From: a virus
Virus record (IMG/VR): IMGVR_UViG_3300045988_146036
Coordinates: 1-64,000 of that record
Length of the DNA stretch: 64,000 nt
Strand: one strand, 5' to 3'
This document shows positions 1-64,000 of this stretch, in pieces. The number at the start of each line of letters is the position of its first letter. Position 1 is the stretch's first letter. The position numbers and the translations under genes were made by a program. The notes below the pieces were generated by a model. The model did not search any database, was not told where the DNA came from, and saw only the letters and a program-made list of their open reading frames with translations.

Positions 1-39
1 ATTTTTTTTTCAAAATTTCAATGCGCCCCAGAACCACAA

Positions 40-303
40 TTAGCATTTTTCACGTACTTTGAAGAATTTTTTCAGTGTAGGAATATCCTTAATTCCAAAA
101 TCTGAAAAGTCTTGCAAAAGCTTTAAAGCTTCTGCTTGCTTCAAGCGTTCTTGTTTGTCGGGAAATCCGTCAAAGTAGTGTGTTACACAGAAGTGTCCTC
201 CTGTATAAGTCATACTAACTTGCCATAAATTGAGGCCGTCCGCTAAGGTTAAGAAAATCTTCTTTCCTTGTGTTTTGTTCTTGCTGTTAATAGGTCTTGC
301 CAT
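40..303 (-). CDS. hypothetical protein (87 aa)
   Basis: ORF with GGAGG RBS 8 nt upstream; follows consensus promoter at 335-363. Confidence 0.4.
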   Translation of the reverse strand: MARPINSKNKTQGKKIFLTLADGLNLWQVSMTYTGGHFCVTHYFDGFPDKQERLKQAEALKLLQDFSDFGIKDIPTLKKFFKVREKC

Positions 304-334
304 GTTTTATACCTCCTAAAATGATTATATAATG

Positions 335-363
335 ATTATACAACACTTTTCACTATTTGTCAA
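335..363 (-). promoter_or_regulatory. sigma-A type promoter TTGACA-N17-TATAAT (minus strand)
   Basis: Minus strand reads TTGACAaatagtgaaaagtgttgTATAAT; -35 at 358-363, -10 at 335-340. Confidence 0.6.
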
Positions 364-512
364 TCCACAAAATCAAAATAATGGTTATATGCAGAAATAA
401 GATGCTTCCTGCCATCATTAAACTCCGCTATGTACATTAAGTTATCATTATCAAATTTAATAGATTTTAGCATAGATACTTTATAGCTGATTATAGCTTT
501 ATTGCCCTTCAT
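360..512 (-). CDS. small hypothetical ORF (50 aa, below tool cutoff)
   Basis: ATG at 512-510 reads MKGNKAIISY...; fills an otherwise empty gap; weak RBS. Confidence 0.25.
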   Translation of the reverse strand: MKGNKAIISYKVSMLKSIKFDNDNLMYIAEFNDGRKHLISAYNHYFDFVD

Positions 513-541
513 TAAAACTACTTTCACTTCTTATAACCCCC

Positions 542-703
542 TTAATAGCGGTATCCGTCTTTATAAAGCAACATACGCTTTACACCGCAAGCACCTGCTG
601 GGAGTCCCCAGCTATGACAATCATGTGTGTTCTTGCGCTCATAGTGTGCCAACTTTTTTGTAAGCTGTTTCATACTTGCTTTATGTTTTCTAATACTTTT
701 CAT
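542..703 (-). CDS. small hypothetical ORF (53 aa, below tool cutoff)
   Basis: GGAGG RBS then ATG at 703-701, reads MKSIRKHKAS...; Cys/His-containing. Confidence 0.3.
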   Translation of the reverse strand: MKSIRKHKASMKQLTKKLAHYERKNTHDCHSWGLPAGACGVKRMLLYKDGYRY

Positions 704-730
704 TTTCTGTACCTCCCAGGAATATTTTTG

Positions 731-928
731 TTATTCCGCAATGTTTTCAAGAATACAACGCAAATATTGCTCATCCTCTCCATATGGTAATTGCCACTTA
801 AAATCATAACTACCATTAGGCAATTCCTGCATTTCATAGTCAACGCCTGCCAGCTTGCAAGCGGCTATTGCTGCATAAATGTAACCACTGCTAATATTAA
901 GATATTCATATGTTTGTTCATATTTCAT
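731..928 (-). CDS. hypothetical protein (65 aa)
   Basis: ORF only. Confidence 0.35.
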   Translation of the reverse strand: MKYEQTYEYLNISSGYIYAAIAACKLAGVDYEMQELPNGSYDFKWQLPYGEDEQYLRCILENIAE

Positions 929-947
929 ATACCATTACCCCCCTAAT

Positions 948-1175
948 TTATTTATTATCCCATACTTCTCTATACCTTGACTGCGCATATGCAATATTGC
1001 CGCCATCAATAATGATATACTCTATTTTGCTTTCACGTCCTCTTACAATAATTACATTGTGTTTATCAATTAATACATAACTGTGCAATTCATTCTCAAT
1101 GAATGACTTAATTGGTATCATTCGTCTTTCACTCTGCACGTTTACAATATGCTTTTTATTCTGCTTCGCTTTCAT
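948..1175 (-). CDS. hypothetical protein (75 aa)
   Basis: ORF with AAGGAGG RBS; promoter at 1234-1262 upstream. Confidence 0.4.
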   Translation of the reverse strand: MKAKQNKKHIVNVQSERRMIPIKSFIENELHSYVLIDKHNVIIVRGRESKIEYIIIDGGNIAYAQSRYREVWDNK

Positions 1176-1233
1176 TTAATAGCCTCCTTATGTAATCAGT
1201 AGTACCTTCATTTCCTTTAACTACCTTGACTAT

Positions 1234-1262
1234 ATAATACCATAGTTCCTATATACTGTCAA
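1234..1262 (-). promoter_or_regulatory. sigma-A type promoter TTGACA-N17-TATTAT
   Basis: Minus strand reads TTGACAgtatataggaactatggTATTAT. Confidence 0.5.
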
Positions 1263-1316
1263 GCACTTTTTATAAATTTGCAAGAAAAAATGCAGTAAAT
1301 AATTACCGCATAAGCT

Positions 1317-1556
1317 CTAATCATTGTACATATCGTACAACAACTCCAAATGATTTTTAAGGTTTAAATCAAAAAGCTCCATTAAACACTCAACTTCAAT
1401 AAGCTTTCTAGTAATTACCTTTTCATTTCCTCTATAAAAGGGACTATTTGTCTTTCCAGATACTTTATACTCTCTACGTGTCTGATAAGCACGTTCTAAG
1501 GCAATCAAGCTATGATGAAGTTTCAAAAATGCTTTTTCTTTAACGTCGTTTTTCAA
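1317..1556 (-). CDS. hypothetical protein (79 aa)
   Basis: ORF only. Confidence 0.35.
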   Translation of the reverse strand: MKNDVKEKAFLKLHHSLIALERAYQTRREYKVSGKTNSPFYRGNEKVITRKLIEVECLMELFDLNLKNHLELLYDMYND

Positions 1557-1642
1557 TTTAATTCCTCCAGTTCTTTTACAAAATCATAAATACCAAAAAG
1601 GATAAAAGGATAAAAGGTATATAAAATGCTCCTACCAAATAC

Positions 1643-1669
1643 TCTCCGTGGTAAATCATCCACAGAGAG
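1643..1669 (-). terminator. possible hairpin terminator downstream of the 1718-2203 gene
   Basis: Inverted repeat ctctccgtgg/ccacagagag (9 of 10 bp) with 8-nt loop, then a modest T-rich stretch on the minus strand. Confidence 0.3.
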
Positions 1670-1717
1670 ATTTGGAAAGTCAGCAGTATAAACACAAAGT
1701 ATATAGCCAACAATAAT

Positions 1718-2203
1718 TTATTCAATATCAATGTACCCCCAAGGTGTTTCCTCTACCCCTTCGGAAATTTCATTATACACCTTATCATGCAAGCTTTTTG
1801 TAATTGCCTCATTGTCATAAACATATGAGATTAAATCTTTGCCATAAAACTTGCAATGTTTTACCTCGTAATCTAAGTCATTGCAGCTCCAACAAAGAAA
1901 GTTATAAGGTGTTGCATAAAACAATGCGTTGATAAGGTCTTTATCATAACTATCATAAGCATACTCCAAGAAGTTCATAGCGTTTTCAAGAGTTACACCG
2001 CCTCCCATATCACCGAAGGAAGTTTCTGTAATAACTCCTGCAACTCCGTCTACATTTTTAACATTAAAGATGTGTTTCAAGTCTACTTTCAACTCATCCC
2101 AATCTGCATAATTAAGCAAGTTAACATTATCTTCCTTGCCGTTAAGAGTAATGTTTACATTAATAAATGCGTCTGTTTTCATTGTTAAATACCTCGCTTT
2201 CAT
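1718..2203 (-). CDS. acidic hypothetical protein (161 aa; true start probably the second ATG, MKTDAF...)
   Basis: D/E-rich ORF; the first ATG lies only about 12 nt from the -10 of the promoter at 2215-2243, so the downstream ATG with a GAGGT RBS is the likelier start. Confidence 0.4.
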   Translation of the reverse strand: MKARYLTMKTDAFINVNITLNGKEDNVNLLNYADWDELKVDLKHIFNVKNVDGVAGVITETSFGDMGGGVTLENAMNFLEYAYDSYDKDLINALFYATPYNFLCWSCNDLDYEVKHCKFYGKDLISYVYDNEAITKSLHDKVYNEISEGVEETPWGYIDIE

Positions 2204-2385
2204 TTGATGTGTCTATTATAGCATCTTAAAAACCGTTTGTCAACACTTATTTTTGAAAAAGCTTCAAAAATTATTCGGTACAAACATATTGTTGCAAAAA
2301 CGCCGCTTATAAAAAGGTGCGCTTTGAATGTAAGAATCACAATAGCTGCCATACATAGAATTAAAATAAAAATAATATAATTCAT
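2200..2385 (-). CDS. small membrane protein (61 aa)
   Basis: N-terminal hydrophobic helix MNYIIFILILCMAAIVILTF; GGAGG RBS. Confidence 0.4.
   Translation of the reverse strand: MNYIIFILILCMAAIVILTFKAHLFISGVFATICLYRIIFEAFSKISVDKRFLRCYNRHIK
2215..2243 (-). promoter_or_regulatory. sigma-A type promoter TTGACA-N17-TATAAT
   Basis: -35 at 2238-2243 and -10 at 2215-2220 (minus strand). Confidence 0.55.
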
Positions 2386-2414
2386 TCTACCCTCCTATAA
2401 AAATTCCCCTTATC

Positions 2415-2443
2415 AGTCTAACACGTCAAAGGGGAATTGTCAA
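2415..2443 (-). promoter_or_regulatory. possible promoter with TTGACA -35 and weak -10 (TAGACT)
   Basis: TTGACAA at 2438-2443 on the minus strand; -10 is poor. Confidence 0.3.
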
Positions 2444-3172
2444 TTACAAATAGCTGTCTGTATCTAAACAATAAAATGCATCATATAATAAGTAGAAATC
2501 TCCTGCTTCCTTTGTAAATTCCCTGTCAAAATGATAATGTCCAAAGAACCATTTAAACTTATGATTTTTTGTACATAAATGTTTATATAGCTTTTCTAAT
2601 TGTTTCGTAGAAATTGTTGGCTGCACACTGTCAATACATCTTGCTACATATAAATCTGTAAGAATAGATGTAGGACAACAATGTGTTATAATGCAGTCTA
2701 CATTATCAGAATTTTTTATAGCGTTTTCAACTTCTACATCTTCAATCGTTTCCTGTTCCCACCAGGATAAGTTTGGCGTTCTAAGAAATTTATCATGTGA
2801 CTCCGCTCCACCTAAAGCAAGGAATTTTTTGCCGTCAATGAGGAAGCTTTCACCACGTACTAAATGATAACATTTATTACATAGTTTTTGTACCTTACCT
2901 CCCCAACGCTTTGTAATTGGAAATTCTTTGTAATCATTCAATCTTGCAAAGTTTTCGTGGTTTCCGTCGCAGAAAAGCACTGTACATTTTAGTTTCTGTA
3001 TAAAAGCACGTAATCTTTTCTTCTCATCTAAAACACCCTTCTTTAAAGAAGAATGTGTCCATACCCAACCAAAATCTCCGCATATAATTAGGAAATCTTC
3101 TGATTTAAAATCAACTCCGTCAAACTTCCAAGTATCAAAATTTTGGTGGATGTCGCCTGTAATATAAATCAA
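2444..3172 (-). CDS. calcineurin-like metallophosphoesterase
   Basis: Motifs GDIH...GDFG...GNHE typical of the MPE superfamily. Confidence 0.65.
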   Translation of the reverse strand: MIYITGDIHQNFDTWKFDGVDFKSEDFLIICGDFGWVWTHSSLKKGVLDEKKRLRAFIQKLKCTVLFCDGNHENFARLNDYKEFPITKRWGGKVQKLCNKCYHLVRGESFLIDGKKFLALGGAESHDKFLRTPNLSWWEQETIEDVEVENAIKNSDNVDCIITHCCPTSILTDLYVARCIDSVQPTISTKQLEKLYKHLCTKNHKFKWFFGHYHFDREFTKEAGDFYLLYDAFYCLDTDSYL

Positions 3173-3658
3173 TTAGCACCCCTCCATATTAAGCTTTTTC
3201 CACTTCTTAATAATTCCCTTCAAAGGAAATACACAGTATCCCATTTTTTCCAAGGAAATAAGAATGTGTCTTTTATCTCTTAAAGCAGGTTTATCATGTA
3301 AATGTCCATGAATATTTACATCTTGCGAAAAACGCTTTAATGGTTTATGTGTAAAAATAATATTAATTCCCATATAGTCCATTGTAAATGAATCACATGC
3401 AAAGTCAAAGACTTTCATAAAAGCCTCGCAGGAATGTTTATCGTGATTTCCTCTTACAAGAATCTTTCTTCCATGCAATTTTTCAAGAACACTATAATCA
3501 TTTCGCCAAGAAATATCCCCTAAGAGAATGACAATATCTTCATCCTTTACCTGCTTATTCCAATTTCTAATAAGCTTTCGTTCATAATCTTTTGGGCGCA
3601 AACCGCTCTCAATCATCATATCATGGTTGAAGTGCGTGTCAGCTACAAGATAAATCAT
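3173..3658 (-). CDS. calcineurin-like metallophosphoesterase (second, tandem)
   Basis: Motifs ADTHFNHD...LGDI...GNHD; start abuts the stop of the upstream gene. Confidence 0.65.
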   Translation of the reverse strand: MIYLVADTHFNHDMMIESGLRPKDYERKLIRNWNKQVKDEDIVILLGDISWRNDYSVLEKLHGRKILVRGNHDKHSCEAFMKVFDFACDSFTMDYMGINIIFTHKPLKRFSQDVNIHGHLHDKPALRDKRHILISLEKMGYCVFPLKGIIKKWKKLNMEGC

Positions 3659-3897
3659 AATATCCCCCTTATCTTCAAATAAAGCTCCACAGGCATATAA
3701 ATAGACTGATTGTATGGGAGTAGCGTCACAGCCGTTAGCTGCTTCTTTTCCTCCGTTTCAAGCTCATTCCTATGTAGCTCGAATAAACAGTTAATTAAGG
3801 AATATAGTTGTTTAGTAGTTGTTACTTTTACAGTAATCATGTTACTGCCTCCTTTCTTTGATATATTAAGTATAACGCAATCTTCACAGAATGTCAA
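3655..3897 (-). CDS. hypothetical protein (80 aa)
   Basis: ORF with 4-nt overlap coupling. Confidence 0.35.
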   Translation of the reverse strand: MTFCEDCVILNISKKGGSNMITVKVTTTKQLYSLINCLFELHRNELETEEKKQLTAVTLLPYNQSIYMPVELYLKIRGIL

Positions 3898-4388
3898 GCA
3901 TTAATATTATATCCCTCTATATGCGCCAGCTTACTTAAATCTAAGTTGTAATTATCTACAAAACCTTTTAACAAACTTTTCCTCAACTTTCTAGGAAATC
4001 TCATAAAATATTCATATGTATTCATATTTAACCAAGCATTTGTTAAAGCTTCTGTTGAGGCCAAGCTAAATACCATGCGTCTAAAAGCATCTTCATATTG
4101 TATTGGTATATCTTCTGTGTAAGACATTTTCCTATACTGCAAATTATGTTTAAAAAGTATATAAAAAGCTTTTTCCTTTAATGATGTGGGAAGTGCATTT
4201 AAAAACTTCTTATAAAAGGCACATACTCTTCTATACCCATAAGCTCTACGCTCAGCATAACTATAAGAAAGACTGTAATCAAAACTATCATACTGTTTAT
4301 AGCGTCTGGAACGCTTATGGTATCTGTTATAGGTACATGACCAATCAAACCAATCCCCACTTTCAAACATATAATCTTCTGCACTCAT
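3894..4388 (-). CDS. hypothetical protein (164 aa), Tyr/Arg-rich
   Basis: ORF with AAGGAGG RBS; promoter at 4411-4439. Confidence 0.4.
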   Translation of the reverse strand: MSAEDYMFESGDWFDWSCTYNRYHKRSRRYKQYDSFDYSLSYSYAERRAYGYRRVCAFYKKFLNALPTSLKEKAFYILFKHNLQYRKMSYTEDIPIQYEDAFRRMVFSLASTEALTNAWLNMNTYEYFMRFPRKLRKSLLKGFVDNYNLDLSKLAHIEGYNINA

Positions 4389-4410
4389 ATGAATACCTCC
4401 TTATGTGCTT

Positions 4411-4439
4411 ATTATAACAGAAAAAGCGCACCATGTCAA
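4411..4439 (-). promoter_or_regulatory. sigma-A type promoter TTGACA-N17-TATAAT (extended -10 TGt)
   Basis: Minus strand reads TTGACAtggtgcgctttttctgtTATAAT. Confidence 0.6.
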
Positions 4440-4449
4440 GTGCGCTTTT
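4422..4449 (-). terminator. rho-independent terminator hairpin overlapping the -35 of the next promoter
   Basis: Perfect 10-bp inverted repeat aaaagcgcac/gtgcgctttt followed by TTTTTCTGTT on the minus strand. Confidence 0.5.
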
Positions 4450-4450
4450 A

Positions 4451-4744
4451 TTATTTTACTTCTTCCCAAGCATGATAAACATATTCTACTTTCCGCACCT
4501 TGCATAATTTAATTGTAGAATTATTCTTATTTAAAGTTGCACCCCAAGTAGTATCTTTATAAACAAAGATAGTATAGCTAACATTACTTGCGTTTAAATG
4601 GGAACCTCCTTTTTCTAGCGCATGTGCTTGTACTGTGTTCCAAAATAAATTACCTTCAATATCCGTAATTAGAATAGTACTCCCATTCTGAATCTTATTA
4701 AATACAATATCAAAGTTATTATCATAGGGAAATTCTGTAATCAA
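4451..4744 (-). CDS. hypothetical protein (97 aa)
   Basis: ORF only. Confidence 0.35.
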   Translation of the reverse strand: MITEFPYDNNFDIVFNKIQNGSTILITDIEGNLFWNTVQAHALEKGGSHLNASNVSYTIFVYKDTTWGATLNKNNSTIKLCKVRKVEYVYHAWEEVK

Positions 4745-5187
4745 TTACACTTCACCACCTTCCACCAATATCGTAAAGCTTTTCCTTCGGGAACGTCTTT
4801 ATCATCAAGCCAAGCTTTTGCAATTTCAACAAATTTTACATCCTCTACAATACCTGCATAATCGCTTGCAATCATATTAAGTGTAAAATACCAATCAAAT
4901 TTATTATATTTTTCCCAACTTAAACCAAGTTTTTCAGCCGCAGCCACACAAGCAGGGAATGTATAAGTTTCCCCTTTAGTGCCGTTTATATTATCCATAC
5001 CTTGTACAGCTTCTGTTGCAAGCTCACTATTAAAATGCTCGCCATAAAGATATGTGTACATTGGATAAAAAGCTTTTTGCATAACAGGCTTTCCAACAAC
5101 TTCTTCAAATTTTTTAAAGAAATTCTCTTGTTCAGTTTTATTAGAAAATTCGTCCATAATAGTATTAAAAAGTTTTAAAGTTTCCAT
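4741..5187 (-). CDS. hypothetical protein (148 aa)
   Basis: ORF; GGAGG RBS. Confidence 0.4.
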   Translation of the reverse strand: METLKLFNTIMDEFSNKTEQENFFKKFEEVVGKPVMQKAFYPMYTYLYGEHFNSELATEAVQGMDNINGTKGETYTFPACVAAAEKLGLSWEKYNKFDWYFTLNMIASDYAGIVEDVKFVEIAKAWLDDKDVPEGKALRYWWKVVKCN

Positions 5188-5189
5188 AT

Positions 5190-5384
5190 TTATACCTCCT
5201 TACGTGTATAGGCTACACCTGCGTATAAATAAACGCTGTCTTTTTGCTCTAATAAGCACTCTAAGACATATTCTTTATTATCAATCACTACTAAAACAGG
5301 TGCGTTCTTTTTACTAATATCTTTAAAAAAATCTTGCACAGTTTTAACACTTAAAGTATCTGGCGTTTTAGTTGGAGTATACAT
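5190..5384 (-). CDS. hypothetical protein (64 aa)
   Basis: ORF; GAGGTGA RBS. Confidence 0.35.
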   Translation of the reverse strand: MYTPTKTPDTLSVKTVQDFFKDISKKNAPVLVVIDNKEYVLECLLEQKDSVYLYAGVAYTRKEV

Positions 5385-5484
5385 TAGTTATCACCTCTTT
5401 CCATTAAATACAGAAGATACAATGTGATACATGCAAAGGCGTAAGAACCAAACATGAAAAAGCAGAATACGTAATTTTCGTCCA

Positions 5485-5718
5485 TTATTTCACCTCAATA
5501 TAAGTCTTGCCAATTTTAAGTTCATTGCAAATTCTATTAAAGTCAAACACCGCTTCTTTATAGCTTGCATACTCTTTAGCTGTCGTAGTATAAAGCCCTG
5601 AAGTCCTAATTTTTAAAGCAGTGTTATTATTAGTGTCAGTGCTTAAAAATACACTTATAACATTCATAAAAATCGTATTATTACAACGAAATATAAACAT
5701 TTTAATTACCTCTTTCAT
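5485..5718 (-). CDS. hypothetical protein (77 aa)
   Basis: ORF only. Confidence 0.3.
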   Translation of the reverse strand: MKEVIKMFIFRCNNTIFMNVISVFLSTDTNNNTALKIRTSGLYTTTAKEYASYKEAVFDFNRICNELKIGKTYIEVK

Positions 5719-6094
5719 ATAAAGACTTGTTCATATTACAAAGTATTCCTTCTTTACGTGTTACCCATGCAGTAACGACATATCCACTCTTTGCAATAAC
5801 ATAAACATAAGACTTAAATCTATCAACTCTTATGCTTATGCAGGCTTTTTCAATTACGCCATTTTCAACATAAACCTCGAAAATATTACCCCTTGTTCTT
5901 GCAATAGCTGCATTTATTTGGGGAATTTTTGTTCTCCCCTTTTTGCCAAGTTGCTGCAAAAAGTGTTTTGAATACGTCAGTTGCGGCAAATTCTTCAAAA
6001 AGCCGTCTAAGTCTAAAAATACTGGAAAATATACATCTTTATGATACCGTTTCATAGTAACCTCCTTTTCTTTGTTACCTATATAGTACCACAT
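5702..6094 (-). CDS. hypothetical protein (130 aa)
   Basis: ORF with GGAGG RBS directly downstream of the promoter at 6083-6111. Confidence 0.4.
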   Translation of the reverse strand: MWYYIGNKEKEVTMKRYHKDVYFPVFLDLDGFLKNLPQLTYSKHFLQQLGKKGRTKIPQINAAIARTRGNIFEVYVENGVIEKACISIRVDRFKSYVYVIAKSGYVVTAWVTRKEGILCNMNKSLYERGN

Positions 6095-6111
6095 TTTCTA
6101 AACATTGTCAA
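6083..6111 (-). promoter_or_regulatory. sigma-A type promoter TTGACA-N17-TACTAT
   Basis: Minus strand reads TTGACAatgtttagaaaatgtggTACTAT, then GGAGG and ATG. Confidence 0.55.
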
Positions 6112-6191
6112 GCACTATTTTTAAATTTATAGGTATTTATACCTACATTCACTTTTGAACGCATACAAGCCAAATCTGCGTGCCTGGGATA

Positions 6192-6222
6192 TATAAATAA
6201 AGAGTGCTCCGTTAGGAGCACC
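6192..6222 (-). terminator. rho-independent terminator of the flotillin gene
   Basis: Hairpin gtgctcc-gtta-ggagcac followed by a T-run on the minus strand. Confidence 0.55.
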
Positions 6223-6230
6223 CTTGCTAA

Positions 6231-7676
6231 TTAAGACTTTTTAGCTGCATTTTTAACAGGAATTGCTCCTTTAATAGCAACATTCTTATTAACCTTTGCA
6301 TCAATGGTATTTGCGTCTGCAATAGCTTTCAAATCTACACCAGTAGCAGATTTCATGGTATCAAAAACTTGCGCCATAACAGTAGGGGTATTTCCTGCCA
6401 AAGTGCTAACATCACCATTGCCATACACTTTCATTTCCTTAATGTTGGAAAGCGGTGTTGCAATAGCCTTTGCAACTTCTGGGAGAACCTTAATAGCCAT
6501 TTCAGCCATAGCTGCCTTGCCATACTCTTTCATAGCCTCTGCTTTTTTCTGCAAAGCCTCTGCTTCTGCCAAGCCTTTTGCTTTAATAGCCTCTGCTTCT
6601 GCCAAACCTTTTAATCGAATAGCTTCTGCTTCCTTTTCAGCACTATATTTCAAAGCTTCTGCTTGTTTTTGCTGTTTAGCAAGTTCTGCCTCTGCATTTT
6701 GTTTAGTAACAAAAAGGTCTGCTTCTGCCTCTTTTTCACGGCGATACTTTTCAGCATCTGCTTGTCTGCGTACTGTTGCATCTAAGCTCTTTTCTTGTAC
6801 CTTTGCTTCCTGCTCTTGCAAAGCTACTTCTTTTTCACGCTGCGCAATTTCAGCTTCCACCATACGTGTTTTAAGAATCTTATCTTGTTCTGCTTCTTTA
6901 ATGTTGTAAGCTGCGTCTGCTTCTGCTTGCTTAATGTCTGCCTCTTGTTTAAGTTCAGACTTACGAATTGCAACTTCATTCTGTTTTTCTGCAATTTGTT
7001 TAGCACTGTTCATTTTTGCTTCATTAGCTCGTTTATCTGCTTCTGCTTGTGCAATTTGAACATCACGTTCAGCCTCTGCTTTAGCAATTTGAGCTTGCTT
7101 ACGAATTTGTGCGATATTGTCAATACCTAAATTGTTAATAGCATCACAATCATCTGTAATAGACTGAATATTGAAAGACAATACTTCAATACCAAGTTTT
7201 CCCAAATCTTCAACAGCACTGGACTGTACTTTATCAGCAAGCTTTTGGCGGTCATTTACCATTGCTTTTAATTCCATAGAACCTGCAATATCACGCAAAG
7301 AACCTTCCAAAATTTGACGTGCAGTAACTTCGATTGCATCTTCATCACGATTTAAGAAGTTGACACATGCAAGTTTAATGCTTTCAGTATCATTCTTAAT
7401 CTTTACAGTAGCAAAAGCATCCAAGTTGACGTTGATATAATCAGTTGTTGGTACAGAATCTGATGTATTAACATCAACATTTACCAAACCAAGATTAATA
7501 TAGTCAAGACGCTCCAAGAAGGGAATTTTAAAACCTGCTTTACCAATATAGATACGTGGCTCTTTAGAGAAGCCGCTTACAATACCTGCCATATCAGTAG
7601 GGATTTTAAAGTATCCCTTAGTAAAAATAATCATAAGTGCAAATAAGATAATAATTCCTGTAATAATAAGTACCAA
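6231..7676 (-). CDS. flotillin / SPFH (band-7) family membrane protein
   Basis: N-terminal TM helix, SPFH-like core (PFLERLDYINLGLVNVDVN...), and a long Ala/Glu/Lys coiled-coil with AEAEA repeats typical of flotillins; TTG start. Confidence 0.7.
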   Translation of the reverse strand: MVLIITGIIILFALMIIFTKGYFKIPTDMAGIVSGFSKEPRIYIGKAGFKIPFLERLDYINLGLVNVDVNTSDSVPTTDYINVNLDAFATVKIKNDTESIKLACVNFLNRDEDAIEVTARQILEGSLRDIAGSMELKAMVNDRQKLADKVQSSAVEDLGKLGIEVLSFNIQSITDDCDAINNLGIDNIAQIRKQAQIAKAEAERDVQIAQAEADKRANEAKMNSAKQIAEKQNEVAIRKSELKQEADIKQAEADAAYNIKEAEQDKILKTRMVEAEIAQREKEVALQEQEAKVQEKSLDATVRRQADAEKYRREKEAEADLFVTKQNAEAELAKQQKQAEALKYSAEKEAEAIRLKGLAEAEAIKAKGLAEAEALQKKAEAMKEYGKAAMAEMAIKVLPEVAKAIATPLSNIKEMKVYGNGDVSTLAGNTPTVMAQVFDTMKSATGVDLKAIADANTIDAKVNKNVAIKGAIPVKNAAKKS

Positions 7677-7761
7677 TTTAAATTCTCCTTTATTTTAAAA
7701 ATGTTTGTAGATTATAAGAGTTTTTAAATCGGCGGTGAACGAATTAACATAAAGACACCTC

Positions 7762-8187
7762 TTATTCCTTAATTTCATCCTCCATAAACCACTCAAATGT
7801 TAAATTGTACTCTGTCATAAGTAATGCACGTGCAATAGTATCAATAGGCTGGTGCATTACCGCTTCATAGACGCAGGCTTCGATACTTCTATCCATATTT
7901 TCCACAGCCATAATAGTACAGTGAAGTAATTCGTGAATTAAAACAAGTTCTTCACAATGTTTAAAAACAAGGTCTACATCTGTACAATGCGAGATTGTAA
8001 TTATGGCTGTTTTAGTTGAATGAGTAACATTATTAATGCCGTCACAAGTATCGTTACCCTCTTTAATAGCCTCATCTACAAGTTTTGTTTTAATCAGCCA
8101 ATCATTTAGCTGCAAAATTCCTTGCCATTTCCGAGTAGCTTGTTGCAACTCTTTCTCATCTTTAAAACACATAATTGGTTGCTTCAT
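7762..8187 (-). CDS. HExxH-motif protein, possible ImmA/IrrE-like metallopeptidase
   Basis: Motif LIHELLHCT (HExxH); 141 aa. Confidence 0.3.
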   Translation of the reverse strand: MKQPIMCFKDEKELQQATRKWQGILQLNDWLIKTKLVDEAIKEGNDTCDGINNVTHSTKTAIITISHCTDVDLVFKHCEELVLIHELLHCTIMAVENMDRSIEACVYEAVMHQPIDTIARALLMTEYNLTFEWFMEDEIKE

Positions 8188-8333
8188 TTTAAATTCTCCT
8201 TTTCGATTGTTGCACGAATATTAGCAATAGCTTTACGCAAGTAGTCAAGTTCACCACTACTACGCCACATATCTATACAGAAACTTACTGTCGCAGCCAA
8301 ATTTGCTTTCTCTACTTCGGTTTGCCATGTCAT
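8184..8333 (-). CDS. small ORF (49 aa) translationally coupled to the HExxH gene
   Basis: TAAGGAG RBS, ATG at 8333-8331, stop TGA overlaps the downstream ATG (ATGA). Confidence 0.35.
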   Translation of the reverse strand: MTWQTEVEKANLAATVSFCIDMWRSSGELDYLRKAIANIRATIEKENLK

Positions 8334-8345
8334 TTTTACCACTCC

Positions 8346-8699
8346 TTACTTACATAATGATTCTTTAATGTATATCTTGAATCTACATCCATTATAACAC
8401 AGCTTTGAAAAGCTGTCAACAGGAATTTTAAAGATTGATTGAAAATTTTCATTCTCAGAACTTGTATCAATACATATAAGAAATTCCTTTGAAATATAGA
8501 CTACAAAACCATAAGTAAAATCCTCACCCCCCTCATCAATAACAATGCGAACAGGATAATGATTTGAAGCATAAATACAACTTGCTAAGAATTTTAAATT
8601 GCCAGTATTTACTACCAATTTATCACTTGACTCTGTAAGTATGTATTTAGGGAACTCTTTTTTACGTTTAATTTCAGTTACCGAGATTTTCATTTTCAA
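8346..8699 (-). CDS. hypothetical protein (117 aa)
   Basis: ORF; promoter at 8735-8763. Confidence 0.4.
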   Translation of the reverse strand: MKMKISVTEIKRKKEFPKYILTESSDKLVVNTGNLKFLASCIYASNHYPVRIVIDEGGEDFTYGFVVYISKEFLICIDTSSENENFQSIFKIPVDSFSKLCYNGCRFKIYIKESLCK

Positions 8700-8734
8700 T
8701 CACCTATAAATAAAGCCTTTCTGAATGTGCTTTT

Positions 8735-8763
8735 ATTATAACACACCCAAAAAGGCTTGTCAA
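8735..8763 (-). promoter_or_regulatory. sigma-A type promoter TTGACA-N17-TATAAT (extended -10)
   Basis: Minus strand reads TTGACAagcctttttgggtgtgtTATAAT. Confidence 0.6.
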
Positions 8764-8769
8764 CTACTT

Positions 8770-9852
8770 TTATTCTTCTTTTAGCAAAAAAGTTGGGGAA
8801 ATCGCTTTAAAGGAAATTCCCTGCTCATAATTTCTGCAAACAATACCTTCACGCTCTTGTGTATCAAGTAATACACTTTTACCACTCGCAAGATTGTTTA
8901 AGGTCTGTAAATCACTTGGCACATTGATACGCTTATAAACTACTGGCACTGTTTTAATGCGAAATTCTTTAAGAAGCTCTTCCATTTTTACTTGTGAAAC
9001 TTTAATGCCGTCAAGAATTAAATTATAAGCATAAAAATCATACCCACTAATCTTATATTTATTAGCTTGGATATTTTGCCCAATAATCTCACCTTGTAAA
9101 ACAACTTTTCTAAAGCCAAAGCAATCTTGAATCTCCTTTAAAGCCTCCTCAATCTGAAAGCGTCTTGCAATTTCCCAATAGGGCGAATTATCTTCCTTAC
9201 GTAGCCAAATATTTCTACTGCAAACCCCAAAAGTGCCGCCGTCTAAAAAGAAAGTTGAACTGCAGCCGTCGATTTTCTCTGTACAAGTTAGCGGAACACT
9301 ATCAGAACGCCATTGTTCAAGCTTATCAGTAATATTTTGCCAGCGTTCTTCATCAGTCTTGCTTGCAATGTAAGTAGGGAACTTTTCATTCTGTACATGG
9401 AATTTTGCATATAAGCGTCTAAACCAACGGAAACGCATTAAAGGCTTCCATAAGAATGTGAATCTTCCTTTTGGGGCAGCAACTGCCATGATTTTATTCT
9501 CTGCTTCAAGTTGCGGGTCAAATTTCGTAATATTCAATACTTTAGTTACATCTTCACCAACAGCGTATTCTTTATTTGGCAAGTAACTTAAAGGCAGAAT
9601 CAAACCTTGTGAAATCTGTTTGCGCAATTTAATAGTCTTAATGCGGTACTTTCTGTCTTTAAGGAACGCAAATTCTGGTCTTGCAGGGAGTACAGAATCT
9701 ACTTCAATATACACTACTTTATCGCCTTGCTGAAAGTTGTCACTCTTACTTACAACACATTCCCAACCTTTTACAGTTGCTTTTAAAATTCTATCTGCAT
9801 TTGGAATAGGCTCTAATTTATCTATAATTTCTACACTTGCTAATTTTCTCAT
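8770..9852 (-). CDS. ATP-dependent RNA/DNA ligase, Rnl5/DraRnl-like (N-terminal OB domain plus nucleotidyltransferase)
   Basis: N-terminus MRKLASVEIIDKLEPIPNADRI (OB-like as in NgrRnl/DraRnl); motif I TEKIDGCS (KxDG); motif IV EGIV; motif V FKAISPTFLLK. Confidence 0.55.
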   Translation of the reverse strand: MRKLASVEIIDKLEPIPNADRILKATVKGWECVVSKSDNFQQGDKVVYIEVDSVLPARPEFAFLKDRKYRIKTIKLRKQISQGLILPLSYLPNKEYAVGEDVTKVLNITKFDPQLEAENKIMAVAAPKGRFTFLWKPLMRFRWFRRLYAKFHVQNEKFPTYIASKTDEERWQNITDKLEQWRSDSVPLTCTEKIDGCSSTFFLDGGTFGVCSRNIWLRKEDNSPYWEIARRFQIEEALKEIQDCFGFRKVVLQGEIIGQNIQANKYKISGYDFYAYNLILDGIKVSQVKMEELLKEFRIKTVPVVYKRINVPSDLQTLNNLASGKSVLLDTQEREGIVCRNYEQGISFKAISPTFLLKEE

Positions 9853-11741
9853 TTAACTACCTCCGCTTCTACTGTTTTTTCATCGTCTGTATCTTCCATA
9901 AAAATTCGTTCTAAAATGCCACCAGATTGGGGATTCGCACCATGAACAACAGTTTGCTCAATACTTCCACCTTTAATTTTTGTTTGTGAAACCATAACTG
10001 GTCGTCCTTTTACTTCGTCTTGCAAATCTTTTAACTTAGTTAAATACCCAAAAGCATCCTGCATTGCCTGTGAAGTAGCCTTTGTAGGTGTTCCACCCAT
10101 AGCTGTTTCAAGCATAAAGGCTTTTTGAGCACGTTCTATTGCTAAATCAGCAATAGCCGTCATTCCCTGTATAACATCTTCTTGTTCCCTGGTATTAAAT
10201 CTACGGAACATTTTATCATATGCACAAATATACCCTGCTTGGTACTCTGTACAGTTTGCTGCCATTACGCATCTATCACAAGAAAGTCTAGGTAAAGCTC
10301 TTGTGGAAAGCTTTTTCTGTCGCTTAACCTTTTTGATACCTTTTAAGATATTGCCATTTTTATCATAAATTGGTTTAATACCTTGTTCTATTAAAGCTTT
10401 TTCAACATCATCTTTATCATATCCAGAAGTTAATAATGCAGGTAGAAGTTCTCCACACTCTTCCCTACTCATTTCAACCTCTAAATACTCTTTTTCTGTA
10501 ATATAGTCCTCACGTTCAAGTGCTATACGCTGCCCCTCTTCTGGATTCTGCAAATTTGACAACTCGTTTCGCATACCGTCAACGTGTTCTTTGAAAGCTT
10601 CTTGCAAAAACTTTATACACTTATCTTTTGTATTATAGTTTGCACCTGTTGCACCAAACATTGCACATAAACCTACAAGGTCGTCAAGCTCATAGTTCTT
10701 GGCTTCTTTAGGCTCGTTTAGAAAAATATAAGCATCATGTAAAATTGTTTCACCCGCTGTTTGAGGAATGTTTGTATCAATTCCTGCTAGTTCTAAGCGT
10801 TCCTGCCAATCTTGCATATCCCCTTCAAACCATGCTGCATCTGGAATAGAGTATCTAGTGTTTGAACGTGCTTCCCAATATTTTTGTGGTCGCATAACAT
10901 TTTTAACGTATTCTTCAAACTTCTTATAGCTAATGGCGTTTGCTTTTATAAGCTCATAAGGAGATTCTATTTCAAGCAACTTCTCCTTTAACCCCAACGC
11001 CTTTAGCTTTTCCATGTATTCCGTTTTCCATTGCTGCTTTTCAAGGTGTTTCATTTGCCCTGCTTCAAAGTAGGTAATTGTACCAAATTGCGCACCTGTC
11101 AAATAAGTAGTAGAATCTGCGGAAAAGAATGGATAGCTCAATAATAGTTTATTGCCTGTAATTGCAAAACCATGAATAGCAGACTTATACCTTTTAGCTA
11201 TTTGGAATAATTGTGAAATGAGATTTTCCCTTTCCCCCATATCCTCAATAGTATGCTTTATCTCCATGTACGAAAATCCAACATATGGATGCTGTTTACA
11301 AAGCTTTTCAAAATGCGATAAATCTTTATCTAAATGATAAAGATAAATAACATTTATTCCTTCTCTTTCTAATGGATAGAAATACTTTTCACGCCAACCT
11401 TCTACAATATCCTCGCCAACAATACTATCAATATCAAGTTCCACGCAGGCAAAGATATAGTCACGATACTCACGTACAAAGTTAACATACTTTACTAAAT
11501 AATCTTCCCACCATTCAATGGTCTTATTATTAAACTCTTTATCATTAAAAAAAATATAAGCACCACTATCAATTAAGACTTTCATTCCTCTATGGGACTT
11601 TAAGCGTTTTACAATTTCATCTAATCCACGTTTACGAATATACTTATAGGAAAGTAGCACATTCTTTGTTACAGAAGATGCTACTTCCCAGTTTTCTTTA
11701 GGCTCAACGCCTGATAATAAAAGCGTAAAATCACCTTTCAT
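9849..11741 (-). CDS. tRNA-guanine transglycosylase superfamily protein, DpdA-like (candidate 7-deazaguanine DNA transglycosylase) with C-terminal extension
   Basis: VLIDSGAY matches the TGT substrate-Asp motif (L/I)(T/I)DSGG(Y/F); Cys cluster SCDRCVMAANC as a candidate Zn site; adjacent to queC. 630 aa is much larger than typical DpdA. Confidence 0.45.
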   Translation of the reverse strand: MKGDFTLLLSGVEPKENWEVASSVTKNVLLSYKYIRKRGLDEIVKRLKSHRGMKVLIDSGAYIFFNDKEFNNKTIEWWEDYLVKYVNFVREYRDYIFACVELDIDSIVGEDIVEGWREKYFYPLEREGINVIYLYHLDKDLSHFEKLCKQHPYVGFSYMEIKHTIEDMGERENLISQLFQIAKRYKSAIHGFAITGNKLLLSYPFFSADSTTYLTGAQFGTITYFEAGQMKHLEKQQWKTEYMEKLKALGLKEKLLEIESPYELIKANAISYKKFEEYVKNVMRPQKYWEARSNTRYSIPDAAWFEGDMQDWQERLELAGIDTNIPQTAGETILHDAYIFLNEPKEAKNYELDDLVGLCAMFGATGANYNTKDKCIKFLQEAFKEHVDGMRNELSNLQNPEEGQRIALEREDYITEKEYLEVEMSREECGELLPALLTSGYDKDDVEKALIEQGIKPIYDKNGNILKGIKKVKRQKKLSTRALPRLSCDRCVMAANCTEYQAGYICAYDKMFRRFNTREQEDVIQGMTAIADLAIERAQKAFMLETAMGGTPTKATSQAMQDAFGYLTKLKDLQDEVKGRPVMVSQTKIKGGSIEQTVVHGANPQSGGILERIFMEDTDDEKTVEAEVVK

Positions 11742-11743
11742 TT

Positions 11744-11968
11744 TTAATTACGCCCCCAAGGTGTGATTCCTTTTCTATTTTTAGTTTTCCAAGAAGTTCT
11801 ATTCATAAATCTATAATATGGATTCGTTTGTAAATTATTTGTGTCGCCTGTTCTTCCCTGCTTAACACTTAAAAATCCACCTTTAGTCTTTTCAACACTT
11901 CTTGCTGCAATTTTAATCTGCGGAACAGAATTTTTCTTCTCCGAATTAGATTTATTTGCCAATCTCAT
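11744..11968 (-). CDS. small basic protein (74 aa)
   Basis: Lys/Arg-rich ORF between queC and the DpdA-like gene. Confidence 0.3.
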   Translation of the reverse strand: MRLANKSNSEKKNSVPQIKIAARSVEKTKGGFLSVKQGRTGDTNNLQTNPYYRFMNRTSWKTKNRKGITPWGRN

Positions 11969-12548
11969 TCCCCTCCTTCAAAAAATAACTAGGGTACCTA
12001 TGTGCTACACGCCATTTACAATTCTCACAAACACCACAAGGCTCGCCATTATCAGAAAAGTTACATGAAAAAGTATCCTCTAATTTTACACCAAGCCTGC
12101 ATCCAATCTTGAAAACATCATCTTTTGTAAGGTCTATGAAGGGTGCTAAAACTTTAACATTTGGAAATTCAATACTTAAAAATGAATTAAGAGCATCTAA
12201 CCATTTATGTGTACAGTCTGGGTATCTAGGAAAATTCTTAATAATTCCTAAATAAATATTTAAAGACTCTCCAACATAAAGCTTTGCAATAATATCCATT
12301 ACAAATAGAGTGTTTCTGTTTGGGATGTAATCTTCACCTAATAAATGTAAGTTAAAGTGTGCTAAATAATCTACATCATTATTAAACTTTTGTGAAAGAC
12401 ATTTAAACTCGTTTAAATTATATGTGCCACCTTCAACTTTAGTATAAAGCGCATGATAAACCTTTAAATCTAAATGCTCATCTTTTTTCAGATAATCATA
12501 AAGTACGGTACTATCATACCCACCACTCATACATATAATATTAGTCAT
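11952..12548 (-). CDS. queC: 7-cyano-7-deazaguanine synthase QueC
   Basis: N-terminal PP-loop ICMSGGYDST (SGGxDS) and C-terminal zinc motif CGVCENCKWR, both QueC hallmarks. Confidence 0.7.
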   Translation of the reverse strand: MTNIICMSGGYDSTVLYDYLKKDEHLDLKVYHALYTKVEGGTYNLNEFKCLSQKFNNDVDYLAHFNLHLLGEDYIPNRNTLFVMDIIAKLYVGESLNIYLGIIKNFPRYPDCTHKWLDALNSFLSIEFPNVKVLAPFIDLTKDDVFKIGCRLGVKLEDTFSCNFSDNGEPCGVCENCKWRVAHRYPSYFLKEGNEIGK

Positions 12549-12549
12549 T

Positions 12550-12861
12550 TTATTCCTCTTTTATAATATAATATCTAAGACTTAATTCTAAGCTTTTCTT
12601 TAGAAGAAATGTATTACTGCCAAAGATAATGACTGAAATATCCCCAAAAAGCATATCTAAGTCTTTAAAATCGTCTTTAGTACACTGTACTAAATGTATA
12701 TCATTCTTACCTGCCCAATCCTTTAAAAATGGTTCTAAAATGGAGGGAATACCCCCCACGATAACGCAAGTTCCTTTAGAACCATTAAAATGAAAAGATA
12801 AAACATCTAGCACATGATAACTTGTTCCTTTAAAATTTTCAAAACTCGCGATGACGTACAT
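12550..12861 (-). CDS. hypothetical Rossmann-like protein (possible SLOG / nucleoside deoxyribosyltransferase-like)
   Basis: Likely start MYVIASF (12861); motif TCVIVGGIPS; weak family assignment. Confidence 0.3.
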   Translation of the reverse strand: MYVIASFENFKGTSYHVLDVLSFHFNGSKGTCVIVGGIPSILEPFLKDWAGKNDIHLVQCTKDDFKDLDMLFGDISVIIFGSNTFLLKKSLELSLRYYIIKEE

Positions 12862-13252
12862 TTTTATCCCTATCCTCACAAATCGGTACAACTGCTTTAT
12901 CATCAATATACACATCTGCATGGATTTTTCTTGCACGTCTTGAACCTTCCCACGATTTAAGTTCCTCTGGAAAACATTGCTTTACTTGTGGCAAATCATC
13001 ATTTACTGCATCAAAGATTAAGCCTCTATAAAGACACCAACGTAGTGCCTCTTGTAAAAACTTACCTTCCCTGCAAGTCCACAAAATAAGCTTATGCCCC
13101 CTACGTTGCAATTCCTTGCAAAATTCCGTGGCAGGAATAAACTTTCCAACTTCTGTCTTATCGAGCATAAGTGTAGAAAACTTTCGCTCTTCCCCAATGT
13201 AAGGATATTGACTATTAACCAATGTACCGTCAAAATCTATTGCATAAATCAT
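12839..13252 (-). CDS. HAD-superfamily phosphatase (probable 5'-deoxynucleotidase)
   Basis: Motif I IDFDGTL (DxDGT) immediately after the probable start MIYAIDFDGTL; downstream KIHADVYIDDK as a candidate motif IV. Confidence 0.5.
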   Translation of the reverse strand: MIYAIDFDGTLVNSQYPYIGEERKFSTLMLDKTEVGKFIPATEFCKELQRRGHKLILWTCREGKFLQEALRWCLYRGLIFDAVNDDLPQVKQCFPEELKSWEGSRRARKIHADVYIDDKAVVPICEDRDKNVRHREF

Positions 13253-13566
13253 TCTGTACACTCCACTGTACGGATACCATGCGCCCATGTATCTACAATT
13301 TCTTTAATACTATCATAGGTAATACCACCTAGGATTGTTAAAGCTGTAGAACATTCATCCTGCGCAACAGGGCATAATTTTTTATCATCCCAAGAATTAA
13401 AATGATAAAGATAGTAATAGTGCTCTTTCTCACCACCAAAAAACTCTAAAACATAAATTGGTTTACCACAAACGGGACATTTAAAATAACCAATAACTTC
13501 TTGCTCTCCCCAAGGAAACAAGATGTTCTCTTTTTCAAGATGTATAAATTCCATTGAATTACTCAT
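13249..13566 (-). CDS. hypothetical Cys-containing protein (105 aa)
   Basis: CPVCGKP motif; no QueD signature (CxxxHGH absent). Confidence 0.35.
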   Translation of the reverse strand: MSNSMEFIHLEKENILFPWGEQEVIGYFKCPVCGKPIYVLEFFGGEKEHYYYLYHFNSWDDKKLCPVAQDECSTALTILGGITYDSIKEIVDTWAHGIRTVECTE

Positions 13567-14186
13567 TGCGCAGTACCCCCTGTGATTAAATAGCTCATAG
13601 GCAACTTAGTTACACATTTGCAGAACCTCTGCCATTCTCTAGACTTGTGATGCTGTCTTTGTGCATACATCGTTTTAAGCTGCAAATAGTTTGTTGTCAT
13701 TCTTGCGGTTAAATGCAAGCCCATAGGAACATTACACATCATGGTGTCAAAATCAATCTTGCCCTCAGTGTAATCTTGAATTGCTCCAACTAAATTAAGC
13801 TTTGCTGTTTCAGTAACAGTAGTATCACACATTTTATCAATATCCATTTTTGTAAGGCAATGTACTTTACTCATTGAGCTTACGAAATCAAACCAGTGAT
13901 AACGCTGTGCCTGCTGCCACCAATATTGAGGTGCATTAACATCCATTTGCACAATAATCCCCTTTAAAAAGTTATTATGCCCAGTTCCTGCAGCCGTACT
14001 ACCAAGCTTTAAAGCTCTTCTAACATGCGCACCTGCTTCTACAGTTCCACGCATAAAAATGTCTGCTGCTACATCAGATACTCCACTTTCAAATTCTTTT
14101 TCGGTAGGAGGCTTTGAAAGCATTGGATAGCCGCTTGCATAAATAGACTCTTCCAATCCATAAAGTTTAACATTAGTAATTAGCAC
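13563..14186 (-). CDS. ThyX-like (flavin-dependent thymidylate synthase family) protein with a divergent active-site motif
   Basis: GHNNFLKGIIVQMDVNAPQYWWQQAQRYHW aligns to ThyX [29 protein letters not shown], but the RHR motif is replaced by RYHW; GTG start. Confidence 0.4.
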   Translation of the reverse strand: MLITNVKLYGLEESIYASGYPMLSKPPTEKEFESGVSDVAADIFMRGTVEAGAHVRRALKLGSTAAGTGHNNFLKGIIVQMDVNAPQYWWQQAQRYHWFDFVSSMSKVHCLTKMDIDKMCDTTVTETAKLNLVGAIQDYTEGKIDFDTMMCNVPMGLHLTARMTTNYLQLKTMYAQRQHHKSREWQRFCKCVTKLPMSYLITGGTAQ

Positions 14187-14308
14187 TTTTTAGAACCCCC
14201 GATAAATGCTTTCTGAAATTGTCTTAAATTAAAAGCTTGAAAAATAGCAGGCAATTCTCTCTTTTTAGGTTTAGTGTTCCAATTTTTAGTGTGTAATCTT
14301 TTTTGCAT
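14180..14308 (-). CDS. small ORF (42 aa, basic), translationally coupled
   Basis: GGAGA RBS, ATG at 14308-14306 placed directly after the upstream stop; its stop overlaps the GTG start of the ThyX-like gene. Confidence 0.3.
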   Translation of the reverse strand: MQKRLHTKNWNTKPKKRELPAIFQAFNLRQFQKAFIGGSKKC

Positions 14309-14310
14309 TT

Positions 14311-14709
14311 TTAAATCTCCTTTTTAAATAAATCATTAAGCACTCTAGGAACGTAGACACGCTCGCTTTGTGTTTTAACCAACGCTTTTTTCATGTTATT
14401 AGTTGTTTTGCCTAAATTTACCTTTAAATTATGTGAGCCAGAAAGAAATTCTGCCAAAGGCTGTGTAACATCTAGGAAGTCTTTATCCTCTCGTCTTTTT
14501 TTGCTAATATCACGCATTAATTGACAAATTTTAGTGCGCGTACTGCGCTCCGTAGGATAGTTCAACTCACAAAAATGTCGAATATCCCCCAAAGCGCAAT
14601 CATTCTCATGTACAGCATCATATCGGATTCTACGCTCCGCTTCAATGGCTACAATTAGGTCTTTAAAATCTTCTACAATTTTTACTACGTTTTCTTTAGT
14701 GTATTCCAT
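14311..14709 (-). CDS. hypothetical protein (132 aa)
   Basis: ORF with AAGGAGG RBS downstream of the promoter at 14731-14759. Confidence 0.4.
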   Translation of the reverse strand: MEYTKENVVKIVEDFKDLIVAIEAERRIRYDAVHENDCALGDIRHFCELNYPTERSTRTKICQLMRDISKKRREDKDFLDVTQPLAEFLSGSHNLKVNLGKTTNNMKKALVKTQSERVYVPRVLNDLFKKEI

Positions 14710-14730
14710 AGCTTACCTCCTTATGTGTAT

Positions 14731-14759
14731 ATTATAGCACACCTTAAAGGTATTGTCAA
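14731..14759 (-). promoter_or_regulatory. sigma-A type promoter TTGACA-N17-TATAAT
   Basis: Minus strand reads TTGACAatacctttaaggtgtgcTATAAT. Confidence 0.6.
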
Positions 14760-14766
14760 CACTTTT

Positions 14767-15351
14767 CTAAAGCAATTTATGTAACTTTAAACCTGCTCTT
14801 GCATTTAAACGGTTTTTGGTTAAGAAAGTTTCTATCCTTTTAAAAATGTTTAAATCGTTTTTAAAAGGATAAAGTGTAACCATAGCAGATGTTGGATACT
14901 TCTTTAAAACCTTCTTTACATAATCAAAGTCAGAATCATCTTTTATTACGAATTTAACTTCATCATTACTATGTAATAATCTTAAATTATTTAAGATATT
15001 TTCATTGGCACAGTTTATAATTACACTATAAGCATAAGTTCTGTCATATAAACAATCTTCTAAAGGGATTCTACAAGACGTTTCCATAGTTACAATATAT
15101 GAGTATGCTAACAACTCATATACAAGTGTATAACTATCTTCCTGCAAAAGCGTTTCACCTTTTATACAAACATGCCTGTTTCCTAATTTATTTACTTTTG
15201 AGAGAATTCTATCTATTGACCAATCTGTGCCTTTGGCTAAATCAATAGGCTCTTGTATAAAAGTCGTTGCATATCCTGTGTACCTGCCCTCCCCCTGTAA
15301 AGCCGAATAAATTTCACATACTTTCACTTCGCCCAAAACCTCCCCAGTCAA
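14767..15351 (-). CDS. QueE-like (7-carboxy-7-deazaguanine synthase family) protein lacking the radical-SAM Cys triad
   Basis: EIYSALQGEGRYTG matches QueE EIFxxxQGEG; KGETLLQ matches GGEPLLQ; C-terminus KFVIKDDSDFDYVKKVLKKYP matches B. subtilis QueE VVIFNDEDLEFAKTVHKRYP; but no CxxxCxxC follows the FIQ segment. Confidence 0.5.
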   Translation of the reverse strand: MTGEVLGEVKVCEIYSALQGEGRYTGYATTFIQEPIDLAKGTDWSIDRILSKVNKLGNRHVCIKGETLLQEDSYTLVYELLAYSYIVTMETSCRIPLEDCLYDRTYAYSVIINCANENILNNLRLLHSNDEVKFVIKDDSDFDYVKKVLKKYPTSAMVTLYPFKNDLNIFKRIETFLTKNRLNARAGLKLHKLL

Positions 15352-15712
15352 GCTTAACTATCCTACCGTTTTTAGTACCAAAGTTTTCCAAGGTGCTATC
15401 CTCCAATAAAAAAGCAAGCTCATCACCTGTAACTTTATTCTTAAAATAATCTCTTACTAGATTGGCGCAATCAACACTGCTTAAAGACTTAGCTAAGGGC
15501 TGCACCCTCTCCATTACATTGCACCAACCAAAAGGGAATGAAATATATAATTTAGCTAAATGCTTGCTTTTATTCCTGTATTCCCACTCCTTTAAGTTTT
15601 GCTTACGTCCGTGGTATGGAAAACGTAAGTATGGAAATTTAATAGCAAGATTTCCTATTAAAATTACATACCTTGAACCACCACGTACAGTAGTAAAAAA
15701 ATTATCGTACAT
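15314..15712 (-). CDS. hypothetical protein (132 aa)
   Basis: ORF with GGAGG RBS. Confidence 0.35.
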   Translation of the reverse strand: MYDNFFTTVRGGSRYVILIGNLAIKFPYLRFPYHGRKQNLKEWEYRNKSKHLAKLYISFPFGWCNVMERVQPLAKSLSSVDCANLVRDYFKNKVTGDELAFLLEDSTLENFGTKNGRIVKLDWGGFGRSESM

Positions 15713-15755
15713 CTGACTCCTCCTAATAAAAATAGCCCCTATATAGGGGCTATAA

Positions 15756-16037
15756 TCAATTCAAACTTATAAAAAGTTTGATAACTGTTCTTTCTTCACC
15801 CTCTATAAAAGCGGTATCGAACCCTGGCCTTACAACCAAATCCCTACCATTAGAGGCTAAAAATCCACGAGCAACTGCAACTGCTTTAACTGCTTGACTT
15901 ACTGCTGATGCACCACAGCAATTAAGTACAACATTTGCTGCTACGGTTTCTCCGTCACCCTTTACAGTGTGTGCAATACTTCCTGCAAGCTTTTTAACAT
16001 TGCTAGTGCTGCTTACTCTGAAAATTACTTCCTTCAT
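15756..16037 (-). CDS. spoVS: stage V sporulation protein S (SpoVS) homologue
   Basis: 93 aa; AVSQAVKAVAVARGFLASNGRDLVVRPGF...EGEERTVIKL closely matches the SpoVS consensus NQAVKAVAIARGF...GEERTAIKL. Confidence 0.7.
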   Translation of the reverse strand: MKEVIFRVSSTSNVKKLAGSIAHTVKGDGETVAANVVLNCCGASAVSQAVKAVAVARGFLASNGRDLVVRPGFDTAFIEGEERTVIKLFISLN

Positions 16038-16129
16038 AACTAAAATTCCTTCCCATAATTTCTACACGTTTATACAATGATTTTTCTAAGATTATAGCCG
16101 TAATTATTCAATTATAGTTCTACTTTATT

Positions 16130-16158
16130 ATTATATCACAAAATTCTTGTTTTGTCAA
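16130..16158 (-). promoter_or_regulatory. sigma-A type promoter TTGACA-N17-TATAAT upstream of spoVS
   Basis: Minus strand reads TTGACAaaacaagaattttgtgaTATAAT; about 85-nt leader. Confidence 0.55.
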
Positions 16159-16688
16159 TACCCCCTTACTAAAAGTTTTTTATCCACAAGATTAAAAAAG
16201 TCTTTTAGTTTCAACATAATAAAGTCCTCGGACTTATATTTTCCCTTCTCTTGCGCTTGGTGCATTACTAAGCAAGGGTATTTACCGCTGATACAATCAT
16301 CTTCTGCCTGCTTAAACCAATCTTGCACCACTTTCCAACCTGCTTTCCTATTTTTAAGTTCTAAATGAAGTGCAAAATCTACATTATCATCTAAACACAC
16401 AACGTCACCACGCAATGTATTGCTTTCTAATTCCTTTTTATATCCACCACTTGAAGGTGTGCGCCCAAAAGTTAGGGCAGGGAATTGTTCCTTTAAAAAT
16501 TTTACTATCTTACGTTCATAAGTAGCACCTTTTGTTTTGGAACTTCTTCCCCGCTTACTGTACCCTAACTTCTTTTTTAGAAGCGCAATTTCCTCACTCT
16601 GCGGAGCGTGTTCTTCAAGGAAAGCAATTTTATCCCTTAATAAATCACTGTTACGCATTAAATCGCCCATTTCTACTATTATCTTCAA
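16155..16688 (-). CDS. putative PD-(D/E)xK nuclease / resolvase-like protein
   Basis: GATYERKIVKFL...GDVVCLDDNVDFALHLELKNRK fits a D...ExK nuclease core. Confidence 0.35.
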   Translation of the reverse strand: MKIIVEMGDLMRNSDLLRDKIAFLEEHAPQSEEIALLKKKLGYSKRGRSSKTKGATYERKIVKFLKEQFPALTFGRTPSSGGYKKELESNTLRGDVVCLDDNVDFALHLELKNRKAGWKVVQDWFKQAEDDCISGKYPCLVMHQAQEKGKYKSEDFIMLKLKDFFNLVDKKLLVRGY

Positions 16689-17130
16689 AATCTTTTAAAC
16701 GACGTGTAAGTTCTCTGCTTACAAGGAAAGTGCCATCATCTAAACTATCCATAATATCTTTTAAAAAGTCAAAGCGTTCTAAGGAATACTCCATAGTTGC
16801 ACGAATTTCACTCGCCTGCTCATCTTGATAAACACGCAGTTCTTTTTCTGTAACACTCATCTTTGCTGGGGCAAGTGAGAAAACTCTACATTTTTCTCTA
16901 TCATATGCGGACTTTGCTTCCCTATAAATTGCTCTAGCTTGACTTGCTAAGGTGCGCACATACATTCTCTGCTGCGTAATTGCATTTAAGTATTTGCTAA
17001 TCTCATTAGTTGGCAATTCTGTTAAATCTTTAGGAAGCTTTAAATACTCTGCATCTACATTCTGATTGTCAAAAGTGTTTACTCCTGTTTCTTTTAAAAA
17101 TTCTTTAATTCTATCTAAGTTTGTTTCCAT
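16651..17130 (-). CDS. hypothetical protein (159 aa)
   Basis: ORF with GGAGG RBS. Confidence 0.35.
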   Translation of the reverse strand: METNLDRIKEFLKETGVNTFDNQNVDAEYLKLPKDLTELPTNEISKYLNAITQQRMYVRTLASQARAIYREAKSAYDREKCRVFSLAPAKMSVTEKELRVYQDEQASEIRATMEYSLERFDFLKDIMDSLDDGTFLVSRELTRRLKDFEDNSRNGRFNA

Positions 17131-17145
17131 ATTTGAGTATCCTCC

Positions 17146-17664
17146 TTAATGATAATTCGTGCTGAACATTACACCTGCGGCATGTGTTTTTCCGTCAGAC
17201 ATTACCCATACATGAGCGGGTGTTTTCTTTACACGTACTTGAAAAAATCCCGCAGGTTTGTTATTACTTGTGTACCCCATGCCTACCCCCCATGCAGGTT
17301 CAAGAGCTTTAGTTTTTACATCCAAAGTATACAGGCTCTTCTGGTTAAACTCTAAATAATCTTTACCATACTCATATTTAGAACTTGTTTTTGGCTTAAT
17401 TTCTGCCTCTTTACCATTAATACTGACCTTTACGGTATCTTTAGTATTTACAACCAAGTCTGCGTCTTTAGGGCTGACTTTTTCTTTTGCAGTAACTGTA
17501 TTAATCGTTTCTTTCTGTACAACCTCATGTATGACGGGCTTCTCTATAACCTTTTCAACCTCTTTTATTTTGGGATGTGTGTAGAAATATACACATCCCC
17601 CAAATAGGGCTAAAATCAACAAACTAATTAGAAACTCTTTTACTGATAAATGTGGAAATACCAT
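17146..17664 (-). CDS. membrane-anchored hypothetical protein (172 aa)
   Basis: N-terminal TM helix LISLLILALFGGCVYFY. Confidence 0.4.
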   Translation of the reverse strand: MVFPHLSVKEFLISLLILALFGGCVYFYTHPKIKEVEKVIEKPVIHEVVQKETINTVTAKEKVSPKDADLVVNTKDTVKVSINGKEAEIKPKTSSKYEYGKDYLEFNQKSLYTLDVKTKALEPAWGVGMGYTSNNKPAGFFQVRVKKTPAHVWVMSDGKTHAAGVMFSTNYH

Positions 17665-17932
17665 TTAAAGCACCTGCTGTAACAAATGTCCATAATACCC
17701 AAAAAACAACATTAGCAAAACCCGTGAAGAAAGAAGCTCCCCAAGCCCCAATATATATCAAACTTACAATAAAGACTAATGCACCCAATACTGTGGTCAA
17801 AACAATAATAAGAACTGCAAAAACATCTAGTAACTTTTCAATCATAATTAGCACACACCTTTCTATAATGACAACCATTGCACATAAACGTCTTTTCTGC
17901 TGCTGGGACTTTTCGCTCCCTAACAGCGTCAT
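17624..17932 (-). CDS. small integral membrane protein (102 aa)
   Basis: Two or three predicted TM helices. Confidence 0.35.
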   Translation of the reverse strand: MTLLGSEKSQQQKRRLCAMVVIIERCVLIMIEKLLDVFAVLIIVLTTVLGALVFIVSLIYIGAWGASFFTGFANVVFWVLWTFVTAGALNGISTFISKRVSN

Positions 17933-18731
17933 TTATAGCTGAGAACTTTTTAAGAGCTTTAGTAGTAGCTGCCTTATCTGTATAAGCAAACTCTTTCAAC
18001 TCTTGTGTATCCTTATTCTCATAAAGAAATATAACTTTTTTTACAGGTTTTGGGTATTTTTCTAAAAAATCAAGAGTGTTCTTAAAATCTTTAAACCTGC
18101 TATTTACCTTATCCTTTTTAAAATGCACTTTTCCGTCTAAAGAGGTAGTATCTTCCAAAAAAGAATCTAGTTTGTATAAATACTCTTGTTCTAACTCTTT
18201 GCGCTTTCCTAATAAGATTAAATTACGCATAGTATTTAAACAATACATGTAGATACTTGCTTGCATCTTGTGTTCTGGCTTTGCATCTTTAAGGCCTGCA
18301 AATCCCATAGAATTAATACTCTTAATTTCGAGCACTGCAATAGACCTATCTTTATCTAAAAGCAAGCCATCTGTTGTTCCCATAATTTGATAAGCTTTAT
18401 CATATAAAGGGGCTTCATCTGCTAAAAGAACACCACTTTGCAGAAGATAATTCTGTAAACGAATATGTGTATAAGTACCATTATCAAAGATTCGCTGTAA
18501 ACGTGGTTCGTTACTAGGAAAATCTGGTGGTAAACCTATACGACCAAAGTAGACACTTCTACTACAATAACCAACACTACTAGGACTGTTCCAACCATGC
18601 CCCCTATCAACACCTGCTTTTAAATTACGCAAAGTTTCTTCAATAGCAGGGATAAGTAACTTGTCCGCTGTATCATTGGAAATTTTATTAATATTTTTTA
18701 AGCTTCCTTTTATCTTCATCTGTACCTCCAT
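17838..18731 (-). CDS. Cas4-like / RecB-family PD-(D/E)xK exonuclease with C-terminal Cys cluster
   Basis: DKDRSIAVLEIKS (D..ExK) and C-terminal FMCNGCHYRKVC Cys cluster typical of Cas4-like Fe-S nucleases. Confidence 0.5.
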   Translation of the reverse strand: MEVQMKIKGSLKNINKISNDTADKLLIPAIEETLRNLKAGVDRGHGWNSPSSVGYCSRSVYFGRIGLPPDFPSNEPRLQRIFDNGTYTHIRLQNYLLQSGVLLADEAPLYDKAYQIMGTTDGLLLDKDRSIAVLEIKSINSMGFAGLKDAKPEHKMQASIYMYCLNTMRNLILLGKRKELEQEYLYKLDSFLEDTTSLDGKVHFKKDKVNSRFKDFKNTLDFLEKYPKPVKKVIFLYENKDTQELKEFAYTDKAATTKALKKFSAINDAVRERKVPAAEKTFMCNGCHYRKVCANYD

Positions 18732-19308
18732 CTATATAAAATTGAAAATCTGTTAACCTTATTAAACCCCAAGCATTACCATTTACATCAATTTCTCTAA
18801 AACCTTCAAATAAACCCTCAAAAATATCCTGTGTAATCTTTAAAGAGCTACTACACTTTAAAGATGTTTCCGTAATTTCTGTAAAGAAATCATAAACCCT
18901 AAAAAGTATAAAGTCACCAAGAGAACACCGAATAGCGAGTAAAGGAATCCTACCACTTTTCAATGCCTCCCCTCTAATCTTCTCTACAATCTTTGATTTT
19001 AAGATGTAGTAATTTTTCCTAGTAGCTTTGCACTCTATCTGATAAAGAGAAGTAACTACATCTGATTTTGCCATCCAAAGTGCTCCACTAGCAATCGTGG
19101 TTTTGCCATTGAGAGATTCTGCAATGAATCTCTCATGGGCTTCACTCATCTTCTTATTTTCAGTTTGTACCATCTTCGGGACTCCATAAAAGACAGAAAT
19201 GTCTGTCACCCTCGGTAACAAGGTCAAACTCTGTAACATTACAATTTGTGCAACTCTTAAACTCATCATAATATTTACAGCTTTCACACCTTGCAATAAA
19301 TTTAGCAC
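18688..19308 (-). CDS. hypothetical protein, possible PD-(D/E)xK nuclease
   Basis: SGALWMAKSDVVTSLYQIECKAT resembles a D...ExK core; the true start is probably an internal Met. Confidence 0.3.
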   Translation of the reverse strand: MLNLLQGVKAVNIMMSLRVAQIVMLQSLTLLPRVTDISVFYGVPKMVQTENKKMSEAHERFIAESLNGKTTIASGALWMAKSDVVTSLYQIECKATRKNYYILKSKIVEKIRGEALKSGRIPLLAIRCSLGDFILFRVYDFFTEITETSLKCSSSLKITQDIFEGLFEGFREIDVNGNAWGLIRLTDFQFYIDGGTDEDKRKLKKY

Positions 19309-19366
19309 CTTTTTTTATTCTTTGTGCCAATTCTTTAGTATATCCCCTCTTAAAAATATTAATCAA
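19160..19366 (-). CDS. small zinc-finger protein (68 aa)
   Basis: CESCKYYDEFKSCTNCNV, four Cys in a CxxC...CxxC arrangement. Confidence 0.35.
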   Translation of the reverse strand: MINIFKRGYTKELAQRIKKGAKFIARCESCKYYDEFKSCTNCNVTEFDLVTEGDRHFCLLWSPEDGTN

Positions 19367-19369
19367 CTC

Positions 19370-20440
19370 CTATAACTTCTCAACAATCTCCATAAACAGT
19401 TCTTGGTTCTCTCTTAATTTAGCAACTACATTGTCCTGTCCTTGCCCCAACTGCTCACCATTATAATAGAACCAACCACCACGGCGCTCAATCAAGCCTT
19501 TAGACATTGCAAGAATAACTAACTCTTTGCCTGTATCAATGCTTCCTCTTGGAAGTAGTGCATCATCTACATAAAGGTCATATTCTCCGTCACTAAAAGC
19601 CTTACCTGTTTTATTTTTCTCAATCTTCCATTTAATAACCCTTCCTACGGTTCTAGCATTTACGCCAGTACCCTCACGAATAATATCACCTACACGTGTA
19701 CGAATCTCAATAGCATTGGTGAATTTTTGGCTACTACCTCCAGGTGCGTACAATGGATTACCATAAGCACCAATCTTTTCACGTAACTGATTAATTGCCA
19801 ATAAAGTAGTAGGCAATTTACCATTTCTTTCTAAGGAGTTGTTAATACTTTGAAACTTGCCATGAAAAACATTTAAAGCCTTTGCCCTAAGTCCCATCTG
19901 TACAGTGTCCTCTTGGTCTGTTTCAATCTCTTTAGTAGGTAGCATTGCTGCAATACTATCAATGACAATAAATTCAACCCCAGCACGTTGGAGAGCACAA
20001 GCAAGGTCTAAAGCCTGTTCCATACCCTCTGGCTGTACAAAGATTAATCTGTCATTATCAATGCCGTGGACTTCGCCCCAGTCTGGGGAATAACTACCAC
20101 ATTCAAGCTGAATAAGTGCTGCGGTTAAAGGAGTGTCACCGTCGTCTGCAACAACCTCATAAGCATCTACACCTTCCCCAACCAATTTTTTGCGCAGATT
20201 CTGCACAGCAGCAATAGCTTTATAAGCAAGTAAGCTTTTACCACTGCTTTCCTGTCCAGCAAGTGTGATATAACGCCCACTCGGAAGTCCACCACCCAAT
20301 GCGTCATTTAAACCAACACTGCCTAATGGAATTTTAAAATTCATATCTTCTCTAATATTTCGTCCTAATCTTATTGCATTTGTACCAAACTTCTTATTAA
20401 TATCTTTAACTAATTTATCAATTTCTACCACTATTTTCAC
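19370..20440 (-). CDS. recA: RecA/UvsX-family recombinase
   Basis: LPSGRYITLAGQESSGKSLLAY Walker A in a RecA-like context (RecA has GPESSGKT). Confidence 0.7.
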   Translation of the reverse strand: MKIVVEIDKLVKDINKKFGTNAIRLGRNIREDMNFKIPLGSVGLNDALGGGLPSGRYITLAGQESSGKSLLAYKAIAAVQNLRKKLVGEGVDAYEVVADDGDTPLTAALIQLECGSYSPDWGEVHGIDNDRLIFVQPEGMEQALDLACALQRAGVEFIVIDSIAAMLPTKEIETDQEDTVQMGLRAKALNVFHGKFQSINNSLERNGKLPTTLLAINQLREKIGAYGNPLYAPGGSSQKFTNAIEIRTRVGDIIREGTGVNARTVGRVIKWKIEKNKTGKAFSDGEYDLYVDDALLPRGSIDTGKELVILAMSKGLIERRGGWFYYNGEQLGQGQDNVVAKLRENQELFMEIVEKL

Positions 20441-20443
20441 CTC

Positions 20444-20956
20444 TTATTTTGCATCATAATAACTATGCCCATAATCTGGGACTGCCTCCAAAGGAATTGT
20501 CAGATTTATGCCACGTTCCTGTAAACAATGTTCCATATGATATTGTAAACGCTCCATTCCAAGTTCCACGTATTTGGTTGGACACATTAAGCCTAACTCA
20601 TCGTGTACATTTAAGAATAAGTATGCACCTATTGCTTTAAGCACTGGGTCGCGGTCAACATCTAAGGTAGCAAACATTGCTACGTCCCCACCTGCACCCT
20701 GGCTCATTACATTTACCGCCACACGTTCTAAGTAGGAAGCTACTCTCTTATCACTGCTGTTAATATCCCATAAATGCCTTTTATGCCCACCAAGAGTCTT
20801 TACAAACCCATTTGACTGTGCAAAACGTATTACAGCTTTATCATAAGTATGCAAACCATAGAAACCTTCAAAATAACGGTCAATGTATTTCTGTGCTGTC
20901 TTTTGGTCTACATCCAAATTCTTACTTACTGCAACAGAAGTGCCGCCATAATCTAC
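20444..20956 (-). CDS. DNA polymerase I (family A), exon 2 (C-terminal; motif B tail and motif C)
   Basis: VDYGGTSVAVSKNLDVDQKTAQKYIDRYF aligns to Taq VLYGMSAHRLSQ...IERYF; VHDEL is motif C; the frame is open upstream of the tool start back to 20956. Confidence 0.7.
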   Translation of the reverse strand, partial: VDYGGTSVAVSKNLDVDQKTAQKYIDRYFEGFYGLHTYDKAVIRFAQSNGFVKTLGGHKRHLWDINSSDKRVASYLERVAVNVMSQGAGGDVAMFATLDVDRDPVLKAIGAYLFLNVHDELGLMCPTKYVELGMERLQYHMEHCLQERGINLTIPLEAVPDYGHSYYDAK

Positions 20957-21699
20957 CAGTCCGTTGTCCAGTATTACTACTGGTGTCAGACTATGCCTTT
21001 AGAACTCGCTGCCAGTAAAAACCATATATTTTAGTTTTATTTCTAATAGCCACTCTAATACCACTTGTATCTTTAGGAAAGTAACCAAGGCTATTTAAAA
21101 ACTTTAACACACTCTCTTTACTAACCAACGTATGTAATACATTACCATCACAATCACAAAGTAAATAGGTAACTGCATGATGCTCTTTTTGATGGCACTT
21201 CTTACATAATACTTGCAAGTTTGTATCTTCATTATTTTGCCTATTACCATCCCTATGATGTACCACTAAGTTCTTTATACTACCGCAAATCTCACATTTT
21301 GCCCCGTCAATTTTTGCCTTTAGAGGATAGCCCTTTATTCCATTCTTATAGAATGGCGAATCCTTACCTTTAGGCTGGGCATTATGTAAAAACCCACGGC
21401 TTTCACGGTCTTTAAAACGTGCATATCTTAACTTAGCTTCATATTTACAGTATACACAAAATTTTTGATTACGTCCAGTAGGAATATAATAATTCCCACA
21501 ATATTCACAAACTCTTTCTTTCATAGTTCATGTTCCCCATTAAATGTATTCGTAAGATTTATACTTAAAGTATAGCGATACATTATAAGTCGTTACACCG
21601 TCTTTTTACAAAGAAATTCGGCACGGCGTTGACCATTAAGTTATGGCAATCTTAATGGCTTTCACCGTTATGAGAGGAATTTTACTTCACCATACCTTT
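20957..21699 (-). mobile_element. group I intron (743 nt) carrying an HNH homing endonuclease, splitting the polA gene
   Basis: Exon 1 ends GGC TTC GCT (5' splice site after U, followed immediately by an in-frame stop KGMVK*); exon 2 starts GTA GAT TAT GGC after ...CTG (3' splice site after G). The predicted spliced junction KKIGFA|VDYGG restores pol I motif B. Confidence 0.65.
20991..21524 (-). CDS. HNH homing endonuclease (intron-encoded)
   Basis: N-terminal zinc ribbon CEYCG...CVYC; HNH motif LVVHHRDGNRQNN...CKKCHQKEHH. Confidence 0.75.
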   Translation of the reverse strand: MKERVCEYCGNYYIPTGRNQKFCVYCKYEAKLRYARFKDRESRGFLHNAQPKGKDSPFYKNGIKGYPLKAKIDGAKCEICGSIKNLVVHHRDGNRQNNEDTNLQVLCKKCHQKEHHAVTYLLCDCDGNVLHTLVSKESVLKFLNSLGYFPKDTSGIRVAIRNKTKIYGFYWQRVLKA

Positions 21700-23442
21700 A
21701 GCGAAGCCTATTTTTTTTGCAATTTGCCTTTTAGCAGGCTCACGCTTCTTTACATCATTCGGATTCATGTTTGCAAGCTCTGGAAAAACGATAGTTGCAA
21801 CTGTACCATGCGGGTCTAAGTTCTCTCTCAACATCTTTAAAAGCATCTTATCTTGTGACAAATGCGCCGTTAAGTATTTCTCCAAAGCATGATAATCACA
21901 AGCTATTACACTATAACCCTCATCAGCTATAAACAGCTTTCTTATTTCAAACCGTTCCCAAAAGTCAAAGTAGGTTCTATCTTCACCCGCTTTCGGCTCT
22001 TCTAGTGGGTGCGGCAGCTGCTGGAGGTTTGGGTATTGACTACTTAATCTATAAGAATCCGTGCCACAAATATTGAAGCTACAATGGACTTTACCATCAC
22101 TATAAATATTCTCCCTTAACCCTATCATAAATGCACTAATAAGTTTAGAAAGTTTTTTATAAGTTACAAGCTCTGTAATAAAATCATGTGCTTTTGCATC
22201 AACATTCTTCTGCTTTAAAAGAGCTTTTAAAATATCCCCACCTGTTTTCGGCGTTTGTAACTCTTCATAACCATATTTACCACCTGTTGTAAACTCTATT
22301 GGTTTAAAACCAAAGTTTACGTCTACTAAATTATTATTGCAAGATTCTACAAACATTACCTGTGAAGGCTCATTCATATACAAGTTTTTAAGCTTAGTTT
22401 TTTCAGTCGTAGTGTATCCAACACTTTCCATTTCAAAGGCATTTTGTGCGCTTGGAGTAAGCCTCATAACTTTCTTTTTAAAGCCAAAAAGGATTTCATA
22501 AAGATGTTGTCCACTATCGGGATTAAACTCTACCCCTGTCAAAGAAAACATTTTATATTTAGAGTTTTCTAATTCTTTCTCTGCAAGTTCCTGCATCTTA
22601 TCAAGGGCAGCAATATCTACACTTACACCTTTTCTTTCCATTTTCCAAAGTGCTTTCATAAAAGGCATACGGCACTTAATATACATATCATAAGAATCAT
22701 CTTCTCTTAGACCTTTTTCAAGCATTGGATACATTTGCTTCATAAACCAAACGTCCTCGGCTGAATACTGCGCTCCGATTGGAATTTGAACATGCTGAAA
22801 GCTTGCATTATTAGTAGCCTTTAAACCCTGTGAAAGCTTTTCTTCTTTAGTAACAGTTTTAATGGTATCACTATAATGTGACTTTTCAACTTTAAAAATC
22901 ATCTTAGTAACACTTTCAAGATTCTTTTCTACATTCTCATCTAGTGTATGCACCATTATTTGTGTATCTTGAAAAGTGTTTACATCAAAGACTTTATAAA
23001 TATCAATTCCTTCATTAGCTAGTAAATGTAAATCATAATCTTGATTATGCGCAATGTATTCTTTACCACCGCACTCCATAATAGATTTAAGTTCTGCTGC
23101 AAACTTAAAAGAGTCTACGTTATAATAAGTTCCTTCAAATTTTTCTGGACAAAAATCTAGGAACTTTTCAAGCTGTGCTTTCTTCAAGAAAGAGAATCTG
23201 CCATTATCCTCATATTTTCCCTCGAACACGTGTCTTACAGGAACATAAAAAACATCTTTAGATGTAGCATCATCAAAAGCAAATGTAAAGCCTACTGTAT
23301 AATCTTTACCCACAGCACGTACATTTAACCCGGATGTTTCAGTATCCCAAAAGACTTGTCTTGCACTTTTAAATAGATTTAAAAAGGCACTTAGAGTACC
23401 TTCTTGAACAATATTTAATTTAAAATACTTTTGGTGATACAT
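21700..23442 (-). CDS. DNA polymerase I (family A), exon 1 (3'-5' exonuclease domain through motif B start)
   Basis: Exo I motif VFWDTETSGL; ends RQIAKKIGFA (motif B RxxAKxxNFG). Confidence 0.7.
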
Positions 23443-23725
23443 TTTGTGCCTCCAAAATACGTTTACGTAACTTAGAATAAGGCTTTACTTTTCCACGCAC
23501 AACCTGTCGCTCAACAGTTTCTTGGCGAACTAAATCCATTCCCTTAGCCTTATAAGCTTTAAACTCGATTCTAAAATAGTTTATAAAGTCAAAGGTGTCG
23601 CATCCCTCAGACACTGTTTCTGAAAAAGCTGTCATAAAAGCTTTGTAAATGCGCCAACCTTCTTTGATAGAAACATTATTAACCCTTGCGATATGCCTTG
23701 CGAATATTTCACCGTTTACTCTCAT
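23420..23725 (-). CDS. hypothetical protein (101 aa)
   Basis: ORF overlapping the pol start by 23 nt. Confidence 0.35.
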   Translation of the reverse strand: MRVNGEIFARHIARVNNVSIKEGWRIYKAFMTAFSETVSEGCDTFDFINYFRIEFKAYKAKGMDLVRQETVERQVVRGKVKPYSKLRKRILEAQNVSPKVF

Positions 23726-23739
23726 ATTTATTTCTCCTT

Positions 23740-23769
23740 AAAAAGAAAGGGAGCTAATGCCCCCTCCCT
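23740..23769 (-). terminator. possible hairpin terminator after the SSB gene
   Basis: Stem agggag/ctccct with 10-nt loop, followed by TTCTTTTT on the minus strand. Confidence 0.4.
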
Positions 23770-23775
23770 AATAAA

Positions 23776-24528
23776 TTACATTCTATTCAAGCTCTGTGGT
23801 TCTTCTACTGACGTAGCAGAGGGAATTTCCTCGGAATCACTAGAAACACCATAAGGTGTAAACAATGCTTCGATTACATTATAGAAGCCGCCTTCTTGAC
23901 GCGCCAAATCTCTGTACTTTTCTGGAAGCTTCTCAATAAGCTTTTCAATAGCCTCAGCAGAAAGTTCGTGCTGTCCCCAAAATTCTTCTTCTTTACCATG
24001 TGGGCAACCATCTGCACGGTCAAAAGCATAAGGATTCTTTTTACCATTTTTACTTACATAATAAGCACGCCCCAGCAAGCCGTATTTTTCTTTACAACGC
24101 TCAATAGCTGCAATATCACTTGTACCACGTACCATTACCTTAATTTGGTCAGTGTATTGTACCTTTTTGCCAGTAGGCTTTCCGTCCTGCATTTCATCCT
24201 TTTCAGTAACAGTGCCGTCCAATACAAGATATGCTGCACGTACAACAGGCTTATTAGGTTTAGTTGGGTCGAAACTATCTGCTTGCTTACAACCCTGACA
24301 ATCTGCGTCACCAGTACAAACAAAGGTTCTCGGTGCTTTGCCTACCTTAATATTATGAGCCATAAAAGAAACAGGTTCATCTGTTAAGAAACGCATGAGT
24401 GCTTCTTGTCCGTCTTTTACATAGAAATCATAAATACCATTACTTGAAAAAGATGCTTTATGTGCATCTGCCAATTTTTGTGTTGCTTCAATACCTCTGT
24501 TAAAAAATCCCATTTTCATTATTATCAT
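23776..24528 (-). CDS. gp32-like single-stranded DNA-binding protein
   Basis: SFSSNG...ALMRFL...HNIKVGK...CTGDADCQGC resembles the T4 gp32 N-terminal and Zn-binding region; acidic C-terminus. Confidence 0.45.
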   Translation of the reverse strand: MIIMKMGFFNRGIEATQKLADAHKASFSSNGIYDFYVKDGQEALMRFLTDEPVSFMAHNIKVGKAPRTFVCTGDADCQGCKQADSFDPTKPNKPVVRAAYLVLDGTVTEKDEMQDGKPTGKKVQYTDQIKVMVRGTSDIAAIERCKEKYGLLGRAYYVSKNGKKNPYAFDRADGCPHGKEEEFWGQHELSAEAIEKLIEKLPEKYRDLARQEGGFYNVIEALFTPYGVSSDSEEIPSATSVEEPQSLNRM

Positions 24529-25499
24529 TCTCCTTCATAAAACTTAAAATTTCTCACTGGATAATTAATCAAATTCTTAAACATAAAATCCAATTCTTCT
24601 TTTGTACATTCTTGAACGTCTTTTTTACCTTCTGGAAAAATTACCTTCTTAAATACAAAGTTGCCTTTTAAATTGTCATATAGCTTTTTACAACCTGCTT
24701 CCCCATACTTATCATTGTCAAGACAAAGAATAATTGTTTTAACGTCTAGTGATTTTAAAATCTCTAGTTGCGCCCTACTTATCTGTGCGCTTATAACGGA
24801 AAGCGTATTAGTAAACTGCATCTTATGCAGCCACAAGGCATCTAACAAGCCCTCAACTAAAATAAGCGTGTCTGACTTTTTGTATAAATTTAAGGGAAAC
24901 AATGTGTCTTTAGCTTTAAAGTTATTATAAATTAAATACTTCGGGGAATTACCATAAACAACTTCATAACTCGTATTAGATTCATTCAGAACCGCTCTAC
25001 CGCTAAAACCTAGTAAATTCCCCTTAGTATCGTAGAAAGGAATTGTAATACGCTTTAAATTACTATCCCACCCTAACTTAAAATTTATAAAATCCTGCTC
25101 ACTAAAGCCACGCTTTATCAAGTATGGGTGCGAAATTTCGCCACTCCGAAAAGGGGCAAGTGCTGTGTGCGGAAGAAAGCTTGAAATGCTTGTCTTATCC
25201 TCACTATAAAGTGGGAACTTCCCTGCACAATCAACTTTACGAAAATCGCGGTTAAAATAACTGTTGAGATATTCAATAGCTTCCCATTCTTGAATCTGCT
25301 TACAAAAAGCTACTAACTGAATTAAATTGAAGTGCCATCCACAAGCAAAACAACCTCCAATTTCTTTTGTAATAGAGATTCCACAGGAAGGATTACTCTC
25401 GCCATGTGAAGGACAACAAAACATAACATTATCTCCACGTACTTTGATTTTTTCCAAACCTAGTTCCCTACACAGAGAAACCATTTCGTCTGCTAACAT
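24525..25499 (-). CDS. DNA primase (CHC2 zinc finger plus Toprim)
   Basis: CCPSHGESNPSCGI...CFACGWH zinc finger; Toprim LILVEGLLD and LCLDNDKYGEAG. Confidence 0.7.
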   Translation of the reverse strand: MLADEMVSLCRELGLEKIKVRGDNVMFCCPSHGESNPSCGISITKEIGGCFACGWHFNLIQLVAFCKQIQEWEAIEYLNSYFNRDFRKVDCAGKFPLYSEDKTSISSFLPHTALAPFRSGEISHPYLIKRGFSEQDFINFKLGWDSNLKRITIPFYDTKGNLLGFSGRAVLNESNTSYEVVYGNSPKYLIYNNFKAKDTLFPLNLYKKSDTLILVEGLLDALWLHKMQFTNTLSVISAQISRAQLEILKSLDVKTIILCLDNDKYGEAGCKKLYDNLKGNFVFKKVIFPEGKKDVQECTKEELDFMFKNLINYPVRNFKFYEGE

Positions 25500-25520
25500 T
25501 TCTTAACACCTCATGTATCT

Positions 25521-25549
25521 ATTATAACACACTTTTATAAGCGTGTCAA
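25521..25549 (-). promoter_or_regulatory. sigma-A type promoter TTGACA-N17-TATAAT upstream of the primase gene
   Basis: Minus strand reads TTGACAcgcttataaaagtgtgtTATAAT. Confidence 0.6.
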
Positions 25550-25710
25550 TACCCACCTACTAAATTAAAAAAATCTTTTAAAAACTCACCAGAAGTTCTA
25601 GGCTCAAAACAAGGCTTGTCAACTGTTTCATTAGCGACTATCTTCTTAAACTTATGGCACATACACATACTATTAAACTTTTGACAATATTTACATTTAT
25701 CACAATTCAT
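25546..25710 (-). CDS. small Cys-rich zinc-ribbon-like ORF (54 aa)
   Basis: AAGGTGG RBS, ATG at 25710-25708; MNCDKCKYCQKFNSMCMCHK; fills the DnaB-primase gap. Confidence 0.35.
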   Translation of the reverse strand: MNCDKCKYCQKFNSMCMCHKFKKIVANETVDKPCFEPRTSGEFLKDFFNLVGGY

Positions 25711-26967
25711 CTATTCCACCTTCTTTAAGCTTATTGGCTCATCTTTCACTAAAAAGCCTTTATTTGTTTCAGAGTTATATGCTTGATGCACTACTTCATA
25801 ATTCATTGGTGAGCTTGAAAAGTCCCAAGACATTGTAAAGGGTAATAAATGTTCACCATCACGAATCTTAATATTCTCTATTTGAATCTCTTTGGCTGCC
25901 CTTTGTACATCGTCCTGCTTCATAGCCCAAATACCATCACAATACTGTTTTAAACCAGTTGAATATGCAACAGTATTCTTATCTGTTAATTGTGTTGTAA
26001 GAATTACTGGTATTTTTCTGCTTAAAGCAAATACTTTGAAAGCTTTCCATACACCAATAACTGCTTTCCAATCTTCAGGGTCTGCGCCCTCACTCAACAG
26101 ATAACCACCATCTACCAAAGCAATGTCTGGTTGAAAGTTATCTATTTTACTGATAGCTTCATCAACGCCATTTGTAACAAGCTCAATACTAAGTTTGTTC
26201 TCGTATTTAGGAGCATATTGTTCTAAGTATGTTTTGTACTGTGCTTCTTCATTTGCAGGTAATTTGCCGTTTTTCAAAGCATTATAGCTCACACACGCCA
26301 TGATAGCATCCATACGCTTTAAGAGCTGTTTAGGGGACATTTCTTTAGTAAGTAGCATTACTTTATAACCTGCTTTAATAAGATTAGCAGCTAAAATACA
26401 AAGCATCCAGCTCTTGCCAGAACCAGACTTTCCGAGGAAAGTATACAAGTCCATATCCTTTACACCGCCAGTTTGTTTATCTATCGGCAAAATACCTAAC
26501 GGAATACCTGTCATACCACCTGTTATCTTATTAAGCTCGTACTCTTTAAAGCGTTCCTCAGTTTGTCTACCAATATCCACCTTCTCTGCAAAAGTGAACT
26601 CTGTGTTGACTTCCATGAGTAACTTCGTTAAATCTGTATAGACAGAATCTACATTACCTGCATTTATTTTATCGGCAGCCCCCTCTAATACAGATACTAA
26701 CTTATTCTGCCTAATCTTCTTACGAACCTCGTCACAATAGTAAGCGGTACATTCTCTAGCATCTACTAAGAGATTTACTTCGGGGAAGTGCTTCTTAAAA
26801 GTATCTAAGTCTGGTAATGTACCATAGTTAAGTTTGAAGTTGCTTATCCACTTAAAGGCACGTTTGTTAGAGCCTGTAAAGTAATTCTGTGTAATACCTT
26901 TATCGACTACAACGTCCCAATCTTTACTCTCTAGGAGTTTTAAAATTAACTTGTTTTCTACTGACAT
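25711..26967 (-). CDS. DnaB-family replicative helicase
   Basis: Walker A FLGKSGSGKSWML; DnaB-like C-terminal RecA fold; 418 aa. Confidence 0.7.
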   Translation of the reverse strand: MSVENKLILKLLESKDWDVVVDKGITQNYFTGSNKRAFKWISNFKLNYGTLPDLDTFKKHFPEVNLLVDARECTAYYCDEVRKKIRQNKLVSVLEGAADKINAGNVDSVYTDLTKLLMEVNTEFTFAEKVDIGRQTEERFKEYELNKITGGMTGIPLGILPIDKQTGGVKDMDLYTFLGKSGSGKSWMLCILAANLIKAGYKVMLLTKEMSPKQLLKRMDAIMACVSYNALKNGKLPANEEAQYKTYLEQYAPKYENKLSIELVTNGVDEAISKIDNFQPDIALVDGGYLLSEGADPEDWKAVIGVWKAFKVFALSRKIPVILTTQLTDKNTVAYSTGLKQYCDGIWAMKQDDVQRAAKEIQIENIKIRDGEHLLPFTMSWDFSSSPMNYEVVHQAYNSETNKGFLVKDEPISLKKVE

Positions 26968-27362
26968 TATAACAACTCCTTGAAAGACTCTAAGGAATAC
27001 ACATTATCTAAAAACGCACCTTTTGGAGTTTCACAAATAAAATATTTAAAAAGTGACCTACAATCTACTGCTAAATCATTTAGATTCTCATACTGTATAA
27101 AGTCTGTATAGAATAGATACCTACCAAAATACAAGTCGTCAAGCTCTGATTTTGTCCTTTTTAAATCTTTACTTATAATATAAATACTAAACCCAGCGGA
27201 ATATAACTTTAATGTTAAATCCCTATATTCCTGCTTAAAGGTGCGTTGTAACTTACTTTTAGTAAAAAAATCTTTTAAAGAAGGTTTTTTACTAAAAATT
27301 GTATCATAGTCAATAGCTATGATGGTTGCTACTCTATTAGAAAGTTCACCTTTTCTGTTCAT
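26967..27362 (-). CDS. hypothetical protein (131 aa)
   Basis: ORF. Confidence 0.35.
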   Translation of the reverse strand: MNRKGELSNRVATIIAIDYDTIFSKKPSLKDFFTKSKLQRTFKQEYRDLTLKLYSAGFSIYIISKDLKRTKSELDDLYFGRYLFYTDFIQYENLNDLAVDCRSLFKYFICETPKGAFLDNVYSLESFKELL

Positions 27363-27507
27363 TTAGCTTATTCTCCAAAGATTCTAATGTCAATTCTTTA
27401 GCCAAAAGCTTTTGCCAACAAGCTGTGCATAAAGGAAATTCTTGTTTTCCTGCAAAACCTGTAACATCATTGCTTCCGCAATTAAAGCACTCATCTTTTT
27501 TAATCAT
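27346..27507 (-). CDS. small zinc-ribbon ORF (53 aa)
   Basis: AAGGAAG RBS; CFNCGS...CTACW (CxxC...CxxC); overlaps the downstream start. Confidence 0.35.
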   Translation of the reverse strand: MIKKDECFNCGSNDVTGFAGKQEFPLCTACWQKLLAKELTLESLENKLNEQKR

Positions 27508-27519
27508 CTAATCACTTCC

Positions 27520-28131
27520 TTACTTTAAAAACTCCAAGGCTTTTTTATTACGAAAAGCCTGTTTTCTGCCATCCTCGCCTAAAAGCTTAACCTTAACAAA
27601 TTCTGAAAGCATGGAATAGAAAGTATTTCCATAACGCTCTTTTAACTGCACAGTATCTAAATTACTACAAATAATCGTTGGGTATCCTTTCGTAAATCTC
27701 TGCTTTAGAATATCCTCTAAAAGTGACTTTTCAGCATCAGACTTCAAACTTACTTCTGCTCCAAGTTCATCAATTACTAAGAACTCTGCCCCAAGAAACT
27801 CGTTATAGGAATCATCCTTACTGAAAGCCTTTGAAATAAGCTCTTTAAAAGTTGTCATTCTACATGTATGGTAGTAAGAGTAGCAATATTGCAGTATAAT
27901 ACTAGATACAAATGATTTACCGCAACCATTCTGCCCTATAAAAAGAAGCCCAACACAATCCCGCAACATTTCATCACAATGCGTTGTATAACCACGTAAC
28001 AGATGTTCCATTTGTTCGTTGGGAAACCGATAATCTTTCCAAGAAAGACCTTGATACATAATAGGAATACCCATTAAAGATAAAGCTTCTCTGCTTAAAA
28101 ATGTTCTCCTAGAACTCAATTTCGGCAACAT
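27520..28131 (-). CDS. DnaC/IstB-like helicase-loader ATPase
   Basis: Walker A GQNGCGKS, Walker B FLVIDELG; probable start MLPKLSS at 28131 with GAGGTGA RBS (the tool's longer ORF adds an unlikely N-terminus). Confidence 0.6.
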   Translation of the reverse strand: MLPKLSSRRTFLSREALSLMGIPIMYQGLSWKDYRFPNEQMEHLLRGYTTHCDEMLRDCVGLLFIGQNGCGKSFVSSIILQYCYSYYHTCRMTTFKELISKAFSKDDSYNEFLGAEFLVIDELGAEVSLKSDAEKSLLEDILKQRFTKGYPTIICSNLDTVQLKERYGNTFYSMLSEFVKVKLLGEDGRKQAFRNKKALEFLK

Positions 28132-28600
28132 TCTCACCTCTTGTATTTTCCCAACCGCGCAATTCCTTATCTTTAAAGTGCTTCTTCCAAAAGTTAGCAC
28201 GATTATAAATGGAATTTGCCCAACCAGACGAAAGTAAGTAAATACCATAATCTGTATAGGGGATTTCTTTATCACCACTAGAAATACGTTCTCCGCTATC
28301 CCAAAGATAGTCTATCATCAATTTAACTTCTGTATTAGTATAAGACTTCATTACTGACTTCAAAATGGCATTATCCTTGTATTGAACTGTGACATACTTT
28401 ATGTCACGCTGTTTCGCTTTATCCTTCCAATAACGCAGAAAATCAGTAGGGGTAAAAACAGAAACATCTACATCTGATTTAATAATACCTTTTGCCTTTG
28501 GTGTGACTACTGCCCTACCAAAGAGGGCAGCACTCATTGCTTTATTAATGTGCATTGTCAGAAACCAAATCTGTAATTTCAGAGTTGATAAATTCATCAA
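28109..28600 (-). CDS. hypothetical protein (163 aa)
   Basis: ORF. Confidence 0.35.
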   Translation of the reverse strand: MMNLSTLKLQIWFLTMHINKAMSAALFGRAVVTPKAKGIIKSDVDVSVFTPTDFLRYWKDKAKQRDIKYVTVQYKDNAILKSVMKSYTNTEVKLMIDYLWDSGERISSGDKEIPYTDYGIYLLSSGWANSIYNRANFWKKHFKDKELRGWENTRGENVAEIEF

Positions 28601-28748
28601 TTTCTGCGCTTAATTGTTGTTTAGTAAATTCAATTTTAGAATCCTCTACAGTCCTCTCCATACCAAGCTCAACCCTAGCACTCTCATAGTTACCTAAATT
28701 TTTTGTAAAGCTTTTAACAACTCTAACTAAAGTTTCACCCTTTTCCAT
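28545..28748 (-). CDS. hypothetical protein (67 aa)
   Basis: ORF. Confidence 0.3.
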   Translation of the reverse strand: MEKGETLVRVVKSFTKNLGNYESARVELGMERTVEDSKIEFTKQQLSAEIDEFINSEITDLVSDNAH

Positions 28749-29161
28749 TACATTAACTCCTTTCTAACTACTTTATCAAATTCTTCAAACCAACGTACTT
28801 TCATAAATTCCATATTAGGTGTAGTCTTTGTCATACCACATTCAAGGGCTGTCATTGCAAGACATTCAATCATACCTCTAGTGTACCACGACCTATTCTT
28901 TGTTTTAATTGGGGACTCTGGCATATAACCATTCTTAATCCACAAATGAAAGCACATATAAGTTCTAGGTATTCCCACATTAGCAAATGCTTCTACCAAT
29001 TTACCACTTGTATAAACAGTCATTTCTTTTCCGTTTATAATCATCTTCCTGCCGTTTGTCGCCCATTCTTTAAAATGAGCAGAACATCTGCGCTTATTCG
29101 GAAACTTCTTCCGCTTTCTTCCCTTTTTGCGTGGTAAGGGCATATGTAATCTTCCTTTCAA
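28748..29161 (-). CDS. basic hypothetical protein (137 aa)
   Basis: KKGRKRKKFPNKRR-rich N-terminus. Confidence 0.35.
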   Translation of the reverse strand: MKGRLHMPLPRKKGRKRKKFPNKRRCSAHFKEWATNGRKMIINGKEMTVYTSGKLVEAFANVGIPRTYMCFHLWIKNGYMPESPIKTKNRSWYTRGMIECLAMTALECGMTKTTPNMEFMKVRWFEEFDKVVRKELM

Positions 29162-29612
29162 ATATCTTATTCATATCTTCATCGGAAATAACGCCGTCTG
29201 CAATAAATCCTTGAATCGCATCTACATCAAAGACTGGTTCATATGAAACAACCTTATCAAATAAATCTAAGCGTCTTAATACCTGTGTTGCAAGTTCTTC
29301 ATTAATTCCAAGAGATACCCTTTGCTGCTTTTTAAAGCTTCCATTCGGTGTGTTAAGCCAAACATTACCCATAGTATCTTTAACACCTTGCGTGTCAAAA
29401 TATTCATCTAACTGCTTCTTAATCTCTGCCTTTTTCTTTTTAGCATCATTTTCTACTTTACTGAATAAGGCATACGCATCATAAAGCTCAGTCAATGTCG
29501 TTTCTTTAGGGGCTTCATTTAAATCAACAATCTGTTTCTCTTTGGTTGGAATATTAATTTTCATTCTTATTCTCCTTGCGCATCTTTGTCCACAAACGAC
29601 GTTCTGCTGCAT
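29094..29612 (-). CDS. hypothetical protein (true start probably MKINIPT near 29564; a 46-aa ORF lies upstream at about 29553-29691)
   Basis: AAGGAG RBS before the internal ATG; promoter at 29742-29770. Confidence 0.35.
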   Translation of the reverse strand: MQQNVVCGQRCARRIRMKINIPTKEKQIVDLNEAPKETTLTELYDAYALFSKVENDAKKKKAEIKKQLDEYFDTQGVKDTMGNVWLNTPNGSFKKQQRVSLGINEELATQVLRRLDLFDKVVSYEPVFDVDAIQGFIADGVISDEDMNKIFERKITYALTTQKGKKAEEVSE

Positions 29613-29741
29613 TATCAGGCAGCCATTTACGGCTCTTTGTACACATTGGAATACGTCTTTTAAAATCCTTAAATTGTTTTTCGTCCATTCTTAAAACCTC
29701 CAAATAATCTTTAAATAAACATTTCTCAATGTCTGTAACTA

Positions 29742-29770
29742 ATTATACCATATACTTTAAAAGTTGTCAA
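29742..29770 (-). promoter_or_regulatory. sigma-A type promoter TTGACA-N17-TATAAT
   Basis: Minus strand reads TTGACAacttttaaagtatatggTATAAT. Confidence 0.55.
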
Positions 29771-31244
29771 TAGGTATTCCGAGAGATTTATAACATTCTA
29801 CACGCTTAGACCAATGATTTTTAATAGCTACCATTAAAGGATGCTGGTAATCAAAAATATAAACATCAGTCTTTCCCTCAACTGTTCTCCGCAACCTTCC
29901 AAGTGCTTGTATCAAGTCTTTGTCATTTGCAATATCTGCCACCAAAAACCCATATTCCCAAGCCTTAACATTTGTACCCTCACACGCAATGGAAAGCGTT
30001 GCTAATGTTACAAGAACTTCCTTACTTTCAGCGCGTGCTTTAATATCTGCCTTTGAATCTGACATATTCCCATAAAATTTCTGAATCTTAGGGCAAGTAG
30101 GAATTAACTTATTATAAAGAATTTCTAGCTGCTCAATAGTTTTACAGAAAACTATGCAAGACTTGTTCTGCATATAAGCATTTTTAATATCCTCACAAAC
30201 TAAGTTATTAAATTCCTCATCTGTTGCAATTTTATCGTAAGCATCATGCAAACGTAATGGATACGGCTTCACAAGACCTTCCGATACAAGCTCTTCCATT
30301 TTTAATACCCATTCAATAGTACCACGTTTATAAGTTTTATAATTGCAGACATAATCTTCTATGGTTCTCTTTGTGCGTACACCATAATACGCCTTTTTAG
30401 GCCGCCAAAAAATATTGCTTTTCCTGCTTATGACATGAATGTTCTCAGCAGGAATTATTGCATCTGTTTCACACATTGTCCCATCAAATAAGGTTTTACC
30501 ACAGAGTAAGTCAATAACATCTACTAAGCCATCATTACGCATTTTAGTAGCTGTCAGACCTAGTCTAAGATATGCAGGGAACTCATTAAGAACTTGATAA
30601 CTAACTGCACCTGCACGATGTACCTCATCAATAATCAGCATGGAAATTTCCTTATGCAATTTTTTAAGTTTATCTGCACCTAAACGAGAAAGTGTTTGTA
30701 TTGTAGTAAGTGTAATATGCTCACCAATTTTGAATACTTTACCTTTAACCAAACCAATATCCAAAGCATCATTATAGGCTAATTTTGCATCTTGAATCCA
30801 GCCATCTACTAAATCATCTTTATTTACCACAATTAAAGTTTTTTTACCCAATTTACCTGCCAAATAAAGACCACAAATACTCTTTCCAGTACCTGTCGGT
30901 AAAACAAGCGTTCCTAACCCCCTAAAAGTAGAAACTGCTTTCTTTTGAATATCGCGTAATTCTAATTGAAAAGGAGGGTATTCAACATCATCATCCTTTG
31001 CATCACTCTTAACAAAAACCGCAAAGGGACATGCTTCGTAGCCCAAAGGTACTAAAATATCGTTTGAAATTAGCTTATAATATCTTAACTTTGAAGGAAT
31101 ACGCACACTTCCCCACTTACTGTAACGAATAGCACTCTGATAGGCAGGATTATCGAAAGTTAAATCTTCTTTAATCTTAGAGAGCTGTTCAAGAGTTAAT
31201 CCCTTAAACAACTTCTGCCCCTGTTTTTCTTCATAAGTTATCAT
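29757..31244 (-). CDS. superfamily-2 DEAD/DEAH-box helicase
   Basis: Motif I LPTGTGKS, motif II LIIDEVH, motif III TATKMR, C-terminal helicase domain. Confidence 0.65.
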   Translation of the reverse strand: MITYEEKQGQKLFKGLTLEQLSKIKEDLTFDNPAYQSAIRYSKWGSVRIPSKLRYYKLISNDILVPLGYEACPFAVFVKSDAKDDDVEYPPFQLELRDIQKKAVSTFRGLGTLVLPTGTGKSICGLYLAGKLGKKTLIVVNKDDLVDGWIQDAKLAYNDALDIGLVKGKVFKIGEHITLTTIQTLSRLGADKLKKLHKEISMLIIDEVHRAGAVSYQVLNEFPAYLRLGLTATKMRNDGLVDVIDLLCGKTLFDGTMCETDAIIPAENIHVISRKSNIFWRPKKAYYGVRTKRTIEDYVCNYKTYKRGTIEWVLKMEELVSEGLVKPYPLRLHDAYDKIATDEEFNNLVCEDIKNAYMQNKSCIVFCKTIEQLEILYNKLIPTCPKIQKFYGNMSDSKADIKARAESKEVLVTLATLSIACEGTNVKAWEYGFLVADIANDKDLIQALGRLRRTVEGKTDVYIFDYQHPLMVAIKNHWSKRVECYKSLGIPIDNF

Positions 31245-31440
31245 TTATATCTCCCCTAAATTTATTAACCAACTCCCAAAACGCCTGTACTTCTTTACTG
31301 TTTAACTTAAAAAAATTTAATGTAATATGTGGGATTCCTGCATCATCTAAATAAGCAATTTCAATATGATTATCCTTCTTAATGACAATTCTCTCATCTG
31401 AATTAACACCTACTAACATTTTAATATCCCTCCAAATCAC
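31231..31440 (-). CDS. hypothetical protein (probable start MLVGVN at 31416)
   Basis: GGAGGG RBS before the internal ATG. Confidence 0.3.
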   Translation of the reverse strand: MIWRDIKMLVGVNSDERIVIKKDNHIEIAYLDDAGIPHITLNFFKLNSKEVQAFWELVNKFRGDINDNL

Positions 31441-31600
31441 CGTCTAAGGCAATTATTAGCCTATCCGTATTTGCTCCGAAAACTTTACGGTAAATTTCAC
31501 AATCCTCAGCCTCGGATAAGCCGTTTGTATCTGTTACAAACACTAATTCACAATCTGCACCGTGTTTTAATAGGTTATCGCAAAAATCTTTGACTTTCAT
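31421..31600 (-). CDS. small ORF (59 aa, just below tool cutoff)
   Basis: AAGGAGGAG RBS; ATG at 31600-31598; fills the whole gap with its stop adjacent to the next start. Confidence 0.4.
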   Translation of the reverse strand: MKVKDFCDNLLKHGADCELVFVTDTNGLSEAEDCEIYRKVFGANTDRLIIALDGDLEGY

Positions 31601-31601
31601 T

Positions 31602-31937
31602 TTACTCCTCCTTACAATTCTGTTCCACTTTTTTCAAGTCCCACGCATAAGGTAAAACTACTCTTAAAATACATTTACCAGCACCATTCAATAAAACACA
31701 TTCAGAGCATTTTGTACACTCACATGTATTATGTAATAAATTCACTGCATCTAAAACCGCAGCCTTCTCCTCTTTAGATAAAGAAGATTTTTTACTTACA
31801 GTATCCTCTAAAGATACAAGATAAACACCACCACCATTAGGCTCAACTGTTTCCACCCTAAGCTTACCTTCCTCAATGAAAACCTTAGCACCTATTGGAT
31901 ATATCCGTAATTTTTCAATTAAATCTACTACTTTCAT
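31602..31937 (-). CDS. Cys-containing hypothetical protein (112 aa from MKVVDLIEKL)
   Basis: The promoter at 31971-31999 lies inside the tool's longer ORF, so the start is the ATG at 31937 with AAAGGAG RBS; CECTKCSEC motif. Confidence 0.4.
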   Translation of the reverse strand: MKVVDLIEKLRIYPIGAKVFIEEGKLRVETVEPNGGGVYLVSLEDTVSKKSSLSKEEKAAVLDAVNLLHNTCECTKCSECVLLNGAGKCILRVVLPYAWDLKKVEQNCKEE

Positions 31938-31970
31938 TATTAGAACTCCTTTCATCTTTAAACTATGGTT

Positions 31971-31999
31971 ATTATACCATACCTCACCATATATGTCAA
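31971..31999 (-). promoter_or_regulatory. sigma-A type promoter TTGACA-N17-TATAAT
   Basis: Minus strand reads TTGACAtatatggtgaggtatggTATAAT. Confidence 0.55.
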
Positions 32000-32033
32000 G
32001 CATAAAAATAAGGGGTACTTTTGTACCCCTAAA

Positions 32034-32462
32034 TTACCATCTTGATGTATAACCTCTTGTATCTAAGTGAATCCAATCACCATAATATCCAATACCTAGC
32101 TTATCTTTTAAGCCCCAAGCATCCGCAGCTACCAGCACTGTATCCGCTAATGCTGTATCTGTATCATCTTGTCCTGCAATATGTATGTCAGCAGCACAGC
32201 CTTGTGTATGCAAACTTCCTTCTGCACCACCAACTAAGGCATTAATATATTTTGTACGATAACCGCTTTTATATCCTGCATTTGTAGTATTAACTACCCA
32301 ATTTGGATTCCAGTCCCTTAACATATCCAATATCTTAAAGAGATTTGCAGTTCTCTCATCATCTGTACAAAGTCTACCATCTTCTGTCCAAGCAAATGGA
32401 TTTTCACTGCGTTGTAAGCAGTCCCATTCATTTACTGTCCAATGTTTACTTTTATACATCAC
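32034..32462 (-). CDS. endolysin, peptidase M15 (D-Ala-D-Ala carboxypeptidase/VanY-like) family
   Basis: SGYRTKYINALVGGAEGSLHTQGCAADI matches the M15 zinc-binding signature SGYR...S.H..G.A.D. Confidence 0.6.
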   Translation of the reverse strand: MMYKSKHWTVNEWDCLQRSENPFAWTEDGRLCTDDERTANLFKILDMLRDWNPNWVVNTTNAGYKSGYRTKYINALVGGAEGSLHTQGCAADIHIAGQDDTDTALADTVLVAADAWGLKDKLGIGYYGDWIHLDTRGYTSRW

Positions 32463-32715
32463 GTTTCACTTCCTTGCCTAAGCAACCTTCTGGCGTATTG
32501 TAGCGAGAATTAATGTATTTATTACCAAGCTGTGCAAGTACCGCACCACCAGTAGCTAATGCAAATTCTGAATAATTACCCCAAAAATGTCCTGTTAATG
32601 CAAGAATACAAGAGAGCACTAAAAATGTTACATAACCAAGTGTTATTAATATCCTTGTTAAACTGAGGATTCCACCCTCTTTAAAAACTTCTAGCCAACT
32701 TTTCATAAAATGCAC
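32452..32715 (-). CDS. holin
   Basis: 87 aa, two TM helices, charged C-terminus, overlaps the endolysin start by 11 nt. Confidence 0.5.
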   Translation of the reverse strand: MHFMKSWLEVFKEGGILSLTRILITLGYVTFLVLSCILALTGHFWGNYSEFALATGGAVLAQLGNKYINSRYNTPEGCLGKEVKRDV

Positions 32716-32718
32716 TCC

Positions 32719-33048
32719 TCACTTTGAAAAGAAATTATGAATTAAACTTATAACTAAAGATATTACAGCAGTAAGAATAGACACCCCTTTGTACAGAGTG
32801 CCTATCTTATCTTCCAATAATTTTGAAAAATCCAACTGTCTATCTCTATTAAGTTTACGTTCTTGGTCTAAGGACTCCCCTAAACCTTTCAAAGAGGCTT
32901 CAAGAAAGGCAATATTTTTGCCTTGCAGTTCGAGCTTTTCCCTGACTGTGTCTATCTCTTTCATATCCCTTTCTTGACTATGCTTAATCTCAGCACAGTT
33001 GCTAGTGGACTCTAATAAAGCTTCTAGTAACTTATCCTCTTTATCCAT
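32719..33048 (-). CDS. coiled-coil protein with C-terminal TM anchor (109 aa)
   Basis: Coiled-coil N-terminus; C-terminal helix VSILTAVISLVISLI. Confidence 0.35.
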   Translation of the reverse strand: MDKEDKLLEALLESTSNCAEIKHSQERDMKEIDTVREKLELQGKNIAFLEASLKGLGESLDQERKLNRDRQLDFSKLLEDKIGTLYKGVSILTAVISLVISLIHNFFSK

Positions 33049-33060
33049 TCAATCACCCTT

Positions 33061-33486
33061 CTACGCAATTTTTACAGCGGTGAAAGAAGTGCTTGTTACC
33101 GTTCCTGCAGCTGTCAACTGTACTTGTAGTGAAGCTACATTATTGATAGCTTTGCAAGAAGGTAGAACCGTAATCAAAGTGGTAAAACTTGCAGGGAATG
33201 TAGTAGCTACCACACCTGTCGCAGTAGCACTAGCACCAGGGACTGCTACACCGTTCTTAACCAGTTGCAGGGAAATATCCCCTGCCGCAGTAGGTGTAAC
33301 ATTTGCATTAACAGTGACTAAGTAAGTTCCTGCTTTACGTAAAGTAACTGTATTACTGCCTGCTGTAAATAAAATTCCTTGATTGCAACAACTGTTGCAA
33401 CCACTTACAGCTTTTGTGTCATATACTAAATACCCATCAGCTACCACTGTCTGAGTGACAGAGTTAGTAGCATTTAAATAAGCCAT
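33061..33486 (-). CDS. BclA C-terminal-domain-like (C1q/TNF-like) protein
   Basis: Thr/Val/Ala/Asn-rich beta-rich sequence (VTVNANVTPTAAGDISLQLVKNG...) resembling the Bacillus collagen-like protein BclA C-terminal domain. Confidence 0.4.
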   Translation of the reverse strand: MAYLNATNSVTQTVVADGYLVYDTKAVSGCNSCCNQGILFTAGSNTVTLRKAGTYLVTVNANVTPTAAGDISLQLVKNGVAVPGASATATGVVATTFPASFTTLITVLPSCKAINNVASLQVQLTAAGTVTSTSFTAVKIA

Positions 33487-33534
33487 TCCTTATCCCTCCT
33501 TTAAATAAAGGGGTGAACTAACACCCCAAGTTAT

Positions 33535-34242
33535 TTAAACACAACCACAAACATTATTTGCTGCGCTCTGATAAGGAGAGCAGGTTATAAATGCAGGTTG
33601 TGGGAAAGGTCTAAGTGTACCAATTAAGGCTGCACTTTGAGCTTGTTGACTCAGCTGGAAATTAGCAGTCTGCAATTCTCTATCTCTGTCAGCAAGTTTA
33701 TCACGCAGTTCTTGAACGGTATTAGCTACCATTACTGCACGTGTCTTTTCACCATCCGCATTAATTGCGTTCACAATTTCACAAGTATTCTTATAGTTTT
33801 CAGCTCTTACAGAATCAATGTTTCTATTGGTTTCACAACCTACATTTGCGATACCTTTCTGAGTTTCACAGCAGCATTGCTGTGCGGCAAAGCGATTTTC
33901 TGCAATTTGATTACCTAATTGATAACCATTAGACATTAAATCACGTTGTACTCCATTGAAACCGTTTAACATAGTTGTGTTCTGTGCATAAAAACCATCA
34001 CACAAACCATTTTGAATACCTGCTATACCTCTTTGAATAGATTGGTTGTCAAAACCAGATTGCAAGTCGCTTCTAGTTAAGGCTTCGTTTAAACCCCTGT
34101 TATTTCCGAAACCATTTCCCCAACCGCCCATTAAGGCAAAAATAACAATAATCCACATGAACCACATACCACAACCATTACCCCAATCGTTGTCATATCC
34201 ATGATTCATATTCATTACAGGAACAACACCAGTACCTTCCAT
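33535..34242 (-). CDS. membrane-anchored Gly/Asn-rich coiled-coil protein (235 aa)
   Basis: TM helix WFMWIIVIFALMGGW then GWGNGFGNNRG low-complexity and coiled coil. Confidence 0.35.
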   Translation of the reverse strand: MEGTGVVPVMNMNHGYDNDWGNGCGMWFMWIIVIFALMGGWGNGFGNNRGLNEALTRSDLQSGFDNQSIQRGIAGIQNGLCDGFYAQNTTMLNGFNGVQRDLMSNGYQLGNQIAENRFAAQQCCCETQKGIANVGCETNRNIDSVRAENYKNTCEIVNAINADGEKTRAVMVANTVQELRDKLADRDRELQTANFQLSQQAQSAALIGTLRPFPQPAFITCSPYQSAANNVCGCV

Positions 34243-34300
34243 AGTAAGTACCTCCTATATTGATTTATTTTTCAGCCTAATCTTCTAGCCCGCGCGTCTG

Positions 34301-34528
34301 CTAAAATCTTAGGTTAAATTGTGAAAGAAAATTATTTAAATCATTATCGCTCATACCTTTTGTATGTGCAATGTTTCTAACTATTTGTTGCAGCTGTTCG
34401 GGACTTTTCCCCTGCCCCATTTGCATAGCTTGGTTAAATAGGGGATTGCCACCAAACATTTGTTGCATTAACTGCATGGGATTTTGTGACCCCTGTACCA
34501 TTCCCATTAACTGCATCGGATTCATCAT
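34301..34528 (-). CDS. Met/Gln-rich low-complexity protein (75 aa)
   Basis: Repeated NPMQLM motifs. Confidence 0.35.
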   Translation of the reverse strand: MMNPMQLMGMVQGSQNPMQLMQQMFGGNPLFNQAMQMGQGKSPEQLQQIVRNIAHTKGMSDNDLNNFLSQFNLRF

Positions 34529-34950
34529 TTAGTAGCTCCCCCTTCCAACCTATTCAAGCTATCCTTTAATTCTGCAACTTCACTTAGCAACACCTCTAAG
34601 TCGTCTTTAGTTGCAAAATTTGCAGGGCTTATTTCCCTTGGTTCATCCTTACTTAAAATAAATACTTTATAATCAACTTTACCTTCATTTGTAAACTGTT
34701 TTGTATAAATTCTGTCCTGCTGTGTATCTACAAAAACATTAAGGCTTCCATCATAATCTACAGCGGCAGATTTAACTTCATCAAAACTTGCTACAAATGC
34801 GGTTTTTGGCATTTGAGGTTTATTTGGGGGCATTACTTGTTGTCCCTGCTGAAAACCTTGCTGCCCAGATTGATTCATATTAAAATATGGGTAATTCATA
34901 TAACCTTGCCCAAAGTAATTATTAGGATACATTTCACACCCCCTCCTCAA
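34525..34950 (-). CDS. protein with N-terminal Q/N/Y-rich prion-like domain (141 aa)
   Basis: YPNNYFGQGYMNYPYFNMNQSGQQGFQQGQQ followed by a globular C-terminus. Confidence 0.35.
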   Translation of the reverse strand: MRRGCEMYPNNYFGQGYMNYPYFNMNQSGQQGFQQGQQVMPPNKPQMPKTAFVASFDEVKSAAVDYDGSLNVFVDTQQDRIYTKQFTNEGKVDYKVFILSKDEPREISPANFATKDDLEVLLSEVAELKDSLNRLEGGATK

Positions 34951-34998
34951 CTTACATTTTAATTATAGCATATATTTTAAAGGGTGAATAACTAACTT

Positions 34999-35289
34999 TT
35001 AACAGTCTGATAATACAATGTTAACTAATTTTTTAATATCGTCTGGTAATATTTCAAAATCTCGTTGCATCGTAGAAAGCATTTCATGTCTTGCAAAACT
35101 AAGATAATTATTAAGGGAGTCAAAGGACATTCCTACATCCTCTGCTATATCATAAATACTTTGTTCTTCAATGTACCTCAAATACAGTACCCTTTCAACA
35201 CGTTTATGTAAACCAAGTGCAGGTATTAAAGGTTTAAGTACATTCTTTGACATTTTATTTAATCTATTTGCAAAATTTCTTCCATCCAT
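34999..35289 (-). CDS. sigma-70 region-4-like transcriptional regulator (ArpU/late-regulator-like)
   Basis: LYLRYIEEQSIYDIAEDVGMS resembles the sigma region 4 HTH. Confidence 0.35.
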   Translation of the reverse strand: MDGRNFANRLNKMSKNVLKPLIPALGLHKRVERVLYLRYIEEQSIYDIAEDVGMSFDSLNNYLSFARHEMLSTMQRDFEILPDDIKKLVNIVLSDC

Positions 35290-35307
35290 TAGTCCACCCT
35301 CTCAATA

Positions 35308-35808
35308 TTATATATTTAATACTATAGCTTCAATTTCTTCTTTATTCTGCGCTGCTTCAACCTGTTCTCTTGCCTTGCGGTACGCCATATGCAAAGCATT
35401 GCTACGCACAGCAACAGTAGCAATAACCATGCGCAAGTCATTGGCAGTAACCTTTGTGTCTTGATTGTCTGCTGTCGTCCAGTCAATAGACGCATCAGTG
35501 CCTTGCAAAGACAAGGCAATGATGGCTGCGTTAATTCTATCTCTCGCTTTATCGTCATAGTCAAAGCTATGTCCACTGTATTCAATAGGCTCTGCCTCTG
35601 CTTTATCACGCTGATATTTAAGCTCTGCAATCTTACGTTGCTTAATCACTTCTAAGGGTTCTTCCTCATGCGTAACAGTAACATTTAATTCTGCCAAGGC
35701 TTCCTCGGAGATAGAAAGAGGTATAAAGATACCTTCCTGCCCTAAGGCTTCTGAAAGTAGGTAAATGTTAGAATAGGTTTGGTCTTTATATTTATATTTT
35801 GTTTGCAT
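35308..35808 (-). CDS. hypothetical protein (166 aa)
   Basis: ORF. Confidence 0.35.
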   Translation of the reverse strand: MQTKYKYKDQTYSNIYLLSEALGQEGIFIPLSISEEALAELNVTVTHEEEPLEVIKQRKIAELKYQRDKAEAEPIEYSGHSFDYDDKARDRINAAIIALSLQGTDASIDWTTADNQDTKVTANDLRMVIATVAVRSNALHMAYRKAREQVEAAQNKEEIEAIVLNI

Positions 35809-35824
35809 TTTGTTTCACCTTTAC

Positions 35825-36229
35825 TTAATAATCTTCAACTGTGGGCTTCATGTCATTTATTGCTTTACCCCATGAAAAAGTTACACCATCTGTTGTATAA
35901 TAACAGTCAAAATGCAATGTATAGGTTTTATTTGGGGTTACACCTACAATAGAATCAATATCTACGTGGTTTATATTTTCAAGCATCTCACATTCTGAAA
36001 TGCCTTCACCCCAAATTTCATTATTTATTGTATTTTTAATCTTTGCATAAAAACTTGAATAATCTTCGGCATCTTCAGCATAGTCAACTACTGCAACCAC
36101 TTTGATTCTTTTAATCCCCTTTGGAACAGTAAAAGCTATTGTTTTATCATCTGCTTCCCTATAAGTCCAATGCTTGCTACCATCTTCAACCTTTACTCCG
36201 CTATTCATCATCATTCTATTAAGTCCCAT
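35825..36229 (-). CDS. hypothetical structural protein (134 aa)
   Basis: ORF in the fibre module. Confidence 0.35.
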   Translation of the reverse strand: MGLNRMMMNSGVKVEDGSKHWTYREADDKTIAFTVPKGIKRIKVVAVVDYAEDAEDYSSFYAKIKNTINNEIWGEGISECEMLENINHVDIDSIVGVTPNKTYTLHFDCYYTTDGVTFSWGKAINDMKPTVEDY

Positions 36230-36241
36230 TATGCAGCACCT

Positions 36242-37609
36242 CTACGATAACTTACTAGCTTGCACAATGCTAGTAACATTGCCATCTTCATCTTTCATCA
36301 TCAAAATGTTTAATAACAGACCTGCACTTGTAATGGCCAGGTCGGATGCTGAACCAATGTATTTAATAGTACCAGCGTCGGTGATAGTCAAAGTGTAAGC
36401 ACCAGAGGATTTGATGAACGCCGTGAACACAGTGGATTCATCAAATTCTAAATTAGCCAAAAAGGTTTTAAGGCTAAGGTTAAAATCTCCCGTTGCTATA
36501 TAATGCATTAGGGATATTGAGGGAATATCGCCCTTACCGCGTTTCGTATGAGAAAGGTATTTTTCATATCCCAACTTTACTTCCTCAAAGTCTTGTAGAG
36601 AAACCCATGAGTTACTAAAAAGCCTGTTAGCATAAACTTTAGAAATTTCATTACCCTTACCATCACTCGTTGCTGCAGCCGCCATGCCAGAATAAAATTT
36701 AGCATTGATTGACCCTACTTCCTGTGAGCCTTGCCGCCAATTTATTGTAGTAAGTTCACCATTTAAAGAAAAACCAGAAAAAATATCAGTCCCGACCTTA
36801 TCTAGCAACGCACTATAGATAGCTTTATTTTGGACAGGGTTTGTGCTTGTACCACTTAATTCAGTATCAACAATTACACTATTAACATCAATCGTTACAT
36901 TGCCATTTTCATCCGCAACAGAATTATTTATGGAACGTACTATATTTTTGTTATTCCATTTAAGTAGTCCAACGGGACTGCCTAAAAGAGTTGCTGAATG
37001 TGTAGAATCTGCTGCTTTTAATAAAAATTGTCCTGTGTTTTCTGCATAATTACCACCACAAAGTTGAAGATTTGCACCACTATCAACTGCGTTACCTCCT
37101 GTTAAGCGCAAGTACGACGTATTAATATTTCTTTTAAGAATGTCTGCCACACTTACGCTGTTTGTGGCACTCTTGCCCATACCGTCTGTTATTCCGTACC
37201 CTGCTAAAGTAGTAGCTGTATAAGACATTTGCTGCCATTTAGACCACGTGCCTTGCACACCGTCCGAAATATAATAACTTCTTCTCCAACAGTTATTATA
37301 TTCTAGATTATTGGTGCTTCTATTATATTCCCGCACTTCTTGATAAACTATCTCACCTTTACCCCATACCATTAAGCCAAAAGCATAATTAGTAGGGCAA
37401 TTTAAAATAGTTTCAGCGCGAGAATTAATGTTACAGCAGTAGAACCCCTCATCCTTAAAATTATTTAAGTCTGAGGCTTCCGCTATCTCCAAGGATTTGT
37501 TAAATTTAGTATCTAGTTTCTCCAGTGTTGCTGTATTATCTTCATTTAAAAACTGTGGGACTTGTGTATCAATTTCTTCATCACCTGTCCAGTTATGAAA
37601 GCTTGCCAT
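36242..37609 (-). CDS. tail fibre / receptor-binding-like protein (455 aa)
   Basis: Ser/Thr/Asn/Gly-rich beta-rich protein; start abuts the radical-SAM stop. Confidence 0.4.
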   Translation of the reverse strand: MASFHNWTGDEEIDTQVPQFLNEDNTATLEKLDTKFNKSLEIAEASDLNNFKDEGFYCCNINSRAETILNCPTNYAFGLMVWGKGEIVYQEVREYNRSTNNLEYNNCWRRSYYISDGVQGTWSKWQQMSYTATTLAGYGITDGMGKSATNSVSVADILKRNINTSYLRLTGGNAVDSGANLQLCGGNYAENTGQFLLKAADSTHSATLLGSPVGLLKWNNKNIVRSINNSVADENGNVTIDVNSVIVDTELSGTSTNPVQNKAIYSALLDKVGTDIFSGFSLNGELTTINWRQGSQEVGSINAKFYSGMAAAATSDGKGNEISKVYANRLFSNSWVSLQDFEEVKLGYEKYLSHTKRGKGDIPSISLMHYIATGDFNLSLKTFLANLEFDESTVFTAFIKSSGAYTLTITDAGTIKYIGSASDLAITSAGLLLNILMMKDEDGNVTSIVQASKLS

Positions 37610-38833
37610 TTACATTCCACCTTCCATTCTCCAAAACTCATCAGCACATTCCTGCACCGCGCTAAAAAACTCCCTTATATAATCGCATTGTACAAATTCT
37701 TCTTTGTTTTCTTTCTTATAGGCTATTGGACAAATTGACCTGCATAAAGGTAGACATTCACATTCTGCGCAATTTCGTGGCAATAACTTTAACCACTCCA
37801 TTTCATGTGCTTTTAATATATCTGAATAATCATCTTTAATATTTGCAACCACTTTATTATCATTGTGGCATCTTATTATATTACCTGCAAAATCTATAGA
37901 TAAAGAGATACGTCCAGGTGCGCAAGGTGGAAATGGGGAAAGCATAAAACTTTCTTTAGAGAAGTAAGTCCCTCTTCTAAGTTTAGTTTCAAACCACCTA
38001 TGTACATTTGAATCCCTTGTTTCTTTATAATATTCAAATAAATCTTTTACTGCTTTTCTTACTTCGCCCTTCTCAAAAGCGTATAAATCTTTTGGTATAT
38101 CCCATAGTACATTTATAAAACCTAGAGTTACCTCAGTATTGGGGAATTTTGACTCCAAGTATTTAAAAGCAGTTACCATATCACAATTTAAGGCATTGTA
38201 TACCCCATTTACCGTTCTTTTTTCTGCCAACAAAAAAGCTTCTATATTTCTCTCTAGCGGCATGGCGTTTCTTGCAGCTAGAGGGTTGGGTGCATCATAA
38301 CTCATAATTACCCATATATTATGTTTGTTACAAAAGTCTACAATGGAATTTGAAAGTAATAGACCATTGGTGAAAATGCGATAAGAAATATTTCTCATAC
38401 CCATTTTTTCAAACTCTTCTATAAGTTTCTTTATTGTAGTCCAATAAAGTAAAGGTTCACCACCCCAAAAATAGAGCCTACCTCCACCTGCTTTATCCCA
38501 TTTTACTATAAAGTCTAGTACATCCTTGCTTAACTCAGTAGTGGGAAAAGCAACATCACATTTAATAGGAGTTTGTGTACAATGTCTGCAAGACATATTA
38601 CATGCACTGCCTAGCATCAGATAAAGTGCTTTTACACCTTCCGTGGATACCGAATCCCCTTCACAGTGAATAACATCCCCATTAACAAATTTGTCACCCT
38701 CTTGAATGTCGACCCCTGTAATATCCACATAATCTCCATCCCCAACTAAATCTTTAAACTCTTTTAATGTATTATTTGTTATAAATTTTGCCACCAATAC
38801 ATCATCTATTAATTTTCCAATTTGTAATACCAT
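37610..38833 (-). CDS. radical SAM / SPASM-domain maturase
   Basis: CNMSCRHC (CxxxCxxC) near the N-terminal third; C-terminal SPASM-type cluster NCAECECLPLCRSICP. Confidence 0.6.
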   Translation of the reverse strand: MVLQIGKLIDDVLVAKFITNNTLKEFKDLVGDGDYVDITGVDIQEGDKFVNGDVIHCEGDSVSTEGVKALYLMLGSACNMSCRHCTQTPIKCDVAFPTTELSKDVLDFIVKWDKAGGGRLYFWGGEPLLYWTTIKKLIEEFEKMGMRNISYRIFTNGLLLSNSIVDFCNKHNIWVIMSYDAPNPLAARNAMPLERNIEAFLLAEKRTVNGVYNALNCDMVTAFKYLESKFPNTEVTLGFINVLWDIPKDLYAFEKGEVRKAVKDLFEYYKETRDSNVHRWFETKLRRGTYFSKESFMLSPFPPCAPGRISLSIDFAGNIIRCHNDNKVVANIKDDYSDILKAHEMEWLKLLPRNCAECECLPLCRSICPIAYKKENKEEFVQCDYIREFFSAVQECADEFWRMEGGM

Positions 38834-39303
38834 AATGCTACCGCTCCTGCACTTCCCGCTAAACCAATACCGCCACCTGCACCTGCGCTTCCAACAGTGA
38901 TTTGTATCCTATCCCCTTCCTTAACAGGAATGGTGACAATATTAATGCCACCACTACCTCCTGATACAGGGTAGACAACTTTGTCCGTGTTTGAACAGCC
39001 TCCACCACTACCATAAACACCTTTAGTAACTTCGGGACGAACATCGTATCCTTTAGTACCTGCCACTGAATAATCACCGTCTACACCTTCTGGAACGCCA
39101 CCTTTACCAACTTGCTTTTCCTCAGTTTCGGTGTAGCTTCGCCTATTAGCATATGTACAAACTCTTTTATACTTTGCACCACCGCCCCCAGATGCAATGA
39201 TTACATCTGCTCCATTTAAAGAAACTTTAGAAGTTCCACCATCTGTTCCTTTAGCGTCTGCAATAACTTGTGTATGGGGGTATTGAATCCATCTTGTACT
39301 CAT
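38809..39303 (-). CDS. glycine-rich tail-fibre-associated protein (164 aa)
   Basis: SGGGGA, GSGGGC, VGSAGAGGGIG; paralogous segment VTIPVKEGDRIQITVGSAGAGGG; ATGA overlap with the upstream gene. Confidence 0.45.
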   Translation of the reverse strand: MSTRWIQYPHTQVIADAKGTDGGTSKVSLNGADVIIASGGGGAKYKRVCTYANRRSYTETEEKQVGKGGVPEGVDGDYSVAGTKGYDVRPEVTKGVYGSGGGCSNTDKVVYPVSGGSGGINIVTIPVKEGDRIQITVGSAGAGGGIGLAGSAGAVALWYYKLEN

Positions 39304-40106
39304 GCTCCTTCACCTCCGCTACCTTCTCCTTGGCTCGGGCCGCTATCATCGGTATCTTCTTTAGGAGTGTATCCATATCCTGCACCACCGCCGCCGCCAC
39401 CAACAGTCACGATGGTAATGTTTTCCACACCTTTAGGAACTGTGAAATCATAAGTACCTGGACTTGAATATTGGACAAATTGCTGTCCAGACATTAACAA
39501 ATCATTGTTCCAAGCATAACAAACAGTTAAATGGCTATCTTTACTAGAGCCTTGCCCCAAAAGCCAAAGCTCCATTCGATGCGTTCCTGCGTCTAATTCA
39601 ATGTCCCCATCATATAAAGTTTTCCAATTAATGCCTGCACTGCGCCTGAAAGTTTTCTTAACAAGCAAGTTTCCATCTAAATTTATCCATATATCACTAC
39701 GTTGCCACTTATCAGAGCTGTATCCCCAACCAGTTTGTCCATAATTAACCATACTTTTATAATGAAACTTGGTTCTTCTTGGTGCTACAAAATAAAAAGT
39801 ATCATATTTAGCTGTGCGCTCACCACTACCACCAAATTCTATCTTTACAGTCTTATCAAAATTTACGCCTTGGATGCCTTGCACACTTTGCTCAACCACT
39901 CTATAAGACATTCCGTCAATTTCTACCCAAAGTTGTGTTCCATACAAATCATCTGTAACACCTAGAGGTGCATACACAGTTGAACCATTTGCTAATTTAA
40001 TTGGTAAAGACCTTCCTGTATAGCTACAAGTAGGTGTATCATATAAAGGAACTATTTTTTTATTATTACTGCTTTGTATGTTTAAAACATGCTCTGTTAC
40101 ACCCAT
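39300..40106 (-). CDS. glycine-rich tail fibre protein (268 aa)
   Basis: C-terminus FTVPKGVENITIVTVGGGGGGAGYGY, paralogous to the 164-aa protein. Confidence 0.45.
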   Translation of the reverse strand: MGVTEHVLNIQSSNNKKIVPLYDTPTCSYTGRSLPIKLANGSTVYAPLGVTDDLYGTQLWVEIDGMSYRVVEQSVQGIQGVNFDKTVKIEFGGSGERTAKYDTFYFVAPRRTKFHYKSMVNYGQTGWGYSSDKWQRSDIWINLDGNLLVKKTFRRSAGINWKTLYDGDIELDAGTHRMELWLLGQGSSKDSHLTVCYAWNNDLLMSGQQFVQYSSPGTYDFTVPKGVENITIVTVGGGGGGAGYGYTPKEDTDDSGPSQGEGSGGEGA

Positions 40107-40107
40107 A

Positions 40108-40713
40108 TTATTTCACCCACATTTTCGTACCATTAGGAAATACTATTTGCCCGCTTTCATTAAAACGTGCTAAATTACTTGGCAAAATGGTATCTGGGAT
40201 AAGTGCTTTATCATTCAATATAGGTATCTCTTCCCTACCATAACCTATATTTAAAATACCATTAGGTATTTTACCATCTGCGTTCACCATCACAATCTGC
40301 CCTGCCTTAACCCCAGTATCAATAAGGCTTGTTGCTATCTTATCATTATCCCCTGTCATTACCAGTTGCCCATTCTGTGTCCCTGTATACATTAGGCTCA
40401 TCTTAATCTTATTTGTGGCAACATCTATTATATCGTCCACCCTACTAAGAGGAATATGAAATGTATCCACATACTCCTTATTAACAAGTGTTAATGTTAA
40501 GTCTGCTATCCTTATCCATAAATTATACTCCACATTAGATAAGATATAAAGACTCATTGTATCTGTTCTAAAACAAGGCTGCCCCAAAACTAAATTATCT
40601 TGGGGAAAACTTGTACCACTATGCTGTGACTGCACACTTTCAAAATTCTTATTTATAGGTTCTAAAGAATTTGCAAGTGTTTCAGTTTCTTTTATTTTTC
40701 TTAATTTCTGCAT
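40108..40713 (-). CDS. tail/baseplate-associated protein (201 aa)
   Basis: Position within the tail module. Confidence 0.35.
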   Translation of the reverse strand: MQKLRKIKETETLANSLEPINKNFESVQSQHSGTSFPQDNLVLGQPCFRTDTMSLYILSNVEYNLWIRIADLTLTLVNKEYVDTFHIPLSRVDDIIDVATNKIKMSLMYTGTQNGQLVMTGDNDKIATSLIDTGVKAGQIVMVNADGKIPNGILNIGYGREEIPILNDKALIPDTILPSNLARFNESGQIVFPNGTKMWVK

Positions 40714-40722
40714 TATTTCACC

Positions 40723-41637
40723 TCAATATCCGCGGGCTGCATAAGTTATTGTCCCCTCAACATAGCCGCCATCCTCATTTTTCATTACTACCATAAACCC
40801 TTTTGTAGTAACATCATATGCTAATACTAACGGCGGAGCACCTGTGCCACTATAAGACTTAATAGTAACATTCAATTCTGGTACAATGTGGAACTTCCTA
40901 TCACTATTAAAGTGCATTTCATGGGGTTGATTGGTAGTTGTAAGCACTACTGTACCTGTATCTACCACATCTGGTACATCTACTTTATGTATATACACCC
41001 TTGCATTAGGCCTAGCTGCATTAAGACTAGCTTGCATTACATATTTACATAATGCTTTTTGATATATATAATCGCCTGTAATCATTTTCTTCCACTTACT
41101 ATAACCAAAAGGCGTAAATGTTTCATCAAAATTCGTTTCGTTTAAAACCTTGTCATAGAAGCGTAAATCACTTAATACCTGTTGTGAATTATTTATTTTT
41201 AACACACCAATTCCAAGTGCCTCTTTAAAGGGTTTTGTAACTTTCTTATTAGGAGCTTCTTGTAACCCCAATGCTGTGCTAAATTTTCTGAAATAAGCAT
41301 TTACGGTTGTATAATCAGATGTAAAACCTAAACCTGCCTTAAAAGTTCTGTAAAAATCATTTTTAGTAACTGGGTCTACTTTAATCCCCAAAGTAGCACT
41401 AAATGCTTTGCTTGACTTTTTATTTATCTGTTGTTGTATTCCTAGACCTATATGATAGGAACGCTTATAATTACACTTGCTTGTAGCCTCTAAATTGAAA
41501 CTTAGTGTAGCTTTCCAGTCTGCAATGTAAACTGTTCCTCGCAAATCTTTTAAGCGTTTTCCTTTAAAATAGCTGAAAGGAAATGGGGCTTCTTTTAGTT
41601 TTAAGCCTCGAATTTCCTCTCTAACCGTAAAACTCAT
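40723..41637 (-). CDS. structural protein with about five tandem 25-aa xFxxxLGI repeats
   Basis: FSATLGIKV / FKAGLGFTS / FSTALGLQE / FKEALGIGV periodic repeats. Confidence 0.4.
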   Translation of the reverse strand: MSFTVREEIRGLKLKEAPFPFSYFKGKRLKDLRGTVYIADWKATLSFNLEATSKCNYKRSYHIGLGIQQQINKKSSKAFSATLGIKVDPVTKNDFYRTFKAGLGFTSDYTTVNAYFRKFSTALGLQEAPNKKVTKPFKEALGIGVLKINNSQQVLSDLRFYDKVLNETNFDETFTPFGYSKWKKMITGDYIYQKALCKYVMQASLNAARPNARVYIHKVDVPDVVDTGTVVLTTTNQPHEMHFNSDRKFHIVPELNVTIKSYSGTGAPPLVLAYDVTTKGFMVVMKNEDGGYVEGTITYAARGY

Positions 41638-42080
41638 ACTACTGATACTTCTTTCAAAATAATTTCAAAAGTCATTGCATAAGTATCTACAGCTTCTTTA
41701 TTAATTACTGGATATACAACTCTATCAAATAAAATATCATCCCCTGTAAAAATACCTGCTTCCACCAAAGCACCTGTTGCTTCTCCAGCACCAAAAACTG
41801 TCTGGAATACGAGAGAAGTAGTTCCCGCTGTATGAGTGTAGGTACAAGCCTTTTTAAGTTTAAGTGCTTTCAAGTTTGTATCTCCTAGAGCTGGGGCAGT
41901 ATTATTAGTTCCTACACCAATTTGACTAATAGGCTTTGGTCTTGTTGTTGAACCTAAGCAATTACTTACAAAGTCAAAACCTGCACTTGTAATCAAATTA
42001 TGTTTCACAAACTTTTGTTTAATGTTATTATTCTCGTCATACAGTACCCCTGTAACAACAACTGTCATTTCTGTATTCAT
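41634..42080 (-). CDS. tail-associated protein (148 aa)
   Basis: Position after the gpJ-like gene. Confidence 0.35.
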   Translation of the reverse strand: MNTEMTVVVTGVLYDENNNIKQKFVKHNLITSAGFDFVSNCLGSTTRPKPISQIGVGTNNTAPALGDTNLKALKLKKACTYTHTAGTTSLVFQTVFGAGEATGALVEAGIFTGDDILFDRVVYPVINKEAVDTYAMTFEIILKEVSVV

Positions 42081-42091
42081 TTAATCCTCTC

Positions 42092-45000
42092 CTATTCCCT
42101 ATTGAAATCGCCATACAAAGCTACCTGTGTGTATCGCTTCATCACAGAAATTTTCTTTCTATTTATAACATAGGAATCGCAACCTACGTCATATATAACA
42201 AATGTAAAATACCCTGAGCCTTGTGAAATTATAAAATGTAGATAATCACCTTTTCCAGAAAAATCTTTTAACTCATACTCTCTACCATCTGAAAAGGTAC
42301 ATACAAACATATCATCATCTTCTCTATAATGAAGCCATAAATAATCACCTAAGTCATTCCTTAAAGTAAGAATTGAATAATTATTTACACTGTCAAAAGG
42401 CACGTAAAGATTAAAGCTGAATGAAAAAGCATCATCAATCGGCAAATTTTTCCATTTTGGACGGCACTTTCCATCTAACACAAGCCCTTTTTCAAACCTT
42501 CCTACCCCATAAGTAGGAGTACCAACAATTCCTATGGGTTTTTTACCATTGTCTGAAACGAGTGTTTCGTTCAATGACATTCTCTCAATTACATCCTCTT
42601 TACTTGACTCATTATACACCGCAATTTCTGTCCATGAATTGTACATATCATCTATACCTAATGGAAACCAAGTTCTTCGTTTAGCGTTCTCACTCGCCCA
42701 TGTAAAATGAGCATCCTTCCACATAAGCTCTAACTCCGCGTTTACTGGCTTGATGGTTTTCTCTGTCCAGTTTCTTGCGCAATACTCTTGGTCTAACTCC
42801 ATAGGATATATATAATCCCCATAAACCTTGCCTGCATCTAATTGTATACCGCCTGCATTTACGTGCATATTATACTTCTTACCACTCCACTCATCTGCTA
42901 CTGCATCATATTCCAAAATCATGTTCCTGTTAGGTATAGATGCTACACTTAATTGGCAATATGCAGGATTTGTGCTAGGTACGCCATACGCAGTATATGC
43001 TTTCATCCAAAAAGTAGTGCTTGTGGCCTGTGCATATGGATAACTAAAGAAATGCCCAGAACTTGTTGCCAAAGTATTACCATATTCCCAGTTCTCACCC
43101 TCTTTAAGTACATAGTACGCAGCTCCTTCCACTAAATTCCAATGAAACTCTATGTTGCGCTCATTCTGTACACAATCAAAGCCGTTTACGTCTGAGGGAC
43201 ATAAAATCTCTAAAAGTAGTCTTGCAGGAGTGGAGCGATTACCTGCTGTATCAACAGCTACTAAATAAAAAGTATATTCGCCAACATTTGCAGGATAGTA
43301 ATAAGATGTTCCATATACTTGTGCTATTTTATCTTCTTCTGATACAGAACCTAAATATAGCAAATAATAATCTACATCCTTTTCCCCCTCATCCCAATAA
43401 AGTTTAAAGCCTCCTGTCACCTCTTCACCATGAAAATTAGAAGGCATAGTAGGAGCTGCATTTTTACCTGTAATGTAAATCTCTGGGGAATAAGTATATG
43501 CTGAAAATTTGCCGTACTTACTCATATTCTGAAATCTGAAAATGTAGGTTTCATATATTTCCATATTCTCTATGACAGCCCTATAAGTGCCGTCGTCAAA
43601 TGTCCCACCGAAAAGCCACTTATCTGAATCCTTCTTACGATACGAAACATTAAAACTCTTATTATAAGTCCAATCTGTATAAATTACATCTAACATTATA
43701 TTACTAACTACCGTTTTATCAGGCAATATATAATATTCCTGCTCATTTCCTACGTATACTATTTCTGGCGGCGTTTGTTGTGGGTCAGTAAGTTCTGTAA
43801 TATTTATTACAGGGTCACTTGCTCCACGTTGCTCACTGTAAATAGATTCGTTGTACTCTCTACACGTAAGTTTTATACTTTCATTTTGCTCATCTTCAAT
43901 TTTTATTATTCTAAATTTTTTCTTTTGAAATTCCGTTACATAATCTGTAACTTCTATTACATCACCAACAGTTCTATTTAAAGCGCGTCTATCTGTTTTA
44001 AAAGAAATGTAGGTCTGACAAGTCAGTGCTTGATTTAAGTAGAACCATGCTAATCTACTTGCCTGGTCAAAAGTTGTTACACCCATTAGCTCCAAAGTTT
44101 CAACCATTGGCTGTTTTCTTAAATAGCTATCAGGGCTTAAAGAAGCTTCTGCGTTTACTTTTACCCACTCATTTTTAGGGTCAATATAAGTAATTCTATA
44201 AATATCTGGGACTTCTGACAAAGGACTAAACCATATACTCAAATCGTGTATGTCATTCGGAGTATATGATTGAACTACTTCATCTGCCTTTTCTACAAAC
44301 AAGCTATATTTGCCTGCTCTATATATAAGTAAAGAACGGCAACAATTTAACATATACTGTATCCACTCTAAACGGCTTCTTTGTTCATCTAAAGCCAGAT
44401 TTAATGTATAATTCTTTTCTTTAAAGAATTTAGCTCCATCTATAAAACTTTGAACATCAATTTCATCAAGGCTCATTCCGCATCCATTATAGCGTGTCAT
44501 AAAGTCTAAAACACACCATGCAGGATTATCCGTCCACTCCTCTCGATACTGTGTCAAATCGTTTGCGTTCTCATATATCTTTACAATAGAGCCATCTACT
44601 AAGCAAGTAACATTAAAACTACTACTTAAATTTTCATTCGCCTTTGCCTGTAAAGCTATATATGCCAAATACTTTAAACCGCCAACTAGCATTGCTTTAT
44701 CTTTTTGTGTATCTCCGATTACACGGCTATCTATTTCTTGTACGCCATCACCGTAATAGTAATTATAGCTAACACCCTCATAACTACTACTATTTGCGTC
44801 TAAATCATCAAATTGCAAGTCCCTTATGCCCTTAATCTTACCATCCGCAACAGATACTAATTTATAGAGCACTTTTTTATCATTACTCAATCTAGAATAA
44901 ATCATATTTCCCGCAGTTTTTACAGTACCATATATAATAGGTACTGGGTCTGTGGTGCTCACGTTGGTAGTCAGTGCGCCCTCACCATATGTATAAGAAG

Positions 45001-45106
45001 CCTTTTTATTAGACAATTTCTTCTGCTGTCTAAGGCTTACAAACATACTAACAAGGGCAATACCAATACCTATCCAACCCCATGTTGCTGCTGAAATGTG
45101 TGACAC
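42092..45106 (-). CDS. central tail fibre / host specificity protein (gpJ-like, 1004 aa)
   Basis: Size and position after the gpM/L/K-like genes; N-terminal hydrophobic segment. Confidence 0.5.
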   Translation of the reverse strand: MSHISAATWGWIGIGIALVSMFVSLRQQKKLSNKKASYTYGEGALTTNVSTTDPVPIIYGTVKTAGNMIYSRLSNDKKVLYKLVSVADGKIKGIRDLQFDDLDANSSSYEGVSYNYYYGDGVQEIDSRVIGDTQKDKAMLVGGLKYLAYIALQAKANENLSSSFNVTCLVDGSIVKIYENANDLTQYREEWTDNPAWCVLDFMTRYNGCGMSLDEIDVQSFIDGAKFFKEKNYTLNLALDEQRSRLEWIQYMLNCCRSLLIYRAGKYSLFVEKADEVVQSYTPNDIHDLSIWFSPLSEVPDIYRITYIDPKNEWVKVNAEASLSPDSYLRKQPMVETLELMGVTTFDQASRLAWFYLNQALTCQTYISFKTDRRALNRTVGDVIEVTDYVTEFQKKKFRIIKIEDEQNESIKLTCREYNESIYSEQRGASDPVINITELTDPQQTPPEIVYVGNEQEYYILPDKTVVSNIMLDVIYTDWTYNKSFNVSYRKKDSDKWLFGGTFDDGTYRAVIENMEIYETYIFRFQNMSKYGKFSAYTYSPEIYITGKNAAPTMPSNFHGEEVTGGFKLYWDEGEKDVDYYLLYLGSVSEEDKIAQVYGTSYYYPANVGEYTFYLVAVDTAGNRSTPARLLLEILCPSDVNGFDCVQNERNIEFHWNLVEGAAYYVLKEGENWEYGNTLATSSGHFFSYPYAQATSTTFWMKAYTAYGVPSTNPAYCQLSVASIPNRNMILEYDAVADEWSGKKYNMHVNAGGIQLDAGKVYGDYIYPMELDQEYCARNWTEKTIKPVNAELELMWKDAHFTWASENAKRRTWFPLGIDDMYNSWTEIAVYNESSKEDVIERMSLNETLVSDNGKKPIGIVGTPTYGVGRFEKGLVLDGKCRPKWKNLPIDDAFSFSFNLYVPFDSVNNYSILTLRNDLGDYLWLHYREDDDMFVCTFSDGREYELKDFSGKGDYLHFIISQGSGYFTFVIYDVGCDSYVINRKKISVMKRYTQVALYGDFNRE

Positions 45107-45471
45107 CTAAATACCCCCTTTATTCTGCCGTGTGAAAAATTTTCAAGTCTTGTAATTTCTGTGTCTATATGTAAGGTACAGTGAATTAACTTACCGTCCC
45201 CTAAATACACTGCTAAATGCCATTGATTCATAGGTAATTTTATAACCAAAACATCCCCATAAACGGCATCTTCTAAGTCAACTTCTTTAAAATGACTTTT
45301 AAAATGCTTTAGCATATTAGCATCCTCACTTACAGGATACCTATATGCTTTGATATGCTCAAATTCTGGGTGAATTTGATAAAAAGGGGCAAGGCATCCC
45401 CAAGCGTACCCGTCCTTTTCCTGTACAAAAGGTAATCCTATGTAATCTTTTACATTTTCTCTAGGAATCAT
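45070..45471 (-). CDS. NlpC/P60-family tail-associated peptidase (gpK-like)
   Basis: GYAWGCLAP (Cys), HLAVYLGDGKLIHC (His, His) triad spacing. Confidence 0.5.
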   Translation of the reverse strand: MIPRENVKDYIGLPFVQEKDGYAWGCLAPFYQIHPEFEHIKAYRYPVSEDANMLKHFKSHFKEVDLEDAVYGDVLVIKLPMNQWHLAVYLGDGKLIHCTLHIDTEITRLENFSHGRIKGVFRCHTFQQQHGVG

Positions 45472-45484
45472 CCTGCCCCTCCTT

Positions 45485-46102
45485 TTAATGCTTAACTAGA
45501 TATTCTCTAGGTACAGCAACGTACCCACCGAAATTTAATACATTACCTCGCTGTATGCAGTCATTCAGCGTTTTACCACATGAATAGTAAATTGTATTTT
45601 TTGACTTACATCTAGCATCCTTATAAATAAACTGACAGTTCGGGTCATAGGTCATTAAAGGTGCTTCTTGGTCGTAGTCACCTAATACCCTAACAACTTC
45701 CATTTCAAAACTTGTAGCAGACATTTTAATCTCATCTAAAATACCGCTATACATAGGTACTGGCTCATCTTCTGGGTACTCTGGAAACCACTCATAAAGT
45801 GTACACCGTTTTCCCAAAAATTCATTACCATGATTCGCTACAATCGCTGCCCATTCTTGCCAATGATTAGAAAGTGTTAAAGAAACACTGTCAATAGAGT
45901 TATCAGCGTTCTCCTGCCTACTACCCCTCTCAATTTGTGTGGATAAGTAAGTATTTCCACAAATTTCAAAAGATTCTAAACTTTCATCTGCTATAAATCT
46001 ATATATGTTATCTTTATCATACTCAATAACCACTAATAGGCGCGTTTCTATCTCGCTTTGTGCTAAGTATTGAGCAATGTCTTGTTTAAAACCCACAGTC
46101 AT
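45485..46102 (-). CDS. minor tail protein gpL-like
   Basis: C-terminal Cys cluster RCKSKNTIYYSCGKTLNDC as in the lambda gpL Fe-S site; position. Confidence 0.45.
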   Translation of the reverse strand: MTVGFKQDIAQYLAQSEIETRLLVVIEYDKDNIYRFIADESLESFEICGNTYLSTQIERGSRQENADNSIDSVSLTLSNHWQEWAAIVANHGNEFLGKRCTLYEWFPEYPEDEPVPMYSGILDEIKMSATSFEMEVVRVLGDYDQEAPLMTYDPNCQFIYKDARCKSKNTIYYSCGKTLNDCIQRGNVLNFGGYVAVPREYLVKH

Positions 46103-46530
46103 TATGAACCATTCCTTACTTCTATTAAATTTATAGAAACTTCTCTGTACCCCATATAATTCATGGTAAATTGCATGGAGTCACTGTCAAATCTAACATA
46201 ATACCAATTATCGTCACCACCATTATCAGTACCATCATCTGCATAAATCCTTGCCCACTTAAATTTAAAAGCTCTATATTTACCTTTCACTTGCTTAAAA
46301 AATTCCTCCAACTTCCTGCCACCCGCAGGTGTCTTTTGGAATTTAAGTGTCCAAGTTCTTCTAGGCTCTGACCACTGCGCTCTACGCTGTTCGTTACCTG
46401 TCCACTTTTCATCAACAAGTGTATTAAATTCAAGAGTGTAGGAGTATAACTGTAAAGCAGTTATACCCCAAACTTCTAAATTGCCAGCATCTTTATAATC
46501 AGTATTTGTAGTTATATCTAAACCTAACAT
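46102..46530 (-). CDS. minor tail protein gpM-like
   Basis: Position immediately after the tape measure gene; 142 aa. Confidence 0.4.
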   Translation of the reverse strand: MLGLDITTNTDYKDAGNLEVWGITALQLYSYTLEFNTLVDEKWTGNEQRRAQWSEPRRTWTLKFQKTPAGGRKLEEFFKQVKGKYRAFKFKWARIYADDGTDNGGDDNWYYVRFDSDSMQFTMNYMGYREVSINLIEVRNGS

Positions 46531-49500
46531 TATGTAACACCTCTAATTGCTGTTCGCATACTTGTGCTTTTCTGAATATCATTTATTAGCTTACTCTTAA
46601 AGTTCTCGTATTGCTTATTAAATAGCTTCATATTAGCCTCTGGGTCAAGTGACTGGAATGTCATATTCAAAGTAACCCCTACTGTTGATGGCAATTCATT
46701 TGCCTGTTGCATAGGCGTTGTATTCTCTAGCTGACTATCCTCTGTTCTTACTTCGCCACCATCTGCGTATTTAAAACGTGGAAGTCTACCACTACGAATT
46801 GTTCTTCCATCACCAACGCTGTTTAAGCGGTCAAGGAAGTTTGTACCTAAAGCCTTAGCAGAACTTGCTTTTATTACATATTCCCCATTCGACAACCTAG
46901 CAGGAATACTATCACTCGTACCTGTACCTGCTCCACTAACAGCACCGCCATCTGCAAATGCCCAAAGCTTAGCTGCCTTACCAATTTGCATAATCATCAT
47001 CACAGTTTGTAAAACTATTCCGAATTTTCCAAGGCTACCACTTACAGCGGTTACGGCTGCCATTAAAGCAGGCATTGCGCTATTTCCTGTGGATTTAGTA
47101 ACACTGCTTAAATCATCAGTAGCACCAGTGCTTATCTTAGTAGCCGCTGTATCTTCTGTGATAGCACCTGTTGCAGAAATAACACCCTTATCAAATCTCT
47201 CTAGACCCTTAACAGAGCTAGATAAGTCTGGCATTGCTATGCCACTTCCAATAGTTGTGCTTTCAGTGTTATGCTGTCCTATGGCACTTCCTACTACATT
47301 TCCTACCACACCGCTGATACCTGTTGCACCACTAACACCAACACTTGTTACACCTGCTTTTGTCAAAATTTCCTGTATAACAGAATTTAAGGCTTGGAAA
47401 GAAGGTATTAACTGCCCATTAAGCTCCTGCTGTAAAGTAAGTCCTGCATCTGTAACATCTTGCTGGAACTTTGTCATATCAACTGTAACTCGTGATTCAA
47501 CATTTGTTACAACATCTGTATCCAAAGTATTTCTTCCAGAAATACTATCAAAGATATTGCCAAACAACTCATCAAAAGCTGTATCAAACATCTTCTTAGT
47601 AAAGGTCTGTAAGAAAGTATTTGCAAAATCTTGTAAAGCGTCTTTTGCTGATTTTTCTCCCCAGTAAATACTTTGAAAAGCATCTGATAAACCACTAACT
47701 AAGTTATCCTTAATTAAGGATTCTAATGGATGTACTTCGTCCATCAAATCTTTGATAGCTTGCTTAGCATCTACAATGTTTTGCAACATTTTACTTTTTG
47801 TTTCTTCGTCATTTGCGGCCTTTAATTCAGCAGTGTAATTAGCAATCGCAGTTCTATACTGGTCTATTACAGACTGCATATCAGAATGGCTTCTAATCCA
47901 TAGGTCGCTTTCTTTTTGGAAATCGCTATGAACCCCTGTTGAAAGCTGATAATCAAGATTTGCAGACTGTGCTTGTAATCCTACATTCTGAGCACGTGCA
48001 ATAGATTCTTGTGCATCACGCTCTAATTTTCGTAAGTATACTATCTGCTCTAATTGCTGTTTAGCAACTTGCATTTTGCTTATCAAGGTACTCCAAGCTT
48101 TTATATCGCTCGCGCTACCCTCTTTTTGCGCTTTTGCTAAACCTTTTTGCGCAGTTTCAAGCTCTGCGTATACCCTTGAAAAATCTGCTGCATACTCTTT
48201 GACTAAATTATTTTTAAAAGCTTCTTCTGATACGCCAACTATATCTTCATACTTGCCCTTTATATCATCTAATCTATCATACAGTTCTTTATACTTATCT
48301 TTTAAATCATTTACATATTCTATGTATTTTGTAATAGCAGATTCTTTAAGTTCATCTATCTTATTTGTGAATGATTCTACATCAGAATCTTGCCCTAAAG
48401 ATTTTGCAATCTCTCTGCGCTTTTCATAATTCTTAATTTCTGCCTCTATTATATCAGAATCGTATTTAAACTTGGTCTGCATATAATCTTGGGTAGAGGT
48501 TAAGTCAAATTTATAAGCACTTTCAAGCTGTAACTGCTGTTGCTTAATTGCTTCTTTTTCCGCTTTTAAAGCAGTTTCTAAAACTTTATAGGCGTTTTTA
48601 GCTTGATTTCTAGCTGCCTTATCTGCGGCAGCTTTTCCTTTAGCCCCTGTACCATTATCCGTAGGAATCTTAGGATTTTTTAATTGGAGATTTTTCTGTG
48701 CTTCTTTATAATTTTGTAAATCAAAATCTGGGATTATAGAATCATTTCCCTTTAAAACCTTTTGTGCATCTAATTGTATCTGCGCGCCATAATTCTTCTT
48801 AGCTTTATCCTCTGCGCTATCAAAGTATCTTCCCCATAAATCATCAAAATCTTTAACAGGATTCTTACCCCAAAGTTGGTTGGCTTCATAAGTAGCTGCG
48901 CCTACACCTAATGTTATTGCAGCTATAATGCCACCAGCTTTTGCAATATTGAATAAGTTCATTGCCTGTACTGCTTTCATTATGTTTGGAACTAAATCTT
49001 TAAAAGATGTAGCCAAACTTGCCAAAGAGGACATTATAACTCCCGCAGTTTCTATACCCTGTCCTAGAGAATGTATAAACCCATCACTCTCGTCCGTGGT
49101 AAGCCCAATAATTAAACCTATGCTTGTAAACACATCACCCATACCAGATAGGGCTTTTGTTGCAATATCTACCTTTCCAGTTAACTCGTCTGTGTTCTCT
49201 TTATTCTTTGACACTTGTTCATAATGTTGTTTTTCTGCCTGTGCTTTTCTTATCAAATCTTGAACTGTATTATCCACAGCTTTAGATTCTTTAACCAGCC
49301 CTTGTGAAGCTAATTCAGCAGCAGCATTTGCATATGTTGCAGCTTCATAAGCAGTTGCACCAAGCTTTTCATATTGTTTTTGTAATAATGTTAACTTACT
49401 GCTCCATTCAACAAGCTCTTTATTGCCAGAGGATTCTCCCAACATTTTTGATTGTCCTGCATAAGTTGCAGTGCCTTTAGTTAACTTTGAAGTTTCTGCT

Positions 49501-51341
49501 TTCTCATTATGCTGCTTAACTACGCTATTAACATAATCAGTAGCAGCATTTTTTGCCTTTTCATATGATAATCTAGACTGTTCAAGCTCTTTATTAAGTA
49601 ACCCTTGGCTTGTAGTTAACCCATCAGTACCACTCTTTAATGACCAAACATCTTTAGCCTTACTTGCGATATTCCAAGTTGCCCACATTATAACAACTTG
49701 TTCAAAGTTATTTGCAAGATACTCAAAAGCCTTAACAAGAGTCCCCCCAATAACTTCTACAACAGGTGCTAAAGCAGAGGCTACATTTTTAATTCCTTCC
49801 CAAAGTTTTACTACGTCGTCCCCAAATTCTTCCCAAGCCAAAATTATCTCAGGTTTTAATTGAAAATCATCCGTAAACAAAACTTTTCGCACGTCCATTA
49901 AGATACTTTTGGCAACATTCTGTAATGAATCCATTCCAGCTGCCTGTGCTAATGTATAACCCTCTTTTACTTGGTCAAACATGCCTTTTAAAGTATTGCC
50001 TGTTTCTAAGGAAGCATCCTTAAAACCTTCAATACGATTCATTAAGAACTTAAATAAGCCCTCGCTACTTTGTTTAGCTGCCTTAATATCACTATCGGTT
50101 AAGCCTAAAGCTGTTGCTAAGGTTGAACTTGAAGCTTGAATACCACCTTGAACTAAATCCCTTAATTCCTGTACTAGCTGCCTACCATCAAGTCCCATTG
50201 ATTTAACGGCATTTACACCTGTAACAGTAAATTGCTTAATTTCGTCAATATTCATTCCTGCACCTAAACCTGGGCCAAGCAAAGCTCTAAATGTAGTAAC
50301 AAGTTCCTCGCTTGTTGCAGAAGTTTTTGCAGCTTCTATGTTCAAATCTGCAATGATGGATTTTGAAATTCCCATTGCAGTGTTCCAATCCAAGCTTTTA
50401 TCATTAAGTTTTGTCATGGAACTTAGGATACCAGACATACCTACTTGTTCCGTTTCCATTTGCTGTGCAAACTGCCAACCAGGAGATACAATAGACTGCA
50501 TTAAGCTTACAATTCCTTGAATACCACTTTGCAGTACAAAAACTTTAAAGGAAATATCACTAAACATCTTCCAATTTTTTGAAAGACTGCCATATAAAGT
50601 ATTTGATTGTAGGGTTGCACCTGCAAGCCCACTTTCAAGCCCTTTAACTTGTGACATAGCAACATCAGTATTTATTGTGGGTGTATAGCTTAATTTATTT
50701 AACTGCTTATCTATTTTAGAAGTATCCGTTTTTACTGGCTTATATGACATTTTTAAAGTCTGCACACCAGAATTTAGTTGTGTTTGTTCAGCTTTTACTT
50801 TTAACTTCTCTAAATCCCCTGCCATCTGTACGGCTTGCTGTGATAATGTTTTTCTAGCATTTGTCATACTCTGTCCAGAACGTGTAGACATTCTTTCAAA
50901 AGCACGTGTCATTTGACTAAGTGCCTCTGAAACATTCTTATTCATTGACATTATACTAGCAGAAACTAAAGAAGTGTTTACCCCAACAGCAGTTGATAAC
51001 TTCTGTGTCGCCCTTATCTGCTGTTGCATGGAAGATTCAAGAGTTTTTGTCTGTGCATTTAAACTCTTGGTTAGCAAATTTCTTTGTGTTGCCATCTGCG
51101 CATTTATCTGATTTGTCTGCGCTCTAATTGTAGCGATAACATTTTTAGCAGTCATTGCTACTTTTGTGTCTATACTATTTAAAGATGAATTTACTTTTTT
51201 CTGCGATTTTTGGAATGAAGTAGAAAGCTGCTCTAATTGCTGGTCTGCCTTTGCCACGCCTTTTGTAAGATTACTAACATCTAAAGCTATACTAGCTGTT
51301 AGTTTACCTACATCTGCATTAGCCATCTTTTCTCCCTCCAA
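46530..51341 (-). CDS. tail tape measure protein (about 1600 aa; likely ATG start at 51326)
   Basis: Very long alpha-helical protein after the chaperone gene; GGAGGGAGAAAAG RBS then ATG. Confidence 0.75.
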   Translation of the reverse strand: MEGEKMANADVGKLTASIALDVSNLTKGVAKADQQLEQLSTSFQKSQKKVNSSLNSIDTKVAMTAKNVIATIRAQTNQINAQMATQRNLLTKSLNAQTKTLESSMQQQIRATQKLSTAVGVNTSLVSASIMSMNKNVSEALSQMTRAFERMSTRSGQSMTNARKTLSQQAVQMAGDLEKLKVKAEQTQLNSGVQTLKMSYKPVKTDTSKIDKQLNKLSYTPTINTDVAMSQVKGLESGLAGATLQSNTLYGSLSKNWKMFSDISFKVFVLQSGIQGIVSLMQSIVSPGWQFAQQMETEQVGMSGILSSMTKLNDKSLDWNTAMGISKSIIADLNIEAAKTSATSEELVTTFRALLGPGLGAGMNIDEIKQFTVTGVNAVKSMGLDGRQLVQELRDLVQGGIQASSSTLATALGLTDSDIKAAKQSSEGLFKFLMNRIEGFKDASLETGNTLKGMFDQVKEGYTLAQAAGMDSLQNVAKSILMDVRKVLFTDDFQLKPEIILAWEEFGDDVVKLWEGIKNVASALAPVVEVIGGTLVKAFEYLANNFEQVVIMWATWNIASKAKDVWSLKSGTDGLTTSQGLLNKELEQSRLSYEKAKNAATDYVNSVVKQHNEKAETSKLTKGTATYAGQSKMLGESSGNKELVEWSSKLTLLQKQYEKLGATAYEAATYANAAAELASQGLVKESKAVDNTVQDLIRKAQAEKQHYEQVSKNKENTDELTGKVDIATKALSGMGDVFTSIGLIIGLTTDESDGFIHSLGQGIETAGVIMSSLASLATSFKDLVPNIMKAVQAMNLFNIAKAGGIIAAITLGVGAATYEANQLWGKNPVKDFDDLWGRYFDSAEDKAKKNYGAQIQLDAQKVLKGNDSIIPDFDLQNYKEAQKNLQLKNPKIPTDNGTGAKGKAAADKAARNQAKNAYKVLETALKAEKEAIKQQQLQLESAYKFDLTSTQDYMQTKFKYDSDIIEAEIKNYEKRREIAKSLGQDSDVESFTNKIDELKESAITKYIEYVNDLKDKYKELYDRLDDIKGKYEDIVGVSEEAFKNNLVKEYAADFSRVYAELETAQKGLAKAQKEGSASDIKAWSTLISKMQVAKQQLEQIVYLRKLERDAQESIARAQNVGLQAQSANLDYQLSTGVHSDFQKESDLWIRSHSDMQSVIDQYRTAIANYTAELKAANDEETKSKMLQNIVDAKQAIKDLMDEVHPLESLIKDNLVSGLSDAFQSIYWGEKSAKDALQDFANTFLQTFTKKMFDTAFDELFGNIFDSISGRNTLDTDVVTNVESRVTVDMTKFQQDVTDAGLTLQQELNGQLIPSFQALNSVIQEILTKAGVTSVGVSGATGISGVVGNVVGSAIGQHNTESTTIGSGIAMPDLSSSVKGLERFDKGVISATGAITEDTAATKISTGATDDLSSVTKSTGNSAMPALMAAVTAVSGSLGKFGIVLQTVMMIMQIGKAAKLWAFADGGAVSGAGTGTSDSIPARLSNGEYVIKASSAKALGTNFLDRLNSVGDGRTIRSGRLPRFKYADGGEVRTEDSQLENTTPMQQANELPSTVGVTLNMTFQSLDPEANMKLFNKQYENFKSKLINDIQKSTSMRTAIRGVT

Positions 51342-51353
51342 TCAATTTTAGGG

Positions 51354-51602
51354 CTATTTTATATTACCGCCCCACTGTTTAAATAAATCTGGTGTCATTT
51401 TCGGCATATTCTTGACATCATTTTTTGCCTTATCTGGGTTCTCCACCTTTACATGATAATCCAATAAAGCAAATATTTTTGCAGGAGAGCTTTCCCAAAA
51501 TTCTGTATCGGACATTTTTAGAACTCTCTTTGCAAAATAGTAAAAAGCTACCCAATCCCACGAATCATCTTCTTCGTGGGAAAGGGCTTTCTTTAGTTTT
51601 TT
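51354..51602 (-). other. candidate -1 programmed ribosomal frameshift site (A AAA AAC) with 78-codon extension (gpGT-like)
   Basis: The chaperone ends ...AGT TCA AAA AAC TAA; the -1 frame is open for 78 codons from 51596 to the TAG at 51354-51356, 27 nt before the tape measure ATG. Confidence 0.6.
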
Positions 51603-51928
51603 GAACTCTTAGTTTCTTTAACTTCTGGCATTACCTTAGTTAAAGCTTCATTAACCAAACTAATCACATCTGGGATGTTTCTAGGAGTTAAATAACTTCC
51701 TAATTCTTTATCTGTCATTTTATCCTTACTTGACGCAAACCCTGCCTGTAAAATAGCTAAAACATCAGCAAATCTAGGTGTTCCAGTAAGTGCATCAAAA
51801 GCTTTTTGCACACTTCCAAATTTATCCTCTAACATTGCAAATGCGTTGAAATCATAAACTAATTCATAATCTTTTTCTCCAATTTGAAGAATAGTTCCTT
51901 GTGGTTTTAATAAGCTTAATTTTGACAT
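51593..51928 (-). CDS. tail assembly chaperone (gpG-like)
   Basis: Position between the major tail and tape measure genes; 111 aa; frameshift signal at its 3' end. Confidence 0.55.
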   Translation of the reverse strand: MSKLSLLKPQGTILQIGEKDYELVYDFNAFAMLEDKFGSVQKAFDALTGTPRFADVLAILQAGFASSKDKMTDKELGSYLTPRNIPDVISLVNEALTKVMPEVKETKSSKN

Positions 51929-51966
51929 ATTTATTACTCTCCTTTATGTATTAATAACCTAACTAT

Positions 51967-51995
51967 ATTATATCATATAATTAAGATTTTGTCAA
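51967..51995 (-). promoter_or_regulatory. sigma-A type promoter TTGACA-N17-TATAAT
   Basis: Minus strand reads TTGACAaaatcttaattatatgaTATAAT. Confidence 0.55.
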
Positions 51996-52002
51996 TACCC
52001 TT

Positions 52003-52037
52003 AAAAAAAATAAAATAAGGGTGTATAAAACACCCTT
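52003..52037 (-). terminator. rho-independent terminator after the major tail gene
   Basis: Hairpin aagggtgt-ataaa-acaccctt followed by TTATTTTATTTTTTTT on the minus strand. Confidence 0.55.
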
Positions 52038-52048
52038 AAAATTAATTA

Positions 52049-52633
52049 TTAAGCACCAATAGCTGATGCAGTAGCGTTAAGTGTCATATCCATCCACTTT
52101 CCTGCACCGTTTGTAGGCATTGCTACACCGCTGAAAGAGCAGTCACCAAAATCACCACTTGAATCGTTAATGGTGAAATCTGGAGCTTCACTTAATCTGC
52201 ACTTATAAAGCACTACATGGGCATCTTTTACAGTGCCGTCTGTACTTGCATAATCCCATTTACCCTCTAGTTTAAAGTAACCTGGGGTAGCATTTGCTGC
52301 TGTTATGCTATAAGTAACTTTTTCAGTCGCCTCTGTGCCATCAGTAGTTACCTTACCACCTAAGATACACTGTAATCCACTATAACTTATTACACTGTTA
52401 GTAACAGTAAAGTTAATACTTGTAGTACGTGCATAGTTATCCATTACAGTTGAATCACCATAAAGTGTTTTAGAAACCATTTCTGGTGAAACCTGTAAAG
52501 AAAGGACACCTGCTAAATCTACGAACTCACCATAAGTAGTTTCACCATCTGTTGGGTCGGTTAATAGAGGTGCAACTTTTACGTCACTTAACTCCATTAA
52601 AACTACTCTTGTGTCAAGAATCTTTCCTGCCAT
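52049..52633 (-). CDS. major tail protein
   Basis: 194 aa, Thr/Ser/Gly-rich beta-rich protein upstream of chaperone and tape measure; terminator downstream. Confidence 0.55.
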   Translation of the reverse strand: MAGKILDTRVVLMELSDVKVAPLLTDPTDGETTYGEFVDLAGVLSLQVSPEMVSKTLYGDSTVMDNYARTTSINFTVTNSVISYSGLQCILGGKVTTDGTEATEKVTYSITAANATPGYFKLEGKWDYASTDGTVKDAHVVLYKCRLSEAPDFTINDSSGDFGDCSFSGVAMPTNGAGKWMDMTLNATASAIGA

Positions 52634-52649
52634 ATGCTTTCAATCCTTT

Positions 52650-53045
52650 CTAATAATTCAATGAAAGCCCTGTTACATTAAGTACCCAATTCGCCCTGCC
52701 CCCAGTATCCGTTGTAAGATACGTTGGTGGGTTCATTGGCCTTACTGTAAAACGCTTTCCGTTAGCGTCAACCATAAAACCATCTTTATTTAAAAGATTA
52801 TATATATTTAATGCAATTTCTTGCGCTTTAGAACTAAGCCTATTCCTTATTCTTATCTGGCAATTAAAGTTCACACTATTACGTGCGCGCCCTTTAATGC
52901 TAAAAGCCTGCAATTCTGTTACACATATTGCATCTGGTATTTCTGTCCTTTGAGGAAAAAGGTTTACAAAAATATTCTTATCCACTATGCCATATTCATT
53001 TGTTTCCAAAAAGCCTGCCATACTTTCCGCGAACATTTTCCACAC
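52650..53045 (-). CDS. tail completion / head-tail joining protein
   Basis: Position. Confidence 0.35.
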   Translation of the reverse strand: MWKMFAESMAGFLETNEYGIVDKNIFVNLFPQRTEIPDAICVTELQAFSIKGRARNSVNFNCQIRIRNRLSSKAQEIALNIYNLLNKDGFMVDANGKRFTVRPMNPPTYLTTDTGGRANWVLNVTGLSLNY

Positions 53046-53561
53046 CTACTTCATACGCTTACGTACAAGCTTCGCAGCCTTACGTATGCTTCTTTTTCCT
53101 CTAACAGATTTACTACTTTCAACATTTATAGGAACATCTTCAAGAACTGCTTCTCTTACAGATTCTTTCATAAGCTCCATATATGTCTGCTTATTTGCAT
53201 TATATGGGTCACTTAAATAATGGTCTTTACCGCCATTTGGATGTTTAAACCAGGTGGCTTCATGCTGAATAAGCGCATAATTAAAATCTGGGTTGCTTCC
53301 CAAAGGCTTTGAGGGGTCTAATAAATGCCTATCTCTTTGTGTTGCAGAATAGACAACATCAAAGGAAGTACCTTTATCTACGACCTCACCACTTAAAACC
53401 AATGCACCTGTATCAACAGGTACTTGCATTTCTGAATCCCTCAATAAATCCTCTGCACACAGCTTAGCAGCTTCCCTTAAAGCCCCCTCCATTCGGAGAG
53501 ATTTATTTATAAGTTTACTACTAATTTGCTGAAATACATTAGAGTTGTAACTCATAATCAT
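53046..53561 (-). CDS. head-tail adaptor / neck protein
   Basis: Position. Confidence 0.35.
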   Translation of the reverse strand: MIMSYNSNVFQQISSKLINKSLRMEGALREAAKLCAEDLLRDSEMQVPVDTGALVLSGEVVDKGTSFDVVYSATQRDRHLLDPSKPLGSNPDFNYALIQHEATWFKHPNGGKDHYLSDPYNANKQTYMELMKESVREAVLEDVPINVESSKSVRGKRSIRKAAKLVRKRMK

Positions 53562-54027
53562 TTGGAATTACCCCATTATTAGTCCACTGAAAATTTGTAA
53601 TTACACCATCCATCTTAAAAACACGCACACTTACATAAATACCCTGTAATAAAACGCCATCATCTATGCCCACAATTAAATAATTGGCTGTCTTTCCATT
53701 TGGGTACTCTATATAAATGCGGTCTAATTTATTAGGAATATGTGGTCTAATACTTGTTAAAGCAAACTGTATTGTTGCTGACTCCTGCGTAACTGTTAAA
53801 TAATCCTTAGCCCGCTCTAAATCTACATCACTGGCTAAATCAGAATTTAAGGTTGCATTTATACGTATTTTATTTTCAAAATCATAGTCTATAAAGTCCT
53901 TACTTTCAAGGTATTTTCTTTCAAGAACAGGTACATAATAGAATTTCATTTCCCTATTCCCTATAATACCATAAACTTGGTCGATTGAACTACTTAAATA
54001 CCTACTAATATTATCCATTTTCAGCAT
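53539..54027 (-). CDS. head-tail connector protein
   Basis: Position. Confidence 0.35.
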   Translation of the reverse strand: MLKMDNISRYLSSSIDQVYGIIGNREMKFYYVPVLERKYLESKDFIDYDFENKIRINATLNSDLASDVDLERAKDYLTVTQESATIQFALTSIRPHIPNKLDRIYIEYPNGKTANYLIVGIDDGVLLQGIYVSVRVFKMDGVITNFQWTNNGVIPNDYELQL

Positions 54028-54760
54028 CCCCAGTCATTACCTCAACCTGCTCAATAGATTTATGACCATCCCTATTATAAAATACCATTACTATATAATA
54101 TGTTGTATTTGGACTTAAATTCATTAAACGATATTTAGTCCTCTTAATGTCCCAAAAAGAAATTATTTCTACATCATTCTCCTGCCGTAAGATTGGCACA
54201 GAGTATTCATCATAGATAGACTTAGTGCTATACATTAAAGCATATTTACAAAACTCTCCATAACCTAGATTAAACATATTCCAACTTAACTCAGCAGATG
54301 TTGGACTTACTGTACCAACTTGTAAGTTTACCTTCTGCCCTTTAGATAAGTTATAGTTACGAATAGTCCCATTACGTATACTTATAGTAATATCTGCACA
54401 TTCTATATCACTCTGCTCTGCCTTCTCAATATCTGCTTGTGCTTTTTCAGCTAAGGAAGTGTAATGGAAGAACCTATCGCCTTTCTTAAAGCTTACTTGC
54501 TCTGCACTTACATCAAATTCTGGGGCAGAAGCTGTTGCAAGCCTCATATATAATACATAAAGACTTTTTAACACAACTAGATATTTTTCTTTTGGGGTTA
54601 GTTCATCAACTGATTTTCCCATACCCATCAAAGACATTTCTATGATGGATGGAATATTATCCTTTATCTGCTGATACGAGGGGTCGTTCTCAATTAAAGG
54701 CGTAGAAAGAACTAAACTATCTTCTAAATATTTAATTAGGTCTTGTAGTTTATCTTCCAT
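54011..54760 (-). CDS. head-associated protein with C-terminal fibronectin-III-like domain
   Basis: SPTSAELSWN...NTTYYIVMVFYNRDG resembles an FN3 fold. Confidence 0.35.
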   Translation of the reverse strand: MEDKLQDLIKYLEDSLVLSTPLIENDPSYQQIKDNIPSIIEMSLMGMGKSVDELTPKEKYLVVLKSLYVLYMRLATASAPEFDVSAEQVSFKKGDRFFHYTSLAEKAQADIEKAEQSDIECADITISIRNGTIRNYNLSKGQKVNLQVGTVSPTSAELSWNMFNLGYGEFCKYALMYSTKSIYDEYSVPILRQENDVEIISFWDIKRTKYRLMNLSPNTTYYIVMVFYNRDGHKSIEQVEVMTGDAENG

Positions 54761-54778
54761 GCGCTCACCCTCCTAAAT

Positions 54779-55015
54779 TTAAACTACTGCCAACGCTCCT
54801 TGCGCTTTCAGATATGCTTTTAATTCCTCAGAAACTTCCAATTCAGTTCCCTCAGAAAAATAGTACCATTTATTCCCATAAACCATTTTAAAAGTTTGAT
54901 TAGGAACTATCTTTACTTTTTTATTAGTAGCTTTTGCAACTTCTTTTTTAGCTTCTGGGATAGTTACACTTACATTTACTTCGGGTGTAACTTCCGTTTT
55001 CTTTGTTACTGCCAT
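54779..55015 (-). CDS. hypothetical head protein (78 aa)
   Basis: ORF. Confidence 0.3.
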   Translation of the reverse strand: MAVTKKTEVTPEVNVSVTIPEAKKEVAKATNKKVKIVPNQTFKMVYGNKWYYFSEGTELEVSEELKAYLKAQGALAVV

Positions 55016-55056
55016 TTGTAACCTCCATTTAAGAAAAAGGGAGAATAAAATCTCCC

Positions 55057-55335
55057 TTATTTTTGACCTTCTTCACTAGACTGTGTATCACTACTAACAG
55101 GCGGTGGTGATGTAGCTAATGCCGCGTTTACTGCACTAGCAAATTCAACACTTCCTGCTTCTGAGTTAAGCACAATATCTTTACTTATTCCTACTTTATC
55201 AGCAACAGCTTGCGGATTTTGCTTCATGTAGAATACATCATCCGCAGTTACACCCTTGCCAATCAGACTTGCTAACTTGGCAGGGGCTTGCTGTGCATAT
55301 AAAGCATCACTAGCGGTAATAGCCATTAGTGACAC
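55057..55335 (-). CDS. possible head decoration/fibre protein (92 aa)
   Basis: Ala-rich, immediately downstream of the capsid gene. Confidence 0.3.
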   Translation of the reverse strand: MSLMAITASDALYAQQAPAKLASLIGKGVTADDVFYMKQNPQAVADKVGISKDIVLNSEAGSVEFASAVNAALATSPPPVSSDTQSSEEGQK

Positions 55336-55341
55336 CTCCCA

Positions 55342-56358
55342 TTAAGCAGTTTGAATAACTACTCCGTGAGTCGGATTCAGTACATCTGTACCCCAAATTC
55401 CGTACCATGCAATTTTCATTTCACGTCCGAAATCTTCGGTAGCATCTGTTCTAATTTCTGGTGCTAAGTTTTCAGCTAGGCAATAGTAATCTTCACCGAA
55501 AATTATAGCGGTATATACATCTTCTTGATTTTTACCTTTTGCTTTTAAGTCAGCATCATATCCTAATTCACTCTCTGCTGCTGCACCGTTAGGCATCATA
55601 GTTGTAACAACGAAACGAACGTCGTCAATACGTCCAATCTCACCATTAAACAGTTGTTCTGGTGCGCCATAGTTACTAGCATTTATCCATGCGGCATCGT
55701 CCCTTAAAGTACGTGCTTGGTGCGGATGAATTATAGCTACATAATATCCGTTGATTTTCGGAACATTGTTAGTAGTCAGTACCTCTACTGCATCTTTAAC
55801 AGTTGTTACTGAGAAATCATTTTTACCTGCTTCAATTTCGCCAATAGCATCAATTTTAGCAGCACCCTTTTCTCTACCAAAAAGTTTAGAGGTTCCAGTA
55901 CCACCTTTTACAGCAGCACTGCACAATTCTTTCTCAATAGTCTGCACATAGTTACGTGACAGTTGACGCATAGCTACTTCTAATTCGTCTACAAAAGAGA
56001 AGCGAATTGCTGCTTCGGTAATCATCACAGCAGTACCATGTTCAACAACTTTAATACTCTTTGTGCTAGAGCTTAAAGTTTGTGTCTTGATGTGTTTACC
56101 TTCTTCTAATGGTTCAGAAAGTTTTAAGTTGTTGTAAGTCAACATCTTAATTTCATTACCTGGGTTTGTAGTCAGCTCGGTTTTACGTGCTGCAAACTCA
56201 TAGAAGGTATATACAGGTTCTGCCATAAACAGAATTTCTTTGCTTAATACTGGGATTAAAGAATTAACCAGTTGAACAGCAGTACCACTATCTAATTCAG
56301 TTTCAGTAGTTTGAATGATAGTATTAATTTCATTTCCTAGCGGCCATCTTGTTGCCAT
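55342..56358 (-). CDS. major capsid protein (HK97-like fold)
   Basis: 338 aa after the scaffold gene; typical size and composition. Confidence 0.65.
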   Translation of the reverse strand: MATRWPLGNEINTIIQTTETELDSGTAVQLVNSLIPVLSKEILFMAEPVYTFYEFAARKTELTTNPGNEIKMLTYNNLKLSEPLEEGKHIKTQTLSSSTKSIKVVEHGTAVMITEAAIRFSFVDELEVAMRQLSRNYVQTIEKELCSAAVKGGTGTSKLFGREKGAAKIDAIGEIEAGKNDFSVTTVKDAVEVLTTNNVPKINGYYVAIIHPHQARTLRDDAAWINASNYGAPEQLFNGEIGRIDDVRFVVTTMMPNGAAAESELGYDADLKAKGKNQEDVYTAIIFGEDYYCLAENLAPEIRTDATEDFGREMKIAWYGIWGTDVLNPTHGVVIQTA

Positions 56359-56374
56359 TTATTCATCACTCCTA

Positions 56375-57019
56375 TTATTGCTTAAAGCCTTTAGCTCTTA
56401 TTGCTTTATATTCATCAAAAGACATATTATTAAGCTTTTCAATTAGGCTCTCTGTTTTTTCAGGCGCTTTAGGGCTAGATTTTGGTGTGGGCAACGGCGG
56501 TTTAGCAGCCTGTTTAGAATACTTCTCCTTAACCGTATTTTGTAAAGCCTTTACCTGTTCATAGGAAGCATCAATTTCTTCTTGTGTGTTTCCCTTTACA
56601 AGAGGTCTAAAATCTTCGTCAATGTCTTTGATTTTACCTGTTAAATATTTATTCAATTCTTCCGCAGCCTTGTATGCAGAAAAATCTTTCTCAGATTTTG
56701 CAAGCTTTGCTTTATACTCTTCTAGTTCTTTTTGCAATGCTTCAATGTCTTTACTACCTTCCAATTTTCCATCCTCCTTAGCTTTATTAATTCTAGCTTC
56801 TACTTCCTGTAAATCTTTATCACGCTTTGCAACATCTTTTTGCAAATTGCTTATAGTTAAGAAGTTTTCATTGCAAGCCTTAACCTTTTCAGCTAACTGT
56901 GACTTTAAATCTTCTAGGTTAGCATGTAACTTATCGCGCTCTTGTTTACGCGCTTTCTCGATTTCCGCTTGAATATCAATACTTGGGTCTACATTTGGAT
57001 TCGTATTTGGTTCTGCCAT
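56375..57019 (-). CDS. scaffolding protein
   Basis: Lys/Glu-rich coiled-coil, 214 aa between portal and capsid genes. Confidence 0.55.
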   Translation of the reverse strand: MAEPNTNPNVDPSIDIQAEIEKARKQERDKLHANLEDLKSQLAEKVKACNENFLTISNLQKDVAKRDKDLQEVEARINKAKEDGKLEGSKDIEALQKELEEYKAKLAKSEKDFSAYKAAEELNKYLTGKIKDIDEDFRPLVKGNTQEEIDASYEQVKALQNTVKEKYSKQAAKPPLPTPKSSPKAPEKTESLIEKLNNMSFDEYKAIRAKGFKQ

Positions 57020-57171
57020 TTTTTCTAATCTCCTTTAAACTAATTATTTAGAATATTTTAGTTTCTTCTCTGCGGGTGGTACAGGTGAGTTTTTCTTAAA
57101 AGACTGCACTTTAGGCGCAGATACTTTCTCACTAGAACCCTTCACTTTAGTATAACTCATTAAAAAACCTC

Positions 57172-58767
57172 CTATTCCTTTGGGGGATTAATGTTTCCAA
57201 GTCCATTGTTTATCTTAGAATCTTTACCCTCACGTGTTCTTCCAACAGTGCCTTTTAAGTCTACCTGTGGACTAGCAGTCGACGTTGTTTGCGGCTGCTC
57301 TTTTTCTTTCACAATAACTTTGCCATCAAAAGTGCTAACAAGCCTGTTACCACTAGGCAAACTTACTGGCTGTATTCCATAGAATTGCGGATTATCTGCA
57401 ACATCTTGTTTAATGTTGGAGATTAAATTAGAAACATCATCTTTATAAAGTCTTGTCATAGCATCTTCCCTTGTTGTTAGACCTGCTTTTAACTCAGACT
57501 GTATCATTTCCAATTCTTTCGCCCTATCCCTTGGTAGAATATCTCCCCACCAAACTCTATGGTTATAGAAAATAAAGTTATCTGCTCTCTTTGGAACTTT
57601 AATCATTCCCTCTACAATACCTATTTTCATAATAACTTTATTTATCTGTACTATTGATTTTGCGCTTTGAACGCGCTTCTGATTTATTAAATCTGTTAGA
57701 GGCATAAAAGCAATTTCTAAAGCTACACCACTCAAATTGCTTGGCGCGCTTTCACCACCTATTGCAAGTTTTGGCATACTACCTACATTATAAATAGTAT
57801 CCATTACCCTATCAATGTAGTTATTAGAAGCTACTAAATCACCATCTAAACCTAAATTATATACCTTTGCTTTCTCTGGAACGCACCACATCTTATTAGC
57901 ACCACGCTCCAAATTATGCGGCTTTGCACCCTGTACAATCGTCGTAGGGGCAGCATTATAATCTAGAATTTGCGAAATATCACTTGTTTTCAGATTATAT
58001 TCAGTATTCAGATAAATTAAATCCTTTAAATCCGAACGACCAAACATTGAACCAGACTGTACTAAATTTCTGAAAGGTATAATGGGAATTACACCATACT
58101 TATTCGGATAAATCGCAACCTCATTGCTATTCTCAAAAATCGTTATTGACGAATTTGTGTAAACATAACGCATTATCTTCTGCTTATTCTTGCCTAAGAG
58201 TCCTGTATCATCCACAGCATACATAACTGTAACAGACTCTAAAGCATCAAAATCATCATTATAACCATCCTTATATTTTGGGAATACAAGGCTTGAAGGA
58301 ATTGCATAAAGACGTATACGTCCTTTCGGATACATACCAAAGGGGTCATTCATATCTTCGGCTTCCTCAAAAGCTACATGCACATAAGCATCCCCAGTTA
58401 CAGATTTTATCTGTCCAACCTTAGACATTAAATCAGAACCATTATTATCATCCCAAACATTATTTAAGAATGGTAACACAATTTCTTCTACCTTCTTATC
58501 GAACTTGAAAAGAAAGCCACTATTAAATTCTGTTGCAACATATTTATCTACAAAGCGTCCGCACCAGTTTGTTGTTACTTCTGGTCTATCATCTGATACT
58601 ATGCCTTCCCAGTGGTATCCATTATAAAAGTTCCAGTAGTCTGAATAGTCCCTAAGTCGTTGCTTATCTTCCTCATTCATATAAAGGCTCATCCTATCTG
58701 CTACTGCAAAAGGCGCAAATAACTTCTGCATGACCAATTTTCCTAAATTACTAATATTACTCACCAC
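57172..58767 (-). CDS. portal protein
   Basis: 531 aa directly downstream of the terminase large subunit (7-nt overlap). Confidence 0.6.
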   Translation of the reverse strand: MVSNISNLGKLVMQKLFAPFAVADRMSLYMNEEDKQRLRDYSDYWNFYNGYHWEGIVSDDRPEVTTNWCGRFVDKYVATEFNSGFLFKFDKKVEEIVLPFLNNVWDDNNGSDLMSKVGQIKSVTGDAYVHVAFEEAEDMNDPFGMYPKGRIRLYAIPSSLVFPKYKDGYNDDFDALESVTVMYAVDDTGLLGKNKQKIMRYVYTNSSITIFENSNEVAIYPNKYGVIPIIPFRNLVQSGSMFGRSDLKDLIYLNTEYNLKTSDISQILDYNAAPTTIVQGAKPHNLERGANKMWCVPEKAKVYNLGLDGDLVASNNYIDRVMDTIYNVGSMPKLAIGGESAPSNLSGVALEIAFMPLTDLINQKRVQSAKSIVQINKVIMKIGIVEGMIKVPKRADNFIFYNHRVWWGDILPRDRAKELEMIQSELKAGLTTREDAMTRLYKDDVSNLISNIKQDVADNPQFYGIQPVSLPSGNRLVSTFDGKVIVKEKEQPQTTSTASPQVDLKGTVGRTREGKDSKINNGLGNINPPKE

Positions 58768-60389
58768 CTATTGCGCATATAACGCCTTGTCCTTCCTCTT
58801 CTTGCACCCATAAGAGTATTAGAAGATGATTCTATAAATTTATTAGTAGAAATTTCTTCCACATCGCCTACTTGATGTTTCATGCTCCATACCATTAAAG
58901 CTGCACTAAATGGGTAATCATCATGTTTATTTCGCTCTTTAGGGGCAGCAACTACTAAATTGTTTCCCCTATAATCCTTTGTAAGTTCTACACACTGCTC
59001 TTGGAATTTCTTATACTCAATCGTGCTTTGTGTTTCCTCATTAGAAGGATAATGAAAACAGTTTGCATTAATGTAGGCATTAAAGTATTTCATTAACATA
59101 GATTTACTAGGAGGTGTGAAAACAAAAGGTATTACAGGGAAACTTACGTTAGCTGCTAACCTATCTGCAACAGGGCTTCCAACACCAGTGCCATCTATGA
59201 TGCACACTTTTACATTAAAATTCTTTAGATAGTCCATTATCTCATAAAATTGTTGTTCATAGTTATCACCAACAATTTCAAGCCAATCTATTATCTTTAC
59301 ATCATATATAACATAATCCTCTGCCCCAATCTCTTTGGATTTCTCTATAATTATTGGGTGGCTCTTATCTGCTATACCCACAGTAACAACAGTGCTATCA
59401 TTTGCCTTTCCAACATCTATTCCTACATAGCAGGGTTGGTCACAAGAATGTTGCCTACCTACCTTACTCATTGCAATAGGTTCTGCTAAGAATTTCTCAC
59501 TATTAATAAACATACCATAGCTAAATAGCCATTTTAGTTTATAGTTCATTAAAAATTCCTCACTGCCCTCACCCATCAATTCAATGGCTGCTTGGACAGT
59601 TTTAGCATAATAAGGATTATACTTTATAATAGTATCACTATCGTACTCTAAATGGTTTCTAAATGCAATTTTTCTTCCTTTCCATTTTGCCTTGTTTAAT
59701 TGAATAGCATCATAAAAGAAATTCTTCTTTATAGTTGGAGTACCAATTAAAATCTTTGTTCCGTTAAAATGGGAAGTAGTAGGAAAGATTGATTTCCTGT
59801 ACTTATAATTACTTATATCTTGGGATTCATCACAAATACATAAATGATATGTACCACCTTCGACATTTGCTCCATCACTAGCAGACTTACAAACGATTGA
59901 AGATTTTATATCTAAATTATTAAATATCAAGGTAATCTTATTTCCATTAAAAGTACCAAAACTAATATTAAATTCTGGACTTTCTAGTATCTCACGTGCT
60001 CTTGCACTTGAAAAGAAGTCCTTAACATTATCAAAGATAATCTGTGACTGGTCTTTACATGGGGCGAAAATACCTACCTTCATACCATCCCTAAACAACC
60101 TCAGCCGAGGGTCGTCTAAGAACATTGGCATATTTGCCAATATGGGAAGTATTATCATTACTGCTGCCGTTGTTAAAGATACTGTATAACTCTTACCACA
60201 CTGACGCGCCATAAGACCTGTAATAGTATCTTGGTCGTTCTCTAAAATAGCCCTAAAGATGCGTTGTGCAAACTCTACCTGATAAGCATAAAATCTTTTA
60301 CCGCATAATGTTTCTGCGAAAATTGTTATTTTTCTGACTAATTTAGTCGTAGAAAGTCGCTCACCTATACAGCTCATTTTATCCTCCAA
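58761..60389 (-). CDS. terminase large subunit
   Basis: Walker A LMARQCGKSYTV; terminase-type nuclease C-terminal half; likely start MSCIG with GGAGG RBS. Confidence 0.7.
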   Translation of the reverse strand: MEDKMSCIGERLSTTKLVRKITIFAETLCGKRFYAYQVEFAQRIFRAILENDQDTITGLMARQCGKSYTVSLTTAAVMIILPILANMPMFLDDPRLRLFRDGMKVGIFAPCKDQSQIIFDNVKDFFSSARAREILESPEFNISFGTFNGNKITLIFNNLDIKSSIVCKSASDGANVEGGTYHLCICDESQDISNYKYRKSIFPTTSHFNGTKILIGTPTIKKNFFYDAIQLNKAKWKGRKIAFRNHLEYDSDTIIKYNPYYAKTVQAAIELMGEGSEEFLMNYKLKWLFSYGMFINSEKFLAEPIAMSKVGRQHSCDQPCYVGIDVGKANDSTVVTVGIADKSHPIIIEKSKEIGAEDYVIYDVKIIDWLEIVGDNYEQQFYEIMDYLKNFNVKVCIIDGTGVGSPVADRLAANVSFPVIPFVFTPPSKSMLMKYFNAYINANCFHYPSNEETQSTIEYKKFQEQCVELTKDYRGNNLVVAAPKERNKHDDYPFSAALMVWSMKHQVGDVEEISTNKFIESSSNTLMGARRGRTRRYMRNRW

Positions 60390-60552
60390 TACAACGGAAA
60401 ATAGCCCTTGACAGGCTATTTAACTATTCTACAAAATAGAATCCGTATTTTACTCTAATTAATCTATTTTTATATTTTGGAATTTTCAAATAATTATTAT
60501 ACTCATTCTTTGTAATTCTTCTCATTAGAATAACTCCTTACTTTATATTTAC

Positions 60553-60581
60553 ATTATATCATAAAATTAACAGTTTGTCAA
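60553..60581 (-). promoter_or_regulatory. sigma-A type promoter TTGACA-N17-TATAAT
   Basis: Minus strand reads TTGACAaactgttaattttatgaTATAAT; drives a 35-aa ORF and the terminase gene. Confidence 0.55.
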
Positions 60582-60598
60582 TAGATGTTAATTTATTA

Positions 60599-61408
60599 TT
60601 AAGATTTCATTATCTGCATAAATTCATCATCTGTCCACAAAAACAAATCTGTACTTTTATGTCTATTACCTTTGTTCATCTGTGCTATAAAGCAGCCAGG
60701 TACACCAACACGCATACCATGATATTTTGCATAATTAGGGTAAACTTGAAAAGTACCGCTCCATACCTCATAAACAATTCTAGGGCAGGGTGTCTTTTCA
60801 AATTTGTTATGCTCTATAATAACCTTTTCCTTTTTATAGCGTTGATGATGATGCTCTCTCCACGTAACATCCGCATTTACCCAATCCCAAACACCATCAC
60901 GTTTAGGGGATAAATGCTGAATAAAATGTACGAAACAATTCTTGCCTACATTAAAATAAAGAAAGCAAAACTCTTCTTTATAAATGTCGGGCTTGCCTAT
61001 TAAAGTAGCTAACATCTTCTCTGGAGTAAAATAAACATCATGCTTCAATCTTCCCGCCCAATGATTACCCTCTATAATATAGAGGATTCTATCTGCATAG
61101 GGCTTTAAAATCTCAGCTAATTGGTATACTTGGTCGTCGCCAACACTCCACTCTTCATGTAGGTCACTCTTACTTAATTTAGTTGCGCCGTTACCTGCAT
61201 CACCACCAATTCCCACGTATAGATTAGGAATACTCATTAAATACTTAAATGTTTTCTCGAAAAGTTCTTTATTACATAAACCCCAATGTATGTCGCCTAA
61301 ATTTACAAAGTAGGCGACATCTGCTTCTGTTCTAAAACGCACGATATGCTTTTTTAAATCTTGGTAAATATAATCTTCTTTTGCTTTCATATATTCTCCC
61401 ATAAGCAC
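60599..61408 (-). CDS. calcineurin-like metallophosphoesterase (third)
   Basis: NLGDIHWG...GGDAGNG...GNHW motifs. Confidence 0.55.
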   Translation of the reverse strand: MLMGEYMKAKEDYIYQDLKKHIVRFRTEADVAYFVNLGDIHWGLCNKELFEKTFKYLMSIPNLYVGIGGDAGNGATKLSKSDLHEEWSVGDDQVYQLAEILKPYADRILYIIEGNHWAGRLKHDVYFTPEKMLATLIGKPDIYKEEFCFLYFNVGKNCFVHFIQHLSPKRDGVWDWVNADVTWREHHHQRYKKEKVIIEHNKFEKTPCPRIVYEVWSGTFQVYPNYAKYHGMRVGVPGCFIAQMNKGNRHKSTDLFLWTDDEFMQIMKS

Positions 61409-62496
61409 TCTTTAGTGTCTTTATTAAATCTAAATTCCTTAACCCTTGGGTGTCGCAGACTCTTAGTATTTTGATTTATAACTTCTTGGTATTCTACCTC
61501 TACAACAATGTCGAACATTTTAGAAGTATGTGTCTTAATAAACTCTTGGTCTGCATCACTAAAACCTTTAGCGGTGGTTACATAAGTAAGTTCTCCATTC
61601 TTATAAGCACCTAACTTCAAGCCTGCGACCCAACCCTTTGCATAGGTTTTAGTTACAGGTTCATCACCTTCCCAATACTGCCAACCACGAACGCGCAGCT
61701 CATCAACTGTAAATTTTCCAGTATACTTCTTTATCGGTGGTTCAAACCCCATTACAACTAAGTCCGCGGTTTTCTTCGCTTTAAATTTTAACCATTCCTT
61801 AGAACGCTTATCCTGCTTATAAATAGATGTAGGGGACTTTAAGATAAGCCCTTCACCACCACAACGTCTTATAATATCAAAGCAGTTTTTAAAAGAATCT
61901 ACTAATATTAGATTCTTTCCTATCTTTGCAGCAAGTCTATTATCCAAAAGATTGTATAATTCCTTCTTAAAATAGAACCTTGTAACCTCGTAACAGCTAT
62001 TTAGTACATAATCACCCATTTTAGTAAGATAATCTTCTAAGAGCATAAGAAATGAAATGCGCGTTAATAAAGGTTCTTTCTCTAGGTCAAGCCCTTGGAA
62101 CTTAATTACATCAAAAATCTTGTATTGTAATCTAGTACCTTGTTCCCATAATTCTTCTGCTCTTTCTGGTGTAGAACCCAACAACTGCTGCACCTTTGAA
62201 GAGTTTGTGTTACCGCCTTGCATTACAAGCTCACCATCAAAAATGCTATCTTTAAAGTCTGAAAATGGAAACGCACACATCTTTTTAAGCCTGTCTGTAT
62301 TATCTTCTTTTTCACCAGTGACTTTACTTGTACGTCTACTGTAAAAATGAACAAAACCTTGTTGGTCAACATACATTATTGCTCTATGTCCATCAAATTT
62401 TTCCTGTGCTAAAAAGTTAGGACTCTCTAAGGCATCCATATCCCCCTCTGCACAAAGCATAGGTGCAATGTTTGGATTGATACAACTATTTAGCAA
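61387..62496 (-). CDS. ATP-dependent DNA ligase
   Basis: Motif I EKFDGHRAIMY (KxDGxR), motif IV GGEGLILK, motif V WLKFK. Confidence 0.7.
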   Translation of the reverse strand: MLNSCINPNIAPMLCAEGDMDALESPNFLAQEKFDGHRAIMYVDQQGFVHFYSRRTSKVTGEKEDNTDRLKKMCAFPFSDFKDSIFDGELVMQGGNTNSSKVQQLLGSTPERAEELWEQGTRLQYKIFDVIKFQGLDLEKEPLLTRISFLMLLEDYLTKMGDYVLNSCYEVTRFYFKKELYNLLDNRLAAKIGKNLILVDSFKNCFDIIRRCGGEGLILKSPTSIYKQDKRSKEWLKFKAKKTADLVVMGFEPPIKKYTGKFTVDELRVRGWQYWEGDEPVTKTYAKGWVAGLKLGAYKNGELTYVTTAKGFSDADQEFIKTHTSKMFDIVVEVEYQEVINQNTKSLRHPRVKEFRFNKDTKECLWENI

Positions 62497-63058
62497 TTCG
62501 CATTACCTCCAAAACATTTAACACTGCCCTTTCAAGAGCTTCTTTTGTAGAATCATTTACTATTTTAAAATCCCATAACTTCCAATCGTCTAAATCTACC
62601 TCACTAGAATTAGAACGCTGTTTTGAAGTTAGATGATTTTTATAATTAGGACGTTCAACTCGTATTGTGACAACTGGAACATCGTTATCTTCACCAAATT
62701 TTAAGACCTGCTCAATCTCATTTTTATAGCGCGTATCAGGAATAACTACTAATAAGCCATCTGTTTCGCTTTTAAGAGAATGATTACAAGCGCTTCTTAG
62801 ACTACGCAGCATTTCATTTACCCAAATGTTTGGGTTATAATTCCTGCCGCCATCCCCAATCATTTGTAATAACGCTCTTCCTGCTTTATCCTTTTTACCA
62901 TCCCAACCAAAAGAATGTGTAGCGATAAACTTTACAGGACTTGCAAAGTGCCAATTATATGCGTTTCCAAATTTTGCTTGCTTACCTAATATAATATTCG
63001 CTACGGTATCTTTTCCGCTTTCAGCTTTACCACTAATTAAAATTATCATTTTCTTCAT
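62486..63058 (-). CDS. deoxynucleoside monophosphate kinase (T4 gp1-like)
   Basis: MKKMIILISGKAESGKDTVANII aligns to the T4 dNMP kinase N-terminus MKLIFLSGVKRSGKDTTADFI. Confidence 0.6.
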   Translation of the reverse strand: MKKMIILISGKAESGKDTVANIILGKQAKFGNAYNWHFASPVKFIATHSFGWDGKKDKAGRALLQMIGDGGRNYNPNIWVNEMLRSLRSACNHSLKSETDGLLVVIPDTRYKNEIEQVLKFGEDNDVPVVTIRVERPNYKNHLTSKQRSNSSEVDLDDWKLWDFKIVNDSTKEALERAVLNVLEVMRIAK

Positions 63059-63074
63059 AATATCACCTAATAAT

Positions 63075-63103
63075 ATTATAACATAAAATTAAATATTTGT
63101 CAA
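63075..63103 (-). promoter_or_regulatory. sigma-A type promoter TTGACA-N17-TATAAT
   Basis: Minus strand reads TTGACAaatatttaattttatgtTATAAT. Confidence 0.55.
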
Positions 63104-63505
63104 TACCCCTTTAAGAAAAAGCCCATTTACAATACACATATCTAAAGATGTTTCTATAAAACTTGTGGCTTTTAATTGTTTCATTTCCTTAATTGATTGC
63201 TCCGACATTCTTAAAGGCTTCTGTGGTGCATCATAAGGTAAATCATCTAGGAAGTACCTTATTAATACATCCCCAACACCTAAATCTGCACTAGGCTTAA
63301 ACCCCCTAGAAGTCATAACTAATACTCCTAGAGGGATATTTAAGTCACCGTTAATACAAATATAATCTAGCGAATCATTAACTTCTTTAAAAGGGCATTT
63401 CACTATTAAAGTTGTTTCGTCACTATAAAAACGTCCCACAGGTTTTGTAAGTAACATATCACCACGTTTAGGACTTATTACTGTTGAATCATTTAAAAGT
63501 TTCAT
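63089..63505 (-). CDS. hypothetical protein (138 aa); not NrdG (no Cys cluster)
   Basis: ORF overlapping the NrdD stop by 4 nt. Confidence 0.3.
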   Translation of the reverse strand: MKLLNDSTVISPKRGDMLLTKPVGRFYSDETTLIVKCPFKEVNDSLDYICINGDLNIPLGVLVMTSRGFKPSADLGVGDVLIRYFLDDLPYDAPQKPLRMSEQSIKEMKQLKATSFIETSLDMCIVNGLFLKGVLTNI

Positions 63506-64000
63506 AATACGCTAAAATCCCCACCTAAATGTACAAATCTGTCACGAATTTCTTCGGTACGTCCTTGATTCCAAAACTGACTTCCAATGTAACCACACGT
63601 CCTACGCGCAACATTCATTTTTGTCTTGTCTTTATTTCCACAATTCGGACACTCCCACTCTAGTCTGCCGTGGTCAGTAACAATCTTAATCTCACCATCA
63701 TATCCACAGACTTGACAATAATCACTCTTAGTATTTAATTCAGCATACATAATATTATCATAAATAAACTGAATAACCGTGATAACAGCATCTAAATTCT
63801 TAGTCATATCAGCACATTCAATATAGCTAATAGCACCACCTGGACTAAGTAATTGAAATTCAGATTCAAATTTCAATTTTGTAAAAGCATCTATTGGCTC
63901 TCTCACATGAACATGGTAACTATTAGTGATATAATCATGGTCTGTAATGCCTTTAATCTCACCAAAACGACTCTTTAAACATTTCGCAAATTTATAAGTC
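63502..64000 (-). CDS. nrdD: anaerobic ribonucleoside-triphosphate reductase NrdD, C-terminal part (5' end beyond the window)
   Basis: Zn ribbon CQVCGY...CPNCGN and glycyl-radical motif RTCGYIGS; the frame stays open to the window edge. Confidence 0.7.
   Translation of the reverse strand, partial: TYKFAKCLKSRFGEIKGITDHDYITNSYHVHVREPIDAFTKLKFESEFQLLSPGGAISYIECADMTKNLDAVITVIQFIYDNIMYAELNTKSDYCQVCGYDGEIKIVTDHGRLEWECPNCGNKDKTKMNVARRTCGYIGSQFWNQGRTEEIRDRFVHLGGDFSVL

Follow-up and report, generated by a model that had tools for sequence, protein, structure and literature searches.

Consensus promoter-like sequences recur on one strand of the 64-kb window analysed here, which represents two thirds of the ~100 kb genome of an uncultivated phage from human-type metagenomes. 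The question raised by this stretch is whether these sequences function as promoters and, if so, which RNA polymerase reads them. The phage is distantly related to Bacillus phage BCD7 and all genes in the window are carried by the minus strand. The evidence assembled below argues that the sites work as promoters and are read by the host RNA polymerase with its housekeeping sigma factor (sigma-A / sigma-70 group 1), a reading to which we assign a probability of about 0.88.

A motif scan for TTGACA-N17-TATAAT returned 13 exact matches, all on the minus strand, as compared with 0.00 expected from dinucleotide shuffles (0.17 when spacers of 16 to 18 are admitted). Two intergenic sites with one mismatch (1234 and 3869) bring the total to 15, in agreement with the original prediction of fifteen near-identical minus-strand promoters. 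The match scores are bimodal: 13 sites reach 12/12 and the two intergenic sites 11/12, while matches of 10/12 or less occur on both strands as often as in shuffles. TTGACA by itself is not enriched (47 observed, 43.1 expected) and the enrichment is therefore specific to the composite motif. The extended -10 (TGn), which had been described as frequent, is present in 12 of the 13 exact sites, with 335 as the sole exception, and the full TRTG in ten. All sites are collected in Table 1.

Table 1. Promoter-like sites and associated features in the window (minus strand throughout; downstream genes are those predicted to be driven; L-numbers denote relatives)
Coordinates	Strand	Feature	Upstream signature	Predicted downstream genes	Remarks
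63075-63103	-	exact promoter, TGn	GGGGTA	dNMP-kinase-like 62486-63058, then ligase and repair-exonuclease-like 60599-61390 (PHROG 7339)	syntenic counterparts kept in L003, L004, L005
60553-60581	-	exact promoter, TGn		33-aa ORF 60424-60525, large terminase, portal, scaffold, major capsid	syntenic exact promoters: L003 9809, L004 8609, L005 9791
52016-52038	-	intrinsic-terminator-like hairpin with U-run			ends head module, immediately upstream of 51967
51967-51995	-	exact promoter, TGn	AGGGTA	tail module, 51593-51928 onward, ~20 kb to lysis genes	syntenic exact promoters: L003 19234, L005 19929
34999-35289	-	stand-alone sigma-70 region-4-like HTH protein, 96 aa			Pfam Sigma70_r4_2
34962-34972	-	extended -10-only site (TATGCTATAAT), poor -35			gap after region-4-like gene
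32011-32030	-	intrinsic-terminator-like hairpin			after endolysin gene, directly upstream of 31971
31971-31999	-	exact promoter, TGn		gene starting at ATG 31937	
29742-29770	-	exact promoter, TGn		44-aa ORF 29554-29688, then DnaC-like, DnaB	
25521-25549	-	exact promoter, TGn	TGGGTA	primase, SSB, DNA polymerase, RecA, RusA	exact promoter after DnaB also in L010 and L011, at 11245
16130-16158	-	exact promoter, TGn	GGGGTA	SpoVS homolog 15756-16037	92-nt gap to ATG; in L008 hexamers intact, spacer strongly diverged
14731-14759	-	exact promoter, TGn	AAAGTG	14311-14709, on to QueC, DpdA-like gene, RNA ligase	
8735-8763	-	exact promoter, TGn			spacer and -10 within 19-bp hairpin 8713-8758 (-25.7 kcal/mol, z = -6.1), -10 forming the loop
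8391-8419	-	exact promoter, TGn		8184-8333	within 3' end of ORF 8346-8699; L008 lacks ORF 8184-8333 and the counterpart directly precedes the next gene
6083-6111	-	probable weaker promoter TTGACA-17-TACTAT, TG	TAGTGC	5702-6055	hexamers identical in relatives
4411-4439	-	exact promoter, TGn			-35 hexamer is loop of terminator hairpin 4422-4449 (-17.9 kcal/mol, z = -4.2)
3869-3897	-	one-mismatch promoter TATACT, no TG		3655-3840	
2415-2443	-	doubtful site TTGACA-17-TAGACT			overlapped by terminator-like hairpin downstream of gene 2444-3172; only site with -10 differing in relative
2215-2243	-	exact promoter, TGn			within 3' end of ORF 2200-2385
1234-1262	-	one-mismatch promoter TATTAT, TGn	AAGTGC	948-1175	hexamers identical in relatives
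335-363	-	exact promoter, no TGn		40-303	

Every site is followed by a Shine-Dalgarno sequence and start codon, 16-92 nt beyond the end of the -10, and the predicted +1, a conserved pyrimidine-A, lies 7 nt past the -10. Pooling of this genome with a close strain gave 37 promoters, of which 36 have T-15, 33 G-14, 34 Y-1, 32 A+1 and ~30 A at -43/-42. The claim that every major intergenic gap carries a promoter was overstated, as a crude gene map gives ~14 of ~23 real gaps of at least 45 nt. No further consensus promoter occurs within the 20-kb stretch from tail to lysis genes (51.9 to 32.0 kb). Three promoters (63075, 8391 and 2215) each reach into the 3' end of the ORF upstream. The TGA within TTGACA is the stop codon of ORFs 360-527 (site 335), 16155-16688 (RusA homolog, site 16130) and 25546-25710 (site 25521), one case more than the two foreseen, and ORFs 63089-63505 and 29757-31244 (helicase) stop within the spacers of 63075 and 29742. 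Of the three promoters thought to lie inside longest-ORF calls, only 31971-31999 does so, in 31602-32003. ATG 32003 reads ATT in relative L009 and is therefore not the start. Site 2215-2243 sits 12 nt upstream of ATG 2203, outside ORF 1718-2203; this start is nevertheless wrong too, since a 1-nt insertion in L008 throws it out of frame, and the true start is ATG 2182. At least two starts thus need re-annotation, as had been proposed. The proposal fails for 29094-29612, the N-terminus of which holds no consensus promoter: 29742 lies 130 nt upstream of that ORF, and the match at 29371-29398 reaches just 10/12 and lacks TG.

Comparison of spacer conservation, put forward as a check with the original prediction, spoke for the promoters. 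In 35 distinct variant alleles of related strains, from 11 loci, none of 490 -35, TG and -10 positions was changed, while spacers varied by 10.7% and flanks by ~6%. Comparison with a relative ~94% identical in DNA gave 0/102 differences in the -35 and 1/102 in the -10, versus 10.9% in the spacer and ~6% in the flanks (Fisher p = 5e-5). Purifying selection therefore acts on exactly the sigma-contact positions. Relatives at 62-70% protein identity carry exact consensus promoters at syntenic positions within intergenic sequence that is otherwise unalignable. Outside the window, the consensus promoters of a leftward gene arm are on the opposite strand and include a divergent back-to-back pair; this joint switch of promoters and genes was counted in favor of functional promoters. 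The sequence of the sites, their statistics, placement and orientation and the selection acting on them are all direct observations.

From these observations we infer use by the host holoenzyme, promoter strength and any timing. In each promoter, A/T-rich sequence precedes TTGACA(A), the spacer is exactly 17 bp long and contains a -16 TRTG element of Gram-positive type, and TATAAT is followed after 7 nt by the pyrimidine-A start site. Such an essentially optimal promoter would be expected to recruit the host polymerase without an activator. The sites resemble the Gram-positive '-16 region' or extended -10 promoters of sigma-A, which have TRTGnTATAAT and A/T tracts of UP-element type, in their TGn and TRTG, the A-tracts at -43/-42, the 17-bp spacer and Y-1/A+1. 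To our knowledge, cellular promoters almost never match all elements at once, whereas nearly all sites here do. The TRTG, the strong Shine-Dalgarno sequences, the kinship with BCD7 and the SpoVS homolog suggest the sigma-A of a Firmicute; against such a host, phages infecting Gram-negative bacteria have proteins similar to the J-like tail protein and the M15 endolysin with its single domain. A further observation counted against host sigma use is that the phage has a 7-deazaguanine DNA modification cluster and that the G of TTGACA is part of a GA dinucleotide, the target of some phage DpdAs (PMC10484667), a point that bears on sigma contact with the -35 of virion DNA.

The early promoters of SPO1 are classic host sigma-A promoters and offer a close parallel, with clusters of strong promoters placed before many small ORFs without assigned function and terminators interspersed. 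In the SPO1 terminal redundancy, the site of these promoters, five near-consensus promoter-like sites with AAAAAGTG-TTGACA...TGn were found, and AAAAAGTG-TTGACA-N14-TGn-(T/A)ATAAT is common to SPO1 bases 1-14000 and to the class I promoters of the present phage. However, the 13-kb SPO1 module has no exact site and five one-mismatch sites as compared with 13 exact sites in 64 kb here, where replication, head and tail operons have them too. A later switch takes SPO1 to its own sigma factors (gp28, gp33/34), whereas the Pfam hits recorded for the present phage include no full sigma. The early promoters of coliphage T5 and the A1-A3 promoters of T7 are likewise optimised so that they win the housekeeping holoenzyme over host promoters. 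In T5 and T7 the strong host-polymerase promoters are restricted to early regions and later classes use a modified or phage polymerase; here, in contrast, the same consensus also heads late structural operons and is conserved in relatives.

The alternative that survives best, although improbable, is that the promoters are not simply constitutive and fall into two classes, regulatory or temporal, told apart by the 6 nt that abut the -35 on its upstream side: (A/G)GGGTA, preceded by a T-tract, in one and AAGTGC/AAAGTG with an A-tract in the other. The signatures GGGGTA and AAAGTGC do divide the promoters into two genome regions. Taken in genome order, 11 of the first 14 promoters (leftward arm, divergent pair, nucleotide-metabolism, head, tail and replication promoters to 16130) have TA at -37/-36, while the 23 that follow, beginning with 14731 and including the small-ORF/ArdA region, all lack it (Fisher p = 4e-7). 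GGGTA is retained even within coding sequence, at the ...GY* C-termini of ORFs 16155-16688 and 25546-25710. Some delay would be needed for head and tail genes, and perfect promoters heading these genes leave temporal control unaccounted for, which was counted against the host-sigma reading. A phage factor might discriminate between the classes as a repressor, an activator or by sigma appropriation. The phage does encode a member of a sigma region-4-like protein family (34999-35289) that might play this part, but its tie to the classes is pure conjecture. Moreover, the 62-70% relatives do not keep the GGG and show AAAATTTTA(C/TA) at their equivalent promoters, operator-like symmetry is absent, and the signatures could reflect common descent of promoter cassettes per region or two UP element flavours.

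It is very unlikely that a phage-encoded sigma or RNA polymerase mimicking the housekeeping consensus recognises the sites instead of the host holoenzyme. The motif is the exact group-1 sigma consensus, TRTG and UP-like tract included, and the same architecture is seen in the SPO1 terminal redundancy. The precomputed Pfam hits for the genes called in the window and in 20 kb of flanking sequence, most of these genes having no hit on record, include no phage RNA polymerase, full-length sigma or sigma region-2 protein; the inspection covered all but ~12 kb of the roughly 100-kb genome. The complete reliance on the host housekeeping sigma claimed originally goes too far, since the protein encoded by 34999-35289 is a candidate transcription regulator of the phage. 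Its Sigma70_r4_2 match lies just below the cutoff (E = 1.8e-5), but in its family 21 of 28 members match this domain (best E = 8e-11). Among its fold matches, sigma region 4 domains rank first, though not significantly. BCD7, the closest cultured relative, shares the one-strand gene layout and syntenic replication, recombination, queuosine-DpdA and head genes (26-50% protein identity). It differs in carrying 30 copies of another motif, ACTWTTACCA, which like the region-4-like protein is a point in favor of a phage factor, and in its annotated sheath and baseplate genes (contractile tail), the tail genes here being without BCD7 match. The absence of any exact consensus promoter from its 93.8 kb was counted against host sigma use.

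A similarly low probability is given to the repeats being mainly recombination or shuffling cassettes, or binding sites of a non-transcriptional protein, with promoter likeness secondary. T4-type PeSLs are promoter-early stem-loop cassettes (PMC2839356, PMC4122927) and likewise combine terminator hairpins and early promoters between small variable genes. Stem-loops are fused to 4411 and 8735 (hairpin 8713-8758 would form only in read-through RNA), terminator-promoter pairs occur at 52.0 and 32.0 kb, and ORF 8184-8333, immediately after 8391, is present or absent between strains. Unlike PeSLs, the copies have no long conserved cassette sequence: only ~14-20 specified bases are common while spacers and flanks differ, which is too little homology for recombination. 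Selection on exactly the sigma-contact positions also opposes this view. No evidence emerged for gene shuffling by the composites. Strain indels mostly represent intron, intein or homing-endonuclease events, and the majority map within genes and away from promoters, several of them at positions where such insertions are found in other strains; gene-content breakpoints tend towards no enrichment at promoters. Chance occurrence in AT-rich DNA (GC ~35%), which would account for the weaker matches of up to 10/12, is refuted for the 13 exact sites, as none of 100 shuffles reaches even two and the sites are one-stranded, upstream of genes and invariant across strain alleles.

With host polymerase recruitment as the favored reading, the promoters provide the usable transcript map that had been anticipated. 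Together with the terminators they would split the window into ~16 transcription units, comprising nucleotide metabolism (63075), head (60553), tail to lysis (51967), helicase (31971), replication (29742 and 25521), SpoVS (16130) and 7-deazaguanine modification genes (14731). From 9 kb downward, small ORFs would follow in closely packed units of one or a few genes. This series extends at least 10 kb past the window, includes an ArdA anti-restriction gene and may represent an early, host-takeover-like region. In a lytic phage, conserved consensus promoters at the head of operons are nothing out of the ordinary.

A pattern search of the window for TTGACA-N17-TATAAT returned 13 exact matches, all with a 17-bp spacer and all (13/13) on the minus strand; 100 dinucleotide-preserving shuffles gave a mean expectation of 0.00. 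Widening the spacer to 16-18 nt added no site (expectation 0.17). The TGn of an extended -10 is present in 12 of these 13 sites and the full TRTG in 10. An independent consensus scanner applied to the window produced bimodal scores, with 13 sites at 12/12 and two intergenic sites at 11/12, and matches at 10/12 or below appeared at shuffle-level frequency on both strands. The fifteen minus-strand consensus promoters of the original prediction are thus recovered as 13 exact sites and two with a single mismatch (1234 and 3869). TTGACA by itself is not enriched (47 copies against 43.1 expected) and TGnTATAAT is (19 against 6.7), 12 of its 19 copies belonging to exact promoters, which identifies the composite promoter as the enriched object. 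In the following, each promoter is named P plus the lower plus-strand coordinate of its 29-mer.

Promoters, credible terminators and gaps devoid of promoters in the window, with the transcription units inferred from the promoters and terminators (exact promoters originate from the pattern search)
Feature	Position	Strand	Remarks
Exact consensus promoter	63075	minus	inferred unit: nucleotide and ligase genes
Exact consensus promoter	60553	minus	inferred unit: small ORF, terminase, portal, capsid
Exact consensus promoter	51967	minus	inferred unit: about 20 kb of tail genes, lysis genes last
Exact consensus promoter	31971	minus	inferred unit: helicase
Exact consensus promoter	29742	minus	inferred unit: replication and recombination
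Exact consensus promoter	25521	minus	inferred unit: replication and recombination
Exact consensus promoter	16130	minus	inferred unit: SpoVS homolog
Exact consensus promoter	14731	minus	inferred unit: QueC, DpdA-like gene, RNA ligase
Exact consensus promoter	8735	minus	
Exact consensus promoter	8391	minus	
Exact consensus promoter	4411	minus	
Exact consensus promoter	2215	minus	
Exact consensus promoter	335	minus	
Inferred units	8763 downward		one promoter per 0.3-2.2 kb, before small ORFs
One-mismatch intergenic promoter	3869	minus	TATACT
One-mismatch intergenic promoter	1234	minus	TATTAT, with TG
Plausible sixteenth site	6083		TACTAT, TG
Doubtful site	2415		TAGACT
Terminator	55037-55058	minus	downstream of capsid gene
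Terminator	52016-52038	minus	directly before P51967
Terminator	33510-33527	minus	
Terminator	32011-32030	minus	directly before P31971
Terminator	15732-15753	minus	after SpoVS
Terminator	6200-6225	minus	
Terminator	4422-4449	minus	
Terminator	1290-1311	minus	
Gap without promoter (among others)	51516-51592		
Gap without promoter (among others)	34933-34998		
Gap without promoter (among others)	21525-21681		
Gap without promoter (among others)	7677-7761		
Gap without promoter (among others)	5385-5484		

The approximately 105 genes of the window all lie on the minus strand and the GC skew is negative throughout. The distance from the end of each site to the start codon downstream is 16-92 nt, and almost all of these starts have an AGGAGG-type Shine-Dalgarno sequence in front of them. 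In the leftward arm outside the window, which consists of about 9 kb of oppositely oriented genes, consensus promoters are found on the opposite strand and include a back-to-back divergent pair. Promoter orientation therefore tracks gene orientation, and the uniform minus orientation within the window merely reflects a one-strand gene layout. The two exact promoters of the divergent pair (575-603, minus, and 1028-1056, plus, on L026, the sequence beyond the window on the leftward-arm side, about 9 kb past the right end) both display the GGGTA signature and form the split point between a short leftward arm, with DNA methylases and a PAPS-reductase-like gene, and a long rightward arm.

Promoter anatomy was derived from an alignment of 37 promoters, of which the window supplied 17, the 10-kb flanks of an identical ENA scaffold 18 and a close strain two. 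The -16 element is conserved as T-17 (27/37), R-16 (33/37), T-15 (36/37) and G-14 (33/37), so that the TRTG of Gram-positive extended -10 promoters is found at its usual place, from -17 to -14. Adenine occupies -43/-42 in about 30 of the 37, and the start site, exactly 7 nt past the -10, reads Y-1 (34/37) and A+1 (32/37). By its sequence this is a complete, strong promoter of the Gram-positive housekeeping type, comprising an UP-like tract, -35, -16 element, -10 and initiating purine. The hexamers with their spacer, the placement before genes with a purine start, and purifying selection were each tested as attributes of housekeeping sigma-70/sigma-A promoters and all were found.

Megablast of 20 kb against GenBank phages gave no match and relatives were identified using tblastn: Bacillus phage BCD7 shares the terminase, portal, capsid, replication, recombination and queuosine/DpdA genes at 26-50% identity. 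Many copies of this phage and its relatives are present in IMG/VR and ENA/Logan, among them the 102-kb ENA scaffold BRIT16-1_SAMN02334072 scaffold_161, identical to the window across the overlap. Seventeen sites were compared with an IMG/VR strain of 91-96% DNA identity. The -35 hexamers display no difference (0/102) and the -10 hexamers a single one (1/102), located in the doubtful P2415, against 26/238 (10.9%) in the spacers and 5.6-6.2% in the flanks (Fisher p = 5e-5). In a pool of 35 distinct alleles from 11 loci, no change is found in the -35 (0/210), the TG (0/70) or the -10 (0/210), a total of 0/490, against 45/420 (10.7%) in the spacers and about 6.3% in the flanks; the nominal probability of about 1e-14 is overstated, the alleles not being phylogenetically independent. 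Despite this kinship of the alleles, the pattern of purifying selection on the sigma-contact positions is unambiguous. In relatives at 62-70% protein identity, exact consensus promoters stand at the corresponding syntenic positions, namely ahead of the dNMP-kinase gene, of the small ORF with the terminase and of the first tail gene, and behind DnaB; their spacers and flanks are unrelated in sequence. The feature is real, backed by overwhelming statistics and under evolutionary constraint, and the promoters are very probably functional.

Two of the promoters overlap hairpins. In P4411 the -35 hexamer forms the loop of a terminator hairpin (-17.9 kcal/mol, z = -4.2), and in P8735 a 19-bp hairpin (-25.7 kcal/mol, z = -6.1) takes in the spacer and the -10; this hairpin could form only in RNA reading through from upstream. 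The general proposition that spacers hide hairpins was rejected as weakly supported (mean z = -1.1), the effect being driven by a few sites and by the TRTG/CAYA symmetry around the -10. Promoter and stem-loop form a composite at 4411 and at 8735, adjoin as a pair at 52.0 kb and at 32.0 kb, and are not combined at most other sites. These terminator-promoter fusions recall the PeSLs of T4-type phages, cassettes that are defined by a long repeat and a role in shuffling (PMC2839356, PMC4122927). Neither the long repeat nor the shuffling role was observed here, as the copies share only the sigma-contact bases and most indels relative to related phages fall inside genes. Several of the strain indels fall at sites that are occupied in other strains by homing-endonuclease, intron or intein insertions.

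The sequences indicate that the population is polymorphic for such homing elements. In other strains (loci L003, L027-L029 and L032; window position ~55684), HNH/LAGLIDADG insertions split the major capsid gene, and the RNA ligase (window ~9257) carries an intein with LAGLIDADG. In the window, the family-A DNA polymerase (20444-23442) is apparently split into an N-terminal ORF (21682-23442) and a C-terminal ORF (20444-20917), with an HNH endonuclease ORF (20991-21524) in between, and is a single 673-aa gene in strain L032. Rfam searches (gathering threshold over the whole window; E-value mode over 20.3-21.8 kb) and a tRNA scan gave no match, so the split polymerase is not assignable to a known intron family. 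For the same reason, no riboswitch or leader RNA accounts for the 92-nt untranslated region which separates P16130 from the ATG of the SpoVS homolog (region 15756-16158). This gene has its own consensus promoter and its own terminator, and two further TATAAT copies are contained in its leader.

The small-ORF region is particularly dense, with nine sites between 335 and 8763, nearly one per small gene. The same regime runs at least 10 kb past the window into L022, the sequence beyond the other end, where about 13 more sites and an ArdA gene are found. The whole looks like an early region of the host-takeover type; a scan of viral contigs with a small early protein from L022 yielded no relative. 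This region also encodes a Band7/flotillin-like membrane protein (481 aa, 6231-7676), mostly deleted in IMG/VR strain 143506. Elsewhere, a radical SAM protein of 407 aa (37610-38833) is encoded amid the tail and tail-fibre module.

The statements made on individual ORFs and gaps fared unequally. Three longest-ORF calls had been proposed to contain promoters, which holds for 31602-32003 only. This 133-aa ORF, used by a public gene call too, includes P31971 and its start is wrong: ATG 32003 is ATT in a relative, and ATG 31937, preceded by a Shine-Dalgarno sequence, is conserved. P2215 is not inside 1718-2203 and ends 12 nt upstream, yet the start of this ORF does require correction, as a 1-nt insertion in a relative puts ATG 2203 out of frame and leaves ATG 2182 as the start. 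An ATGA overlap at 2200-2203 between the stop of a small membrane ORF (2200-2385) and ATG 2203 resembles translational coupling; this was discarded since ATG 2203 is not a conserved start in the comparative data. No consensus promoter is present in the N-terminus of 29094-29612: P29742 lies 130 nt upstream and serves a 44-aa ORF (29554-29688), and the start of the long ORF is likely 29564 on account of Shine-Dalgarno placement and overlap, not of a promoter. The embedding of stop codons in -35 elements was confirmed, the TGA of TTGACA ending three ORFs (360-527, the RusA homolog 16155-16688 and 25546-25710), and two more ORFs have their stops within promoter spacers. A promoter had been announced in every major intergenic gap; about 14 of the approximately 23 genuine gaps of at least 45 nt contain one and the rest do not.

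The most likely mechanism, judging from these near-optimal sequences, is that the promoters would recruit the host housekeeping holoenzyme directly. Neither a phage RNA polymerase nor a sigma factor with region 2 was found among the precomputed Pfam hits of genes called in the window and in 20 kb of flanking sequence, most of these genes having no hit on record. The complete reliance on the host sigma that had been proposed is nevertheless not established, because a sigma region-4-like gene is present at 34999-35289, an extended -10-only site (TATGCTATAAT, 34962-34972) lies behind it, the analysis covered all but about 12 kb of the ~100-kb genome, and the pointers to the host conflict. The gene encodes a stand-alone 96-aa protein from a family of about 45 clusters. 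In this family Pfam Sigma70_r4_2 is hit by 21 of 28 members (best E = 8e-11), whereas the protein of the window itself falls just under the cutoff (24.7 against 25.7 bits), and the top fold matches of its AlphaFold model (pLDDT 74) are sigma region-4 domains, at non-significant level. A distant member in contig L069 is likewise located a few genes upstream of a helicase; further distant members sit on contigs whose short length makes their gene context uninformative.

The TRTG element, the strong Shine-Dalgarno sequences, the kinship with BCD7 and the SpoVS homolog point to a Bacillota host. The SpoVS homologs do not single out a host group, those at 40-49% identity being scattered among Clostridia, Chloroflexota and Thermotogae. 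Similarity to proteins of phages infecting Gram-negative bacteria is seen in the J-like tail protein and the single-domain M15 endolysin. The endolysin (32034-32459) is devoid of a wall-binding domain and the lambda-J-like protein (42092-45106) has 1004 aa; their best hits, in phages of Gram-negative bacteria and in Microviridae, conflict with the kinship between the core genes and those of Bacillus phages. The right edge of the window (63502-64000) cuts into the 3' end of a gene for an anaerobic ribonucleotide reductase (NrdD), whose glycyl-radical motif reads RRTCGYIG; its presence suggests a host that is anaerobic or facultative.

Among known systems, the genomic arrangement comes closest to the early-promoter cluster of phage SPO1, whose host-takeover module shares with the present region dense strong sigma-A promoters before small ORFs, together with terminators. 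The 13-kb SPO1 module contains no exact and five one-mismatch consensus sites, compared to 13 exact sites in the window. In SPO1 the phage's own sigmas take over for later genes. In contrast, the head, tail and replication operons here all start from this one consensus, which is conserved across the clade for head and tail, and no SPO1-like set of later genes on non-consensus promoters read by phage sigmas was observed, the Pfam hits on record for the called genes including no full sigma. BCD7, the nearest cultured relative, has no exact consensus promoter and carries 30 copies of ACTWTTACCA, most of those listed on the gene (minus) strand, which may constitute a phage-specific promoter or regulatory motif; the window shows no enrichment of it. 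The promoter regime is therefore a specific trait of the uncultivated lineage. Literature searches on BCD7-like phages and on consensus-promoter phages turned up nothing on this lineage in particular.

The 6 nt that adjoin the -35 are of two types, segregated along the genome. Type one, (A/G)GGGTA or xxxCTA, has TA at -37/-36 and a T-tract between about -52 and -47. It is found in 11 of the 14 promoters that come first along the genome, namely those of the leftward arm, the divergent pair, nucleotide metabolism, head, tail, replication and SpoVS. Type two, an A-tract with AAGTGC/AAAGTG, characterizes essentially every one of the 23 that follow, which extend from window 14731 up to where the small-ORF region ends (TA at -37/-36 in 11/14 against 0/23, Fisher p = 4e-7). 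Early promoters of SPO1 are located in its terminal redundancy, and the near-consensus promoter-like sites found there (aaaaagtg-TTGACA...TGn) match type two. The GGG of type one is kept even within coding sequence; GGGTA as a clade-wide element was rejected, being absent in the 62-70% relatives. The GGG signature could represent temporal classes, a regulator site or common descent of neighbouring promoters.

A 7-deazaguanine DNA-modification cluster, syntenic with BCD7, is found at 9849-15327 (DpdA-like transglycosylase of 630 aa, QueC and a QueE-like gene). GA is the target motif of some phage DpdAs (PMC10484667, PMC7544227). Every TTGACA contains this dinucleotide, and sigma may therefore have to read a modified -35. 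It is conceivable, and in our estimation distinctly unlikely, that the clade runs its whole programme, head and tail included, on optimal housekeeping-sigma promoters timed by the 6-nt element (GGGGTA or AAAGTGC) through a phage factor, possibly the 34999-35289 protein, on DNA whose -35 guanine is possibly 7-deazaguanine-modified.

The feature class is ordinary, and every testable property of sigma-70/sigma-A extended -10 promoters is present. Strong host-type promoters in lytic phages are textbook knowledge and current understanding is not overturned. Of continuing interest are the use of perfect promoters for late genes, the two upstream signatures, and the presence beside these promoters of a sigma region-4-like protein and of a 7-deazaguanine DNA-modification cluster. 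The analysis provides a reliable, comparatively validated, inferred transcript map and corrected gene starts for a prevalent uncultivated ~100-kb phage of human-type metagenomes, and these natural optimal promoters, with their TRTG and UP-like tracts, may serve as strong parts in low-GC bacteria. It also raises the questions of how head and tail genes are timed when their promoters equal the early ones in perfection, and of whether the housekeeping sigma tolerates 7-deazaguanine in its -35 and TG contacts.

Follow-up and report, generated by a model that had tools for sequence, protein, structure and literature searches.

What bacterial flotillins do is debated, and the proposed roles include effects on membrane fluidity, scaffolding of protein complexes, and control of proteases. 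Among the members of the wider SPFH family with solved structures, human flotillin-1 and flotillin-2 form a 44-subunit membrane cage (PDB 9BQ2 and 9L3G), while HflK/C-FtsH, QmcA-YbbJ, stomatin, and prohibitin assemblies (7WI3, 8Z5G, 9Z7U, and 8RRH) have the SPFH fold and a helical wall in common with it. In phages, SPFH proteins are collected in PHROG_200, a family labeled "lipoprotein," and full-size proteins annotated as "flotillin family protein" are encoded by Vibrio phage KIT04 (BBL19217.1) and phage csAssE-Sib (WOZ57345.1), i.e., by phages of 115 to 151 kb. Why an SPFH gene occurs in a phage genome "remains unclear" according to one phage study (PMC13239085), and in the literature searched we found no functional study of any phage-encoded flotillin. 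A paper on phage Perkons deals with integration into a host floA gene rather than with a flotillin of the phage. Enterococcus and Listeria "phage" records giving 35 to 37% matches are unannotated fragments of 1.5 to 20 kb that are possibly host DNA, and they were treated as uninformative.

Results

A tailed phage carries a flotillin gene with its own putative expression signals

The window analyzed here is a stretch of 64,000 nucleotides (positions 1 to 64,000 of IMG/VR virus record IMGVR_UViG_3300045988_146036). It is clearly of a tailed phage, with genes for terminase, portal, major head protein, tape measure, a tail protein J-like protein, DNA polymerase, helicases, and primase, and the genomic context of the flotillin gene is unambiguously that of a phage. 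The window also encodes a 7-deazaguanine DNA-modification set (QueC and a DpdA-like protein, phrog_887), an RNA ligase, and metallophosphoesterases. Among the window proteins scanned, no integrase was found. A megablast search with positions 1 to 25,000 against 50,697 phage records returned no match; therefore, the phage is without a close relative in that reference collection.

The initial annotation had placed here a 481-aa open reading frame (ORF) with a TTG start and a terminator of its own, leaving the strand unstated. We confirm both and assign the gene to the minus strand (Table 1). Genes called independently on four further contigs, among 25 read, that encode the identical protein yielded the same 481-aa product, and the TTG start is supported because the hydrophobic N terminus is conserved across the homolog alignment. 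The gene lies in a promoter-dense neighborhood of small genes: strong sigma-70-like sites number 16 on the coding strand vs. 1 on the opposite strand, and 7 of these 16 fall within positions 1 to 9,000. Its G+C content is 0.363 vs. about 0.35 for the remaining genome. An antisense ORF inside the gene (6304..6909, plus strand, 201 aa) was rejected as a gene; its translation, which is of low complexity and rich in Ala, Ser, Phe, and Cys, comes from reading through the codons of the EA repeats.

Table 1. Coordinates, in the window, of the flotillin gene, its parts, its putative expression signals, and the segment missing from a related contig
Feature	Position	Strand	Description	Basis
Flotillin-family gene	6231..7676	(-)	481 aa, TTG start, TAA stop	ORF list; Pfam, NCBIfam, and PDB matches
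N-terminal hydrophobic membrane anchor (predicted)	7614..7673	(-)	aa 2-21	Hydropathy and AlphaFold2 helix
SPFH/Band_7 domain	7065..7607	(-)	aa 24-204	PF01145, E 2.4e-26, 93.3 bits
Long Ala/Glu/Lys-rich helical (coiled-coil) region	6447..7142	(-)	aa 179-410	Composition and model helices
Flotillin C-terminal domain match	6357..6641	(-)	aa 346-440	PF15975, E 4e-9, 37.1 bits vs. cut-off 27
Ribosome-binding site AGGAG	7685..7689	(-)	8 nt 5' of TTG	Sequence reading
Promoter-like site TTCACC-17 nt-TATAAT	7711..7739	(-)	10/12 consensus matches	Consensus scan; pattern match only
Intrinsic terminator-like hairpin and T-run	6200..6225	(-)	11 pairs, 6 G-C; 5 nt past stop	Consensus scan
Segment absent from IMGVR_UViG_3300045988_143506 (L116)	6343..7631	.		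blastn, tblastn, junction sequence

The gene product is a flotillin-type SPFH protein

The product had been described as a FloT/YqiK-like flotillin with an N-terminal transmembrane helix, an SPFH core, and an AEAEA/K-rich coiled coil, and several lines of evidence bear out this description. First, Kyte-Doolittle 19-residue windows above 1.6 are confined to residues 1 to 8, within a hydropathy peak at residues 1 to 26 that is the only one in the protein; AlphaFold2 predicts a helix at residues 2 to 21 (pLDDT about 86 to 89), and a hydrophobic N terminus is common to all aligned homologs. Second, a profile search returned Band_7 far above its Pfam gathering cut-off of 23.6 bits as well as PF15975 above its curated cut-off, and the SPFH assignment stands. 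AlphaFold2 models an alpha/beta fold at aa 22 to 175 (pLDDT 80 to 90), and in Foldseek the SPFH domains of stomatin, prohibitin, and HflK/C were matched, with target-normalized TM-scores of 0.77 to 0.81 for isolated SPFH domains. Third, the roughly 210 residues from aa 186 to 395 are rich in Ala (23%), Glu (17%), Lys (14%), and Gln (10%); two long helices were modeled, from 179 to 289 and from 301 to 410, and this region aligns with the wall helices of the flotillin-1/2 chains in 9BQ2 and 9L3G. As a whole, the AlphaFold2 monomer is only moderate (mean pLDDT 70, pTM 0.39), with the C-terminal 90 residues poorly modeled.

Comparisons over the full length point in the same direction. The NCBIfam FloT model (NF058507) aligns over positions 7 to 473 of 477 with 284.4 bits. 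This score misses the equivalog cut-off of 700 bits and, therefore, the protein is a member of the flotillin family rather than an ortholog-grade FloT. Its best solved relatives are human flotillin-1/2, both by sequence (E 1e-55, aa 27 to 470) and by fold, the flotillin complexes 9L3G and 9BQ2 being the top Foldseek matches (E 1e-22, 31 to 32% identity). HflK/C, QmcA, stomatin, and prohibitin match far more weakly, with sequence E values of 6e-11 or worse, and are without the flotillin C-terminal domain. Altogether, the gene product is a genuine flotillin-type SPFH protein with all the architectural elements of bacterial and eukaryotic flotillins, and we consider this identification solid. By analogy with the solved homologs, the protein would be expected to oligomerize and to localize to the membrane.

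Flotillins of B. subtilis have been reported to interact functionally with FtsH, and HflK/C controls the action of FtsH on lambda CII. In analogy, the phage flotillin might enclose FtsH of the host, or a different membrane protease, in a cage or recruit it, thereby protecting phage proteins or altering host proteolysis. HflK/C-FtsH cages (7WI3 and 9CZ2) are among the Foldseek matches, and immediately upstream of the gene is a small ORF (7762..8187) that contains an HExxH motif and has homologs near flotillin in contigs L029, L004, and L030. However, the HflK/C matches are far weaker than those to flotillins, and no family matched the HExxH ORF significantly, which lies at a variable distance from flotillin and is kept in the variant in which flotillin is deleted (see below). 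We consider regulation of a protease quite unlikely. No NfeD or other known partner was found by Pfam in the nine flanking ORFs, among which only DUF7841, three genes downstream, was recognized; the ORF immediately downstream of flotillin matches in PHROGs only phrog_24108, to which no function is assigned there.

The flotillin gene is conserved in a lineage of gut phages

A survey of related phages, which the initial annotation had proposed, found flotillin kept at the same genomic position in related phage contigs of 93 to 107 kb. Three of these (L001, L004, and L029; 94 to 105 kb) share the order QueC, a DpdA-like protein of 575 to 632 aa, RNA ligase, small ORFs, flotillin, a 130-aa ORF, and DUF7841. 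All 25 contigs read, which come from several independent samples, have the same gene in the same place, and related phages carry it at 56 to 91% identity. The identical protein is recorded in at least 90 blocks of a public assembly collection, in 48 of which the longest contig is of 50 to 200 kb. The gene belongs to a common and widespread lineage of gut phages of ∼100 kb. Compared with L029, flotillin is 91% identical, while most neighboring proteins are 57 to 89% identical and a few reach 92 to 93%. The dN/dS ratio between the window flotillin and the 91%-identical homolog is 0.079, indicating strong purifying selection.

These observations bear on the idea that the gene is nonfunctional, i.e., DNA of the host that ended up in a phage contig by misassembly, or a passenger gene in decay. 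One related genome is without flotillin, as this idea would allow. Against it stand the constant location on contigs from independent samples, the conservation in more distant relatives, a G+C content that matches the genome, and an intact ORF with a ribosome-binding site, a promoter-like site, and a terminator. The dN/dS ratio and the occurrence of the identical protein on many contigs effectively refute misassembly and decay, and we find this explanation hardly credible.

A near-identical contig has an apparent deletion in flotillin

The contig without flotillin, L116, is otherwise roughly 91 to 96% identical to the window and has a clean, internal deletion of 1,289 bp, which removes about aa 16 to 445 of the protein (Table 1). 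At the junction, TTTGCACTTATG is joined to GTGTAGGCTTG. The 17-mer spanning it has 2 and 34 exact matches in the viral and metagenome collections, respectively, and blastn showed a relation to phage for none of the matched sequences but the original contig; the other matches are chance, and a 17-mer is too short for the metagenome collection. Only a single contig, assembled from a metagenome, represents the variant, which could be an error of assembly. Taken as a natural deletion, it suggests that flotillin is probably accessory and speaks against the protein being essential for replication or assembly.

The apparent dispensability of the gene would suit a counter-defense function, as it is typical of genes of that kind. 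In such a scenario, flotillin would stabilize or repair the membrane when it is attacked by depolarizing or perforating abortive-infection effectors, or guard against premature holin triggering, and so buy time for virion production. The gene is surrounded by likely counter-defense or repair genes, including the 7-deazaguanine set, the RNA ligase, and the metallophosphoesterases, to which RtcB and a Mom-like gene are added in related phages. Moreover, distinct flotillins in other large phages repeatedly lie within 1 to 5 kb of genes for RNA ligase, polynucleotide kinase, or phosphoesterase. The RNA ligase gene of KIT04 is 1.4 kb from flotillin, similar to the proximity of the two genes in the window; the KIT04 and csAssE-Sib flotillins are 23 to 25% identical to the window protein over partial length, and these phages are of unrelated lineages with unrelated hosts. 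However, this is guilt by association only, no family in the PADLOC-DB v2 defense models matched flotillin at E ≤ 0.1, and no published link was found in the literature searched. Groups of Firmicute phages may also share synteny by descent, in which case the linkages of flotillin and RNA ligase are not independent. We consider counter-defense unlikely as the function of the window protein. Similarly, it appears doubtful that flotillins recur in large phages as accessory modules that are maintained independently, are physically linked to genes of RNA repair (RNA ligase, kinase, and phosphoesterase), and act in counter-defense or membrane protection through an SPFH cage, which would keep the membrane of the infected cell intact or neutralize abortive-infection effectors that target it.

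The phage gene descends from bacterial flotillins

The phage copies form one clade (98.5% bootstrap) nested among flotillins of Lachnospiraceae, and the gene was probably captured long ago from a host of this type. The nearest cellular relatives are flotillins of Lachnospiraceae with 45 to 53% identity, e.g., those of Agathobacter rectalis, Butyrivibrio, and Lacrimispora; identity along the whole protein is about 50%. The phage clade has the motif GYFKIPTD after the anchor vs. GYVKAPPD in Lachnospiraceae, and its C-terminal tail is shorter. Around 76 bacterial homologs, we found no conserved neighbor, in part by clustering rather than by HMM; the genes of Lachnospiraceae, too, stand alone. Among the neighbors of the A. 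rectalis homolog are a TnpB-type transposase, an NlpC/P60 protein, and ParM-like partition and PARG-like proteins, which may hint at a mobile element; only 100 bp of this locus were matched in a megablast search against phages.

The alignment of the phage and Lachnospiraceae flotillins has 76 invariant columns, including EA-repeat and C-terminal motifs. With all regions for oligomerization conserved in this way, and with eukaryotic flotillin-1/2 forming hetero-oligomers (9BQ2), the phage protein could in principle enter mixed assemblies with the flotillin of the host, to which it is roughly 50% identical, and so disrupt or repurpose host membrane microdomains in a dominant-negative manner. However, a domain loss such as would point to a poison subunit is not obvious in the phage clade, and we judge such a hijack very improbable.

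The initial annotation raised as possibilities a host membrane remodeled to serve replication or assembly and a part in superinfection exclusion. Many phage membrane proteins block DNA entry of competing phages. The flotillin gene, a self-contained unit of promoter-like site, gene, and terminator that encodes a predicted membrane protein and is apparently dispensable, could be a moron or superinfection exclusion gene of this kind. However, known exclusion proteins are small and fast evolving, whereas the phage flotillin is a scaffold of 481 aa under strong purifying selection. There is also no integrase among the window proteins scanned, and among 185,579 species-representative genomes no prophage copy with more than 53% identity was found, which argues, if weakly, against exclusion by a protein expressed in lysogens. 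Exclusion limited to lytic growth would be compatible with these data. Overall, we see a slim chance for superinfection exclusion.

Discussion

The gene encodes a phage-owned, flotillin-type SPFH protein, and we consider it probable that this protein has an accessory role and acts as a membrane cage. With the solved assemblies of flotillin, HflK/C, QmcA, and stomatin as models, we suggest that host RNA polymerase transcribes the gene after infection and that the N-terminal helix inserts the protein into the cytoplasmic membrane. The coiled coil would then drive oligomerization into a ring or cage, which would fence off a patch of membrane and change its fluidity or the organization of membrane-protein complexes. 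The functional outcome may be that the membrane of the infected cell is kept organized and intact until programmed lysis, i.e., flotillin would be an accessory factor in host takeover or fitness; within the favored explanation, we advance this part tentatively. To do so, the phage protein might supplement, replace, or co-assemble with the host flotillin, which is about 50% identical. In this role, it would be neither structural nor essential for replication. The data do not discriminate between membrane maintenance, counter-defense, protease regulation, and phage exclusion.

The phage flotillin is a further member of a known family, and we infer its function in the phage. What this case offers is a full-length protein in a widespread gut phage lineage, an apparent natural knockout, and parallel cases in large phages of unrelated lineages. 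Were the protein to protect or reorganize the host membrane during infection, it would provide a clean gain-of-function handle on bacterial flotillin cages, and a membrane-level strategy would join the phage tools for host takeover and counter-defense. Should counter-defense prove correct, it would represent a new class of phage anti-defense mechanism and the first defined function of a viral flotillin; if the protein merely duplicates a host function, it would be one more auxiliary gene.

Compared with known systems, the phage flotillin is distinct in several respects. The phage SPFH proteins of PHROG_200 match it in the SPFH half only (E 3.4e-12, profile positions 81 to 318 of 379, protein residues 2 to 230), leaving the coiled coil and the Flot domain outside that family. 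HflK/C- and QmcA-type assemblies have partners (FtsH and NfeD, respectively), whereas none was found for the phage flotillin. FloT (YuaG) of Bacillus subtilis and YqiK of E. coli are of the same length class and have the same domain order; unlike these proteins, the flotillin described here is phage encoded and without an adjoining NfeD-type partner. Human flotillin-1/2 are hetero-oligomeric and anchored by acylation and a hairpin, while the phage protein has a predicted N-terminal transmembrane helix. The cage in 9BQ2 and 9L3G is the template for the proposed phage flotillin cage.

Results

The gene described by the initial annotation contains every element claimed there and lies on the minus strand, which had been left unstated. 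Its 481-aa product is a flotillin-family member in both family assignment and architecture. First, the proposed SPFH core was recovered by profile search, with Pfam matches to Band_7/SPFH at aa 24-204 (E 2.4e-26; 93.3 bits vs. a cut-off of 23.6) and to the flotillin C-terminal domain PF15975 at aa 346-440 (E 4e-9; 37.1 bits vs. a cut-off of 27). Second, the expected N-terminal transmembrane helix coincides with the sole hydropathy peak (residues 1-26), and the long AEAEA/K-rich coiled coil with residues 186-395, composed of 23% Ala, 17% Glu, 14% Lys, and 10% Gln. Third, in an AlphaFold2 model built from 29 homologs (mean pLDDT 70), residues 2-21 are helical, residues 22-175 fold into an alpha/beta domain (pLDDT 80-90), residues 179-289 and 301-410 each form a very long helix, and the C terminus is poorly defined. 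Among all PDB sequences, human flotillin-1 and flotillin-2 are closest (E 1.6e-55 to 1.6e-49 over aa 27-470), while QmcA (6e-11) and stomatin (∼1e-4) match far more weakly. In Foldseek searches of the PDB, flotillin complexes rank first (E ∼1e-22; 31-32% identity), followed by stomatin, HflK/C, prohibitin, erlin, and vault SPFH assemblies. The alignment to the NCBIfam FloT model spans positions 7-473 of 477; because its score of 284 bits is well under the equivalog cut-off of 700 bits, we classify the protein, on sequence, as a flotillin-family member and not as an ortholog-grade FloT. The PHROGs match is restricted to the SPFH half (phrog_200, "lipoprotein"), and a PADLOC search with the protein gave no match.

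The gene has a self-contained pattern of predicted expression signals (Table), including the TTG start and the terminator of its own noted initially. The start is supported by the hydrophobic N terminus, which aligns with that of homologs, and the identical 481-aa product was called independently on other contigs encoding the identical protein. The G+C content of the region (0.363) is similar to that of the remainder of the window (∼0.35).

Table. Features of the window and RNA ligases near other phage flotillins (RNA ligases belong to phrog_968 or are annotated "RNA ligase")
Feature	Coordinates	Strand	Basis
Flotillin-family ORF, 481 aa, TTG start	6231..7676	-	ORF list
Ribosome-binding site AGGAG, 8 nt 5' of TTG		-	read from sequence
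Promoter-like TTCACC-17-TATAAT	7739..7711	-	consensus scan
Hairpin, 11 bp, 6 G-C, plus T-run, 5 nt past stop codon	6225..6200	-	consensus scan
RNA ligase	8770..9852		PHROG match
DpdA-like protein (phrog_887)	9849-11741		PHROG match
UvsX-like recombinase	19370-20440		PHROG match
DNA polymerase	21682-23442		PHROG match
Primase	24525-25499		PHROG match
DnaB-like replicative helicase	25711-26967		PHROG match
DnaC-like loader	27520-28278		PHROG match
Helicase	29757-31244		PHROG match
J-like tail protein	42092-45106		PHROG match
Tape measure	46530-51341		PHROG match
Major head protein	55342-56358		PHROG match
Portal	57172-58767		PHROG match
Large terminase	58761-60389		PHROG match
RNA ligase, large-phage locus L005	4545..5714
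RNA ligase, large-phage locus L011	2608..3990
RNA ligase, Vibrio phage KIT04 (L153)	5286..5918

The flotillin gene belongs to a phage. Essentially all sizeable ORFs of the window lie on the minus strand, and they encode the phage proteins listed in the Table as well as QueC, SpoVS-like, metallophosphoesterase, and radical-SAM proteins; by megablast, positions 1-25000 of the window have no match among 50,697 phage records. Across the whole window, the coding strand has 16 strong sigma-70-like sites (at least 11 of 12 consensus matches), and the opposite strand has 1. Seven of the 16 fall within 1-9000 (-), the small-ORF region containing flotillin, and this density suggests that the region may be an early or host-takeover region read by the host polymerase. 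The sites at 8763 and 8419 in this region are perfect TTGACA-17-TATAAT sequences and carry a TG extension.

Other features of the genome deserve mention. A probable 7-deazaguanine DNA-modification gene set (9849..16037, -) includes the 630-aa DpdA-like protein ("queuine tRNA-ribosyltransferase"), QueC (11952..12548), and ORFs whose homologs in relatives match the Pfam families PTPS (QueD) and radical-SAM (QueE); homologs of 13563..14186 match Mom, the window ORF itself being without a Pfam match. The SpoVS-like gene (15756..16037) points to a spore-forming Firmicute as the putative host. A 407-aa radical-SAM protein (37610..38833, -; phrog_1802, PF04055) in the late region lies just downstream of the tail-gene block (39300..51341), an unusual place for such an enzyme, and a Cas4-domain/PD-(D/E)XK exonuclease (17838..18731, -; phrog_1706, "CRISPR/Cas system associated") adjoins a Holliday-junction resolvase and the UvsX-like recombinase.

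The identical flotillin is recorded in 90 blocks of a public assembly collection; the longest carrying contig measures 50-200 kb in 48 of these, and the contigs shown span 63-104 kb. Homologs with 56-91% identity lie on contigs of 93-107 kb, and the three inspected (L001, L004, and L029) have the common order QueC, DpdA-like, RNA ligase, small ORFs, flotillin, 130-aa ORF, DUF7841. A neighbour-joining tree built from 34 representatives groups the window sequence with nine phage-contig representatives (98.5% bootstrap), and this clade is nested among Lachnospiraceae-type flotillins. In the 185,579 species-representative genomes scanned, no homolog exceeded 53% identity, the top matches coming from Agathobacter, Butyrivibrio, Roseburia, Blautia, Acetatifactor, and other Clostridia. 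From this result, we infer that a single capture from a Lachnospiraceae-like host probably brought the gene into the phage family, within which it was then inherited. Because no prophage form was apparent in the same genomes and no integrase was found among the window proteins scanned, the phage is probably virulent. The gene has been retained long-term under purifying selection: dN/dS vs. the 91%-identical homolog is 0.079 (Nei-Gojobori). Relative to L029, flotillin (91% identical) is more conserved than most neighbouring proteins (57-89%); a few are at 92-93%. Among bacterial flotillins, the very common P0090 of Agathobacter rectalis (locus L031; GCA_020554685.1 contig JAJCHR010000001.1, 131151-142722) neighbours PARG-like, ParM-like partition (phrog_691), TnpB-type transposase, and NlpC/P60 genes and many unknown same-strand ORFs; given these flanking genes, this "bacterial" flotillin may ride on a mobile element.

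More distant flotillins also occur in phages. By tblastn, 10 of the 50,697 phage records match, only 4 of them covering at least 80% of the query; two matches (Vibrio phage KIT04 and phage csAssE-Sib; 23-25% identity) are annotated "flotillin family protein". A further 23 IMG/VR loci, on contigs of 5-205 kb, encode flotillins with 37-46% identity that group in the tree as a clade separate from that of the window. Three of the inspected loci are genuine large phages, because PhoH, endolysin, topoisomerase II, RNA ligase, polynucleotide kinase, and phosphoesterase genes flank flotillin across the three. The sister sequence P0013 sits in a further phage-like context (RusA, SSB, DUF3310, and an HTH protein). 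An RNA ligase lies ∼1-5 kb from flotillin in four settings, i.e., the window family, two IMG/VR groups, and KIT04, which is T5-like and unrelated to the window phage. This proximity may reflect common placement in early accessory regions or common ancestry among Firmicute phages. A phosphoesterase gene lies directly upstream of flotillin in several IMG/VR loci, and L005 has a polynucleotide kinase.

Among nine ORFs flanking the window flotillin, neither an NfeD-type gene nor any other recognisable partner was found; its nearest bacterial homologs likewise stand alone, and their neighbours vary. The ORF directly upstream (7762..8187, -; 141 aa) has a HELLH motif (HExxH, metalloprotease-like) and is without a match in Pfam or PHROGs. 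Its homologs lie near flotillin in L029 (∼9089), L004 (∼15442), and the unrelated phage-like contig L030 (∼3499), and it is kept in the deletion variant L116.

L116 (IMGVR_UViG_3300045988_143506), an IMG/VR contig of 99,049 bp, matches window 1-22000 at ∼91-96% nucleotide identity and lacks 6343..7631; its flotillin gene thus has a clean internal deletion of 1,289 bp. The junction (L116 15038..15039) joins TTTGCACTTATG to GTGTAGGCTTG with 2-nt microhomology; a 16-codon stub remains, and promoter, terminator, and the genes on either side are intact. The junction was found in no further related contig, and the remaining exact 17-mer matches are unrelated by blastn. If the deletion is real and not an assembly artefact, L116 represents a natural knockout and flotillin is accessory, not essential. 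L116 also differs from the window by insertions of ∼1.07 kb (12486..13555), splitting the RNA ligase gene, and ∼385 bp (7477..7862), in the homolog of window 13563..14186. Introns or homing-endonuclease elements probably account for both; related contigs contain HNH_3 genes and an intein-containing Thy1 gene.

Discussion

By analogy with solved SPFH assemblies, the N-terminal helix would anchor flotillin in the cytoplasmic membrane, and the coiled coil and C-terminal region would then drive oligomerisation into a ring or cage bounding a membrane patch. The top PDB relatives, human flotillin-1 and flotillin-2, are subunits of such a structure, a 44-mer membrane cage (9BQ2/9L3G). In our judgement, the protein would most likely act as an accessory fitness factor at the membrane of the infected host. 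Its putative role could consist of membrane upkeep or reorganisation until lysis, possibly jointly with the host flotillin. The sequence data do not separate this role from four rivals, in which the protein would counter membrane-acting abortive infection, control a protease in the manner of HflK/C, exclude competing phages, or hijack the host flotillin as a dominant-negative copy.

Our literature search found no functional study of a phage-encoded flotillin, and in one phage paper the reason why an SPFH gene occurs in the phage genome "remains unclear" (PMC13239085). Useful comparative evidence accompanies the gene: its phage clade is conserved, it is prevalent and under purifying selection, L116 is a candidate natural knockout, and linkage to RNA ligase recurs. 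Phage SPFH proteins are already known through annotation (PHROG_200), and a few phage proteins, among them those of KIT04 and csAssE-Sib, already bear the flotillin label. Thus, the window flotillin is a well-supported addition to an established family, encountered in a less common context.

Follow-up and report, generated by a model that had tools for sequence, protein, structure and literature searches.

The minus-strand genes between positions 8,770 and 15,351 of the window (the whole stretch of 64,000 nucleotides that was analysed) raise the question of whether this phage replaces guanine in its own DNA, and with which base and from which precursor. The window belongs to a tailed phage genome of ~96-99 kb. 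The whole cluster lies on the minus strand, the six genes named in the earlier note are minus-strand ORFs with exactly the limits given there, and the E-values of their family matches are far beyond chance. The cluster is a simplified version of an already known phage anti-restriction system and depends on the host. Judging from its gene content, it is probably a working system which, after replication, would replace the guanine of phage DNA by a 7-deazaguanine; the likeliest candidates for this base are preQ0 (dPreQ0) and the amide ADG. The proposal of combined purine and pyrimidine modification is partly supported: an atypical 7-deazaguanine DNA-modification module is present (QueC and DpdA, with a degenerate QueE and without FolE and QueD), and the pyrimidine part does not stand (see below). 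The phage comes from the gut, and the sole hint of its host is a TnpB in a sister genome, with 87% identity to a Mitsuokella copy.

The gene at 9849..11741 (minus strand) encodes a long-form DpdA, a DNA-guanine transglycosylase (phrog_887, 2.5e-65). It has full-length similarity, at 33% identity, to BCD7 gp021, listed as DpdA by Hutinet 2019, and in the comparison with the DpdA of phage 9g (hhalign E 1.9e-15) the DSGA, HGF and DS(T/S)W motifs align. Pfam and NCBIfam models give no recognition, and the PADLOC TGT and DpdA models fail to match. The N-terminus forms a TIM barrel with D58, D103 and D209, all three invariant in 17-18 homologues, and the C-terminal helical domain has an invariant Cys4 motif (aa 488-506); no confident location was found for the structural Zn site. 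The LIDSGA motif that had been reported is present (aa 56-61), but its Asp aligns with the general acid/base Asp (Asp95 of Salmonella DpdA) and is not the base-recognition residue, which is D103 in ELDID (Asp roles taken from PMC10164549). The dN/dS of DpdA is 0.03-0.05; here and below, it was measured at two divergence levels, dS 0.16 and dS above 1.

A QueC/TGT pair could also act on something other than DNA, either placing deazaguanine on protein, as Cap9/Cap10 do, or draining 7-carboxy-7-deazaguanine (CDG) against type IV CBASS/Qat, with the Cys-less QueE as a ligand sponge. Type IV CBASS likewise combines a minimal QueC (roughly 185-200 aa) with a TGT-fold protein, and Cap10 is the second-best structural neighbour of the phage DpdA. 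However, the bacterial DpdA structure 7UI4 scores above Cap10, homologous phage DpdAs were genetically shown to modify DNA, the CD-NTase and QatB partners are absent, and the lack of PADLOC matches also speaks against this extremely improbable reading. Cap10 has no Zn site, and what it binds is the N-terminus of a protein; the phage protein retains the phage-DpdA sequence signature.

QueC had been called correctly. The gene (11952..12548, minus strand) encodes a short QueC-family PP-loop ATPase of 198 aa (PF06508, 1.3e-23) that matches the PADLOC QueC model over its full length (1.4e-20), with SGGYDS at aa 8-13 and CNFSDNGEPCGVCENC at aa 162-177. It carries four of the five signature motifs defined in PMC13082051, namely SGGYDS, PNRN, YPDC and Cx8CxxCxxC. 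The fifth, YxQxHxxE, which holds an essential Tyr and a conserved Gln and His, is degenerate, with the Tyr retained and the Gln, His and Glu lost. The dN/dS of the gene is 0.10-0.20, and the protein is predicted to convert CDG via ADG into preQ0. Alternatively, DpdA might use CDG or ADG instead of preQ0, if the divergent QueC stopped at the amide, worked on DNA-borne CDG or coupled CDG to another amine; the DNA would then contain dADG, dCDG or some new 7-amido derivative. We regard this as unlikely. In its favor, the degeneracy of YxQxHxxE extends across the clade of the window and its relatives L022 and L024, unlike in BCD7-like QueCs, which retain YGQ; the QueC-fold proteins Cap9 and QatC divert adenylated CDG to different amines, and DpdA subfamilies shift their substrate range (PMC10516641). 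On the other hand, the PNRN, YPDC and Zn motifs required for preQ0 formation are retained, and Pfam, NCBIfam and phrog searches gave no extra amidotransferase and no QueF, DpdL, DpdM or DpdN homologue.

Upstream of the other cluster genes, at 14767..15351 (minus strand, true start likely GTG at 15327), lies a QueE-derived protein without the radical-SAM machinery. It matches TIGR04349 at 5.9e-23, with 81.7 bits versus a cut-off of 300, and Radical_SAM was not matched in the Pfam search. That this QueE is degenerate had been noted before, and alignment A1 confirms it in detail: a 13-aa deletion takes out the CxxxCxxC cluster, FIR has become FIQ, TGGEP has become K-GET, and there is a further deletion at MDIKCPSSG; the protein thus has neither the SAM-binding GGE motif nor Arg27. 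The R27A variant of EcQueE is catalytically dead (PMC11142719). Judged by its sequence, the phage homologue is catalytically dead yet conserved under purifying selection, with a dN/dS of 0.105 and 0.104 at the two divergence levels.

Since, of the three steps leading to CDG, two are absent or dead, the cluster could be a decaying relic, its pathway lost with QueD and the inactivation of QueE and its other genes on their way out. This is very unlikely, given that every gene has stayed intact in each of three diverged lineages (the window, an IMG/VR relative and L019-L021), that dN/dS stays at 0.03-0.2 at both divergence levels, and that the catalytic Asp residues, the Zn motif and the PP-loop motif are kept. 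Selection would instead keep the QueE-derived protein for a non-catalytic role. As a guess, it may bind a ligand, or pair with a host QueE of the B. subtilis type to pass CDG to QueC-DpdA. Cys-less copies of QueE have at least two origins, and the second such clade sits immediately 3' of a genuine B. subtilis-type QueE. By analogy only, QTRT2, the eukaryotic TGT subunit, is a precedent for an inactive Q-pathway fold, and E. coli QueE R27A, which keeps divisome binding, for an activity-independent role of a Q-pathway protein. The recurrent QueE pseudoenzyme is the sole new element here.

The reported absence of FolE and QueD holds for the window and, beyond it, for the other ~32 kb of a genome with 91-96% identity, searched with phmmer, family HMMs and stop-to-stop translations (best E-values 0.08 and 0.24). 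Syntenic relatives that are more distant retain QueD together with an intact QueE; QueD is present in L022, L024, L025 and L029. In the window, the QueD slot is reduced to a 43-nt gap between SpoVS and a 132-aa ORF, X (15314..15712, minus strand), which overlaps the start of the QueE-like gene and corresponds to the conserved gene separating QueD and QueE in relatives. Its homologues hold the same position (82% identity in L020, 54% in L022, 50% in L024) and its dN/dS is 0.04-0.09; searches in Pfam, NCBIfam, PADLOC and PDB gave zero matches. Putative kinase-like motifs (AIK, DxxxxN, DWG) were spotted in it by eye.

With neither FolE nor QueD and only a dead QueE of its own, the phage must draw CDG or preQ0 from the queuosine pathway of the host. 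There are precedents both for phages that obtain 7-deazaguanine precursors from their hosts and for the channelling of QueC product to DpdA (PMC6884629). The de novo pathway is missing from some gut Firmicutes (PMC6884629), and a host without it would deprive the phage QueC of substrate. As a CDG-making host normally has QueC too, retention of the phage enzyme would have to be explained by channelling or flux. Phages that carry DpdA alone or a partial pathway (group 3 of Hutinet 2019; Mycobacterium phage Bipper) likewise use host-made precursors; in contrast to them, this phage retains QueC and a selected, inactive QueE, a combination not described in the literature on DpdA/deazaguanine systems examined.

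In the mechanism we propose, the short QueC would adenylate host-derived CDG, followed by amidation or dehydration. DpdA would then insert the QueC product into double-stranded phage DNA in place of guanine by the TGT double-displacement mechanism, in which D209 would be the nucleophile, D58 the acid/base and D103 the residue that recognises the base, and the modified DNA would be protected from restriction. Among the closest known systems are those of BCD7 (gp021-gp028), Enterobacteria phage 9g and Escherichia phage CAjan, in which a homologous DpdA is co-clustered with QueC and a QueE homologue; the BCD7 type was catalogued in 2019 as DpdA plus preQ0 pathway (Hutinet 2019). The expected outcome is identical, a post-replicative exchange of G for 7-deazaguanine against restriction. 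Whereas those phages have the full FolE-QueD-QueE-QueC set, this one differs in its missing or dead precursor genes, in its 198-aa QueC with the degenerate motif and in an RNA ligase (Rnl5) immediately after DpdA. Compared with the bacterial Dpd system of Salmonella Montevideo (PDB 7UI4), the DpdB ATPase, DpdC and the restriction half (DpdD-K) are absent, and the phage DpdA, at 13% identity, adds a ~300-aa C-terminal extension containing the Cys4 motif.

A promoter-like site (TTGACA, 17 nt, TG-TATAAT; 14731..14759, minus strand), defined by consensus match only (12/12), precedes a nine-gene run from 14709 to 8770: orf132a, the ThyX-fold gene, orf105, HAD, orf128, QueC, orf74, DpdA and Rnl5. 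This sigma-70-type promoter would drive the nine genes, and a terminator-like hairpin of 19 pairs (8713..8758, minus strand; pattern match only) would end the unit. All small ORFs are on the minus strand. The first gene, orf132a (14311..14709; phrog_2717), is conserved in L020 (70%) and in L024 (48%), there immediately 3' of QueE. The gene orf105 (13249..13566), with a CxxC pair, is confined to the window clade, and orf128 (12550..12936, start likely ATG at 12861) has 69% identity in L020 and weak similarity to L024. Throughout this lineage, the small, very basic orf74 (11744..11968) separates QueC from DpdA (79% identity in L020, 51% in L022, a 77-aa equivalent in L024), with a dN/dS of 0.05-0.07. 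The term "island" used earlier is misleading, as the genes are vertically inherited and syntenic, part of the replication/nucleotide module of the lineage.

The remaining enzymes, i.e., the ThyX-fold protein, the HAD phosphatase and Rnl5, are co-transcribed neighbours of nucleotide and nucleic-acid metabolism, not demonstrated parts of the pathway. The first (13563..14186, minus strand; 207 aa) had been called ThyX-like, which is true of its fold and not of its motif. It matches phrog_6721 only; sequence searches of Pfam and PDB gave no match, and hhalign profile-profile comparison gave no significant hit. In its AF2 model (pLDDT 93.5), the top Foldseek matches are all ThyX (E 5.6e-7, TM 0.6-0.69, probability 1.0), a fold shared with PF02511 (T. 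maritima 1O26, H. pylori 3AH5). Equivalents of ThyX His53, Arg78 and Arg174 are conserved, whereas RHRxxxxxxxSxRY is replaced by QRYHxxDxxSSxSKxH; because of this replacement and the missing Pfam/profile match, FAD and dUMP contacts are not assured. As a further ThyX likeness, a sister phage has the gene as the target of a group I intron. The family has 1072 unannotated members, mostly occurring without DpdA; in unrelated phages the gene adjoins dNMP kinase, NT5C and NrdD/G, and DpdA is missing from the neighbourhood. The hydroxymethylases of T-even or SPO1-type phages also adjoin dNMP kinase and NT5C. That resemblance of setting, the altered signature (RHR...SxRY to RYH...SSxSKxH), which could conceivably go with a different substrate or chemistry, and co-transcription with the phosphatase would suit the production of a modified pyrimidine nucleotide by the two enzymes, besides the deazaguanine. 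Such dual hypermodification is quite unlikely, a non-thymine product being without positive evidence: the gene fills the canonical ThyX slot of L022 and is the sole thymidylate-synthase-fold gene of the genome, which fits plain thymidylate synthesis. Because it fills this slot and sits in DpdA-free dNTP-synthesis modules, the gene is not part of the deazaguanine system; its product is a nucleotide-metabolism enzyme that is not Dpd-specific, and its contexts agree with an ordinary role, or at least one independent of Dpd.

The gene at 12839..13288 (minus strand) encodes a small, BT0820-like HAD-type phosphatase with a DFDGT motif (NF046079, 1.5e-28, 99.8 bits versus a cut-off of 165; phrog_1238, 5.7e-23), kept within the cluster in L024 (44%) and L025 (39%). 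The phosphatase assignment stands; the 5'-nucleotidase activity ascribed to it is not demonstrated. Finally, the extra ligase is real, as an RNA ligase besides a separate ATP-dependent DNA ligase (61387-62496). The gene (8770..9852, minus strand) encodes an Rnl5 (DraRnl/PHA02142)-type ATP-dependent RNA ligase (phrog_968, 1.2e-65) with KIDG at aa 193-196, sharing with Deinococcus DRB0094 and Naegleria NgrRnl the OB domain (PF21189, 5e-29) and the KxDG nucleotidyltransferase (PF09414, 9e-22). It differs from them in scoring slightly below the TIGR02306 equivalog cut-off (148.7 versus 151.15 bits) and in its place beside DpdA, whose stop overlaps its start (ATGA) and which it directly adjoins in L020, L022 and L024 as well.

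This locus belongs to the DpdA/preQ0 class of phage systems, and within it to the long-DpdA type known from Bacillus phage BCD7. The earlier note was right to read it as a deazaguanine system of atypical composition, and overstated its novelty. Each gene proposed there corresponds, limits included, to an ORF. The Rnl, QueC, HAD and QueE-like genes are backed by profile matches far beyond chance, while the DpdA- and ThyX-like proteins had no Pfam or NCBIfam hit. Four perfect matches to TTGACA-17-TGnTATAAT lie within 8.5 kb on the minus strand (16158-16130, 14759-14731, 8763-8735 and 8419-8391), all of them in intergenic gaps and on the coding strand. As consensus patterns only, the first two are 12/12 sigma-70-type matches with an extended TG. 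Together the four matches suggest a host sigma-A-dependent early or middle transcription. Terminator-like hairpins, likewise pattern matches, were found at 15753-15732 and 8758-8713. From this arrangement, orf132a (14709) to Rnl5 (8770) looks like a single transcription unit, with gene X and the QueE-like gene as an upstream pair.

The TGT-like protein of 630 aa contains a TGT-like (beta/alpha)8 barrel and matches PHROG 887 at 2.5e-65; among the curated TGT/DpdA profiles (Pfam PF01702, NCBIfam and PADLOC) no hit was obtained at E values up to 0.01. Across its whole length it shares 33% identity with gp021 of BCD7, a protein catalogued as the DpdA in a cluster of FolE, QueD, QueE and QueC (Hutinet et al. 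2019). An hhalign comparison between a profile of 17 homologues and the DpdA of Enterobacteria phage 9g gave a probability of 98.5% (E 1.9e-15) with the DSGA, HGF and DS(T/S)W motifs in register, and tblastn against the "deazaguanosine inserting enzyme" genes of 9g, CAjan-like and BASEL phages reached about 1e-7. The outcome that the earlier note named as refuting its reading, a TGT-like protein without a match to TGT or DpdA profiles, is therefore not what was observed, even though the Pfam TGT profile misses the protein. Three aspartates, D58 (LIDSGA), D103 (ELDID) and D209 (ADST), are invariant in all three alignments of DpdA homologues (A3, A4 and A5), and their motifs align with DSGAF, LDG and CDSSSW of the 9g enzyme; the equivalent residues of Salmonella DpdA have been defined as acid/base, base-recognition and nucleophile Asp, respectively (PMC10164549). 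On these grounds the protein is identified as a DpdA and is predicted to exchange guanine in DNA. Its C-terminal ~300 residues are helical, poorly modelled and hold an invariant Cx2Cx5Cx8C motif (aa 488-506), a possible candidate for the structural Zn site of TGTs, located ~280 residues past the nucleophile where pLDDT falls below 50. This C-terminal domain also gives a weak match to the small-terminase PHROG phrog_6902 (1.7e-4) at aa ~472-604 (window 10224-10450), and may serve to bind DNA. Sequence and profile searches of the PDB with DpdA returned chance matches only. The type IV CBASS proteins Cap9/Cap10 are structural neighbours, and are a poorer fit than DpdA. The locus also shows that long DpdAs of the BCD7 type, missed by every Pfam and NCBIfam model, occur in gut phages with hosts of Firmicutes type, and surveys built on such models will therefore undercount them.

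The absence of FolE and QueD claimed in the earlier note was confirmed and extended: searches with single sequences and with HMMs of both families (seven sequences for QueD, five for FolE), and over stop-to-stop translations, detected neither gene across the window and the remaining part of the sister genome (IMG/VR contig UViG_3300045988_143506). The related phage loci L022 and L024, with DpdAs 63% and 59% identical to that of the window, share the order SpoVS, QueD, X, intact QueE, intervening genes, QueC, small ORF, DpdA and Rnl5, and FolE is additionally carried by loci L025 and L029 and by BCD7 (DpdA about 33-34% identical). In the clade formed by the window, the IMG/VR contig and loci L019-L021, QueD is cleanly gone, leaving a gap of 43 nt between SpoVS and X, and QueE is present in a form without its cluster cysteines. 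Partial phage pathways are described in the literature consulted with DpdA alone or without QueC (PMC10516641, PMC6884629). The window locus differs from the known members of the class in that it would rely on the host for precursors yet retains both QueC and a QueE pseudoenzyme under selection. A natural minimal set of QueC, one small basic protein and DpdA has outlasted the loss of the precursor enzymes, an indication of what the phage is unable to obtain from the host. Since 7-deazaguanine DNA is an established phage counter-defence, one further DpdA phage would in itself be routine.

The retained QueC (11952-12548) matches PF06508 with 84.1 bits (cut-off 22), although with the C-terminal half alone matching, and scores 74.6 bits on the NCBIfam equivalog TIGR00364, below the cut-off of 150.3. 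It has the SGGYDS PP-loop (aa 8-13) and a Cx8CxxCxxC zinc motif, CNFSDNGEPCGVCENC (aa 162-177). Regarding the canonical QueC signature defined by Libby et al. 2026 (PMC13082051), the VPxRN and YPDC motifs are present as IPNRN (aa 75-79) and YPDC (aa 109-112); the E. coli enzyme does not function without the corresponding residues R99 and Y131 (PMC13082051). The YxQxHxxE motif is not found, the aligned segment reading ALYTK, in which the Tyr is kept and the Gln, His and Glu are gone. This motif is wholly missing from the QueCs of L022 and L024, and BCD7-like QueCs keep YGQ. Given that a short, divergent QueC also occurs in L022 and L024 together with intact QueD and QueE, the window protein presumably acts on 7-carboxy-7-deazaguanine (CDG), as judged from this sequence comparison, and may carry the conversion through to the nitrile.

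The QueE-like protein matches TIGR04349 at 5.9e-23 (81.7 bits against a cut-off of 300) and shares 48-50% identity with the intact phage QueEs P0006 and P0186. The earlier note had called it degenerate, and the alignment of QueE homologues (A1) specifies how. A deletion of 13 residues takes out the block with the 4Fe-4S cysteine triad, leaving zero Cys from aa 12 to aa 62, and the radical SAM model PF04055 gives no hit in this protein. In addition, FIR is changed to FIQ, with loss of Arg27, a residue whose replacement in the R27A mutant of E. coli QueE is catalytically dead (PMC11142719); TGGEP is changed to K-GET, so that one Gly of the SAM-binding GGE is gone; and the segment at MDIKCPSSG is missing. 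The loss of these four catalytic features rules the protein out as a radical-SAM enzyme. That the lesion might stem from misassembly or a spurious frameshift was considered and rejected, as it is common to relatives 75-96% identical and recovered from independent samples. The gene is under constraint: dN/dS is 0.105 when the window is compared with L020, at an amino-acid identity of 76%, and 0.104 against the IMG/VR relative (16.5 synonymous versus 7.5 non-synonymous changes, dS 0.16), values within the range of the neighbouring genes. A second radical-SAM protein of the window (37610-38833; best match PapB-like, 1.6e-18) was considered as a substitute for QueE and ruled out, as it is of the SPASM peptide-maturase type and lies in the structural region.

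When 1.84 billion representative proteins were searched exhaustively with HMMER, a second set of QueE-like proteins without the cluster cysteines was recovered (P0187, P0191, P0193, P0198 and P0212, with 33-43% identity, plus P0292), in all of which the equivalent of Arg27 is also lost. In both loci inspected (L029:9263-10564 and L030:17-1380), the Cys-less QueE of this second type is directly downstream of a genuine B. subtilis-type QueE, the latter scoring 322 and 296 bits, respectively, on TIGR03365 (cut-off 206). L029 is a complete cluster of the BCD7 kind, in which QueD, QueC, FolE and a long DpdA are all present, and L030 is a 3-kb contig showing just a QueC-containing ORF downstream. 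In a neighbour-joining tree of QueE, computed without support values, the window clade branches with intact QueEs of the L024/P0006 type and the second Cys-less clade next to the BCD7 QueE, which suggests that the cluster was lost independently at least twice. We found no description of cluster-less QueE homologues in the literature consulted. The fold is read as retained for a task independent of the cluster. As a conjecture, these proteins could have CPH4 or CDG as a ligand, or could partner a QueE of the host or the phage and so divert CDG to the phage QueC and DpdA. A Cys-less QueE would then resemble a pseudo-subunit of the QTRT2 kind, for the biosynthetic half of the pathway. The repeated conversion of a radical-SAM QueE into a conserved cluster-less protein implies that in these systems the QueE fold has a second function, hitherto unrecognised.

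The ThyX-like protein had been taken in the earlier note as a sign that pyrimidines may be modified too, and this part found no support. The protein belongs to a family of which we detected 1072 members, 0 of them with a Pfam domain. The AlphaFold model (pLDDT 93.5) recovered only ThyX among the 50 Foldseek matches listed from the PDB, with a best E value of 5.6e-7 and TM scores of up to 0.69. The equivalents of ThyX His53, Arg78 and Arg174 are retained; the ThyX motif RHRxxxxxxxSxRY is not, the sequence being QRYHWFDFVSSMSKVH (QRYH...SSxSKxH). No hit was obtained in Pfam (PF02511 included) or NCBIfam, hhalign of the family against ThyX, as a single sequence and as a 4-sequence profile, was not significant (E 0.013-0.19), and PDB sequence and profile searches gave chance matches only. 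The homology of the family to ThyX is thus a matter of predicted structure alone. At L022 a canonical ThyX with two inteins occupies the slot of this gene, and no other ThyA or ThyX was found in the genome. In unrelated phages, where DpdA is absent, family members adjoin dNMP kinase, NT5C and NrdD/NrdG, and in Anaerovirgula one lies within a phage-like region of small ORFs. In the sister phage, the gene is split at the SS|MS position of the VSS/MSKVH boundary (window 13869-13880) by a 384-nt insertion, ORF-less and stop-rich (L002:7478-7861), which matches the Rfam model Intron_gpI at 41.5 bits (E 4e-9), under the gathering threshold; the window copy is unbroken. Taken together, these observations point to an important enzyme of nucleotide metabolism that does not depend on Dpd, and the locus brings to light a large unannotated family in phage dNTP modules. 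A broader proposition would hold that Cys-less QueEs are a recurrent, selected, non-catalytic part of phage 7-deazaguanine systems with at least two origins, one clade always adjoining a genuine B. subtilis-type QueE and the other, that of the window, being without any QueE encoded by the phage. It would also hold that the motif-less ThyX-fold family, with more than 1000 members, may represent a novel type of enzyme that modifies nucleotides or forms thymidylate; we regard this combined claim as rather unlikely.

Downstream of DpdA, Rnl5 (8770-9852) has the PHA02142 OB domain (PF21189, 5.4e-29), an RNA_ligase domain (PF09414, 9.3e-22) and the adenylyltransferase KxDG motif as KIDG (aa 193-196), and scores 148.7 bits on the DraRnl equivalog TIGR02306 (cut-off 151.15). 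The stop of DpdA overlaps its start, an adjacency kept in L020, L022 and L024; in the more distant L025, RtcB and a small RNA ligase are found instead, some kilobases downstream, and BCD7 has neither. As the adjacency tracks phylogeny, it is not by itself proof of a functional link, and a role of Rnl5 in sealing nicks from base exchange is a speculation. The phage has a separate ATP-dependent DNA ligase (61387-62496; PF01068, 4e-25), and therefore both a DNA and an RNA ligase. In the IMG/VR relative, the Rnl5 ORF extends to 719 aa (L003:2694-4853) through an in-frame intein beside the active-site Lys motif (window ~9260-9276), with a LAGLIDADG_2 endonuclease (Pfam, 3.6e-28) and an Intein_splicing match (4e-12); the intein is missing from the copy in the window.

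The HAD protein carries the DxDGT nucleophile motif as DFDGT (aa 18-22) and matches NF046079 (BT0820 family) at 1.5e-28, with 99.8 bits against a cut-off of 165, and the putative phosphatase gene is kept inside the cluster out to L025. Gene X (15314-15712) sits between QueD and QueE in the relatives. Its motifs AIK, DSTLEN and DWG resemble by eye a protein-kinase core, for which profile and PDB searches gave no support and chance matches only. No Pfam or NCBIfam hit was obtained for orf74, orf105, orf128, orf132a or X. A reading of HAD, X and Rnl5 as a Pnkp-like RNA-repair cassette was set aside, as it could draw on a weak match to phrog_415 (3.4e-4) and on by-eye motifs only.

The window, with a GC content of ~35% and all genes on the minus strand, encodes terminase, portal and major head protein, a family-A DNA polymerase interrupted by an HNH gene, primase, DnaB helicase and a UvsX/RecA-like recombinase, as well as a Cas4-like nuclease, SpoVS and the DNA ligase. 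Based on this structural and replication gene content, it is part of a tailed phage genome. The two polymerase pieces lie at 21682-23442 and 20444-20917, with the HNH endonuclease gene (20991-21524) between them. A tRNA scan found zero tRNAs, Rfam over the whole window gave no match, preQ1 riboswitch included, and no intron at gathering score, and megablast against the 50,697 phage records of INPHARED found no near-identical record for the region. The closest public sequence is the sister genome (99,049 bp, 91-96% nucleotide identity), which is reversed in orientation and circularly permuted with respect to the window, and through which ~32 kb of genome beyond it were read. The scan of GTDB genomes with the DpdA alignment gave no match and hence no prophage or host clue. 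Beyond the window, the sister genome carries an IS605-type TnpB (L004:3711-4820) sharing 87% identity with one from Mitsuokella jalaludinii, a weak hint at the host, whose GC content would differ strongly from the 35% of the phage. Downstream of the operon, a Band_7 and Flot SPFH/flotillin-like protein of 481 aa is encoded (6231-7676), in the same place in L020 and L024 and missing from the sister genome. The latter also encodes beyond the window, all on the opposite strand, two PAPS-reductase/DndC-like proteins (L005:16194-17150 and L007:2792-3826), an N6/N4 DNA methylase (L007:4577-5146) and a C5 DNA methylase (L007:5979-7061), which mean additional DNA-modification capacity.
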